Numbered from the stretch's first letter, positions 1 through 64,000 are shown. The stretch is DNA of 64,000 bases from Catajapyx aquilonaris (GCA_000934665.2 KZ538817.1:1-64000); one strand, 5' to 3'. The notes: generated by a model not told the origin, from the sequence alone. Numbers and translations are program-made.

Positions 1-510
1 GTCAGTTTTTAGATTTATAACTCTTAATTATGTGCCTCTTGATATTAAATCAACACAGTGTATTGAAATTCATCTCGACAGCACTCGACGGTGGCGCTGC
101 GTAGTGGCCGACAACCAAACACTTTGACCAAACAAGTGGCCAAAAAGTGGCGACGCTTGGAAACCGTTTTTTCCACTCTTCCTAGTATTAAGCTCTTTGG
201 CGCCGCCCTTCCCAACGGCGACTTCGATAAGTTGCCTGCGGGCATGGGGATTCGTGGGGATCTGATAGGATCTGGTTATGTCCGAAGCCAACTTCCCCTA
301 GCGCCCGTTGGGAAGGGCGGCGCTCTATCCAACGTCGCCTAACTTGGCCAGGTGGCCAGGCGGCGCCACCCCTCGAATTTTTTCCGACTTTCGTCTCTTC
401 CCCTGACATTACCGTTCGTCTCAGAGATAAACGGATGGTATCACCGGAATCGGGATTTTTTGCCTGATTTTTACAGATCAACTTGTATTTTGAGTGGAGT
501 GTCCCTTTAA
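1..510. mobile_element. Right end of a putative Kolobok/T2-type non-autonomous DNA transposon inside an Fcp1 intron (left end outside window)
   Basis: Ends in TTTTGAGTGGAGTGTCCCT-TTAA (507-510); on the minus strand this reads TTAA-AGGGACACTCCACTCAAAA, the TTAA + AGGRR terminus typical of Kolobok/T2 MITEs. The GC/CpG-rich interior contrasts with the AT-rich intron after 510. Partner TIR not visible. Confidence 0.45.
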
Positions 511-1048
511 CTAGGTATTATGATTGTAGTGGACACTATCCAGTAGAAAGGGAGAAAAATATCATCTCTGGACTGAAAGATAACCTGTGAAAATGCCTAT
601 TTTCCGGGACATTTGTGTTCTCATTAGCGCTAATGACCACTAGTGAGTATGGTTAGAAAGTGAAGTGTCTTCTTGCGTAGTGACCTTGTGAGGAATTATG
701 TAGAATCTGATGCGATCAGGATAATAACTTTAACATGTATCCACAGTCTGTATTCGTGGTTATCAACATGTCCTGAGGCCCTTTAACCCTACATTATTTT
801 CAAACTGCTGTCTATGATGACTCACTTTTTTTTGTACATATTGGCCCACTAGTTGTAGCACGTCTACTTCAGAAAATTATAATATGTAACATGTGAATAC
901 CATGAATGATTTGTGATTGAATGTTTGAGTAATGCAGGCTTAATGTCGATTATCAGAATGAAGTTAGGGCATATTCCGCTTTGTTCAACACAATGAGTAT
1001 TGCAAAATGGGAATCTTGAAACATATTGCCTGTTGATTTTCATTGCAG

Positions 1049-3702
1049 GGCACTTTTCCCCTGTGGAGACCAGCTGGTGTGCATTATAGACGATCGTGAG
1101 GATGTCTGGAACTTTGTCCCCAACTTGATTCATGTAAAGCCGTATCACTTTTTCAAACATACAGGAGATATCCATGCTCCTCCAGGTCTTGGAAAGATGG
1201 AGAGTGATGAGAAAGTTGGATTTGATTTTGCAGTGTTGGGTATGTTTCATTTTGTAACGAACAATATGTAATATTTTCATTTGTGATTAATGTAAAAAAA
1301 ATTATTTGCAGAGAGGAAAAAAAGGAGTGCTGAAAAGAGGCGAAAGAAAGGGGAGGATGAGAACGGCAGGAAGAAGGCAGAAAAGGCAAAAGTTGATGTG
1401 GAAAAGGGAAATGAAGGACCTGCCAAGAATGAGGAAGTTGATAATGGTAAACCAGTTGAGAACACTGCGAAGCAAGAAGTGGAAAAGTCTGAAGAAAAAG
1501 ATGCAAATGAAGGAGTTGACACAGAAACAACTAAACTAGTTCAGGAAGATAATCATGAAGTGGGTGAGGATGGAGGAAAACAGAGTGACCATAATGGTGG
1601 AGGCAATGGAATAGTTGAAGCAGGAGAAGCAGAAGCAAATGAGAATGAAGCAGAAGCAAAGGTGAATGAAGCAGAAGCGAAGGTGAATGAAGCAGAAGCA
1701 AAGGTGAATGAAGCAGAAGCAAATGAGAATGAAGCAGAAGCAAAGGGGAATGAAGCAGAAGTCACAGATGCTGAATCCCTGGGAAGTGGCCAGGATGTCG
1801 AAGAGCCTAACAAACATGAAGTCAGTGGAGATGAAGTCCAAGTTCTTGAAACTGAAAACAAAGATGTTCCAAAACCTGAAGTTGCTAGCCCCGAAGCTTC
1901 AAAACATGACAGCCTTAATCAAGATGCTCCTGAAGAAATAGCCTCTGAAGAAAATAATAAGCCGGAAACCATTAGTAAGGATACCCCTAAAGGTGATACT
2001 CCGAAAGAGGATGCTGCCAGGGAGAATGCCCCAAAAGACCTCCCTGAAAAGGAGCCGCAGGGTAAACAACCTGAGTCAAAGCAAAGTGATGTCCTTGAGG
2101 TTGAGGATCCAGATGACTATTTGATGTACCTGGAGGAGATACTAACCACAATCCACAAAGCATATTACGACCTGTACTCTCAGACCCCATCCCCAGTTCC
2201 AGACCTTAAAAATGTCATCCAATATGTACGACGCAAGGTACTCCAAGGTGTCAGCATTGTGTTCAGTGGTGTGGTCCCAACGCGCTTTCCACTAGAGAAA
2301 AGCCACCCCTACATCATTGCCAAGTCTCTTGGTGTGGAAGTCACAGAGAAATTGACACCGAAGCGTGACAACAAGAAAGGGACAACCCATTTGGTAGCTG
2401 CAAGGTTGGGAACGGCCAAGGTGAATGATGCAAGAAGGATGAAAGGTGTTCATGTGGTGACACCTGACTGGCTTTGGACATGTGCAGAAAGGTGGGAGCA
2501 TGTGGACGAGAAGCTCTTCCCCCTCAACAGGGGGACCACAGCCAATCGAACACCTCCCCCTCATTGCTCCAGCCCGGAGATGTTTGTGGATGGCGTTCTG
2601 ATGAGGCGGCACAAGTAGGAAAAACACTTTCTTATGTATTTCCTTTTAAATGAATGTGTACAAATATTGTGGGCACTTGATCACTGATACTTTGCTTACT
2701 CAGGAATCCAGTGATGAGGGAAAGGTCACCTAGCGGCCGTTTTATTGACACCATCAACCCACTGATGTCATTCTCATCAGAGGACATTGCAGACATGGAT
2801 AAAGAGGTGGAAGACATCTTTAATGAGACTGACAGCAACACAAGCAGTGAGGATGGGGAGGTGAGGGAGGACGGTGGGGGGGCGGAGGACGACGAGGTCT
2901 TTGGGGGGAAGGTGGAGGTGCCACCCAAGCGGAAGTTCAGCATCAAGCAGAATGACAGCGATGCTGAGTCCACTACTTCAAGGGAGTCACTCACAGGTAG
3001 TGTTGGATTGGAAGATACCTTCACTGGGAAAGAAAAGTGCTTCAATATAGTGCATTTTCGTTTTTCATTATTTTAATCATTTGGAAATTATGGAAAGAGG
3101 CAAACGAGGTTTTTTTTCTTACCTCAGTGTATCACTTAGGAATTACAGAAGGTCACTTTGAGTTACAATTAGTACATTGTTATTTTAAAAGCAACTTGTG
3201 CAATTTTTGTCGTGAAATCTTGGCAGAGGAATGATGCTTTAGTGATATGCTACAATAAGTGAAGCAATTCTCAAAGTTTCGATGCTTGCTCAACCACATC
3301 AGGTTCAACAAGCGACAGTTGTCCATTAATATTTTTGAAAGCCTCTGCAGTGAAATTGACTTTTGAAAAATCTGAATTGTCCATCACATAGTCATCTGCA
3401 CTCACTGAACTTGCTCCTGAACAGGAGGGGAGTGTCCAAAGGGTTGGAAGGCTGAAGATGCGGGGAAGCGGAAGAGGGGTGAATCTGACGAGGAGGAAGA
3501 GGAGGAGGAGGAGGAGATGCCCAGTGCCAAGTTCCGCAGAGGAGAAGCCCTCCCTTCAGACTTTGAGATGGGTGGTGACACTACTGAGGGTGGTTTCCCA
3601 GGTTCGGACGACGACAACCAGGATGAAATGGATGACGGGGAGTGGAACATGATGGGTGCTGCTCTTGAGAGGGAGTTTTTGTCAGGTGGGGATGCTGATT
3701 AA
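1049..3702 (+). CDS. CTDP1: RNA polymerase II subunit A C-terminal domain phosphatase (Fcp1/CTDP1), 3' portion; exons 1049-1239, 1312-2614, 2704-2996, 3425-3702 (about 687 aa in window; 5' exons upstream)
   Basis: FCPH-domain tail LFPCGDQLVCIIDDREDVWNFVPNLIHVKPYHFF...GDIHAPPG; acidic insert; DPDDYLMYLEEIL; BRCT domain (VLQGVSIVFSG...THLVAARLGTAKV...VTPDWLWTCAERWEHVDEKLF); SSEDIADMDKEVEDI; C-terminal TFIIF-binding-like MMGAALEREFL. All three introns (1240-1311, 2615-2703, 2997-3424) are GT-AG and frame-consistent (phases 1, 2, 1); stop TAA 3700-3702. Confidence 0.96.
1626..1760 (+). repeat. Coding 21-bp tandem repeat (about 6.5 copies) in Fcp1 encoding EAEA(K/N)(V/E/G)N heptads
   Basis: Unit gaagcagaagcaaaggtgaat and variants; peptide EAEANEN-EAEAKVN-EAEAKVN-EAEAKVN-EAEANEN-EAEAKGN-EAEV. 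Confidence 0.95.
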
Positions 3703-6700
3703 GGAGACTCCCTCCCTGCCTGGGGAACAAAGTACAGTATTATTGTCAGATGCTCATCCTGTAACAAGTGCATTTAGCACATGTTGGGATGCTATGTAAC
3801 AGAGAGTGTTTTATCCTGCACTTTTAATGCAGTTATACTTCAGTCCTGTTGTTTTATTATGCCTCCAAGGCACCTGAATGACTGCTTCATCAGCTTCAGT
3901 GTCTCCACTTGTTGATTTTTTATTTTATTTTTTGCATGTTTCATGGTCTGACCTGCCTGAATGGTACAATAGTCATGATGTGAAACCCTGTCATCAAGGT
4001 GTCAGCTACAAAAACAAAGTCATGCCTTTTTTTTCTTCTTGTTTTTACTTTTAAATTTAAACTGCAGCCAGACATCCATTGCCTAAACTGGTAGTGAGAA
4101 ATTACAAAGTTCAGTGAAATGTGTTTATAATGAACCCTAGATGCAGCAGAAACTTGCCTGTTGAAGAATTTTTATTTTGTCCCAGTGAAAAAAAATTCAG
4201 CGCGTGTCACACGCATTTAATTGAAAGCTGTTGAGGAAAATATTGGGGTAAGGGAGCAAACTCCTTTCAAGGCAGGTTTCATTGCGTACTGTCATTTAAA
4301 ATACTATGGCATTTTCCTTTATAACGAGACCAATTTCTTTCCAATAACATGCTTCCATGCATTCACAAGGTTTTTACTTTATCACATTAGTCCTTTATAA
4401 TATTTATATTACTTTCCCAACATCACTGCTGCCAGTAATGGCTAGTTACCCGATGTGTTTCAAATTATGTGCATCTCAACAACACTTGCCCCTATGTGTC
4501 TGCCTGTGATCAAAAGGCTACCAGGACTATTGGAGTGCCTGCAAAGTGATGAAGGAGTTAGCAATCATTTTGCCTTGAATGTCGTGAGCTTGGTATCTGG
4601 GGTTTGAAAGATTTTTCTCCATGTTTCAATGAGTTTTGTTGGGGTTATCCTACCTCATACCTCTGTCAAATTCCATCTCCTTCAAGTTATGAAAAAATTC
4701 GGGTGAAAGAAAAGGTGATCATCTAGGAAGCCACAAAGCAACTGCAGGGATTATTAAATTGATGAAATGATTACTCATGAAAAGAGCCTCGGCTATAAGC
4801 AACCCTAGGCTATATAGCCAACTTGAAAGGCTGCTCCCGTCACACTTCCATATGTGGCCTGTGTGTTTGGATATAAGAAACCTCGGTAGGATACTGATTT
4901 CTGCAGTCCCTCGAAGTCTGGTAGGCTTGGAGAAAACGAGGGGATTCGGGAGGACAGAAGTTGCCTGGCCCTTGCCTGAGCGTTTAGGTTTCCCTCAGGT
5001 TGAACCATGTTAGAAATTTGGGCGTGCTCCTGGCTCATGCGCTGCATGCTTTTCCGAGTGGATTCACGAGCATCCCGAATCCCCCCCTTTGCTCTAGGCC
5101 TTACATCTGGAGTCAACTTTACTACTACGACTTCTACTGAAGTGTTGGCAGCTTTGTTTTCTTTTCATTTGGGCATGATGTTGAATATTGCATTCTAATG
5201 GCAGGGGACCCATTGTGGGAAGAATAGACAACCATCAGTAGAAACCATTGCTGCATGTTATGTGGAAAGAAGCATGGTCTTTCTGAGAAGGAAGCAACTC
5301 TTGTACAAACTGCATTAAAAGTGCTTTTAAAAAATGGCCTGCGCATTCAAACGGAATGACATTTTCATGGCATCACCGTGTGGATTGCATCCTTATTGGG
5401 CTGCTGAATGTACACACCCATGATCTTTGTGTTGACCTCCTCGAGGTGTGTAAATGTTTCTCAGAATGTAAGGTATCATTTTTGACGAGAGGTTTCAGTT
5501 TGCTTGAACAGTTAAGCAGTGATAGTCAGGTTATCAGGTGATATAGTTCTAAAAGACATAATTCAATCATCTTTGCGAGATATGTTAAGAGTGAATGGCA
5601 CTGCATTTTGCTGGTCAAGATCGCAACTTAAAATGCTATGGTATTGCACGATTGCAGCCAACAGTTTTGCAGGTCGCGTTAATTCATGGAGTGGGGGAAA
5701 AGTTATGGCACATGTAGTTTTACTTTGAAATTTCAAGGGCAAAATATCTAATTGTCAGAATAATGGTACAGCAGGATGAATCCTTTGGTTGATTATATTT
5801 GGAATGAGGATACCAGGTGGTAACAACAATGATAGGCTGTGACTTGGGCTCTTCCTACGGCAGAAAGCAATTATACATCATCCACTGGATGCATTTGGCA
5901 CGTTTCACCTTTGAATATATTGATGCCATAATTTTTGGTGATTTTGTGTAGTGCATACCTTGTGATTGTTCTCCCGTGCGTGTAACACTTGTTTCTTCTG
6001 GCAAACTCAGTTTTAGACATCTTGAAAAGTGTTAACATTTTGATGGTCGCAAAATTGTAAGGTGGTCGTGGGGTGAAGGTCACAAGAATGTTTTGTCTGT
6101 GCTGTTTGCTGTGCAGTCAGATCCAATGTAGTAAACACGTTTGGGGGCAGGTCATTTTGCATGGGAAATGCTCCTTTTGATGACTAAGATGAAAGTTGGT
6201 TTCAAGTGGCCTAACTTGAGCTATGTTTTAAACCAGCGCACTTTGGCATGTTTTAGCAGGGCATGAAAAGTTTGGCAGTCAAATCGAGACATTTTTATGA
6301 ACTTGACACATAATTGCCCGATATTTTATTGTTATTTATGAATAATATTCCAGCCAAAGCAGACCAGGTCTTCCTATTCACTGAAGATTCTATCTGCATA
6401 GAAAAAGTGGTCTTAGTCCTTTCTCCAAAACAAAAAAAAACAAAAAAAAATCTAGCATTCCCGGACACAAGTCCTCTTTCACGAAACAGCACCAATGTTA
6501 TAGGAAATTAGTGAAAACATTCAGAGTTCTAGTCCAACGTTTGTGTCATTGATCTCAAGAATCGTTACGCACATCGTTTTGGAACCCAGTTTTTAAAAGG
6601 CAGATATTCTCCTCGATTTGGTCAGTTTGTGAGCCATCTAGTAAACAGTGTTAAAGTAGTGTGTGCTGTTAGTCCCTTTCTCTGAATATAGAGTAGAAAT

Positions 6701-7229
6701 CTTTGTACCTGATAGTGTTTAAAATGTTACTCCGTGATTGTTGCTTGATTGTCATTCTATTTTTCACGATTAAAACAACCAAAATAAATAAATTCTCACG
6801 ATTAACATAGTAGGGAGACAATGTAAGAAGCATTCGGTTGCGTATCCCTGTAAACGTTTGAGACAGTTCCTAGATCTTAATTCGCACTAATTAAAAAGTT
6901 CATTATTCGAAGTAGGGTTGCCAGACACGAGTGCACACTTCCACTCCTCAGGGATAGTTTGTTGGCACGTTTAAGAAGAGCTTGAAAATTTATTACAGAC
7001 TAAAATATGTTAACAGTTGAGTGTAAGTCTCCATGACACTCAAAGAGTTGTTTGCAGATTTGAACTAAAATGTGTTAAAAGGCATGAGCTTGTTGTAACG
7101 TGATTTGGTTGTAACTACATGATTTCAACCATACCTGTACCTGAACTGTGTAGGTACAAGTTGTATGTTTTTAAATAAAAAATGTCTTTGAAACTACATT
7201 GCTTTAATACAACTTTTTATGTACACAGC

Positions 7230-7969
7230 CTATCCCTTCCAATGCGGTTTGTCAGTTCCAGTGACGTCCAAGTCAGGTTCCGTGTCGCCAGCATCAGGTT
7301 CGTGGTATTTCGTGTGCCAGGGGATGTGACTCAGGTCCTTCTTTCCTTCTTGCCATCCTCGGGGTGGCGCTTTCTCATAGTCAAAACCAGTCTTGCCGTA
7401 GATTTCACGCTTTTCTTCAATCTCCTCCCTAGAACATGGAGTAAGTTAAGCGTGATTCGCCCAAGTGGATGCTCACACCCCACAAGGGTCCACCTTCATA
7501 CCTGTATTGTCCGACAATGACTTTCTTCCCCGTTATAGGGCACGTCACATCACCCCAAGGGTACACCACCTCCTTCACTCTGTGTGTGATGTAACGGGTC
7601 ATCTTTTGTGGCAAGGACTCAATCAGGACGACGTCGCCAGGCTTGCATCTCTTCTCCGGGTCATGTGCAAAGAGGGTTTGAAACGATCCAAAATACTGTG
7701 AAGATGACCCCAAACAATTATAAGAATGCCACAATTCCAACATACCAATGTGAATAAGTACTCTTCAGCAAGTAACGCTCCTTTCTAATAAGGTAGACCT
7801 GCATTGGAGAGGTACGTGACACATGCATGCGTATTCCACACCCCGTACGTACCATGTGTAGGTTGGTGTCCAGCTCCAGGTGCTTGACCTTGATCTTGGC
7901 CGCATTTTTGAGGGTGGTGGGCAGGCACTGGCCCAGCACCAGGACGTTCTTCAGAGCGGTCGCCGCCAT
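7230..7969 (-). CDS. MRPS17: Mitochondrial ribosomal protein S17 (uS17m); exons 7969-7853, 7695-7502, 7428-7230; 169 aa
   Basis: Spliced product MAATALKNVLVLGQCLPTTLKNAAKIKVKHLELDTNLHM/YFGSFQTLFAHDPEKRCKPGDVVLIESLPQKMTRYITHRVKEVVYPWGDVTCPITGKKVIVGQY/REEIEEKREIYGKTGFDYEKAPPRGWQEGKKDLSH...HWKG*. S17 motif AHD...C..GD.VLI and the arthropod-type FDY.KAP.RGWQEGK tail. GT-AG introns of 157 and 73 nt, phases 0 and 2; ATTAAA on the minus strand at 7208-7203. Confidence 0.96.
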
Positions 7970-8541
7970 CTCTTTTCTCCTCGCTGCTCACACCGTGTCT
8001 CTGCTGCCACAGGGCGCCGCCATCTTTGTCTTTGGGAAGGTTCCGCCCCCCGCCGCATGGGGCGCTGCGGTCTGTTGGGGGCGGACGTGACAGCGATTTC
8101 ACGGTCTGAGCTTTTTCGGCGTTAACACATTATGAAAGCGGTGAGCAGGCCGTGTTACGGCAGCGTCACGGCAGTATTGTGTGTCAACAGACAGGGAATT
8201 GTCGCTTTCTGCTCCCTGGTGTTCAGTCGTCCGTTTCGACTTGATTCAAGCGTGGTCTCTCCCTAAGCGTGACAAGTAGCCGCGATTTGTGTGTAGCAGC
8301 GATGGGATTCAACGGTTTTGTTTTCCCGCCCTTCCCGCCCGCCATTGGCAGCTTGTGTTTCTGTATGGCTGCAGCTGCGGTGCTGTGTCGCCTTCTTGCC
8401 CTCCCTTCCTTCCTTCTCCCCGATTGACCGGCTGATCTCCTCCCACGCTGTGTGCCCGAAGGACACCAGCCGCGGTCTGTAAGGAGGGATAACCACACTT
8501 GGATTTTGTATGCTAACCCGGCTTTTATTTCGCAGGCCGCG
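7970..8541. promoter_or_regulatory. Bidirectional promoter/5' UTR region shared by mRpS17 (-) and CENP-L (+)
   Basis: Start codons 573 bp apart and divergent; GC/CpG-rich; YY1/Pho-type CCGCCATCTT at 8017-8026; Myb-type CAACGG at 8310-8315; E2F-type TTTTCCCGCC at 8321-8330 and TTCCCGCC at 8332-8339; ATTGG at 8344-8348; branch point GCTAAC and acceptor ttttatttcgcag (AG 8534-8535) imply a 5' UTR intron in CENP-L. Confidence 0.7.
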
Positions 8542-10922
8542 ATGGGCGACTTCTCGGCCAACTCGACGACTGTTGGGCGCAGTTTCATGTCCCACTCGAG
8601 AGTGAGCAAGGTGCGGACCTGTGTCACTCTGCCCTTGGACTCGGAGAATGAGATACACGAGAACTTTGAGTGTGAGTGCACCCTCTGTCTCCCTTTTTTA
8701 ATACTTGGTCGATGGATAGTGTAATGGCCCACACATACTGCGCAGTATTGTGTACAGCGACAAGTAACTCATAAATGAGCTGGTAAGGTGCTCTTCAGAC
8801 TAAAATGCTCCACGCCTTGTTTGGGTGGAAGGCATCATGATGACATGTAATTTATAGCATGCTCATGTGTGAACGTCATGTTAGCTTATTTTTACTGACC
8901 CTTTCACCTAATATCACATCACCCTGCATAGAGCGGCATGCCACTCAATGTAGGGTGATTAGGTATTGTGTACAGCATTTTTGTTTTACAATTGAAGACG
9001 TCACTTGCCAAAGTCCACGAGGTGAAATTTTTCAGGAGAGACTAAAAACTGCATACGGTATATGCGTAATCGCTCCATTCAGAGTGTCACAGTTTATTAT
9101 GCTCAAAGGGCACCATAATACACACCTAGTGGCATAAACATCATCTACTAGAAAACAATAGGTCAGAGTCTAGTAGTATGACAGAAATTCCACAAATGTT
9201 TTCAGAAAGGAGATTTCATGAGTAGTAAATTGGTAATTGCTTGAGTAAGACCTATGGTACAGCTTAAATCAATTGGGGAAGGTCTTACGTGCGCCTGCCT
9301 TGTTTCAGTACTTTCATTCCGCTGCGGAGGTCTTACTACCCTTTTTTTTACTGAAGGGAAAGTTTTTGATCTAATTGAAGTAATATGGATTAATAAGTTT
9401 GGCAAGTCCCTGCAATGTTATGATCTGTGACATCTCATATGTACAGTCTTGCACCAAAGGTTTTTTGTTCTTACTGGACCAATTACAGTTGGACCAGCCC
9501 CCTGACACTTCTCTAATGCAGTAGTGTAATTTCTGTGTCCCATCGTTCACTAAGCCGCCATCTTGATCAAAGTGCTACTCAGGTGGTAGGTAGCAGATGA
9601 GTCTGCTGATTGGCTCAGATATTTCTTTGCTTCCGCAGACTTACCACTTAAGTGCACCTTGAAAAGATGGCAGTATAGGGAAAGCTTTAGCGCCGCCAGC
9701 GCCAAAATCTGGGCTGGCGGAGTCACAGGAATTAAACTTCCGTATCCATACAGCTACAGGGGGGAAGTGACAGGGGGCTGAGTTGGACTTTACAATTGCT
9801 ACTGATTACTCAATATCTACTACTATCTCTTGCAGGTTTTTTGGGGAATCGCTGGCAAATTCATCGTGTGACCCCACTGTGGGGCTTCCAGTATGGTGAT
9901 GGCCACTTAAGCAGATATTCCCGCCTTGTTGGCAAATCCCTAGGCAGTGCTGGTGAAGAAGGTATCTCGAACAAGACCACATTCAAAATCCTGGAGGGAA
10001 TCAAATCAAACAACACAGACAACGAAGCTGTAACCATCCAAGTGCACCAGGCATTAGAAGGTGTGGAACGCTTGCTGTTTGAAGGAATCCTGCTGTCATC
10101 TGGACGTTCTACAGAAATAGTGCAGAACAATCCCATGGTCTATCTCCCAGTAATGCTCATCAGAGGGCAGGCGAGAATCAGCAACCTGGTCAAGGAAGCC
10201 ATTAGCAAGATATTTGATTGCACAATTTTCCCTGTGCATTACCCACCCCTGGAGCTTGAGTGGCAAAGTGCAGCCTGGAGCAGACAGGTGCAAAATAGAG
10301 ACAAAACATTCAACCTCAAGTTTGCACCTCCCGGCTACGTTGGGGGCAATCTCAGCAAGATCGACATCTGCATCCCTGTGGAACATGTCAAGAGCATATG
10401 GAAATGCTGCCCAACAAAGTCTGACTCTGAGCTCTTGCTGGAGGAAGTCAGAGTCTTTCACAGCATTCTCAGGGAACACTTCCATGCTATCAATCACTGG
10501 AACTTAGATACCTGCACACTGATGGAGTTCAGGGCTGGTGGAGTTGTCTTCTCCAGTGAAGGAAAGGTAAAGACTGATGCATTACTCGATTTGTAAATTC
10601 CACCTTCCCTGCAAAATTGTCACAGAGAAATTAGCAAGCATCATGCCACAACCACAGGTTTATTACCTCATAGGCTGGGGTGGCTGCATGAATGAGCCTT
10701 TTTAACAGTGCAATTTATGAAATGCTTGTTTGTGGTTAGGCTTATTTATTATTGATTTTATTGGAATACCTGGTCTATATATGTTAAGTTAATAAGCTGG
10801 CCTTTATTTTTCAGGTGAAAATCAACTCTGCTGCTGCTGCTGCGAAGGTGGTGGTGATGATCACTGAGTACTGTGAAAGCCTAGCTGATATAGAAGGAAT
10901 GACAAAAATGTTGTATGCATAA
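8542..10922 (+). CDS. CENPL: Centromere protein L (CENP-L); coding exons 8542-8671, 9836-10566, 10815-10922; 322 aa
   Basis: FLGNRWQIHRVTPLWGFQY...LSRYSRLV resembles the CENP-L N-terminal motif (LL.KQWTLYSLTPLYKFSY..LKEYSRLL as recalled for human); YLPVMLIRG...IFDCTI...LEWQSAAW; F...L..HF...W.L; C-terminal FSSEGK/VKI (cf. HTDGKIKI). GT-AG introns are frame-consistent (phases 1, 0); stop TAA 10920-10922; AATAAA at 11077-11082. The first coding exon is less certain than exons 2-3. Confidence 0.88.
9495..9780. mobile_element. 286-bp MITE with 17-bp TIRs and an 8-bp target-site duplication (hAT-like) in a CENP-L intron
   Basis: TIRs cagccccctgacacttc (9495-9511) and gaagtgacagggggctg (9764-9780), 16/17 complementary; exact direct repeat agttggac at 9487-9494 and 9781-9788; CAG...CTG termini. 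Confidence 0.88.
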
Positions 10923-11988
10923 TACGTGAGGGAAATACGAGTAAGATATGTATTATCTGAGGTGTCATTTTGAATGAACATTTTTCTGTGAAATTTACAA
11001 CAATGACCTGCATTTTTTTGCTTTTTACACAAATATTATTTTATTATAATATTCCAAATGTGTCAAGTATGTCTCCAATAAATTACATGTATGGCTGTTT
11101 ATACGTACATATTAGCAAGGCAGAAGTTATTAATTAGTGGACTTCAACTGAACATGATTTAGAATTTTAGATTATTATTTTATGCAATGTTTCCCGGTAG
11201 ACAGCATTTTAGGTGATACCATAGACACTGGATATGAGATCCTCGGCTATAAGTGACCCTCCGTTATGGCCAACTTGTCATTTTTGTCCCAGAACACACT
11301 GCTCTCAATTATCAGGGTGCAGATTATCTGCGAATCACTAAATAAATAAATAAATAAATAATGTCAACATATCTGGAAAACAAAAAAATATAACAGAATT
11401 TGCCCAGAAGACAACCTAAAAATCTGTAATAACTAATAAGTTTATTATTTTGATTAAACCTTATTTAGATCAGCATACACTATGTACAGTAGTTAATTAA
11501 AAACCAGTGAATAGTTCATTTTTAGGGTTTCTATGACTATTTTTGGATTATCCATGTTATCCCATTTCCAGACATACCTGTGCATTCATTAGCACCTAGA
11601 TAATGGGTAGGTAGATTCTGAGACGGTGGAGCCGTCTAGCGGCCGGAAAGTGCAGTTTTTATATGAAAGAAGGGCGACTCGTGCTTGGCTCACACAGTGG
11701 GGTCGGAAGTCACAATAATATTTCGCTTCTGGCAGAGAAGATGCCATTTACTGGGCTGATACTACATCCCTTCCTGAACGTAAATAGCCCCAGACCACAA
11801 GTTATAAGGCTCTAATTAGCCCGTAATTAATTCATCAAAATGGTGGTATTCAGGAAATATATATTGCGGAATTCCACTCTTATTTACAGCTATTTATCAT
11901 GTATGACATGTTATTTCCACACACGTTGTAGTGTAAAACTCCATCGAAATATTAAATAATTTTCAAGGGCCATTTTATCATTATAACA

Positions 11989-12852
11989 TTAAATAAGGCC
12001 GCCAAAAGTCGGAAAATAAACTTTTCAGCTACATGGTCATGTTTGGTATGAAATCATGTGTTTTTGAGGGTGCAGAATTCAGTGGTGGCACCGAAAATAG
12101 TACCAGACAATTCCAGAAGTAATACAGTGAAACCTGTCTATAACGGACCCTGCTTATAGCGGAAACCTGTCCATCACGGAAAATTTTTAGGGTCTCGATT
12201 CTGCTATACACAGGTTTCATTGTAATAAACTCTTTGAAAAGATGTACCTATGTTTTCATTTTACACAGACCGTCAGACACTATAAGTGGAATTACTTATA
12301 CAGCTAATGTGCATTTTAGAAAGATAAGATGTGTTTATAGTTTTTTAAACAAAATTTAGTCCGAGCATCCCATCCGACCACTGGGTAATTCAATCAGAAC
12401 CATTCGTAAACATCATTTCTTGAACATCGACCTTCACATGAGCGTAACCAGGCGTAACAGGGTACATTGAAAAAATAAGTTTTTCGCGAACATAGAGCAC
12501 CGTTTCTTGCAGGGTCCACTTGCGATCAGCTCTTCCGAGGTTTTCGCGACATCTGCAATGGTTGACCCAGGTATACCACAGCCGCAAATAGATTTTTTCC
12601 ATCCCCAAGTATCTGGTGGTGGCTGTTTGCAGAATCGAGACCCTACAAATTTTCCGTAAGGGACAAGTTTCCGCTATAAGCAGGGTCCGTTATAGACAGG
12701 TTTCACTGTATTACTTCTGGGATTGTCTGGTACTATTTTCGCTACCACCACTGAATTCTGCACCCTCAAAGACGTATGATTTCATACCAAACATGACCAT
12801 GTAGGCATGTAGCTGAAAAGTTTATTATCCGACTTTTGGCGGCCTTATTTAA
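11989..12852. repeat. Long inverted repeat (arms about 11989-12204 and 12629-12852, spacer about 425 bp)
   Basis: The arms are near-identical reverse complements over about 215 bp (ttaaataaggccgccaaaagtcgg...gggtctcgattctgc versus gcagaatcgagaccc...ccgacttttggcggccttatttaa), with scattered substitutions and one short insertion; also visible as the twin ORFs 12029..12220(-) and 12616..12804(+). Confidence 0.95.
12125..12708 (-). mobile_element. pogo/Tigger-like (Tc1/mariner superfamily) deleted element with TA flanks, long TIRs and a probable transposase relic
   Basis: TA-CAGTGAAACCTGTCTATAACGG...CCGTTATAGACAGGTTTCACTG-TA termini (TA at 12123-24 and 12709-10); a third TIR copy at 12205-12222 closes a 98-bp mini-element; the minus-strand interior encodes GIPGSTIADVAKTSEELI and, after a frameshift, VYEWF*, resembling CENP-B/Tigger HTH domains. 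Confidence 0.7.
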
Positions 12853-13171
12853 CATGTTGAGGGCCACGGAAGTCATATGACGGCCGAGGAAAGACGAGCC
12901 TCAGGGCCCACGGAAGTCATATGACTGTTTGCTTCTTGTGCGCTCATTTCTAATTTTAAAAGGAGCCAATGACTTTTAAGCTGCTCTTGCCATGCCATCT
13001 CGTGGTTGGGAGTTCAACTATCACGGACTGCGTGATTGGCTTGAATCCGCGAGGTAAGATGGATGCTGCTGCCCCCTGTTGCCTGAGAGACAAAATATCT
13101 GGCGTCAGGCGGTAAAAAAAGAGTGTCCATGAATGAGAGGATCTTGGAAGCTGGCCGGCCAATCAGGTGGG

Positions 13172-13448
13172 TAGGGCTGTGCGATATTTCGATATATCGA
13201 CTGTCGATACGATATTTTCCTAATATCGAAGTTGCGATATCCGACGCTTGGCATGTTCGATGTATCGAATATCGCGATTTTTTCGATGTCGGTTTTTCGA
13301 TTTTCGATATATCGACTTCGATTCGATATTTTTCGATGTCGGTTCGATTCGGTTTTTTTCGATGTCGGTTTTTCGATATATTGACTTCGATTCGATATTT
13401 TTAAAGTATCGAAAGTAGATATGTAATTTCGGATATCGCAGAGCTCTT
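13172..13448. mobile_element. TCGA/ATCG-rich MITE-like element with imperfect TIRs (hAT-like terminus)
   Basis: Begins tagggctgtgcgatat and ends atatcgcagagctctt (13/16 complementary); interior built of repeated ttttcgatgtcgg / cttcgattcgatattt motifs. No TSD found. Confidence 0.6.
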
Positions 13449-13479
13449 CGTTGTCCAATTAATTTGGACAACGAAGAGC

Positions 13480-13720
13480 CCTGCTCCGAGGGCAGGGTGA
13501 CTGGGAGGGGATGTGCAATATGCAGTGCAATGTCGGCACTATGGTCATTTTGTGAGTTCCCCCGGGTGGTTCGTCTATCGGAAATCCCATCCTAGACGAA
13601 GCCGGAGATGACCCCGAACTCCGCACGATATGAAAGGGGGGAATGCCCGGGCTTGGTATCGAACCCGGGACCCTTCCATCCGTGGGCGCATACGTTACCG
13701 CATCGCCACTTCGCCTTCCC
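13480..13720 (-). mobile_element. tRNA-derived SINE
   Basis: The minus strand starts gggaaggcgaagTGGCGATGCGGtaacgtatgcgcccacggatggaagggtcccgGGTTCGATACCaagcccgggc: A-box and B-box with tRNA spacing, followed by a non-tRNA body; no clean cloverleaf. The 3' boundary is approximate. Confidence 0.65.
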
Positions 13721-15479
13721 TATTTTGGAGAATGGCAAATTCCAGCATGAAAATTCAAAGCTGATTGATGAATATCAGAATACCTGTGTGGTCATTTTAA
13801 AATACTATATATTTTGGAGTCGTGGATTAACACAGATTAATCCTCCAACTACCATGGTGAAGAAATCATGCATGTGCCAAAATTGGTAACAGCAAAGAAT
13901 GTGCAGAACCACTGCACAGTTCAGGTGCCTTCATCTCCCACATGCTTGACATTGAGATTGACCTGGATTGCTGGTTTTTTAAAAAAAACACGTTTTTTAA
14001 ATGTTGAATTTTTTTACGTTGGCTTTGTGGACTTTGAGAAGCAAAAGTGGAAATGCAAAAATCATGAGAGCTCCTTTTTTGGGTTTGGAAATCATCATGG
14101 CTATCAGCCTGATTTTCTTTTCTTCAAAATTTCACTATAATGGTAACATTAATTCAAACTTAGTTATTGAAAGCAAATACTGCTCTTTGACAAGCAAGTT
14201 CTGTGAGTGTATCCGTATGTGCGACGATGCATCCCATTCTGAAGATGACCGCACCAGATACCCCTCCACCTTTTGCCAACCGCAACACTAGAAGTTGGTC
14301 GAGTTGCGCCAAGGAGTAATTTGTGTGTCCATAACCCCCCCCCTCTAAAAACCGACGGATGCACAAGTTGCGCACGCATCATCAGCATCCTGGACCATAA
14401 AGCCATTAGTAGTATCTACCTTGGCTGATTCCATTAAGTGTCAACCTGAGGCTGGATAGGAGAGCCATCGGCGCCTTTGACATGGCAAAGTTGCCGAGTT
14501 TTGCCATGCCACAGTTTGAGAGGGATGTCGCCGCCGGGAGGGGGACACCCCCTTCTGTCCACCCACCCACCTTCCTCCAGTTATTAGTCTCGGCCCTCAG
14601 ACTCGGTCCTGCCCAACTTGGCCTCTGATTTACATCGCGCCGGGCCTCCAGCCTGCCTGCTGCTGATACCCTTACCCCCAGACTCCATTAGGAGTCGGTC
14701 TCGCAAGATCGGAGCACTTTGTCACCGACCGGCGGACCCCCACCACTCCCCTGCCTGTTTTACAACTTTGGATGGGTATAATCATTACGGGAGTGATATC
14801 TGGGCCTGGTATTGCTCTACGGAAGCACTTCATTTCGGGGTGGCGCCTAATGGGGGAAATTGGGGGCAGGAATATCTGGAAGATGCGGAGAGGATGGACG
14901 GGAAAAGATGCGCTGGTATACATGCGTAGTCTTGTTTGGTCAGTCGGATGTGCCCGGATATGCGGAATATTGCGGGATGTTTCAGAATTGAGGTCACTTG
15001 AGTTGAGGTGGAAATTCCGTGGACTCAATGATGAACTCAAACATCAAGTGACTTATCGCTCGCTGAAAACGGCTCGTTGTGAAGATAGTGTAATAACATT
15101 TTCCCCAGTAATGTAGTACAGCACGACCAAGCCAAGGATGATTTGATTTGATTAGAGTTAGGTACACTGGCGTAGTTTATGAGGTCCATTACCCGAGAGT
15201 ACATTGTACAATTAGGAAAGATCTGAGAAAATGCGGACGTAAATGGGCCACATAGGCCACATATTATTCCTTTTCCGACCATGTTTTGCCGGAACCGTCG
15301 TAAAACTACCCGTCGTTATTGAAATTCGGCACCACTGCCAGCCGGCTCTGACACGTTTGTGAGGAGTGAAGATGATCGCGTCACAAGTATTGCCTAACTT
15401 CCAGGATGAAACCCTTCCCCTTGACATGAAGGCTCGACCGCGTCTGGTCCACTGTGCTGCAAACGTTATGGTCTAAAAG

Positions 15480-16014
15480 GGGTCAAAAGCGATCGTAAAT
15501 GGCCAGTGGACGTCAGCGCCGTCGACGTCGTTCCCGGGTGCTCCAAGAGGTGGTTCTGCGTGTGGCGCCGGCGCAGCCCCATCCGGCAGGTGGCGTTGGC
15601 TCTCTTTTTCCTGTCCAGGTCGCCATCTCTGGCGCCTTGTCTCCTCTCACCCACCCTGGCCCACCTCCCACCCTCCAGCCAGCCCCTCTCCTGGCGCGCG
15701 CTCCCGGTTCGAATTCCCATGGCGCCGTCCGAAGCGGCCCTGGCAGCATGCGTGCGCTCCTGCGCGCCCGATCCTGGGGGGAAAACGGAGAGAAACGGGG
15801 GCCCCGACGCCGGTTCCCGCGGGCGACTCCAGCCTTCCTACCAACACCACCTCGTCTCTCCGCCTGACTCTACTACTCGCAGGCCGCCTCCTGCTGCTGC
15901 CTCGCACCCTCCGCGCCCATCATCATCCACCGCCGCTGCATCATCCAGCCAGTCTGCACCTGCTACCCACCACAACACCACCTCGGTCCAGCAGTAGTCT
16001 GCCCGCAGGACTAA
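15480..16014 (+). promoter_or_regulatory. GC/CpG-rich promoter and 5' leader of the Oaz/ZNF423-like gene
   Basis: Sharp GC/CpG-rich island directly upstream of the MSRRKQ start codon; in-frame TAA (16012-16014) abuts the ATG; upstream ATGs at 15719 and 15748. TSS not determinable. Confidence 0.6.
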
Positions 16015-16054
16015 ATGTCCAGGAGGAAGCAGGCCAAACCCAGGGCTTTGAAAC
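16015..16054 (+). CDS. Oaz: Oaz/ZNF423-like coding exon 1 (NuRD-binding motif MSRRKQAKPRALK)
   Basis: atg tcc agg agg aag cag gcc aaa ccc agg gct ttg aaa c|gtaagt; consensus donor at 16055. Confidence 0.92.
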
Positions 16055-16887
16055 GTAAGTAGTGTGGGGTCCACGTGGGTCCAATCACGTGTGCCGCTCA
16101 GAGTGATCGGTCACCACAGGTGTGCGATACCCGCACGTGCCACCGCATCTGCGTACAAACTTCCGATTTTTTTTTTTACACGGTCCAGCAGGATACGCCC
16201 ACATTCGCACCTGTCAAATCCCGGTTTTTTGCATAAAAATTTTGGCACGTATTCTTCTTGAAGGGGAGTGCACATTTTCTGAATAGAGGGGGTTAATCGA
16301 GCGGGTTTATCGTTGCATTGAAAGTGTGTGGAAACTTTGCAGTGTCTCGTTTACAGTTGGTCACCGGCACTCTATAAGGCCTGGGGGAAATTACAGGGTA
16401 GATTCCGCCGCCTCCCACCTCCCACCCTCGAATGCGGCGGGAAACTCCTTTTATGCGGGCGATGATTTCGGGGGAGTTGAAGACAATGCGGGGTTATGCC
16501 GATATTTAACCCGAATTTTGTTTCGAGCTGAATAGGCCTACTGTCTTCTCGGTGTATGGCGTTTTCCCCAGGCATTGTGACAATAATGTGATAGGCGCAC
16601 GTTGCTTTTAATATGGTTATGCAGAACTGCGGGGTAAAAGTTAGAATTATTTGAGCAACTTAATAAAAATCTCCAATTACGCGAATAAGATTTTCCCGTA
16701 ATTGGGAGTCATGCAGCCGGCCCTTGCTCTCTCATAATACTGCACATATTAAATATGTATTATACATTGACTAATAACTTCGTAGTGTTCGCCCAATTAA
16801 TTTACGTCTCCAGAACGCCTACTTACGTAAAATAGCCATCATGTATTACAATACATAATCAAAACTACCGTGCATTTCATCATCATC

Positions 16888-16958
<71 letters not shown>

Positions 16959-19900
16959 CTGCACTTGCACAACATGTCTGATTTCACAAACTTACAAGTA
17001 GCCTACAGTAGTCTACATCAAGAGATATGGTGTATACAGTCTACTGTATTTATTTGGCTAACAATTTTCAAGTCGCGTTCATTGCACTCCAGGAGGAAAC
17101 TGCTTGTGTTGGAACCGAACATTTGACGCATTTATTGCCGAATAAATTTAACATGGCCGTTCATCCCACATAAATCTGAACTGATAGAGTTGAAGTAGCA
17201 AAGCACAGCACCCTACTCCAGATAGTGCATCACTCGTCAGTTTCTAATCCAACACGACTCGAAGTGTAATGAATATAGTGGCAGGAAAGGGGGAAGTAAA
17301 ACGATGAATTATGTATTCTCCCCCCTCCTCCTCCCTACCATCTTCCCTCGTCCCTACCAGTAATCCAGGGGTATTGGAGGAATCAGTCCGCGACTGCCGA
17401 TAGTATAGGAAGCGCCACAATAGATCTGCTGGAGGACTAAAAGCAACACAATGCCACATTATGGCCATCTTCCATACTCCTTCGTGCCAAGGCAATCGAT
17501 TTTCCTCCTTGACGCATGCACATGCAGTCTTTCCGTGGTATATCCCTCCCCCCCCCTCTTTCCCCCCCTTCCCTTACCCCCAGGCCCCAGGGGTATACGT
17601 GAGGTAGGCACACAGGGGACCCCCCTTGGAAATGGTCCTATCGGTCTAGCCAACATCCATCGCGACGCTGCCACTAATGGCCTGGCTTTTCCTGCAGGCA
17701 TTTTTGGCTCCCGCTCGGACAAATTGGGATTTCTCACTGCCGATCCGGAGATATGGACTTGCAAAAGTCGCTCCAATTTTCGGGCCCCCTGTGGCTAACG
17801 TAGGAAGATCGATATATTATATAGTGTGTATATAACAAGAGAGGAGCGACCCCTGTCCACCTTTTTTATGTGTGGGACAAAAAAAATATTAAAGAGTGAC
17901 ATTATGGGACGTTTGGTTTGCACTGATCGGATCAGGGAGTAGTAATTATTGTGTTGTTATGTTGATGGAGTGGCAAAGTTTGAAGCTGCTTAGGGGAAAC
18001 CATTGGCATTATGTACAGCCATTCGTATAAATAAATAAAAAATATGAGCGAAATTTTAAATTTTGCATGTCTTATTACCTGCCTGGCCTTATGCACCCTG
18101 CTATTATATATCAATGGTCGTTAGAAAGCAGATTTGTGCCGGTATATAGGTTAGTGTCATGCAACTCTTTTCTGAGCATGCTACCTTCTAAGCACGCAAG
18201 CATAATCGTTTAATTAATTAATTTATTTGCCTTGCACATGGATTCATTTAAAAGTCCAATCTAAAGTACTGGTGCTAAAATTGCAGTTGGTGGTTCCAAA
18301 AGACAAGAGGGTTTCGGACCATCCTGTTTACCGTATATTTCAGCGCTAATAAACCCCCAGCTCCCTATAGTGCGAGTTGGGGAGATAGGGAGGTCTTATT
18401 GGCCTGACCTTTTTACACAGCAGGCAATTAGCCCTCACCTGTTCAGCTGCGTGATCTCGGCAATTTTACAACTTGTACTCGCAGTTTCTAGGAATATCGT
18501 GCACACAGCCCCACACGTATACGCTCAACTTAAACCCTTAGTCCCGATTGAACCTTGTTCAAGCAGACTCAGCAAATTACCAAGTAATCTTCCCGCAAAC
18601 ACGATATTGCGCGCCTGCCAACAGCTTCCGACAGTAATTACCAAAGAAATTCCAGCATTTATCATCCCATGACAACGCTTTTGGAGCACAGCACAGGTGC
18701 CGTGTAATGGCCAGGGAGTAGCTACATATATTATTAACACACTCCATGTAGGCATATATGCATATGGGAATTTAACATCAATATCCAAGTCGAATCGCAA
18801 AGGGAAATACAACTATAGCCGCAATATCGAAATGGCATATCGATACCGAATATCGCAAATTGATAATTCAATATGTTCTTGTGTATATTTAAATACATAT
18901 CGACAGTACAATCGATCAATGTTATATCGATATTTATTTATTTTATTTTATTTTATCGATATTTATTAATACCCGGTATCGCATTTTAAATGCATACTGT
19001 ACATTGAAATGGGTTTTTGCCCCGCTAGAGATGTTTTGCGTCAGCCTGTAAATAGGCAACTGGAGTAGTTTTTGGCCCCTAGCGACCGAACAGAGAATCA
19101 GCCCTGTTCGTGTCAGCACTCGGTAATGGAGTCGGCGGGGGTGTATATCGCGAAACCGTTAGAAAGTGGTGACAAAATCGGATAATGTAACTCGCTAGGG
19201 GAATCTATATGAAAACACCGCAAGGTGAGGAGAGACAAGTTTGACGCTGTTTGCCGACACTTCACCGTACCAGGTTAATTTTCAGGCTGCTAAAACACTT
19301 TTTTTTATTTTTTTCGAAAACTGTGAGGGGTAGAGAGGAGGGGAGGGGGAACTTCACCCGGAATCCCGGATTTAATAGGCCCCACATTATGCCCAAGGCT
19401 GAAATCTCTAGATGGCGGAGCAGAAAAGGAGAAACTCCTCACTTGGAATTGACTGTGACAACTCGCGCTTGTTTACAATTTTAAGGCCCCTTGATAAATT
19501 TAGCAAAGGCTAGAGAAGATTATTTCACAAGAGCAATCCCGGAGCAAAAACTAGGGGAATCTGCTTCCCAAATTTCGGCGGGAAGGAAATGAAGGACGGG
19601 AATCCTCTTGTCGGCGCCGTTTTCACTCCTTTGCTCTCATTCGACTGGTGGAATTTCTCACCGAAATCTGTGTGTTGACTGCAGAAAATCTGCAGTTAAT
19701 ATGCAGATTGCTTTGTGTGTTTTGGGCGATAATTGGTTATAAATTGCCAAGTGCGCCATCTCGGTTGAGGAATGGAGGGAAAAAAAGATGGTTAATTCTA
19801 TTACGTCGCTATAGTCGGCTTCCATTTACTATAATTCTGCCTCCTTTTCTTATCATTCCGAATAAAAAAAAAGTGCGGAGAAAACAAGGGTTAGAAGGAG

Positions 19901-22900
19901 ATAAATTACGCTCATTCATATCAATGGGGGTGCATAATCTTGCCACATTTCAGACTTCTTTATTTGATGACGCGTTACTCGCTTTTACTGTCGTGGTTCC
20001 ACATTCTGGGGGCTTCTAGATTACTGCCATATAGGCTGCGATTTATGTCAATAATAAGAATTCCCCCGACCTCTTTTTGTGACAGTCGACAAAACATTAA
20101 TCAAGCTGTTTGCTAATGCTCCGGATAGTAATTTACACATTAATGTTCTGAATGAGGAATTACGTCGCGTAAAAACCCGCCTGTGTATATGAGGCTGTTA
20201 ATTATTATTTGGTGCAACAAGTTGGCAAAATGCAATTTATCGCTGGCAGTATATACATCTTTTGTTTACAGCGTCCACACTTCATTATTGATAAAATAAT
20301 TTTACGCGGGGATTAGAATAACAATAGCTCAAAGCTTGTCCCATTCAATCACTTACAAATTGTTCGACCATGTAGGTCACAAGTTAATCTGTCCCCTAAT
20401 GAGACAATACTGCAAATATCCCGGTGATGCCCCAGCAATTGTACGACACATTAGGGGATACTGAATGTGTTTATCTCGATATTCCGGGAAATTCTCCCCC
20501 CGCCTCGCTAAAACCCGTCAAATGTGAAATGTGCGACAAAATATGCACTTTCCAGATTACCTATTAGTTTATGTTATTAAACGAATCTGGCCCAATTGCA
20601 GCCACAGCTTTCAGTTGGTTCTCGTCCGATTTTGTTCGAAGATGGCGCCATCAATTTATGGAAAAACTGGGGTTTAAATTCCTGAAGCGGTTATTCGACT
20701 TGTTGTCCAAGAATATATTGTTGGAGTAGGTGCTTACATACAAGCCCTGGGTGCAAACGCTCAAATAGGCTTGCTCTCAGTAGGGGAGCACACGGTTTTG
20801 CAAAGGCCGCTTTCATAAGCTCCAGAGGCTAGGCAGGATGTTGAGATCTATGGCTTTGTGGTCACTGCAACATCCTCTTGTGAATATCTTGGAAGCCGCA
20901 AGTGGCTTTACAAGGCGCTGCTCGTCGATAAGAACCAGCGGATACTTCCAGAACCTGTTCCCTAAGAGAGTTGCATATAGCTTTCAACTGCGATACTACA
21001 TAATGCGCAGAATGATATTGAGGGCCATTACTTGGTGATAAAATTGTTGCGGATTTTTATAGGCGACAGTTTATCAGGATGTGTGTGCTGTGTGTATGTA
21101 TGAGGAAAGGATACTCGTATGACACGCATTGTTTTCCTGCCCCCAGAGCAATAGGAGACAGGAAATTGCTATCCGAGACAAGGTTGCGACGTGGGGCATA
21201 TTTAGTCTGGGTGAGCGATTTTTATTTGTGGTGGAGTAAAGTGACTCCGGTGTGGTACACACAAACATCCGGGGATTGATTGGCCGGTTGCATGCCTGTG
21301 CTACAGCTTGCCGATGCAAATTTTTAATGAGTCCCGACGAATTGCGGTATTGATATTTGGATGGTATTATTCAGAAGAGAGAGCTACAACCCCATGCAAT
21401 ATAGGTTTAGGGCTTTTTTTAAAAAAAATTGTAGTAGAAAATTGTGTGTCAAGAATGATTTGCAGGGCAGGATTATGGACTTACAAGGACCTGGTGGAAT
21501 GATTGAGGTGGAAACACTTGTTTTTGAGGATTAGCTGTTTAATAATGCCGCCACCCTCGCAGGGTGGGAGATGTTTTATTGGGTATGATCGCACGTCCTA
21601 CGCATTAAAAAATTTGCGATTCATTTCAGCATAGAACTATACCGTGCGGGTGGTGATTCAATGCTGGTGTTGGTTTTTTCAAATGAAGGCTTCACATTTT
21701 ATTAATATTTGCGATCTGCCGACTAACTGCTGTGGCACCAAAAATAGAAGGAAGTAAATAAATAACGGCAATTGGTAGTCTGTAGTATCTATACAGTGAA
21801 AAATAATTCCAAGTTTTTATTAGGTTCGGAATGACCGCTCCCTGGCTTCACTCTCCTTTTGCTCTGTTATGTACGTCGTAAAAAGTGCTATATTCTTTCC
21901 CTCTCTGGTATTTCCTTCGCTGATTCGTCATGATTATCAGGTTCGGCAGTGATAATGCTCTTCATGTAGCCATAACGCCTGTGCCCCTATGAACCGGACA
22001 ACCTACTTTTGTTATGACTCATCAGTTATCCAGGCAAGGCGTCTGGAAACCTAATATGCTAAAGGCATGTATACTGTACCAGTATACATGCAGTTCATGG
22101 CAGTACTGACCAGTCATTTTTATGCACAGAAAGTTTTTAAAAGGTGACTAGTTTTAATAGAGAGCTCTTATTAAATACGACTATCCCCGTGGGCATATCG
22201 CTATTTTAATGGGATTGCTTTATTATGGTACTGCACTTACACGGAAACCTGATATGTGACTATTTTTATGGAGCAGGCCTTTTAGTGAATGCAGCCAGCA
22301 CATATTTTTATTTAAAAATTGCTATAGGTTTATGCTGCAGAAACTCAGAAAAGAGCATTGCGAATCCGAGGCAACTGGGGATTGCCAAACTGGTCCATGT
22401 CAAGTTTGTAGCTGGAAAAAAATTACAGTGATTATAAATTGGGATTTTTTTGCATATAGGTATGCATTTTACTTTTAATACTCAAAGTTAAAACTGTAGT
22501 GGGCCCTGGTTATTTGTGGATCGGGCTCTCCCACGGATAAACTGAACGCTGCACAGTATAACATACGCATACATACATATCTATTATAAGTTTAATGTTT
22601 TTATTAATATGTTAAAAATATTTGCAAACAATGGATGACTGAAACCGTGTATAACAGGGCCCATCACAACTGGAACTGGTCTTGGAAGAAGTTGTATATA
22701 GGTGGCAAGCTGATTGGCTGGTTTGGGAGAGGATTACAAGCTCGCAAATATTTATTTTCTTTGAGAGGAACTGTTATGTAAGTTATAGGATTCTAGACTG
22801 ATATTAGTGCGGAAGTAAATGAAGGCAAGCAACCTCAAGACCAGCAAAGAAAAGGAGCTGTGTCTCGCAGAGTATTATAATGAGCAATCCCAACAGTAAG

Positions 22901-25900
22901 CCACACTGACAGTGCTTGTATACAGCATACACACGCATACACATGGTTCTTACAAGTTAGTTTTAATATTTTTGATGGACCCGCGCACATTTTTTTGTGT
23001 ATTTCCGGGCGGCTACTGACTTGCAGGTCGGATACTGTCGTTTCGAGCACCAGCATGTCTGTGCGATGCCATTGCCCTAATTTTCAAAGGAGGGTTTGAA
23101 AGTTCCCAGTGGTATCAGGCAACGAACTTCGCGGTCCTCACCCAAGTTTCTACAGCTCCCGAAACTATCAAAAGACTTAGAACTGTTACAGTTGCCGCAC
23201 TCCTAAACAATGAGCATCGAGTATTATACAGTATTGGGTATTTTTATTTGGTGCGATACACGATATTGCTCGAGGAAAAGACATGCGACTTGACTGGTGT
23301 AAACTTGATGAGCATGGATAAATATAAGTGTGATTAAGGTCTGAGGCCGGGGATTTAAATTCATACCGTATATCACAAGACATCGTGACAGCAGTTTAAA
23401 ATCAAGAGACGGTTATTACCGCATGAGACGGGTAGGCCTCTAATTAATTACATCGTTAATGATATACAGTATTTATCTCGTTTCATACCAGTTTCATACC
23501 CTCTATTCATACCTCATTTCATCGTATACCAGGATTCGCCAGTTATTCAAACTGGGAAGTAAGGGGAGGAAGGGGACCTTTAATTCTTCTTATACGCCCA
23601 TAGCTGTTTGTGTAGCCAGGAAACGGTGAGCCTCCAATTTCACTGATCGATACACTAGCAAATTAACCTAATTACATTTACTTCAATTGAGTTCGATCCT
23701 GTATCTTTTCCCATGCCACGCCGCATATCCCACACCTGTACAGGGTGTTTCATAACGAGCCACACAAACTTCTACTGGATGAAGTCCTGGCCACCAGATG
23801 ATCACTTTATTAAGATTTCATTTGGCCTTCCCTGCTTCGTTACTTGTGAGATAATTAGTATTAATAAAGGAGTGATGTCTCCTAATTGGTGAATATCCCA
23901 ACCCATTACCATAGTGGATAGGGCCGTCCGACTGCTAATCGGGAGGTCCTGGGTTCGAATCCCGGGGCCGGCAACCCTGACCGTGGTTTTCTGTGGTTTT
24001 CCACTGTCTTTCGAGGATAATTCCGGGGTCGCTTCCGTATAATAGGCCACAGCCGCTTCCTTCCTTCCCTATCCTTGGAGGTTGAAAGGCAATGCTGGGC
24101 CAACCTCCTTAATATCAATAATTATTTTTTTTAAACCATTACCAACCATGCATGATATTTCGTATCATTCACATGGACATGTCGTCAACACTTGATTTCC
24201 GTTTCACGTCGTACTGAGGTCTCACAGCCAAAAACTGTGTCAGAGAATGTCGGGATTATACCAAATGCGTCGAGGAATCGCACCACATGGCCATAATGGA
24301 ACAGTTATACTGACCGCCCTGCATGCATGGGCATCCTACAAACATGCTGCCTGCGTGTACGTAAACAGGAGCGTATAGTGTTTACGGCCACAGCCATCCC
24401 ATCACCTCTGCAGGATTCCAGGGGTTCTGTCTCCGGTCATGCGGCGGACTTTTTGATGTGGCAAGAGTTTCGAGGGGCTACTCTCCGGGGTGTGTGGGTT
24501 TTCATCTGATTCTCCCCTGCAGGCCAAAACATATTCTTCTGTCCAACTCATATTAAGTGTGATATTGTCACATTCCAGCTTGTCTTGAAAATGTTTGGCA
24601 ATATTATTCCACAAAATTTTAGCCATATGATATCCCATACCAGTTTGCTTTACGATAGCTACAGATACTAATTTAAGTGTCTGGCTCCCCTGTATAATGT
24701 CACCCACCCTTGCGCATGCCAAACGCCATCCTCTTAGCATCACCTTACCAAGCGCCTAGTATCCTGCTAATTATGCAACCAATTAGCACTCCCAATCCTC
24801 CAGATCGATCATCCCCGGATAAAGAAACGAGGGCATCGCACTGAATAAGAAGAAGAAAAAAATACGGAGCTAAGTTTGGGTACTCCTTGGCAACACATGA
24901 TGATCGTCATCCCCAAACTCTCCCAAAATTCCCCCCGGGGCCCAGCACGAAGCACCCCTGCCTCTGACGTGCCCCGTTAATTGGCTGGAGTAACCCTCTC
25001 CTCCTTCCCCCTACCTTTTCTTCAGTTGTTCGCCTGGCTGCCACAACCTCTTATTGTAACAACTCCCTCTCCCAGCAGCACCCTCCAGCTCCTTCTGTTT
25101 CCGAACTTAGAAAGCGGCCACGTCATAATAATTGGAAGCGGCCGTCTAGCTAGCTAGCTAGCTCTAGCTCCCCAGCAATTTTAATGCCGGGAGAGTTTCC
25201 CCGGGCAGTCCGGCAGGGGAAGCTGCGACATATCGAGATGCGAGCTTCAGGGCTCAATTAGCCCCGTGGCAAGCCTTCATTAAGGCGGCGCCTTGAAGAG
25301 CGGCCGCGCCGCCGGTGCCTGATTATGAGCCCAGGTGGGTGACGGCTGAGACAGGCGCGGGGCGGCTAACTGGATTAACCCCTTCCCTGTCAGGACCGGG
25401 TGGCAAGAACTGCCGCGCTAATGCCTTCCCAGCGACGATCTCATTAGCCTAAGCTCTTCTTCTGCTGAATATTTTACAATCGACGCACCCCCTCCATCCC
25501 GCCTCCCTGCCTCCCTACCGCCCCCCAGCCCCACCCTCGAAAAGTTGCTAATTGTTTTATAATATTAGGCGGCCCCAGGCACCGCCTTCTTGCTTGTTTG
25601 GCGCCCTTCGAGGGAGCCTGGCGAAAGGTGCAAGAGTGTGGCGGCTTGCAATCTCGTGTAATCGCTTATGATTAGAGATATGGCCCAAGGGCGCCTTGCT
25701 TACCTTCCGTCCATCCTGATGGGTGGGGATGGTGAAGAAGAGAGAGATTCTAATTGCGAGCGTGCTTTATGTCTCGAATTATGCAAATGGGGTGTCGTTC
25801 TGCTGGGTAAAAGGTGGGATGCGCGGCTGGACCCAGGGAAAGAAGATATGCGGTGTCGAACAAATCAAGTGATTGCGGCATCCAACTCGGCGGCCAATTA

Positions 25901-28900
25901 TTCCGGGAATGGGTGCGAACTTGGCCCGGATCCCACTGCTGCCTCGAACGGGAAATTGCCTTCCCGTGATTGCCAGCAATCACATCCGAGGGGAATTTTT
26001 GACCCGTGTTTCCCGCCCACGGGCCACGTCCGATGTGGGTTCCAAAGTGGTCGCCAGGGCGGCGTTCAAAGGTCGCTTTTTCGAAAATTGTTAGAAAATG
26101 AATGGACAAATTCGTGTAATTTGGAACAGAAGAAGTTATGCGCATTGTTTGCGCCAACGACCAGATTATATCAGGAATTTGTCGTGATTGTTTATCAGTT
26201 CTCTTTAAGCTAGTTGCTGGAAAGAACAATTCACATTCTTGAATTGCTGCGTACTTGGACTGTTCAGTACAAGCTGTAGGTAGGATGTTGGTGAAAGTGA
26301 ACACTTGTGTCACCTTTGGATGATCCTGCTTGAGAAAATGCAGAGACGTAACGACTTTTTCTTAGTAAATTCACTGCCTTATTAAAACTTTTTTTAAATT
26401 AGTCAAACAACTAAATGAATTCGGGATATTTGACTTCTGAGAAGTCAAAGCTGCAGTTCATCGCTGACTATACCCGTTAAAGGAAAATGTCGTGATGGTG
26501 TTGTTGTTGTTGTTGTTGTTGTTGTAAACCTGCATTTCTAAAAAAAATAATACAATTATTCTTTTAGATCAGTGAGGTTTTTTGGGGAAAAAATCATTTT
26601 CAATAATTTTATGAGGCAGCATACAGCAAGTTGTTTGCGTGGTTTCCTAACTGATCTGGATTTAAAGCTCATTTTTTTGTCTCGTGCTTCTATACCAGAA
26701 TAAATGTTTCCAAGAATTGATTACCTTCTCTGGACAGACCACATTTTTCTCCAATCTCTGTTTTTTGGCGTTCAAATGTTTCTCCATCACAACCGTCCAA
26801 AAGAAAAACTGTATCCGCAAGAACGTTCTCCATCATTATACTATAGTAATCCACCAATATGTCATTAATAGTAGCTTTAAAATGCAGAATGACGACATTG
26901 AGTCGTACAAATATGCATAAAATGATACCATTATATAAAGTGATCTCAGGAGTTCCTCCAAGAAGTTTCCCGGTCTTATCACGAATCACTCGCAGTATAC
27001 AACTCCAGTTCTACCAAACTGTGGACCAGATCGTAGTGGCCACCAGTGTGACACAGTATACGCCCAGCTCCGCCCAGTGTCCAAAAGTGGGCAGCAGGGA
27101 GTCTGAGCAAGGCTTGAGAAGTGTCCCTGATTTCTCTACAATCAGTGAAAGCCGCGTTTTTCACTCCGCTTTAATGAGCTGGTAACTGCAGAAACTAAAG
27201 CCCTGTCGTAGGGTGGCAAGTTCCTGGCCCGTATGACCACAGCTCAGGAATAAAGTTGGTCTGGCCAAAGTGTGCCCATATCCCGCGGGGGCCTGACACG
27301 AGACGCCCGTTCCCCGCAAAAGAGTAGAACCCTAGCAGTACCAGTGAGAGGTGGAGGAGGGAAAGGGGGGACCCCCCTCTTTCCTTTTCACTACTCTTCT
27401 TGCGGCTGGCCGCAGGGTGGTCGCCAGAGAGAGTAGGCTTCCTTGGCCAAAGCCACATCTGGACCCGGGCTGCAAGTTGGCATGTCACGAGCTTGGCTGC
27501 CCGATTGAAAAGCCGTGTTCTGAGGGTGGGGTCCCAGGCACCTCATACCAAATTCTGAGGTCCTCCAGAGGGAGCCACCTCCTCTCAGGGATGCGCCTCG
27601 AGGGGGTCGGAAAATGCACCCAAAGAGTGAGAAAGTCTTTGCCTATATGTATTATTTGAAGAATGCAAGTACCGAGAACTCTGGGGGGTTTACTTTTGGT
27701 CTATAGAGTTTGGTTAGGCTGACGTAGAGTATGGGTCTGAACCGGTGGAGGGGGATGTCGAGGAGAGGAGTGAAGGGGCCAAAGAGGCTTCATGTCCGAG
27801 TTGCATGAATGCTTCACTATAGGTACTCTTCTGTATGCCCTCCCTTCGATATCGATCTCAGTTCAAGTTCATCTGGGCGTTTATGTTTGCCTGGGAATAG
27901 GGGACGGAGGGAGCAGCTTGAAAATATACCATGTCTTCGTCTGAATGGAGACATTTCGCGCACACACCTGGTAATACCGGACATTAATCAGTATGGAAAA
28001 ATTGCAGGTATTCCAAGATGAGTTTTTTTCCGGCCATCGACCAATTGGCCTTTGGTGGAGCGAGCGAGAGGAGTGAGGGAGTGAGTTTCACGGAGACTTG
28101 GGCAGCGGGGGGAAGGGAAAGGACCTGTGGGCAATCAACAGGTTTTTTCCGCCCAAGTGGCAGCCAGTGTGGTGTACCATGTGCTCCGCGCCTCTGATAC
28201 TTCCCCTGGACCACCCCCCTCTATACCCACAGGCATGCGCGCCTCAAGCTGGCCACATCATGGATTGATTTGAAGGATTTTTACCCCGATTTTTGCTCGA
28301 ATCTTTGCATGGCCAGACTGTACAGGGCAGATTTCTGGGAGTAATTTTCAGTGGGGGACCGACAAAAAAATTCTTGATTCCCTAGTTTCGATCTGGCTGG
28401 TGGCCGGGCGGGGCGGCGTCCATCGCGCCCTGGCCTGGCGGAAGGCTTAATAAATCATAATCCCCGGACGGCGTCGAGGGATAGCGTTTCCGCCAGCGGC
28501 CCCCGTCGGACTCGGGACGCCGACGCACGTCAAAAATTTTTGCTGTAATTTCTCCCCTCTCGAGGGAACTCATTTTACTGCAACTAATGGCGGCTTGCGT
28601 TATCAATTCCAATTCCACCCTGTCCCCGGAGACCTAGGGGGGGAAAAGGCAGGAACCAACGTATTATTGTGTAAGGGGGCGGAAGTTTTGGGAGGTGGGA
28701 GGAGGAGGGAGGGAGCCCTGTGTATATATGGAGAAATGGTGGTGGTCCCCTAGAGCTGTTGGCCTGAAACCTAGCCATGGTCTGTTGGGAAAATGGTTTT
28801 CGCGTGCCTGGCCTGTGTGTGTGTGTGTGTATTCTTGCCACCGACGGCGCATTTTGATCTGGCTTCTGATTGCTGGGGAAAAACTGGGGAGAAAATTGCA

Positions 28901-31900
28901 TCGTTGGTCATTAAGGTGTTGGAGTTGTCTTCAAAAGTCGAAAATTACGAGTTAACCAGCGTTTTAGACGTAAAATGTGGCTATAAAAGTAAAAATAGCG
29001 TTTAACTTGTAAAATCGCTCCTGGAGTGGAGCCGTTAACGGTCAATTTTTTAAAAAAAAGAGGCACACGTAATATTGACTGCAGCTTCACATTGCGGTTG
29101 TACAGAATGCATTGCAGTGAGGTGTCTGCGAAGCTACTTTGGGAATAAATAAATTAATGGCCGACTCAAGAGTGGTGGGGTATGAGTAATTTACAAGTGC
29201 CACACGACCAGGGTTCCTGGTGAATCTACTTTGTGCGCGCGCCGCACAATACTAATTTCTCCGCAGTGGACACGGGGGCGGGAAATAATCAAGTCAGCCA
29301 AAAAGGTGGCACCACATTTTGAATGATTAATGCCGGCGGTTCATTTAGAAAGTGGTCCCTCACCCGAATATTGCCTGAGAGTCCCATCCAAGGTGTACGC
29401 TATACGCGATATGAAAAAGAAATCGCTTTTTTCCGCCCCTCATCCCCCACCTATATAATAAGGGACAGGTAATACCCGAAATTGAACGGGCCTCCTGCAA
29501 GCCTGTAAATGACTTGGGTTACACGAGCACTCGAGTATCATTATTTGTCTCTCTGGTGAGCCGTTCTTGTTTAAACTGCCTAGTCGCAAGCCCTTCCCCA
29601 GTAAACTTGGAACCCAAGGAAGTTTGGGGGTGGGTGGCACTTGCAAGATTTATACCCAGAGGAAGACAGAGTAGGCCAGGCTGTGCGAGGACAAGTCATT
29701 GGCCTAATCCGTGATGTATTCCTGAGTGTGCAGGGCGGGTACCTCGGCGAAACGTATGGTCTCCCGCGAACATCATTGTAGATCATTCTGCGAGCTCCCA
29801 GGACAACACTACATTATTCTTGAGACATATTCGAGACAGTTTAATTAAAGCTAGGCAAAGATTAGGAGGAGACTTTCCTGCTCGACTCCATCTTGGGCCC
29901 ATAGCCCCCTCTCTTCTCTCTCTTCTCTCTCTCTCTCTCTCTCTCTCACCCTACACGGTGCGCGGTTATCTTAACTTACAACTGATCCGGGAAAACTTCA
30001 CAAAACTCGCATTTTGAGTTCCTTCTTTTTCCTTCTCCTTCCAGGTGGGGAATGGGACTCGGAATGCGCGGGGAAAAACGACGAGGCGGCGGAAGATGAA
30101 GTCACTTGTCCCGCGGCCAACAACTTGGGCATTAAAGGTAAAGGTTAGGGCGGGCATTAGCTTAATTCTTTTCTCTCGCCTTGGGAATCTTGCTCTGGCT
30201 GCTTCCCCGCGCATTAACCTTTTCCTTGGGCCGGAATGATACTGCAAATTGAAATGCAGGTTGCCGGAAATGCCCCCGGGTTTCTTGAAACTTATTTCGT
30301 TTGTAGGACAAGAGATTTTGGATGGTGAGCCGTGATGTTGAACAAGAGCGTTACAGACACCCTGTAGACTTGGTATTTGAGGGGCGTATGGAAATCGGGG
30401 TCTGGAGCGACTGAACTGGTTTTCTGATATTGAGGGAAGGCTCTCTCTCTCTCTCTCATTCGGCTTATATGCATTGTGATAGACTGCAAATGTGCTGTAC
30501 TGTGGAACTGAGCCGACGTCTTATATAGAGCTGGGGAAAGAAGCATGGGGTGAAGGAGCTGGGAAATTTAATCAATAATTCTCAAAAGGCCTTTAAGGGT
30601 CAGGCGTCATGTCGAAAGTGACTTTACAGCGGTTCAACTTCCACTAAAGTGTTCTTCAAAGAATTGTAATTTCAAACACGTTTTTTTTTCTTATTTCCTC
30701 TTCTCTTACGCAGTTCTAGCAAAGCGAGTGGAGGTTCTTTTTAGGCGTAATAGTCTGCGAAGAGAGACCTGTTCGCTTGTAAAGGCCTATAAGGAAATTT
30801 CCATCGTAATATATTTTTTAGACATGTGAACCTAAATGAGAAAATGTTTTCAGCCAGAAGATTGGTAATTTTTAGATTTCAAATCTTAACCCGAAATATT
30901 TCCAAGCTCTGAGAAGATTATAAAATAAAAAGGCTTTCCATATTTTAGTACATCTTGTACTAAAATGGAGATAACTTCTAAAAAAACTGAAGCGCGATTT
31001 GTGTCAGGGTATGTCTTGTGGCCTATTTCCCACAAACGTCCTAATATTTAAATTGTGTAATTGGTTTGGGTTTGAATTGGAGTCAAGATAGGGTGAATCT
31101 GTTCAACCTCTACAGTGAGGGGAAATTTACATTTTGCACCGAATTAATGCAAATACTTTTATAATCCTTGCCATACGTATAATCTTTTGAAATACTCGGA
31201 TTTAATTTCACTGTATAAGTAAATCCCGAACCTTTATATCGGCTGAGGCGAATAACTGTACACATACATTGCCTGGCTTCTGGTCAATAACCTACACAGT
31301 CAAAATCAGTACCCGAATCCTAGTTGATTATATGCTTTCGGTTATATTTCATTCACAATACTGAAATGGCCATCCTTAGCTTTCCCTGCCAGTATAAACG
31401 GCGGTATTTGACGCACGTAGTAGGGCCAATCCGGCGGTCGACCACAGGTGATGAGCACTGACCAAAACCAGGGCGCACGAGAGGACCGCAGTGTCAGGCA
31501 GGCTACAAGTGAGATGGACACGCCGATCCATCCGAGTGGACAGGGCCGAGACAAATTGGGGTCCGAGCTGACGGGCCAGGGTGACAAATATCTTTTGTGC
31601 TTTGGCACGGTGTCAGCTTTTCATTTGCCTAGGAGGCGCTCGCCTCCTTTGGGCCGGGCTTCCTGATGGGGGCCTTGGGACCCACGAGCCTCCTCCCTGG
31701 AAGAAACTGGCCTAAAGATGATAAATGCTGGCACGCTGCATAAGTTGGATGCTGTCTCAACCTGTGATATGTGGACAGGAAAAGAGACGCTTCCTTTTTT
31801 CCCAATGCATTATTCAAGCAGTCCAATGGTCATTGTCGTTAGGCTCTCCATGCATGCATGCACCGTGATGCCTACTGTACATGGCAGCTTGCACTAATGG

Positions 31901-34900
31901 AGTTGAGGAGCGCTTCTCGGCAGAAAGGGCTTATAAGCTACCCGTGTGTATATAGACAGGGCATAAAATAGGCCCGATTGTGGCTGCGCTGTCACAACCG
32001 GTGCGAAATCTGTCCGGGTGGGTGAGCACGTGAAAGACGGATAAAGAGGCCCGAGCACCTTCCCTGGCAGAGAGAGAGGCTTCACTTTCGTTGCAACAAG
32101 CCTAATAATTCGTTTAAGCGTCATTTAGGTCGGCATGCCCCGTTGCGTTGAGGTGACGTGGAATCATTTCGGGGTCGGAGGTGCGGCAGTTTGTGGGGGA
32201 AGGATTGCGAGGGCTGTCGCCAGTGTTTGTTTCGCGCTCAAATTACTCCCAGGGTTTGTTATTAAGCATTGAGAAAAGAGGGGGGGTTTTAAATAATTTG
32301 TGCACATGGCAAGTGAAGGCAAACTCTGAGCCGACGTTGGTTATTCTCCCAAGTTTTGCTCCGCTCTCCTTCACACGCCTCTCTAAAACGTCATATTAAG
32401 GCAGAAAATCCGTGGAACATTCAGTCACGCCTTATTTAGTCTAATCGACGTTCCTCAGCCTGCTTCTATTTCCCTGCCAGGTGGACCTGAAGCAATATCG
32501 GGCCAAACTTGGTAATTTCGGCCGGAGCTGATAATTAGAATGTAGCGCCGGAGAGACAGGCACAGAATTCATCTTATTATTTTCGAACTGTCTGGCAGCG
32601 TAAGGGTAACTCTTCCAGACTGTTGCAAACTCGCTCTTTCCTCCATTTTCCCCTTTCCCTTTCCCTTTCCCTCCCCCACCCACCTTCCCTTCCCACCAGC
32701 CCTTTTCTTCTGGTACGACTCATTTGCATTGCAAAAAGGCGGCGTGCCGGCGGACGCATCACGTTTCATTATTTTGTAACCGAATGCAACGCAGTTTGTT
32801 AAAACACCTTAAAACTGTAAGCCTCGCAATACATTAAAACATAGCTAAAACTGCCGGGGAAAGTCAATACAAACCACTTTTCAGGGTGTCCCTGGAGGCC
32901 GTCGCTTCGGCTTTCAGCCCATATGCTCTGGGAGTGCGAAGATGCGCTAAGCTCGCTCCCTAGTGGCCTTCACCGGAGCAGATGAGTTCGTAGGTTGCAT
33001 TTCACTTAAAATTTCCCCCGTCTCTACCCATGGGCCCGGATAGACTTGTTATAGGAAGCTATGTAGCTGCTGAAGGAAAGTGCGGCAGGCAGAGGGCGAG
33101 ATGGGTGGGACTCTGCCTTGGGAGACGAAAAAACAACAACCAGGTAGCAGATTATTGAACTGACCATACAGGTTTTCTGCTAAATGCATGTAATATCATT
33201 TATCATCCATCTTATAAACATTTCGAAATATATTAATATATATTACATATGGTACATGTTAATATACATGCAAATATATATACATGCATATATATAATAT
33301 ACATGCAAATATTGCAATTATTTGCATATCTTACTAATAAATTCAATTACATCATAATCACACCTAGACGCATATATTACAGTAATTAAGTTTAATTTGA
33401 ATATGATATCCATATATTAATATCTATTTATATGGGGTGCTTTTAAATAATTTGATAATAGGGGTAAGTTAGTAGCCCCTGGCTAATATCATTTTGATGG
33501 GGGGGGGGGGGGGANGGGGGATAGTGCGCACAAATATTTCCGCCTCTGTGCCCATGGGCCTGGGATAAGGGATAACGTTGTGCAGGCAAAGGAGGTGAGG
33601 GGAGGGGGGCAAAAAAGGGTGGCAAGGCAAACAGCCCTTTTTTGTGGGTTTCTCACCGCTTTGACGGTAAACAAATTTGCATCGACTGGACTCAATATTT
33701 CATCAAGAGCGGCCGCTTAGCTGTGATGGAGAATTGATCACCTCCAGAATGACTAGAATGGCGAATTCTTTTGAAAAGAGGTGCAACAGGCTATGGGCGG
33801 GATTGGGGCATCGAGCTGATTTCCTGTTAACACGAAATTGAAAAAAGAAAAGAAAAGAACAAAACAAAACAAAAAAGGAGGAAGGATACATATAGGCTCA
33901 TTTTTTTGTCCTTGTTGCCTTGGACGTTTTGAATGATCTACGTGGTCTGCTTTGTATGCAGTATATATAGGGGGTTGTATGCCCTTGAGGGTAATAAATT
34001 ACTCACATAATCAGGCGACAAATAACTTACTGCAGATGCACCAGTATAGCAAAACCTCCACTATGCAAAGTGAAGGACTGTAAAAGTGGGGTTTAACAAT
34101 TAGGGCAAAAAAGAGGTCTGCTATCTGAGCACAATTCAAGATTCAGAAATCTTAATACAAGTCTCGAATATCAAGGCAAAATTTTTTCCTTAAGTCAGTC
34201 CGATTTCTATATATCGAACAAAATCGATCGATACGATTATTGAGTTTAGATATTAGGTTACAATATTTCCGTTTAGGACATGCTGTACAGGATGAGATTC
34301 GATATTAATACAATATTTTCATACGGAAATCATTATTATGTTTACTTACTTATTGCCCTGCATTTTACGTTACATTTTATGAAAAATATGGCAATCGTTA
34401 CATCATCCAGCCTTCGTTTAGCCGAGGGACTTACTCCGCGTTGGATCTACCTTTTTTTTCATCCCCTTGCAATATTGCATTACATCCACAATGACACGTT
34501 CCGCCTAGTCCTGGTCACAACTCAAGTCTGCCTTATAATTACCCCCATTTAGTCCTCGGGCCAAGCCCGTCGCTGTTGACCAGTGGCTTGGCCGGACACT
34601 CCAGCCTCATTGTCGACTCCCAATAGCCCGTGATCAATGGTCCTCTCACTTTACAAATGAAGCTTCCAGGCAGGCTGGGCAGTAGGCTAGCGGCAGTTGC
34701 GCGTCTCCCTGCAAATAGACTAATTAGTCTTGTGGCGGCGCAGTTGATGGGGGCGCTCCGACGGAGAAGAAGGAAGAGGCTGACCGCTTGCAAACAGCTA
34801 GTGTAGTTGGACCAGCGTCTCTGGCCTGCCCTCTCCGACCCCTTTTTCTTGCGGTGGCCCCCGTCACTGACTATAGAGCAAGCAAAGGTGCTGCAGTGGA

Positions 34901-37900
34901 GATGAAAGGCTGTGTCTCAGCCACCGGCTCAAATTGTCTGGTAGCTACTCCGCGACTAGCAGCATAACATGTGGTGCTGACAGCGGAGAGAAAAGCGCGG
35001 GCTTGGTGGAAACCGAAAAAGTTGGAGGCTTGTCTGAAGCAAAAGGGAATTTGCGTTCTCTAGACTTTTTTAAAAAAAAATCCAGAGAGAGAAATTTTTT
35101 AGGCTGTGGTCCATTAGAAATGATTGCAGTTTTTTCGAATGAAAGTTTCTCCAGCATGGATGTTAATGTTTATTCGCAATTATTTGTACGGATACTGCTT
35201 TTTTTTAGATGGGTGAAAGAAGGGTTGCTCCTGCCGCTTAGACCACACGCATCTCAACCCGGACTTACAGGTTTCATTCCTGGCCAGGATAAATGAAGCC
35301 AGCCACGCCTTACCTAATTACACCCCCTAAAACTCTAAGAACCCTTCTTTCACCCATCTAATTTACCATGTCCACTCGCACCCCGCCAGTAGTGAACAAA
35401 GAAATAATTGTCGCCCTCTGTGTGGTCGGTATGCATAACGTCCTTATAACTCCAGCATAACCTTTTACGGGCTCATCCTTTAGTGTGGGAGGACCAGGCT
35501 GGACCTGACTTTTGGGGGGTGGAAATTGGTCTCTCAAGTACACCATCCCACCTTAGTAACCCAGCAGCGTCTTGGTGTCAGTGGGGGCCAGTAGTGTGCC
35601 TGCCTGCCTGCCCCTCTCTCTCTCCCCCCTTTTGAAAGGCCATACAAATTAGTCCGTGGGTTTGGCATCAAAGCAGGAGATCACTTGAGGCTCCCACAAT
35701 GAAGCCATCAAGTGCGCAGTGGGGATGGGAGGAGGATGCGGAGGACCATGGGCCCGAACCGGCGCTGCTCTGCGGGCGATCCGTCAAGGGGCCAGCCCTT
35801 CTAGGAGAGTCGGAGGGAGGGCCCATCCTGCCCGGCTCATAATGAACCGGGCCCCTCCTTTTCAACGGCCCCCCTGCCTGCCTCCATACACCAGGCCCAT
35901 AAGGGGAATGATAACTTTATTCTGGGTGTGCACGGACCAGAATGGGTTGCTGGAGGAGGAGGAAGAAGCACGTCACGAAGGCTAGTGCTGCAAGCGCAGC
36001 TGGAGATTTCAAGGAGTTTCTTTTTTTTTAAATGTCTCTCGATGTGCGTGTGCAGATATAACCGGGGGGAGCGTTATGTTGTTGCACAGTAGGTCCCTTT
36101 CACGCGATTAATGGGATGGAGGAGTCTACCCTTGAAGCAGGAGATGGGGAGGTTAACACTTGGGAATGTGATGACACAATAAGTGTGGTAGGACCAGTTG
36201 GGGACGTGGACTTACCGGTAGGGGTCAGCAGAATAATTAAGTTACAATGACCGTATGGTGATGCGAATTACTGGAAATGTACGTAGATAATAAATACAGT
36301 AAATGAATTGTATTGAAGATGCAGTACACTGTGCAGTTTATTCGATTCAACTGGACCGAGCAAGTGCGAATGTTAAAAAAAAAAAACTTTTGACAAAATA
36401 ATCTGCACCAGCCCAGCATCAGACAGCATCATTTTCTCATGGCTAGTTTCACTGACACGTGCCAATAAACCCTTCATCATGACAGTCTCCCGCATTTTGG
36501 GGCCTGCCTTGTTTCTGACTGAATTCCACATTTCCATGTTGTGTCAAATTGAACTTTGGAATCCGTCCGGGGGAACATGCAAAAAAATTCTGGCATGATG
36601 AAATGAGTCCGACAACTCTCCGCATGGAAGCTCGTATTACAAGTGAGCTGGTGACAATAGGACACGTACCACACCCAGGATTTTCAACATCAAGTTTGAT
36701 AACTTTATACTGTAAAGATAGTCTGCACACCTGGGGAGCCTGGAATGGAAGGGGCTTTGATGTGAGTGTATGTGTGTGTGTGTGTGTGGATGGCAGTGGG
36801 TGGTGATCTCCCACCGGTCCGTAACCCCCTGCTGCTGAGAACTTAATTCACGCGGGCCGGACGGAGATCGGGAGGGGGTCCAGAGACACGGCGGGGGGCA
36901 CGGCCGCCAAGCCCTTCCCAGGGGGCCGCCGTGGTTCCGATGGACACCCCGGGAGGTCTCAGACATGCTGGGCACGAGGGACGGTACCGGTGGAGAGAGA
37001 GAGAGAGAGGGGATGAGGGGGTATGCTGCAGCAACAGAAACATTTCTTCTCCCGACAACTCCTGGCTGGATGCCAAAAACAGGCACTGCCATTGGCTGAT
37101 TTGGGTCATGTGACCTGGATTAGGGTATTCCCCAACCTGCCGGACTAGATCATAGGAATACAAGGCAGATAAGGGAAGTTTTGGTATATTTGGGCGAAGG
37201 AAAAGATCTATCTGCGCGAAAACCCTTAGGCCGACTTCTTCCTCACCTCCCCCCCTTCCAAAAGGGACTTGGAAATCACAAAGATCGCGATTGTTTTTGC
37301 TAACGATCGCGCCCCAGCGCCAAGCAGCCTCGTGCCATAAAGCCGGCGAGTAAACGGGATAATCAATGTAATTAATGGAGACATTCCGTTATCCTATTGA
37401 ACCCCAAATGGGAGAGGAAGGGCGGAACTCCACTTCTTGGGGTCCGGGCCTCGATTGCTTTACGGCACGGCAGTTTCCCGTACTTTCGGGAGCTCCGTCG
37501 CCAGATTTTTGATGAAGCTCTTGGGAACTGGCTGGAAGGGGGAAGGAGGAGAGGGGAGAGGGGAGGATAGAGAAACGGCGGCTCTTGCAAGGACCCAGTA
37601 GGCCAATTCGGGACGGCGTCAAATTCCAGCCAACTCGATGAGAAAAGGCCGGCAAATTGTGGCCAGAGCCCAACACGTTGTAGCCTCATATTGCCCAGGC
37701 CAAGACGCCCGGATTTGGAAATGAATATTTGAGCTGACCCCCGGGGTTAGAGGCCAAGGAGGCTGAGGGCCGCGGCCATCCTTCATCTCAGCTGCTTGGA
37801 TTCATTTTCGCCATACCTTGCACCAGCAGGATATCTCACTGGGACAGGTACAAATAAGGCCGGTCTGTAACGCTGCATAATTTTTGAGTCCCTAATCCGT

Positions 37901-40900
37901 GAGTGCACGTGGTGTAATCGGTTGAACTTATGGCGAGCAGAAGATCACTTCATGTAGAGGTGTCCTTTGGTCTTAGAATGCTTGTTACTGAGATAATGGG
38001 CTTCAAACAAAATTCGCTCACAAACGTGCAATTTTAACATTATCACATGTAGGCCTAGCTGGATGCGGTACGGCGATGAAAGTGTCATAGGCTGTATCCT
38101 AAACATATATGTGACAACAAGTAACGAGAATTCGGGTATACCATATAGGGATCCAGTAGTGTCCAAAATAACGTTTGAATGAAACAGGCTATTACGATTT
38201 ATGGCACCACGGGTCAAATTAATAGAGGTTTGCCAGGCTCTTTGGCAGTATTTGTGCGGATGACCAAGTGATAACTCTGATCCGGAGTTTCCGGTCGCCG
38301 TTCGCAGATTGCACAAATTAATTCGCAGGAAAGCTTACGGTACTGTGCTCCAGATCTTGTTACACCTAATCCAACTGTGTGCTGTAGAATTTGCCCATAT
38401 AACGCTTCGAAGATTAAACTCTAGTCGGCAGAAGTTTGAACAGAAATAAGCTGTTTCGTGCTAAGCCTAATTAGCCGTTTTCTGCAACGAGGGAAAGCGC
38501 GGGAGGATTGAAGTATCAAAACTATTGTCAAGACAAATTAAGCGCCACTCCTGAAAGAAACCCTTCACCTTTCATTACATCACGTATAATTGCTTTCCTT
38601 GCATATCCTCCCACGGCTTAACTTTTATCCGAACCCTGAACATGAATACAATTTTTATGGACCCTCGACTCTGCAGGCAAGAGTAAATTTTTCATGCGAA
38701 AATGCCTACTTGTGTTTTACCATTGCTCGAGTTATTTTCTGACAATCACTTGTAATTTAGTTTAAACCAATCACGAAAAAGTGTTCCATAAGTTAGCTAT
38801 ATCTAATGGCCACATAACCATTGAAAACTTTTCCTATAGGCAGACCACAGAGCAACTTTGTCTTACTATATTGTAAGCAAGATTAAGGAAAACATAATAA
38901 TATCATTCTTTCAGGTTTGGATTGTTTAGAATTTTCTGACATTTTGGACTGTCCTATGAGCGCACTGATAATTACATTGTAAATTAGATTAATTATTATT
39001 AGTGGTAGAATCCATTTTCCGCAGCTCGTCAGTATAGCAAAGAGCTTCCTGGCTAGGAGCAAAGGGAAAGAGAACAAAAAAAAGGGGAAATCCAACAAGT
39101 ATCGTCCTGGAAACTGTTCCCTAGTCGGAAATCCTAAACACCAAGAGTTGACCTCCCGAGTCCCAACGCGGCAATGACCAAAGGCCAGCAAGAGGCCCAA
39201 ATGACGCCTACTGTTAGGCCCAGCAAGCGCCAACTATACGCTCCCCGCGCAATTTAATTCCAATTATGCTGGGCTGTTTGTAAGAAAACGGCAGCAGAGT
39301 TTGGCCTGGTCCTTGGGGCGCCTCTTCCGCCCCTGGAATGGCGCCTAATGATGCGAAGGGAGGGCCTCGCACTGCTGGACCCGCTTAGCTGATGCTGCTG
39401 CTGGCCAGCAACATTCTTTCATCTAGTTTTCAGCTTTTGTGCCTTTGTAAAGGACCTCCCAAACTTTCTCTATTCGCACAATACCAAAATGTCCCACCAG
39501 CAATCCTGAGCATCTCGTCCATTCCGGTTCCCTCCAAATTCATCGCTTTGCTTCAGGAAAATAACAAGTTCTGACCCAAGAATTGCGTGAATTTGGTTTC
39601 CCCTTCTCCCATCCCCCACCCTCTCGCCTCGTCCCTACCTCCCCTTTGCCAAATAAATGGCAGTTTGCAAAGTTTTCCGGATAACTACCAATCAATGAGG
39701 GGCCTCTGGTGTGTACCAAACCTGCTAGCTCGAGCCATCCCCACCCTTACTAAGAGGCATTTAGGCGAAGTGCATTAGCACTTTGAAGATTGTCTCCTAC
39801 AAACACTATTATCACATTTTAAGCCAACATGTGATTGCCATGCGTGTACATACGTAACTCAATATGGTTTCTCAGATAACCCTCCACTGGCATTCTCCAA
39901 CTTGGGACCACCCCTTCTCTTAGAAGGGCATTCAGGTGGAGTGAATCCTAATTAGCATCACTTAAGCCTGGTAAGGTTTCATTTATTTCTATTATGGCTG
40001 GATGATAATCGAGTAAAACAAGCCGTGCAGGTACGGCCCTCACTAAACCACCAACGGCTCTGTTTATTTCACCGGGATAAGAGAGGCCGGGGCGGGTTTT
40101 CCTTGTGCCGGTTCGTCAAATAAAGATGTCTCCTGCTCACGGCATCTCTCTCCAAGGGCGATATGTGGCCACTCCTGTGATGCCCAACATCTTCATCTTC
40201 AAGGGTTGGAACTACGGAACACGTTACCCTCTCAAAATTTGACCCATTGCATCGTAGCAGATAGAAATTGTGCATTAAAACTAAGTGCATAATTTTATTT
40301 ACTGGATGCGAAAAATTATGCACTATAGGCGTGTATGAAATTATTCAGTAGGTAGTACGTAGTAGGTGTATAAAATTTCGTAAAAGTAAATAAGGCTGTC
40401 GCAGTGTGATTAAAATTACTTAATGTCGCCAATAATTTTATATATTAGGAGCATATTTTAACATTTTTAGTGTACCAACCGCTATGCACTAATCGTATAA
40501 CCTGTAATGTAACGAGTATATGGTTCGTGCCTAATGAACCGGACCACGTCTTTCCAGTTTTTACACCCCTGAAGCTGGTGTATAGCACCGAGAACTTGCA
40601 GATCAACGTTTGCATATAGTTTCCAATCGTGCCTGCAGTCATGCACACTTGTGTTGGTTTATGCGGTGGTCGTGGTAATTTCTGAGGTAATTCCTAGACT
40701 GCTGGTGGTTCTTGCATGCCGAAACGAGACAGCCATGGGAGGGGGTCAGCGGCGCAGCAGGAGGAAGATGGAAGGAGTTATGTAGATGTGAGAGGTTTTT
40801 TCCCCTCGTGTGTGTGTGTGTGACCCCCACCATCACAACCCTTCCAGATCCTGGCACAGTATAAGAAGTGTATGGAACTGCGAAATATCCTGGCTAGCAA

Positions 40901-43900
40901 GACCGGTCTGTGCCACCCAACTGAAGTATCGCATACGCACGTCCCTAAATTATGGCTATCAGATCATCTTTATACGCCTCTTGCGCATTCAAACGGTCCT
41001 TAATTAGCATGTGTGTTTATATAGCGAGTGGCATTATGCGTGCGGCTTTTATTGGAGGCTCGTATATTACATACTGCGATAAGCTGGGTTCACACAGGCT
41101 GTTTGTCTTTTCAGTCCTTGCGGTTGACCAATCAGCGCTCTTTCGATTTTAGGACTGGGTTAGTTGACGCAATGCCGTACATCGATTCGAATGCATTTCT
41201 TCTCCAAAAAAAATTCTAATACCACCTTGTCTAAGCGCTGGTGAATTTTTAAGCTTCTTTCGGAGCGGCTGGGCCTCATCAATCTGCTTTTTCCCTCCGC
41301 TACTTTCTTCGTGTAATACGCGAATTGAAATAGGGAAAACTAGTCTTCCGGTTCCCACGGGGCCTAAGTAATCAGGGTGAGGGCTTATTCCGCAAACATA
41401 ACGGGGTGAATAAATCGACGCCACGGGGAATGAATTTTCCTTTCAGGCGGCCAAGAAGTTCCCCTTCCATGTCGCGCTCCTTCACATCGGAAGGTCCTCT
41501 GATCGCGACCAGAGAAGTTCTTTACACCTCTCTTTTTTTTGATTCTTTGGCTCGGTGAGGTGTAATGGACACGACGGCGTGATGGAATTTCTGATCCCGG
41601 GTAAATTCCACAGAAACGAGTTTCTTTTTAGCTTGATGGCCACTTCCGTGTTATTTTACATGAGTTGTCTAACTTGATTTTAAGCGTGGCTTACCATTCC
41701 TGTTTGAGGATGGACCAGTGCTGCAGGTGACATCATTACTCTTTGCAAGTCGAGGCAGCTCACCTTAGATCGTGCACTGCGATGGCGTCGTAAACGCTGG
41801 GTGTTCTAACAGAATGGCTATGATAAAAATTCGAGTTAAAATTTTCTGCTGTGTAAGAAGTTGGCATATAGGTAAGAATTAAAGCAGTAAATTATTTTCA
41901 TAATTAGTGAAATTACATGCTGCGTTAACTCAACTAGCTAACATGTGATTCTGGGGCATTTCTCACGTTTTGTATATAAGTGTAGCATATATATAGTTAT
42001 TTTTATAACAAATATGGCCAATTGAGTCAGACTATATAATTAGCATAATATTTCTAGGGTAGGTCCCGACCAAAGTAGCCGGTACTGCACCGGCGTAATT
42101 CCCGGAAGAGTGAACAAAACAGGCTGAAACAGCAAAAAACCTCGGTGGTTCAACCCTTAATTACCGCATACTACAGGAAGTGGTCAGCAGCATTCCGGAC
42201 CCCGCGATATCCTGGCACGATTCTAAAACGGGTGGCTCTCGGATTCACCAAGATTTTCCCTGCTAGATTAATCATAGTCGTATGAATTAGGTCGACGTTT
42301 GCTCTGAGGTCCCTGCATAATTTAGACTTGGGAGCGGAGATCAGGGCCTCTGGACTTGATGTCATCCGAGACATATCCGAGGGGCATGCCAGCTAGTAGA
42401 AGGGGGTGGGGGGAAGGGGGAGGAGGACTCTTGAAAAGACAAAGGTCGCCCCCTGTACGTGTCCAGTCGGAGAAAATTAACGTACTCGCATATTACATTA
42501 ACAGCAGCAGGGAAGGGGAAGGACCACGAAAAAATATCCAAAAGTCGAGTGGACGACCGGATGCGATGAATAATTAAGGTAGCCTATAGGTCCCCCACTC
42601 CTGTCGGTGTCGGAGGACAGATTACATCTTAACGTGGGGAGGGCAGCCTCCCGTGACCTATCTGCTGGAGAGGGTGGTCACGTACATTTTCAGCCAGTAA
42701 TGGGCACAAGTTAGCTATTCCGAAGAGGTGCGGTCCGCAGGTGGTCGATGTCTTCGCGGAGACGGGTAATTACAAAAGTTGCCCTTCCGGTATATCAAAA
42801 GGCTGGGAGTGACCAATGAAGTAATTGACGCCCAGGGGTCATTTCGGACTGCGCTTGTTGGTATGCCAGCATGGAATAATGAAAGTGCCAAAATCTATTA
42901 TTTGTTTAGGAAAAAACCGTATCCTGGAGCTATGCAACCATCATCACTCACTGGAGTGCTGGTGGTTGTATAGCGCCAGGATATGGAACCGGAGGGTTAC
43001 TGTTTGTGACATAGGGTTGGGGGTGTCATATTTTGAACCACACTGTGTGAGTTAGATTTTGATCTGCCTAACCGCTACTTGGCCACCGTGCACGAAAAAA
43101 GAGAATTATTTCCGGACACCAAACGTGAACCTTCTGTATTCTCCTGGAGGGAACAGTGGAAGCACTTGACTAGGGCAATTCTAGGAAGAGCATGACTCTG
43201 GAGACCATTGTAGCAACTATGGGGTCCGCAAAAATGTGGATAAAAAAATCCACCTCGAGAGCTGCTGCGGGATGGCTGTTCATCTCTAGGTACCTCTCTT
43301 GGGAGTCGAACTCGAGACTCTTCTTGATCCCGGGCTGCTGTCCCTGCGGTAGCCTCTCTTTCTCTCCCCCTCTTCTCTCTCTGACTGTGCTTGCAGCCCC
43401 GTGTGCCAACCACGTCTCTACTACCAAACGTGATCTCCAGGGCAAGTAGGACAGCACATGACTGCGTGACTTCTCCTGTCCGGCCAAAGTTGCCTGCGGG
43501 ACACACGCTGATTTCTTTTGGCTCCCCGGAGACATTGCGTTAATTTCCACTCTACTTAAAGGATGCACGACTTCTAGTGCCTGGCTCATAAGCTGCTGGA
43601 GAAGAATTGGAAAAAGATAAGAGCCTGATTCTGATTGGCTGAGAGGGTTCGGTCGGTCCAGTCAGTGGGTATGGAATAAACATGGCGTTTCTAAAATACG
43701 TCGACGAAAATATTCCACGTCATTGCCTGAATTAGAGTGTAGAATATGCACTTTTCCTTGGGGAGTTCTTAGATTTTGGTTCAACTTTTGGTGGTGTCCT
43801 GGCCCCCATGATGAGGCTCATTGAGAGTCGGACTCGGCCGGACCAATCAGAGGCCGGAAGATAAGACACCACAAGATGCCAAAAGTTGGGTGTAGGACTT

Positions 43901-45001
43901 GGGTCTCCCTCAGGATCGCTTAGTTTCACACCCAACTTTGGAAACTCACGCGGATAAGAGTTGGTGGCCAATGAAAATCGGCCTCCCCTTTTATTGCTCT
44001 TTGCCGAGTCATTCTTGCTAAGGGACAACTTAGTGTTGTCGATGTAAAAGAGGGGCTCAGAATGTCGCTCCAGAGCTCGGCAGTCAATGTTGGGATTGGC
44101 GATTAACTTGCAATGGTTATGCAGTACTTAGGATGGCGATGCAAATTGTATCCGGATGGACACTGGTAAAGGTCTTCTGTCAAGAATGCCTTATTTACAA
44201 CGGGCCATTAACTGGATCTGAGAGGCCGTTCCGGAGTTGCGTTATTCGATCTTTAATGATGGCGTGAAATGGTCGGGATTCAAATGTTTCCATCATTCAG
44301 TGAGCCATTACTGATACAGACTCATCGTACGATGTCTCGGTATACACAAGTTGAACTACATGCATAATTTCCGCGACTTTAACTAGTCCTGGCTAATCAA
44401 TTGCAGTTCTTGTAACTTTTGTTAGTGTGGTCATTCGGCTTGGTATGGTCAATAGTGGGGCTGAGCTGGCTCCTGCTGCTGCCTTGAGTCAGAGGGTAGC
44501 GAATAATTGTCGACAGCTCCAAGCAAAGCCAAGGCGGTTGTAACAGCTCCAGGTAAAGCTCAAGACGGTCGTTTTGGAGAGACGCTTGTTATATCCTCTG
44601 GGTCCCTCCAGTTCGAATGGGCGCTTATGCATGCGGGTCCAGGCGGGCCGTCAAAATAGCGCAAGACGGGCGTAATGAAGCGCAGCTTGTGATGCCCCCC
44701 CTACTATTCTCCCCCACTCTAAGCTTGCACCCCTTGATACAAGAGAGAGACAGGCGGGGTGAGGACCCCTGCATGTTATTCGGTAGGCTCCAGCTCAGAC
44801 CTGTGTGTTTTGCAGATGAAGTCAACCGGGCCGCGGTGGAGGAATTGGGCGCACCCATGGGACTATCATCGCTCTCCAGCCGGCCCATCGGAGCTCAGGC
44901 ATCCGACGACACCTCGGCCAAACTGCGCTGCGACGCTTGCGACGCCCGATTCGACTCGCTCAAGCCCCTGCTGGAACACAGGAACTTTGACTGCCCTTCA
45001 G
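16015..45001 (+). CDS. Oaz: Oaz / ZNF423 / ZNF521-like multi-zinc-finger transcription factor, 5' part; coding exons 16015-16054, 30045-30137, 44816-45001; gene continues beyond the window
   Basis: Spliced: MSRRKQAKPRALK-R-GEWDSECAGKNDEAAEDEVTCPAANNLGIK-D-EVNRAAVEELGAPMGLSSLSSRPIGAQASDDTSAKLRCDACDARFDSLKPLLEHRNFDCPS. N-terminal NuRD motif closest to ZNF521/423 (MSRRKQAKPRSLK/SVK as recalled); the C2HC finger resembles ZNF423 finger 1 ([24 protein letters not shown]). All junctions are GT-AG and phase 1. SALL, BCL11 and FOG families share the motif but fit less well. Confidence 0.8.
16889..16957 (+). repeat. (TAA)23 microsatellite preceded by (CAT)4
   Basis: Read directly from the sequence. 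Confidence 0.98.
18780..18985. mobile_element. Degenerate ATCG/TATCGA-rich element, probably related to the MITE at 13172-13448
   Basis: Dense atatcga/tatcgat/tatcgc motifs in an AT-rich context; termini not recognisable. Confidence 0.35.
22495..22668. mobile_element. Degenerate small MITE (pogo/Tigger-like TIRs)
   Basis: tgtagtgggccctggttat (22495-22513) and ataacagggcccatcaca (22651-22668) are imperfect inverted repeats around an AT-rich core. Confidence 0.45.
23909..24075 (+). mobile_element. tRNA-derived SINE (head with GCT anticodon loop), 5'-degenerate
   Basis: tagtggatagggccg-tccga-ctGCTaa-tcggg-aggtcctgGGTTCGAATCCcgg followed by ggttttctgtggttttcca...ggccacagccgcttccttcc, a body typical of arthropod SINEs; no acceptor stem or long variable arm. 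Confidence 0.8.
26499..26525 (+). repeat. (TGT)9 microsatellite
   Basis: Read directly from the sequence. Confidence 0.95.
30045..30137 (+). CDS. Oaz: Oaz/ZNF423-like candidate coding exon 2 (93 nt, phase 1-1)
   Basis: Strong acceptor ccttctttttccttctccttccag|, donor aag|gtaaag; open acidic frame GEWDSECAGKNDEAAEDEVTCPAANNLGIK that joins exons 1 and 3 in frame. Confidence 0.72.
44816..45001 (+). CDS. Oaz: Oaz/ZNF423-like coding exon 3 with C2HC zinc finger (186 nt, phase 1-1)
   Basis: Acceptor tgtgttttgcag|, donor cag|gtaggc; encodes LRCDACDARFDSLKPLLEHRNFDCPS (C-x2-C-x12-H-x4-C with F and L at canonical finger positions); GC3-rich codons. Confidence 0.88.
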
Positions 45002-48000
45002 GTAGGCGCCTCTAGAGACCATCATGCTGATTATAGTTGGAAGATGGCGCGATTTTGGTAAAGGGGAGTCCAATGCCTGGAGATGGTTATAGTCCAGCTA
45101 AGGGACTCGCCTTTGCTTGATCCCAACGCCCGTTCTGAGCTCAAGGAGAGATGTCTTGGGGCGAATGTATCCGGCTAATGTATCGGAGAAATTATGCATG
45201 ATCTTGGGAGATGGTCAGAAAGGCCGCGAAAAGTTATTGTCCTGATGGAATGAATTAATATATTTACAAAATGAGTGTTTGTATGCATACTGCATACAAG
45301 TATATTCTTCAAGTGTGAATATTAGTTGACTTCATCGATTATGAAATGATTTTTCAGTAGCTTTGATTTAAAATATTACGTTAATTATCAAATTACGTAC
45401 CTATGACTGATAGTTAGGCTGGTCATCCGAACGAGCGAGTGCCAGATGGCATTGCTGTTCCAAAAGTTGTAAAAGATGTTTCTAAGCATTGTGGAAAGTA
45501 ACGTAAATCGCGAAAATCACAATTAGTATAGATATTGGTGTATCTCGAAGAAAAAAACAAAAACATTTCTCTCTGCTCAATCCGCAGTCTTGCCAGTAAA
45601 ATATTACCAAAAAATGCAGGACTCTTATGTACACTTCAGTCACGTCACATATTTCGGAGTAGATGTAATAAATAGCGGTATACTATAGGTACTATTTGGG
45701 AAGAGCGGCGATTATGAAATCATGAAGTGACTTGGGACGTTGCACTAGATCGAAAACAAATTTCTCAAGATTTGAATGATGTTATTCGTTGTTTACTAAT
45801 AGTTGCTAACAATTAATAACACCCGTTCAATCTGCTAAAGTACCGTATCCGACTGATGTTACCCTCCACCACACTGCTGTGTCTAAGTGCTGCCTGGTCG
45901 TGCCTCATTAGGCGCTGCCAGGACTCGTCATTTAAAGTTTAGGTTTTTTTTTTGTCTTTGCGGTAGCGGTGTTCCAAGAAAACTGTTCCTACATCTCTGC
46001 CCTGAGAAACGTTGTCACATTGTTGACGAAGAAAACTTTTCTCTCTCTACCATTTTCTGGCATTTATTCACTCACAGTCGCGCCGCTCCGAAAGATTGCC
46101 ATATGGCCAGCCTTATGTGCCAGCTGGTGAGTCAACCTAAGATTTAACCTAAACTCAAGAACCAAGAAGAGAATGAGTGTATTATTAAAAATCAAAAAAT
46201 AATTTAGAGTAGGCTATGATTCACATCATCCAGATTTTTGTAGGACCTGAGTTATGGGTGCTGAGATTAAGATAAGGCGACTGCCATTCGCTCCCTGCCA
46301 GACTTGCACCGTTTACAGGCACCAGCCAAGAACTATCTTATATAACGAGACGATAATGTTACAGATGATTCTCCAACCATTGACCTAATCATGCGACCAT
46401 TTGTCAGCCAGATGCATAGATGGAAGAAAGTCGAGGCGTAAATTACAGTGGGCGCGAGAAGAAAAAGATGTCACGGGCGTAATCGGGTGAAATATTGCCC
46501 GCTGCTCCCTTTGATGCCTTGATAAAAGTGAGCCAACCAGAAACGTGTCCAATTGAGCAGCCTCTCTGGGGTATTGTTGCCAGCAGGAATTTTCAGGGGA
46601 CGAGAGAAACACGCATGATTCATACATGTGGCGTCTATTTGTAATCTTTAATTAATTTCGTTGGGTTTTCCTGGCACGGCACGTGTCAGGTCCAGCGAAT
46701 TGATATCACTTCTACAGGACAGCTCGCTTATTAGAAGCGCGACGAAATATGTATTTTCGTCCAAATGATTACAATATATTAGAGAAAAGCGTTGTTAGTC
46801 CACAGCACAATAACATATTAATCTGGACAGCCCCTCACAGCCCCAATGTTGACGGTGTCGGCGCGAGGAAACCGGACAAAAGTTGCCCTTTGTCAGCTGC
46901 CACGTCTGCTTCTTCTGGGTTACACACGGCCCCAAATGAATTCTTAAAATAATTCCCTTTGCACCGGACTGAAATCCTCCACAGCCGACAACCTGGCTGG
47001 TTTTCCCTTCTGTCACCCAACATGTCTCATGTACTGTATGGTAGGATGTGTTAGGGGGAGAATAAGCAGGAGGCTCAACTTTTCCCCCGCATGTAGCATA
47101 CCCTAGGCCTATATGAACCCAGCTCTGAAATATTTCATAACCTCGACTTCCTCCTATTTTTACCACCGCAACTCGGAAACCTGCTAGAAAAACGCAGAAT
47201 ATAAAAATTAGCACCTGCAAATCTTTTGTGTAAGGAACTCAGGGACATTGTGGCTACCTTTCACCAGAGTTACAGGCATCTTTCACCAGGTGTGAAATCA
47301 AGGTGGTCATCACCTGTGCTAGGTCCCATCAGACAAGGATCGTTTTCTCCTAATAAAAAGGCTCGAGGGAAAAAATGTCTCACGTGCACTTTCCAATCAA
47401 CCCGACTATAGTTAGGCGATGAGGCGTGCCAAATCGGAGATGGACACTCATCCGAATCGCGAATCCTGCATGGCGGGCTTTTCAAAATGCACAGTTGATG
47501 GATCGCCATGTGTTGTGCGAAACCCCGAACGGGTATTATAACGGCGTAAGACTGGGTGCTATTGTGGCGTGAAAAAATTGGGGTGTTAAGTAATTGCAGT
47601 CGATGCTTTTCTGAGCCTTGAACTTTTCTGGAGTGGTTCTAGTCCTATAGAGAGCACAAAGTGTTTGAGTGTGACACCTGTGCATCGGCTCCGATCTCTC
47701 GCTTGTCGGATTGAGCAGAAGAGAAAGGCAGTTAGGCCCAGTGGGAGATTCGGGAGCAACTGTAAGCAATTTGCTCCCCAGTCGACGGGGGCCAAGTCGA
47801 GGCACCTAGACCTGATTTGGGGCTGGGGCGGCCTCGGAGGACCCCGGCCCTAAGCCTCTGCCACATCGGCAAAGTGGCAAGCTTCCAGCCGGAATTGTTT
47901 ATTTGAGAAGGGGCCCGATGCCTTGGTTTTATTCCCGATAAATTTTTAATGCGGAGGTGCAGGGCTTAGGCTACTCCCTAGAGGGGACGCCTCGTAATTT

Positions 48001-48772
48001 TAGGTCTGGCCCAAGTATTGTGCGGAGAAAGGGGAGGGCCTTTATATACAGTTGCTTACTTTTGGGGCTGTTGTTGGTGAGCAAAGTGGCACATAGATGA
48101 GGCCTTTTGCAGAGCAAGAGTGCTGGCGAGGGATCCTACATGCATGGAAAGTGGGATTTATTGCGTCGTGGGGATAGATGCACTCTACTGCCCAATTAAT
48201 TCGGGGCGCATGTTTCGCAACTCGCCACGCATTCAGCAAGATGTGCGTTTTATACCGGCGTTTTGCTTCCTACCAAGCTCTCCATTAGGGGCTGACTCTT
48301 GTACCTAGGACCTAGGTTATTAATGGTTTTAGTGACAAAGAGAGAGTGGGGGTGTGGAAGCACAGACTGGTTTGGATTTTTAGTGGAGGAAGCTGTGATT
48401 TAATAAGGAGGATCGAGGGTTGAGGCAACAATTAAGTTATATTTGCGTGTCATTATATTTGGCGGGGGGTTTTAGGCGGGAAAGGCGTCATTCATATGCT
48501 TCGTTGTGAGCAGCGATAATTTTAGTGGCCTAACTAATTAACTAACTATCAACCAATCAAACACTCAATTTGTGTCCAGTGCACATTATAAACATGAATC
48601 ACTATGTACAGCAGTATTGGAAAATGTGAAACTCATTTTTGTATCAGGTTGTAATAAAAGTGAGTGTCTAGCTGGTTTTTTGAGTTTGACTAACTGCCAA
48701 GAGAGACTTCAAAAGTAGACAAAAAAATTCTTACATTTTGCCCTTTTCCTGCAGTTAGGATTACATTGCGTG

Positions 48773-48915
48773 TTGCGTTAATTTAAGATTCCAGTGAAAT
48801 ATTCAGTGACTGGTGCATGCTCTGCGAATATAAATGTCATGATTTTTGGATGCTGTACTTATCTCCCGCAGGGAATTATCATGCAAAGTTTCACTGAAAT
48901 TCTAAATTAACGCAA
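48773..48915. repeat. 27-bp inverted repeat pair, probable MITE remnant
   Basis: ttgcgttaatttaagattccagtgaaa (48773-48799) versus tttcactgaaattctaaattaacgcaa (48889-48915), 24/27 complementary. Confidence 0.6.
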
Positions 48916-51900
48916 ACTCGCGAAAACCCTGCATACAGTATCGTGGATGTATACTGTACAAGAGAAATCCACTAACAAGTTCAGTATTGTCGGTTTTGAG
49001 TTGCATCACCAAATAGAATTTTTTCTATAATAATGCCTGGTGTTTCGTCCTCGAGATTTATAATGAGCCAAAAGCCAGGATTTGCCGTTTTCACTAACAT
49101 GTAAGTATATAAGCCAGTGCAAGGTCAAATTTTTGCTTCGGATTGTCTCGAAACTGGTCGTTTGGATTTTCTCACGTGTACCAAATATATGACGGCAATG
49201 TAACCTGATAAAAATTGCACAATTCAAGCCCTAATTTTCATCTGAAAGCAGCGAAAAACCACGTTAATTTTTATTTCAAGAATAACTTCCACTAAAATAC
49301 CACGCGTATTATTTTGGCCCACATTTTGCCACAGCACACCAAAACGAATGCTATACACACTGTGTCACCTCCAGGGACCAGGCCCTTCGTGACCCTAGAG
49401 ACAACATGTCCATGCACATGTGAAATATTGATACCGCTCTATATGAACCGCACCGCGCCAAATTATCGACAGCCCAATACAATGTTCCAATTATATAATT
49501 AGGTTTAGTCGGGATGGTGGGGTTACCCGTTCTTGTGTTTCTCTTTCGGATGGGGGTAAAGCCCACGCGCATGTCTCATCTGCTGGATCCACTATCGCCA
49601 CCTTCCCAATTGGTGCCTGGCATTATCACATAAAACCCCAGACAGGCACCTGCTCCAAGTTTCAGCAGTCGAGAAGGCGGGGGAGGGAGAAGCGGGGAGG
49701 AATAAGAGAAGGGGAGCAGAAATACCACTTTCTTCCTCTTTTTTTTTCTTCCTTCTCTCCCCCCCTTCTCCTCCTCCCCCTTTCGCTTTTCTTCTTCAGC
49801 CACTTGTGAAACTGGTGTTCACATTCAAATGCCCTTCCTTATCCGGGTCCCACGTGGAATAGTGTAATATTAATCGATGGATGCTCGCGTCAACTTGGGA
49901 ATTCCGGGGGAACTTTTTGCATTTGAAATATCCGAACCTAATTCAGGCCGGGATGTAAATTATCGGAGTTTTGCATTGAATATGGGCCACTAGGCTCAGG
50001 AAGAAAGCTACGCCAATAGCGTTTGAACCGGGTGCATTATTAGCCAAAGTCTCCTATGAATAATGCCCGAGATTAGCCTTGCTCACACAATCACCATCTA
50101 AATATCCCGAAGAGTTCCTCCGAGAATCCGAATCGAAATTTCGCCGGCGTAAATTTGCCTTTCCATTTTCCCGGGGAAGATATGAAATTCTTTAAATTTC
50201 TTCCCGTTCGTAATTGGAGCAGGCAGCTGCCTATTAGGCCTGGACCCTGGTGAAAAGGAGCGAAGGAGGGCCTTGGGAGGAGGGAAGGAGAAAGGATAGC
50301 AGCTGAGGATTGCTCTCGGAGAGATAGTCTAGCCCTATGCGAGATTGGAGTTGTGTATAGGCCTGCTGTCCTTCGCCTGTGAATATATATAGGCAGCACG
50401 CAGACTATATGTATGCGCACGTTTGAATTATCGCTGCTTCCTCGATCGCCTCCAATGAATTCATGTCATGAAAAGTAATAAATCCGCAGCTATTCGATTC
50501 TGTCGCGCAAGAAAATCACGCGGCCGATTCATATCTCCTCGCGTGCCATAACCCGGGAATAATACAGGGACTGAATCACAATGAATTTGCCACCCACCAA
50601 ATCGAAAGTGTCAATCGCAATCTGAGGAACCTCGAATACTTGGCATCCCCACCTTTGTGCGTAAAAATGCGACACTGCATTTTATACACATCCTGGTGCG
50701 TATGATTAAAGTGCATTATTTTGCTAAGTGTAACTTTACACGCACTGAATATTCAAATGGTGTCAAATATACACAGATATGCGTTGATCATTCGCTGTAC
50801 CCAGGAAATAAAATTATTTACAATTGCGAATTTATTTTTTAGAATGGCGAATAAATTCGCCATTGTAAATAAATTCACACTGCATCACCTTTATTTACCT
50901 ATCCGAATGCGACGCAGTAAATATTTTCTGCATTTGGTATTATTGTTAATGAACGAGTGTAATGATCCAAATATCATGTTTTAAGTGACACTCTGGGGGA
51001 CTAAAAGGTTCGGGAGCTCCCTGCCTGAAAACGCTGATGATCATGAGGCAGTACTTGCAGGCTATTTCTCACGGGTGGCGATTAATCCAAGTGCGAGGAT
51101 GCCGTTTTCCCCTGGAAAACCCCACCCATAAAGGGGGGGTTTCCCATGATTGATTTAAAGAATGCAGGTGCAGCCGCTTAACGACAATGTCGCGGGCAAA
51201 TGCCCTGGATCTGCCGGCTCTAATCTGGCGGCGGACATGGCTGTCTTTTGCGATGGTGGCGAACCCCCGACGCTGCCATTACACCCTCCCCCTCCTCTAA
51301 TTGTTAGAGCAACCGGGAGATTAGCGGACTTGCTTTTGGGTAAACCTGAAATATGACTTGAAATTCCGCCGCCGGCAAGGCAGCAGTCCTGGGGCTCATG
51401 ACGCATGGCCGGGATTAGCCACTCTTTCATGCACTACACTTTGCGTCCGGGTTCTCTCTCTCGCGCTACATTATAATCATCAACAGGGCGACATATTGGT
51501 GCGAGCCCGGAACTGGTCATAATTACATCCAGGGTGGTGTACTGTGGACGCCAGGAAGTTGTGGGCTGCTTCTGGGCACTTGAGGTCCTCGTGTTGGGCT
51601 TCTCGAGAAACTGCTGGGGAAGAGTTCGTGCCGGCGGGCGATTAATCAGAAGCTGTCAAGACCAAAACAATGTAATCATCCCTTCTTAGTGTTAATGTCA
51701 CTGCCAATGTTGGGACGAGAGGTTTGGTAGAGTCTCGTATAAGAAATGAATATTGGACAGGAGTCGTCCTGAGATGACCATGCTGCTTATTTGTGCCACC
51801 TGTTGGAGTACGTAGTGTATTTAGTGTTACCTCTTCTGTATATCAATATCGTGATGACTACTTGCCAGATTTTGATACTTTGGGAAGAGAAAAACTCATA

Positions 51901-54900
51901 GTAGCCAATGGCAGACGGTCATCATTGGCAGCGTGCCGACAAGGTTGACTGCAAAGGTGTCTCCTAAAACCGTTACTTTGATGTGATACCGGTGAGTGAG
52001 CATAATATGGATGAAACCACAGCCTCTTCTTACAGGGACAGAGAGATAACTACTATCATGAGCTTCACTCATTTGATAGCTGAATAATGCATCTTGGTGG
52101 TTTACGCAAGGAAGGGGGAGATTACGCATGGCTCGGCGGCCTTCCGATTCATGACTCCCCCGCCATCCGCCATTTTTGAGTCCGCATGGCTGAAGCTAGA
52201 CCTGTGACATCCCGGTATGGCGCCGTATTTGAACTGCTTGCTTGATATACAGGCGGCAGCAGCAAGTCTTGTGTGTTCCGTCGTCATCTCGGCTCGGCAC
52301 GCGGGGACAAAAGCGAAGGGGGGNNNGGGGGGCGAGTAAGGTTTGAGCAAGGCGGTCAACTCTTTCATCTTTGATGCGTGCAGTGATTCAAGGGGAAAGA
52401 GGCTTGTGCTTTCCCCTTGCTGATCCCCTTTGCATGCTTAGTTACCCCATGATCCAGAATGGAGGCAAGGAAGGGAACATGAAAGTGTTTCCCTTCCGCC
52501 CAGCTGCTTCAACAGGTCTGTTAATGACGTGCTAACAACCTCCTTGACAGGTGCGAGCCTGGTCTTACGCTTATTATTAATTCAGTTTGTCGTAGTCAGT
52601 AACGCCAGCTAATCAACTTTCACAGGCGTTTTCTCAAAGACGGGCAATATATTTTGAAATAACCCTTGTCGAGGAACTGGGTATTTACCGAGTAGGGTGA
52701 ACCAAGCAAGATAAAACGACCATCAACATCAGGTGGCACAGTCAAAGCCTTGCCCTCGTGGTTGCTCTCATAAAACCTGACCCATTATGACGGAAAGGTG
52801 AGCTGCCAAATGGCCGGGCTGTTTTGCGGCGCCAGAGCCCAAGACCCTCATTACTGCCCAGGAAGTGTTATTCATGCCAAAGAGGCGCGGTGATGGCTAG
52901 TGCCAGGGGTGGCATCAGGCGTGCCCGAAAAGGTCAAGCCCAGTAGTGGTGTCGAGAGGAATTCACATGAGGTGAAAAGTGTCCATGGCAAGACCTCCGC
53001 GATCCTCCTACAGTATATAGTGTTATCGTGGCACAAGTTTTGTGTGATTCAAGCTGCCTCTATGCTGCTAATTGGTATCCTAATAAACAAGGAGTTAAGT
53101 TAGTTTCTGAGAGACGGATGGATGAGGAACTTGGCCCCAACTTGGTAATCCGAAGAGGGTCAACACGTGGGCTGGTGTTATCTTTTCCAACAAAGTTGTC
53201 AAGTCATCATTTGGGATGATGGCAACCAGTTTGGAAATTTCGGCAAAACGAATAATAAGCCAATCCCCCCCTCAGCTCCTGTTATTCTCTTATTTTGATT
53301 GGCTGCCAAAGGCAACGAAGTCCCCGCACTAGCGATGGTTATTGTACATTAATCGAAATGGAATAAGAAACACATCGCCGGACTGCCGATGCCCCGAAAT
53401 CACTTGAGCTAATCCTGCTTTCGGAACAGCCCTTCAACAACAGGAATTGAATATGAACAATGAGTTAATTCGTTTTGTCCCACTTTTGGCGCAAATTGAT
53501 TCAGATGAGTAGGTAGCAGGTTGTGGGAAATGATCGCAATGGGCACGGGTATAGTTGTCTCCTCCCAAGCGGCAGGATTTCTTAGGATGAGAATGGATTC
53601 CTACCGATTCCTTCTCTCCTCACCCTATTCCCTGAAAACACAGGAGGGATTTTGGTGGGATGTAAGTAGGCGGGACGGGCGTATGTGCCGCTCGGAATTC
53701 AATAACGAGCAGGTGCCGCTGGAAACCCCCCACAACCACCCACCTAACCCACCCACCCCTCACACTTGTCATCCCAGTAATGAAATCTCCAAAAGCTTCT
53801 CTTCCGGGGATCCTGCGAAAATCATAGTTGGCGATAGGGGACAAAACTTGGCAATACTTTCCCGGGTCCCCTGGCAATTAAAACCCATTTCACAGTTCCA
53901 TATTTTCTTTGCATTTTGAAATGATAATTCAGGCAATTTGGGGGCTCCTATTAGATTTCTCCCAGTTTCCATGGCAACGCCCGTCCCCAGACGCTCTTCC
54001 CCGTGTGCCATTCTCTGGATGTGATTAATGCTGGGGTCCCCGGAGGACGAGCGGCCTTCTGGGCCACGAAGGCAAGGTTTTCAAACGCAACTTCACAGCA
54101 AATTCGAATAAATTTATGAGGCGGGGAGCAGCGCAGGAGCGGGGGAAAGGGCCGCCATCGATCCTGGGGATGCAGTGGCTTCCGCAACACAAAGAAAATA
54201 TTCTAATTAACATTCCTTGTCAATTCGCCGTCTCCCTTGGCACAAATTCCCCCAACCCCTTGCTTTTCCCCCATTCGCGTCTCTACTTCCCCCCTTTCCT
54301 CTCTCATTTATTCCGCCTTGCTTGGGCTCGTGTGAAGACGTGGCTACGACTATGGAAGTAAGCAAGGGGTTGTGGTCTTGCGCTCGGAAATCCCTGGATT
54401 ATTTTGGGGGTGGTCCTAGTGGCAAAGGACAACTCAGCGTGTCCCTTAAATGCAGGCAAACCCTTGCCATTTTTTTTTCTGGGTGAAGATTCCTAAGGCG
54501 TTGGCGCGCATTTCCGGACGAGATGAGCTCGGAAAGCGCCAGGGGGAAAAGGAAGAAGGTCCCCCTCCCATGTTCCGGGGACCTACTCCCCCGAGGGGGG
54601 ACTTGGTGGGCCGGCTGCAGTCAAACGGCCCGGATGATTAATGGCGATGAGCAGTGTTACATCACTTGACGCGCGAAGTAACTTCGGGGCCCGCATCTCC
54701 CTTCGAGAAACTCCGAGTTTTTTTTTCTCCGCCTAGAATGACTTGGCAGGATATGCTTGTTTCCAGGAGGAAATGAGCCAAAGTCGATTGGGACGTGACG
54801 AACCATTTTGTTCGGTAATACACTCTTAGCACGTATCACTTAGAGCCAATAAAGTAAGGGCAATATCTGATCAGACAGCTATGCCAGGCGTCCTATATGT

Positions 54901-55021
54901 ACGACACTTGTACAGTGCATTTGCACATAAAAATATTTAAAATTTTTAACGAAAAATAATTTAGGCATTTGGGTTAATTAGAACCCTTAGTAAGCGGGAA
55001 ATTGAGCGGAATAATGTAATA

Positions 55022-55110
55022 TTTAGATAGAAAAGTGCTGAATTCTTTCCACTGGTTTAGGTGGAAAAGTACTGAGTTATTTCCACTTGTTTAGGCGGAA
55101 ATCGACTGAG
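55022..55110. repeat. 34-bp degenerate tandem repeat, about 2.6 copies
   Basis: Units start at 55022, 55056 and 55090 (tttaggtggaaaagtactgagttatttccacttg-like) with an internal tttccac/gtggaaa dyad. Confidence 0.7.
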
Positions 55111-58100
55111 AGTGTAGTGACTCGTGTCTCAAAGGCCCTTTGCAACACCCACCGCCCCCCATTATCGTAAATGAAGGCTGCTTTTTCCTTGATGTGTGTG
55201 CGCCTATGTCTATCTGCTCACAATCATGATAATAGTTGATGTTGGCTCTATTTGCACCGGACAACGCCTCTGTCCCATCTTAATTAGGCGGAGATGCCGC
55301 AAGATTACTTGACACTCGGCAAATTACAGCCAAGGTTAATTTGAGTTATGCATCACTCCCCCAGTAATAATCATATGGCAGGATGCTAGTGTTGGCCATA
55401 ATTAGGCGTTGGCAGGAACCTGCCAACACGTGTATTGTTGCCTTACAGATTTTTTCGCTGAAAAAAAAAACTGTTTTTGCTCCGAGCTAGAAACATCGTT
55501 CAAGGAAGCTTGCATCCTGTTTTATGCAGCCAGAGAAGAATATACGGCCAAAAGCTAATGAATGATCTCGGGAGCTCTTGCACCAGACTGTATTAGGCTC
55601 TGCCTGGAAGGGCTTCATAAAAGAATTGACAGATACTCTCTCTCTTTACTTTGAGGCGCAACAAGAATTCAATATAGCGCCAGGAAATGGTGTAAATGAG
55701 TTGAGAGAAAAGCAAGTGCAGCAGCAGCAGCTAGGGGAAAAGGCTGTTTGAATGTTTCAAATTGACTCGATGGAGGAGGGAAGCTGCAGCATGAAAGAAA
55801 CTTATCTTGCTAATGAGCATTGCTGGGAGGAGCTGGGGAAGACAATGCCGGGAGATTGGCAGGAACAAATTTGGACAGGTTTTCTAGACGATGCGTGAGA
55901 TTTAATTATGGGTATTTAGACAGGATGTGGTTCAACAAAAGGCATTTTTGTGGCGAATCTGAGGGAAACTGATTATGCGGTTTTTTGTTTTTTTTTTGCA
56001 TTGTTTTTTTTTTGGGGGGGGGGTGGGAAAGGGGAGGGGTAATATTAGTTTCTCTAAGTTGATTTAGCTCACATTGCATTGCTGTCACATTTTGTTTCAT
56101 TTTCTTGTAAGAGGCGCTCTTTTCCTCCTCCATGGTCTCCATTGTGGTCAGGTCATTCCTTGGGCCGGTGTCTTGGTCCCGATCAAAGAGATGGCCAGAT
56201 TTAAAGCGCCGACCGGCAGTCGCCTCATTCAGGTATCGATCCCCGGTGCGCCAGGATGCCTGCCATGCGAGGCCTCATTTGGAAACGGGGCTCTTAATGT
56301 CGTCCGCGGGGGGTTGGAGCCCTCTCCTGCCGGAGGAAAGTTCGTAAATAAGGAATTGGCAACACTTGGCCCGGAGCCAGCCCTCAATCCGACTGTTATT
56401 GCAAGTTTAATTACTTTATTTCCTCTGATCACTTTTCCCTCATTGCAATGATGGGGGTCGGGTGTACTTCGGACCGGAGTTTGTCAGCCTGCATCACTCA
56501 GGAGGGGGATGGAGCAGTCCTAACCCGGTCTCGTCTTCATCATTCTTCAAGCAGCTTCTCTCCTAGGAATTTTGTAGCTCTTAGTCACCCGGTGAACTCG
56601 TTTCTTTTCTTGCTGCTTAACAAAGGCGTGCCAGCCGCCTCCATTTTTTTTAGGCTCCCAAGGTACATTCAGATCCGATGGGGACCTGTTCCCATGAGGA
56701 CATTTGCATACGGAACCTACTTGAAGATGGTAGGTCAATACCGGTCACTTGTTCAATTTCTTGCTAGGTTAACTTCAAAAGAGCAGACCCAAGATGTGGC
56801 TTCACACGTCTTTTTGACAAACTTTTTTTTTTGGTCCGCCCTTGAATCGCGTTTGTTATTCCAAGCCCAACAAGCAATCCGATTAAATCCTGGGAGGGGA
56901 CTGGGAGGGAAGAGCAAACAAGGGGTTCTGAGGAAAGGTGGGGACCGACTGCCTCGTGGCTGTCCATCGTCCTTGGCCAAAGTCGTGTAATTCGTCAGGG
57001 TGTAGGGGACAATGGAGGTGGTTCAGACTAATACTCGTAATCGAAACCGTTGTTCACCGGAACCAATTCTCTCTCTCTCTTTTTTGGAGTAAGTGTCAGC
57101 AAAAACTGGACCGGTGGATATACAGTGGATATTGTTCTTCTTTGCTACATATAGGCGTCGAAACTCACCTGATCTTCCTCCCCCGGCGCACTTGCCTGCG
57201 GCTAAGACAGCGCCAACGCAAACCCTTTCAACTCTTGAATACCATCAAAACTTGATTGAGACGTGTATCTAATTCCGCACTAGCTTTACTACGGGATTCT
57301 ATAGAGGGAACCCAAGAGGTTTCAACTTCTACAGCTGTTTGTTTAGTGAAATTACAGGACTTGCTTTCGTGCCTTGGTTTTCATTTCACTAAAATACAGG
57401 AAATCCTCCTCCTCTCTTTGCTAAGCAGTAATGAACAGCAATCAATTACTCCAGCGCTGGAGAGACAGCAAGCCGGTTCCTTGATAGCCTCCGCTGCAAC
57501 TTATTTGTCTCTTCAGGGGAACGGGAGGGGGAGGCGGGAGAGGTGGGAGGTTTCTGTGCTTGGGTCTCAAGTGATTTAGCCATGTTCCATAGCGAGCGAG
57601 AAGAGGAGACGGTGCGAGAGGCCGTACTTGGCGCATTATTGTATTAAAGTTGGAGAGCTGGGAGGGACTGGCAATTCGAACCTGGTGCGAAAAAGAACTG
57701 GGGAGGGGGGAATAGGGGAGAGGCGGGGGAGCGACACTAGTGATATTCCGATAGTTATCTGGGACAAAAGAGGAAGCTGCGCCTGCGTCGTGGACAGTGC
57801 TGGGACACCACCTGAATGGACATTGTTGGACAGTGACGTTAAGATAAAGTGCGCGGAGCTGCTAATCAAATCGCAACTTGTCCACTACATTAATATCGAT
57901 GCCCAGGACTTAATTGGTTGTCAAATCGATGTATAGAATTATTCGTATGACCTATGCCCTACAATAGGTGTTTATTGACCATTTCACACGAAGACCTCGT
58001 ACCTAAAGCATCGTCACATACAATTACATCAGAGCTCATCGATATATCCACAAAATCGATTCCGTGATACACATGTGGTGACGTCCGTCCGAAGCAGGTT

Positions 58101-58613
58101 CAGGCAGACTCCGAAGCGTGGAGCCATGCACCATCTCCTTATCGAGTCCAAACTGCGATTGTTATTAACAATGCCCGTCCAGTACTCCGGGCCGTTCCCG
58201 ACGGACCCTCCGGAAAGTAGTGCTTCCTCAGGAAAGTTTCGCAGGAGGGGGGAGGGGGAGACAAGAAAACCTTAGAAGTTGCCCTATACAAGCGTGGGTG
58301 GAGACAATGGAAGATGGCTGCGATGTCCCCAAGCGCACCCAAGGCCCAATAGACCTGGATGTCCCCCGCGCTCCGCTGCCTCCCTCCCGACAGACTCCCC
58401 ACCTTTCCCCCCCTACGATGCGAAAAAAAAGAAAAAAAAACTTCTCTTCCGCAGCCCCGGATTCCCTAAGGAACCCCATTCTTTTCCGGAGCAGCCCAGG
58501 CAAGCCCCAAGAGAGCCGAACTAATCAGAGTTTGCGCAGACACGACCTCGCGTTGTGACAGCCTAGGGAAGGCGGGCAGGGGGAGGGCAGGGTAGGGTAT
58601 TTGGGGACCGGTG

Positions 58614-58641
58614 TCCCTCGGGAGAACCCGCTCCCTCGGGA
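58614..58641. promoter_or_regulatory. Two perfect EBF/Collier-type palindromic sites (TCCCNNGGGA) in the Oaz-like intron 3
   Basis: TCCCTCGGGA at 58614-58623 and 58632-58641. Motif match only; function inferred. Confidence 0.45.
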
Positions 58642-61600
58642 CTCTCCCTAATGTATGAGTTCAGGTGCGGATGGGTATTATTACCCGCCTTTATCAGCGG
58701 GCGCTACGCTCGCCACGTCGGCCTCCCCTATCCCCTTGATTAATCCGGGGGGCTCCCGGGCTCTAACGCGCCTCAATTCCCCAGGTAAAAAGCATCCTCC
58801 TGCTGGCTGGAAGATGCCTCTTTGTCTGCCCACTCAAATCATCGCTGGATTCACCTTTTGGGGAAGGGGGGGACGAAACTTTTTTTTTCTTGGGAAAGGT
58901 GTCAAAATTGTCACTGTGTTCTGGCAGCAAAGTTGTCTCGCGGATTAGGAGTCGATATGTCAGGATTGGAATGAAATTGGTGGACAGGTGAGAGGTGGCT
59001 GGATCTATAGGATTGAATTTTTTAAAGGGTTTGATTGCAGGACCTCCAAATAGGCATTGGTGTTCATAATTTTGCAAGTACTTGCAAATGTGGTAAATAT
59101 CTGCAACCCAGCAGTGTTGTAAAACTGGCTTGTAAATAATGATAACCCTGCAAGTTATGCAAGCCCTTGGCGTTTGCACATTCTTTTACTAGGTGTGGAC
59201 CGCAAATAATTTTTTACCACAGGCCCATACGTATACGTATATGTATGTGCTCAGTGCCATTGATGATCTTAGCCGGGGTGGAATTTTCGTCCAACTGCTA
59301 GTTACTGCTAAGTTAGCAGTGGCTGACCCTGTATGATTATCTGCGTGTCAAAAGTATGGGTCAATTTATTTGCGGTTGTTATCGACATTTTTGTACCCCC
59401 CGTACATACCCAGCCGCAAAATCAACTTTGGGTGTACCCCATCTTTTATTACTCTGGGAGAGTAAATCTGCCTCTGCCGCACACCGGACTCGGCCTAATA
59501 ACGTTATTCAGTTCTCTCCCCGGGTTCTCCCAGCATGTAAAAAGCTGCATTAAATTGAAGCCGACGACTGCATTTAGCTCCCATTAATAACCGGAGGAAT
59601 TTCGCCATGGCGATTCCGCCATCCCGAGCTGACGCTTTGAAACCGCAAGACAAATGAATTCTTTTAATCTTATTATTGCGGGGGCCGCTACATTAGGCTC
59701 CATTATGTTGGTGACACATGTCCGGCCCGGATGTTTACCAGGTGATCGCAGCCTGGATGTGTGATAGTATATGGAGATGGAGGACAAGATCGTTACCCAG
59801 ATAGCACCAAGTAGCCCTGATGCTGGTGTTGGAGCTGGGCGGAGGAAAAATGGGGCTCCGGCGCGCTGAGCTGAATAAATATTAAAACAAAGCACCTAAT
59901 GTGTTGGTCGTTTGTCGGCAGCGAGCAGGCACCCATAGATTTGCGTCCGTTCAAATGGAAATGCTGCTCGGCTTAACCTTGCGCCCGGGATTATAATGTA
60001 ACAAAAGCATCAGTGCAGCCTCGGCTCGGGCTCGGGGGTTTATACACTGCAACTTGTTGCCAAATATGCGGGGAGAAAATATACTGCGAGTTTTTAGGGG
60101 GATGAAAGATGGCTGGCGTTACGTAACGACGTGACGCGTCAATCCGGCCGGACCGGTGGGACGGGCCGGCCGGTGGGACAGGAGGGGGTGAATTTTGTTT
60201 CATATTTTTGGAAGGCACACAAAGGCATATATTATGCACTGTTGAATATACACGAGTATTGGAACAGATGCAAAAACCTGTTTTTGTACACAGCCGCACA
60301 ATTCCTTAAGCCCTCTCACATTTGTAATGCAGCAATTTGATTCGCTGTCATCAGGTTTTTGGTCCGCCCATTTTACCAATGGAAAATATAAGCTTTGGCA
60401 GTGAAACATTAAAATTCAATCGGGTATTACGCGACGAATTTCAATAATTCCAGTTATATTGTACTCCCAATGGCCCCGTAAAGCGATTAACATATACAAT
60501 AGGTCTTTTGGGCGAACCCAGCGCATTGCGACGTGGGGTACACAGCACCACCAAACCCCGGGCCTGCATATCGGCGTGAAGAAAATTACACGCAAAAAAA
60601 AAAGGTGCGAAACGATGGCGCTGATTTGGCCCGAGACTCAAGTAAAGTAATCGAGCTCTTGTTTTATTTATGAAACTGCGTTGCAACCACGACCGAGTCT
60701 TTCCGTTTTCACCTGCTGGTGAGTTTTTTTTTTTTGTCTTTTTTTTGTTTTGAGCACGCGGACACTGTTACACGCGATTCCCAGGCCAATACTTGATCTC
60801 ATTCACGCACACGAGTCGGCTTTCATGATTACCACAGAAACTACATAGTTTGCATAATATGTATTCAAGGGGAAGATGCAGATATGATCATATCTCCATG
60901 GATGTCCATTCAATTTGAAGTCGAATGACACTAGGATCAGCTGGGGGATGGTAGTATACACGCAGGTTTACTAGCATGAAACAGTGTATAAGTAGCTTTT
61001 GGTTAATTGCTCAAAGATTGTGCTGTCTCTAAGATATTGTCATGTTTTTGAGAGTTCGTTACACACAACGCTGGAAAATTTCAGTCCAATATGGACCCAC
61101 TTGGCTATTTGTAAATTATTATTTGATGGCACCTACAACGTATCACATAATTAAAATAAGGTAATATACATTTTGCAACATGGTTAATAACCAGCCAGTG
61201 AAGGAGGAAATAATAATGTCTCACCATGTCACGTCCCCCTGTCGACTCAGCCTCTTTCCATCTCTCGTTACCAAGCAACAGGCCTACCGGTCTGGTACAC
61301 ATTGGATGCACACAAGTTCATTATTCATTGGAATCACACTGGGTATACACGCTGCGTATATGCTGCGTATTGACATTGCGTATAGTACTCATTCCTTAAT
61401 ATGACTATAGTGCCGAAATGTTATCATGGCCAGAATTGTCAAAGATCATATGGACCGATGGTGCAAGGTTGTCGGTGAAAAAAAATAATAACGAATTCAT
61501 TGACGTATTGAGCACTTTCAAGTTAATGAATCCTTAATTAGTTCATAACTTTAAAAATGGGTGAAAAGCAGTGTAGAGACAGAGAATAATTGTGAGCCCT

Positions 61601-62920
61601 TTTCCGGAACACTCTTTGTCATTATAGCAGCCTTTAGCGAAGCGCCCTGTTAGCGGTTGCGGTGTGCGAGAGTTTCATTTGTCGAGTGCACTGTACACGG
61701 ATTGATTGGCAAGTGGGCAACGAGGAAAACAAACAAGCATTCATTAATCACGAACCACTGATGGTTATTTGTAATATTGCTATTTATCACCCTTGGAGTA
61801 GGATGCGAAGGGTGCAATTTGCCAGCGCAGGCAGGGGTCAGGCTGCCGACAAATATGAAACGCGATGCATGTATGAGCTCGCATGTTGCACACATCATGT
61901 GTGTGATTGTGATGATGCAGCAATCTTTCAACAACCGCCCCCGATCTGATGTCATCGCGTCCGACTCCCGGCATGTAAAAACACAGGTTTAGATTGTCAC
62001 GCCCAATGTCATGGCGATGTTCATTTGATACAAACGATGCTCGTAATGACAGGATCCACTTGACCTGCTCACTCATTGTGTCACTTTGACGTAGGTCCTG
62101 GTCAGTTGCGGAGAGCTGGACCAACAAACATGTTTATTAACTGAACTGCTGCGGAAGGGAATTAGCCGCTTGACAATAAAGGACATCTGCATAATTTGTA
62201 ATTTAATCCCTAGTGGTAATTTAATCATCGGTTCAGTCGGGGTTGCAAAAAATAATACCACTCTTTGGGCCCCTTCTGAACCAAAAACTCAGATATTCAT
62301 TTCGGCTTTTAAAATATGACACATTTTCTGTGAAGATTACAAGGCAGGGTTTGCTGTGTAGGCACTTGACTATTTTGCTGATATTCTTCACATTTGAAGA
62401 CTTTCTTTACCAATACATTTTTAGTGTGCATCGGGTCGTTTAAAAAAAAAAAATAAGAAAAAATCAGTCTGGTGCCCGCATAAAGAATGCGGGCTTGAGA
62501 ATCCGGCGGGTCATCGAACGGAGGCAATCCTGATGAGGGTGTAGAAATGGTCTATAATACCAAAAGTTTTGCGGCAACCTAGTAAAAAAAAGTAGAGGTG
62601 AAGTTTAGGGATGGAAGGAGTGGCAGGAATGCGAGTCGGGATAGAAGAGAAGAAGGGCTGTCGGACCCTCAGGCCAAGAGTGAAAAAGAGAGATGGCTTC
62701 TTCTTTTTTTTTCCTCTCCACCCACCCACCCCCCTTTTTTGGTAAGAAAGAGGACCCGTGTGCCATGCAAGTGGCCGTTTTGCCCCCGCGACCAAAAACT
62801 CCTCATCGAATGCCCACCGGCTGCCCAATGATGCTTGCATCGTGGGGGCTAGAGAAATCCAGCACCATGGGGAAGAATCCTCCACACACGGAACAAAGTT
62901 TTGGCGCAAAGTCTATCTAG

Positions 62921-63069
62921 NNNNNNNNNNNNNNNNNNNNNNNNNNNNNNNNNNNNNNNNNNNNNNNNNNNNNNNNNNNNNNNNNNNNNNNNNNNNNNNN
63001 NNNNNNNNNNNNNNNNNNNNNNNNNNNNNNNNNNNNNNNNNNNNNNNNNNNNNNNNNNNNNNNNNNNNN
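62921..63069. other. Assembly gap (149 N) followed by a poly-G tract
   Basis: N run; G-rich 63070-63108. Smaller Ns at 33515 and 52324-52326 also sit in G runs. Confidence 0.99.
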
Positions 63070-64000
63070 GGGGGGGGGGGGGAGAGGGGGGGGGGGGGGG
63101 GGGGGGGGCGTAATACCCTCGAAAGTGTCGTAATAAACAGAGCGGCGAACGGCGCTCGTCCCGGCCCCGAATCTTTGCTATTACAATAGGAAACTGCGCA
63201 CCGGAGAGCAGGAGGATCCCAGAGAAGTCATTATTCGATTTCTAAAACTAAAAATGCCTAGAGGAACATGAACCTAGGAGAGGTCCGGGGGAAAGTCCCA
63301 GCAGATTTGCGTTAATTTTCTGCCGTTCTGCGCACACTGCCCCCCGGGGAACTGGGGGCTACAAGACAAAATATTCCCAAGTCTCGGAGTGATCGTAGGA
63401 AATGGTACAGTGGTCCTCGGGGACGAACGCCGAGTCGGGCTTATTCCAGGGAGGTGAAGCTGACTTTGCCAGAAGCTTTCTGGCGCAAAATATGAGCACA
63501 TAATTATCGGGAGGATGGGAGGGGAGGCGGGGAGGGGGAGGGGGGAGGATGCTTGGTAGGGATCGGCTGCGGAGGGAGACATGCAAACATTTCTCCTTCA
63601 ATTTCAATTTTCCGGAGCCGAGGCACCTGTCTCTTCCATTGTGCATGTTTGAGAATTTTTTTTGTTGCGGTTATCCCCTGAAGGACATGATACCACGTTG
63701 GCTCCGGGGGAGGTTAGGCGGACAAAAAAATTATCTAAGGCTCGCTGCAGACTTGTATTCAATTTTGGCGCATCTCTTTTTCTCACGGTGTTTGGTTCTG
63801 AACAAGCACGTGTAAGGATCGTTTATGCCAGCGGTGCAAATGAAAGGAAAAATATTTTCATTGCTGTATATTAACCCTGTACCGCGCATTGTGTCTTGAG
63901 GGCAACAATTAATTTGCGCAGGCGCCATAAGCTTCAACGTTGGTCCTGGAAACCACAGTGTGGCTTAATGTCACAGTTAGTTTGTTACCATCAGCTAGAT

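Follow-up and report, generated by a model that had tools for sequence, protein, structure and literature searches.

N-terminal peptides that recruit the NuRD complex are, according to published accounts, common to several unrelated zinc-finger families. FOG-1 starts with MSRRKQSNP, and the first nine residues of the Drosophila U-shaped isoform B (Ush-B) are described as the same motif, carried on a short isoform-specific N-terminus with 14 unique residues; binding of FOG-1 and Ush-B to RBBP4 and dNuRD has been reported. This NuRD-binding motif is also described at the N-termini of SALL and BCL11 proteins, while the published text on ZNF423 gives its start as MSRRKQAK, a NuRD-recruiting sequence highly conserved among orthologs. 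In the Drosophila proteome, the motif is reported from Ush-B and OAZ only, with a putative dNuRD link for OAZ, and the same account lists no SALL- or BCL11-type protein carrying it.

Characteristic of the ZNF423/ZNF521/OAZ family are a C4-like region, EBF-binding fingers at the C-terminus, and about 21-36 C2H2 fingers, most of them encoded by one large exon. In mouse Zfp423, as described, two short, fingerless coding exons with 33 codons precede exon 3, which encodes finger 1 plus some 40 other residues and keeps the frame when skipped, and exon 4 spans 3.2 kb; finger 1 includes residue 97 (full-length numbering) and thus precedes M126. A bioRxiv preprint describes arthropod homologues as single-copy genes with 21-36 fingers, reports the MSRRKQ start as widespread in invertebrates, arthropods included, and notes that gene models often lack the first two coding exons (67 of 165 in vertebrates).

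A predicted three-exon gene start

In a 64-kb stretch of Catajapyx aquilonaris DNA (the window, i.e. the whole sequence analysed), three tiny exons, together spanning 29 kb, most likely represent the 5' start of a ZNF423/OAZ-type zinc-finger gene, and we consider it probable that the species' single ZNF423/ZNF521/OAZ-type gene has its 5' coding end at this locus. All three segments carry AG/GT boundaries on the plus strand (Table 1). A scripted join bore out the exon coordinates, letters, and intron lengths put forward in an earlier note on this DNA: it gave 319 nt in one frame, i.e. 106 stop-free codons plus one base, with every predicted junction in phase 1. The predicted peptide opens with MSRRKQAKPRALK and closes with a C-x2-C-x12-H-x4-C finger. 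Exon 3 is also, as had been noted, the only one of the three whose frame is found among open reading frames of at least 90 aa (44557..45015).

Table 1. Positions of the observed and predicted features in the window
Feature	Position	Strand	Details
In-frame TAA directly 5' of start codon	16012..16014	+	translation ...CPQD(stop)MSRRKQAKPRALKRK(stop)
Coding exon 1	16015..16054	+	40 nt, ATG start, 13 codons + 1 base, MSRRKQAKPRALK, donor gtaagt
Predicted intron 1	16055..30044	+	13,990 nt, phase 1
Predicted coding exon 2	30045..30137	+	93 nt, 31 codons, acidic linker
Predicted intron 2	30138..44815	+	14,678 nt, phase 1
Predicted coding exon 3	44816..45001	+	186 nt, 62 codons, finger 1 at 3' end
C-x2-C-x12-H-x4-C zinc finger	44929..44994	+	residues 83-104 of spliced model
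Probable start of intron 3	45002..64000	+	at least 19 kb, without further finger-coding frame

Exon 1 reads ATG...AAA C|gtaagt and places the FOG repression or NuRD-interaction motif at the extreme N-terminus, as its ATG follows directly on the in-frame TAA; a TAG two codons beyond the donor closes the frame on the other side. S2, R3, R4, K5, Q6, and P9 of the MSRRKQxxP motif are all present (MSRRKQAKP), and MSRRKQ occurs once in the six frames of the window. A literature search with the ten-residue string returned no paper. Given the stop directly before the ATG and the recurrence of the same mini-exon in metagenome loci, exon 1 is real. The ten-residue exact motif at an ATG together with an exon boundary conserved in other DNA excludes chance for this exon.

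Family assignment and the mini-exon in other loci

A ZNF423/OAZ-type gene fits best because of the MSRRKQAK start, the Zfp423-like exon layout, and the restriction of the motif to Ush-B and OAZ in the published Drosophila account. The exon 1 peptide matches the conserved ZNF423 start, as given in the published text, at eight of eight residues and shares its first six residues with the motif described for Drosophila OAZ and arthropod homologues. The predicted 40-, 93-, and 186-nt exons also follow the published layout of mouse Zfp423, human ZNF423, and the paralogue ZNF521, with two short fingerless exons preceding a frame-preserving third that carries finger 1. Compared with the mouse description, predicted exon 3 is likewise a multiple of three with a 22-residue finger and 40 other residues, and its finger lies at residues 83-104 (around 97 in mouse), whereas exons 1 and 2 together comprise 44 codons instead of 33. 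A further difference is that the window contains no counterpart of the 3.2-kb exon 4 or of the remaining fingers: a six-frame regular-expression search of 45002-64000 found no finger pattern, two frames 3' of exon 3 (46795-47238 and 56352-56990) had no Pfam family, and seven of the best eight splice-site pairs in this region had none of their three frames open. The remaining pair (56654-56937) is open in one frame and lies inside the Pfam-negative frame 56352-56990.

Database searching, a check that the earlier note had proposed, returned no ZNF423 homologue. Word-indexed protein searches with exon 3, against longer proteins and against proteins of similar length, gave no match, nor did a word-indexed search in which the peptides of exons 3 and 1 were aligned as two rows. 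An exhaustive HMMER search with exon 3 yielded 18 matches at E <= 0.001, all of which were inspected. Most were multi-finger proteins aligned via other fingers, two (P0002 and P0012) had no finger-like pattern, and the MSRRK start was absent from all 18. Ten were looked up by name, among them P0015, named Anopheles ush, and a partial Drosophila protein (P0010) was Ush-like by Pfam and BLAST. ZNF423/OAZ homologues were found neither by word-indexed search nor by HMMER, and the similarity to the family that was seen lies in the first eight residues.

With the family call thus based on eight residues and gene layout, the gene might instead encode another zinc-finger repressor with the same motif (SALL-like, BCL11-like, or lineage-specific), particularly since the motif is described from several unrelated families. 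We regard this as unlikely. In SALL and BCL11 proteins, the motif diverges at or after positions 7-10, and the exon arrangement in which the first C2HC finger lies is different. The succession of three small exons, the third of them symmetric and carrying finger 1, agrees with the published Zfp423 structure, and the Drosophila distribution described above points the same way.

We collected 19 metagenome loci with a back-translated MSRRKQAKPR pattern. A GT follows exactly 40 nt past the ATG in 15 of them and after 46 and 49 nt in two more, again one base past a Lys codon, so that the phase-1 boundary (Lys codon plus 1 nt, then GT) is present in 17 of 19 loci and in 14 of 15 distinct sequences; the two misses are a single duplicated MWRRKQ sequence. 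The 17 loci fall in at least nine unrelated sequence groups, and MSRRKQAKPRALK is read identically in five loci. Nothing recognisable as exon 2 or 3 was detected in the metagenome loci (all tblastn E-values >0.4), and no finger was found within 8-10 kb 3' of the mini-exon. As a small observation in its own right, the phase-1 boundary of this mini-exon is conserved across many animal DNAs in the metagenomes.

In two of these loci (L011 and L015), MSRRKQAKPR is followed by a different tail, PIF, hence more than one type of gene may use AKPR, a point in favour of another repressor. The boundary in 17 of 19 loci across at least nine unrelated groups and the published placement of the Ush-B motif on its own N-terminus would also accommodate a broader scenario, which we hold to be improbable: the NuRD peptide could be encoded by an ancient phase-1 mini-exon that stands on its own, made up of an ATG, 13 to 16 codons of which the last is Lys, and one base, and that has been exon-shuffled in front of otherwise unrelated zinc-finger repressors. 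Its carriers would be ZNF423/OAZ, FOG/Ush-B, and perhaps others such as the genes behind L011 and L015. If this were true, the gene in the window would be one carrier, and OAZ identity would not follow from the motif.

Exon chain and zinc finger

A real exon 1 could also belong to a wrong chain, with exon 2 skipped or spurious and exon 3 using another acceptor or belonging to another transcript. All splice scores rest on generic weights, not trained on the Catajapyx genome. Exon 2 (...ccttccag|GTGGGG...TTAAAG|gtaaag) tops 1,276 frame-compatible splice-site pairs, scoring 16.5 bits where the next independent candidate has 7.4, and ranks second among 51,967 acceptor-donor pairs. However, one pair in the minus-strand control scores as high (16.59 bits vs. 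16.51 for exon 2), and exon 2 as drawn may therefore be a chance splice-site pair. In addition, it is a multiple of three, so a direct join of exons 1 and 3 would also remain in frame, and a tandem donor at 30143 would add two codons. Exon 3 (...ttttgcag|ATGAAG...CTTCAG|gtaggc) has a weak acceptor (0.9 bits, in the top 6%), and a phase-compatible alternative at 44612 scores better (3.12), while a stop four codons further on leaves no choice of donor other than CAG|gtaggc. The absence of matches to exons 2 and 3 in the metagenome loci likewise leaves room for a different chain. On the other hand, the acceptor tract of exon 2 ranks among the best 0.03% of AG sites (3,842 in the window), its reading frame is open and in phase, the size of exon 3 (finger plus 40 residues) matches the described mouse exon, and exon 3 contains the only finger-coding frame in 64 kb. 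A wrong chain is, on balance, a rather remote prospect, and the exons would more plausibly be joined in one mRNA as modelled. Within the introns, no Pfam family was found in the two longest frames searched in intron 1 (19555-20019 as well as 25662-26213 and its opposite strand) or in the intron 2 frames tested, and no Rfam family in intron 1.

The finger CDACDARFDSLKPLLEHRNFDC is the sole finger-like one in context among four regular-expression matches in six frames. It has no second His; the fourth ligand must therefore be Cys. Pfam matches were all below cut-off (CCHC_ZFPM2 E 0.019, zf-C2H2_6 0.04, zf-C2H2_4 0.069), PDB matches were Teashirt-3 (E 0.007), Ush (0.12), and other fingers of ZNF423 (0.63), and the language-model neighbours in the ESM Atlas were C2H2 fingers. 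These resources resolve the finger to the C2H2/CCHC-like level only, where the nearest named relatives are FOG/Ush CCHC fingers and Teashirt. A single-sequence AlphaFold2 prediction for the 61-residue peptide of exon 3 was poor (pLDDT 60.4), showing one long helix and no finger fold.

Such finger-level relatives raise the question of whether the locus is the 5' end of a FOG/U-shaped orthologue, its mini-exon being an Ush-B-type alternative first exon and its finger FOG-type CCHC. Both have MSRRKQ..P at the N-terminus on a small first coding exon, and the Ush-B motif, as described, also sits on a short isoform-specific N-terminus. The best family-level match of the finger is CCHC_ZFPM2, its spacing (C-x2-C-x12-H-x4-C) is identical to that of Ush fingers, BLASTP identity to these reaches 41-45% over 22 residues, and two of the 18 HMMER matches are Ush-type proteins. 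Nevertheless, the match to CCHC_ZFPM2 (PF25445) attains 15.3 bits, below the cut-off of 27, whereas the two Ush-type proteins reach 69.5 and 73.2 bits over two to three reported fingers. In BLASTP and tblastn alike, the finger aligns best with later Ush fingers instead of the first, strongly conserved one, and tblastn with P0010 and P0015 did not find the first Ush finger and its preceding motif in the window. When the two Ush proteins and four other HMMER matches were compared with the window by tblastn, the only finger found was that of exon 3; the sole other Ush match in the window was a proline-rich stretch (E 0.057). Moreover, residues 7-8 are AK here but SN in the published FOG-1 and Ush-B starts, the MSRRKQSNP start being absent, and the distance of the finger from the start, 83 residues, is like that described for Zfp423. 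A FOG/Ush orthologue thus seems very unlikely. That open frames and splice-like signals lie together here by chance, with no gene behind them, is scarcely credible given the exact ten-residue motif at an ATG behind a stop and a consensus donor whose position is conserved among other loci (17 of 19), even though exons 2 and 3 had no significant database match.

Putative function and relevance

In a ZNF423/OAZ-type gene, the 40-nt first coding exon would supply the N-terminal peptide MSRRKQAKPRALK, followed by a short acidic exon and a 62-codon, frame-preserving third exon carrying the first, C2HC-type zinc finger, with a large finger-array exon presumably located beyond the 3' end of the window. 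By the binding mode described in the literature for this motif, the WD40 protein RBBP4/7 (p55/Caf1-55 in flies) might receive the free N-terminal peptide on its top face, where Arg-4 would occupy the central acidic channel, and Ser-2 phosphorylation would weaken this binding. The peptide could thereby bring the NuRD deacetylase-remodeller to the DNA and protein partners of the finger array.

The reading of this locus as the N-terminus of an arthropod Oaz is partly supported, and made the best fit, by the MSRRKQAK start, the Zfp423 layout, and the reported distribution in Drosophila, while the best matches of the finger are FOG/Ush-type and Teashirt. The suggestion of a hidden, new gene was overstated: the arthropod MSRRKQ start, the frequent loss of the first two exons, and the OAZ motif had already been described, and the motif in arthropod OAZ/ZNF423 homologues is, as far as the published descriptions go, already in print. 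What we report is a gene-model observation that is sound and of low novelty, an ordinary and easily missed gene structure. Its value lies in annotation, as both the NuRD-binding peptide and finger 1 would be missing from a model that began with the large array exon. It also adds one more example to the published picture of a motif conserved from vertebrate ZNF423 to invertebrate homologues.

Three in-frame segments and the boundary of exon 1

An earlier note had joined three short segments across this contig, and these were confirmed exactly as described there when coordinates, letters and splice boundaries were re-read in the sequence. The predicted joined exons comprise 319 nt (by script, 106 open codons plus one base), with phase 1 at every junction, lengths of exons 2 and 3 divisible by three, and predicted introns of 13,990 and 14,678 nt. 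An in-frame TAA lies immediately upstream of the exon 1 ATG, the exon 1 frame reaches a stop two codons beyond its donor, and closure of the frame four codons further on forces the choice of the exon 3 donor. Six-frame scans found MSRRKQ once in the window and a single convincing finger pattern; three remaining finger regex matches were set aside as lying in junk-like frames.

Metagenome contigs scanned with a degenerate back-translation of MSRRKQAKPR gave 19 loci. A GT stands exactly 40 nt past the ATG in 15 of these, as in the window, and at 46 and 49 nt, respectively, in loci L002 and L007, both one base beyond a Lys codon. The sole exceptions among the 19 loci are L009 and L014, mutually identical and reading MWRRKQ, which lack a donor, and with four exact duplicates taken out the donor is present in 14 of 15 distinct sequences. 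In blastn of the 640-nt flanks, the carrier loci form at least nine groups between which no similarity is detectable, and five metagenome loci encode MSRRKQAKPRALK, the same as the window. Exon 1 is more than a chance occurrence. In L011 and L015, two metagenome loci unrelated to each other, the phase-1 donor comes after a peptide reading MSRRKQAKPRPIF; their tail is unlike the S/A-L/V-K of the other loci, and they may belong to another motif-bearing gene family.

Features of the window, with the evidence for each
Feature	Position	Strand	Evidence or description
FCP1/CTDP1-type phosphatase gene, 3' part	1296-3076	+	Pfam domains BRCT and FCP1_C
BRCT	within 1296-2618	+	Pfam E 1.1e-05
FCP1_C	within 2681-3076	+	Pfam E 6.4e-06
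Ribosomal protein S17, mitochondrial-type	7429-7764	-	Pfam E 0.00027, weak, below cut-off
CENP-L	9736-10596	+	single 286-codon open frame, Pfam E 1.4e-26
Exon 1	16015-16054	+	ATG TCC AGG AGG AAG CAG GCC AAA CCC AGG GCT TTG AAA C, then gtaagt
Asn-codon run	16836-17126	+	inside predicted intron 1; ~25 N in translation; trinucleotide microsatellite
Exon 2 (predicted)	30045-30137	+	93 nt; long pyrimidine tract and cag before, gtaaag after
Exon 3 (predicted)	44816-45001	+	186 nt; ttttgcag before, gtaggc after
Zinc finger C-x2-C-x12-H-x4-C	44929-44994	+	six-frame pattern scan
Assembly gap	62921-63069		149 N; flanks G-rich or poly-Gly/Pro-coding
Shorter N runs	33515; 52324-52326

Splice-site scores of exons 2 and 3

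Splice sites were scored with simple weights based on generic animal consensus frequencies that were not trained on this genome. With these generic weights, the exon 2 acceptor is among the best 0.03% of the window's 3,842 AG sites. Of the 1,276 candidates between exons 1 and 3 that are open and compatible in phase, exon 2 scores highest, at 16.5 bits versus 7.4 for the next independent candidate. When acceptor-donor pairs are taken regardless of phase (51,967), it comes second, and in a minus-strand control over this region one pair reaches 16.59 bits. The case for exon 2 beyond chance is weaker than that for exon 1. Tandem donors six bases apart (AAAG/gtaaag/gttagg) end predicted exon 2, scoring 3.39 bits at 30137 and 2.97 bits at 30143; both keep the frame, the second adding two codons, Gly-Lys. 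The exon 3 acceptor at 44816 is in the top 6% only (generic weights), and an alternative in-phase acceptor at 44612 scores above it. We provisionally place the exon 3 start at 44816, since the 68 codons gained from 44612 have a non-coding appearance and the mouse exon also favours 44816.

Family assignment

The start, the fly census and the exon layout point to a ZNF423/OAZ-type gene. A Zfp423 preprint describes the N-terminal MSRRKQAK as NuRD-recruiting and 'highly conserved among orthologs', and a 2020 preprint about ZNF423 orthologues documents an MSRRKQ start 'among invertebrate homologs', with examples from arthropods, brachiopods, echinoderms, hemichordates, molluscs and nematodes. Positions 7-8 of the window peptide are AK, whereas the FOG-1 start is printed as MSRRKQSNPRQIKRS and isoform B of Drosophila U-shaped (Ush-B) is reported to match the FOG motif in all of its first nine residues. 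A 2021 Ush paper found the motif confined to two Drosophila proteins, Ush-B and OAZ, the link of the latter to fly NuRD (dNuRD) being described as unknown. In mouse Zfp423 the first two coding exons are reported to be short and finger-less, with 33 codons compared to 44 in predicted window exons 1 and 2. Mouse exon 3, which encodes finger 1 'and ~40 other residues', can be lost with the frame intact, and exon 4 spans 3.2 kb. Predicted window exon 3 is likewise frame-preserving, its 62 codons comprising the 22-residue finger and 40 others, and the finger occupies residues 83-104 of the predicted model; judging from variant names, mouse finger 1 includes the region near residue 97, numbered on the full-length protein, and precedes Met-126.

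The finger alone does not decide the family. Against Pfam CCHC_ZFPM2 it gives E 0.019 and 15.3 bits (cut-off 27); two generic C2H2 models follow closely, and two Ush-type proteins reach 69.5 and 73.2 bits on the same model with two or three reported fingers. In the PDB the finger matched Teashirt-3 at E 0.007, one finger of U-shaped at 0.12 and, at 0.63, two other fingers of ZNF423. Word-indexed protein searches gave no matches; HMMER, run exhaustively on the exon 3 peptide, found 18 at E <= 0.001, mostly multi-finger proteins aligned via several fingers and none with an MSRRK start. Among the ten of these 18 whose names were looked up are Xfin-like proteins, beetle, newt and octopus proteins entered as unnamed, and a mosquito 'zinc finger protein ush'; no ZNF423/OAZ protein was retrieved by either type of search. 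In BLASTP the finger shares 41-45% identity with later Ush fingers across 22 residues, and the ligand spacing is equal. In tblastn of two Ush-type proteins against the window, only the exon 3 finger was matched, via those later fingers, and nothing resembling the conserved first Ush finger was found. SALL and BCL11 proteins would differ in the residues after the motif and in where their first C2HC finger is encoded. The earlier interpretation as the 5' end of a ZNF423/OAZ-type gene is probably right, if unproven.

Surroundings, proposed action and meaning

The S17 match is probably the mitochondrial protein, and the acidic region of the FCP1/CTDP1-type gene contains tandem NEAEAKV / NEAEANE copies. 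No Rfam family reached threshold anywhere in the window, and between 16 kb and the window end none of the nine longest frames, as tested, carries a Pfam family; this emptiness would fit long introns of one gene. CpG observed/expected is 0.46-0.57 in 1-12000, across the housekeeping genes FCP1, S17 and CENP-L, versus 0.69-0.91 in 12001-64000, a split expected if housekeeping gene bodies are methylated and developmental genes unmethylated.

In the solved FOG-1 structure the N-terminal peptide occupies the top face of RBBP4/7 and its Arg-4 sits in the central acidic channel, and by analogy the free window peptide would most likely bind in the same way. Published work further states that both Ush-B and FOG-1 are bound by fly NuRD through this motif, that mutations abolishing mammalian NuRD binding also abolish dNuRD binding, and that Ser-2 phosphorylation reduces binding; the residues relevant to binding in the literature, including Ser-2 and Arg-4, are all found in the window peptide. 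A finger array, absent from the window in the six-frame pattern scan, would direct the NuRD complex to its targets.

The central inference of the earlier note is already in print, and the ZNF423/OAZ interpretation of the 5' end is not new. According to the 2020 preprint, 67 of 165 vertebrate gene models lack the first two short exons, and in 8 others these exons are questionable. The window adds the 5' gene structure of one further species and, together with the metagenome loci, shows conservation of the mini-exon's phase-1 end across many animal DNAs.
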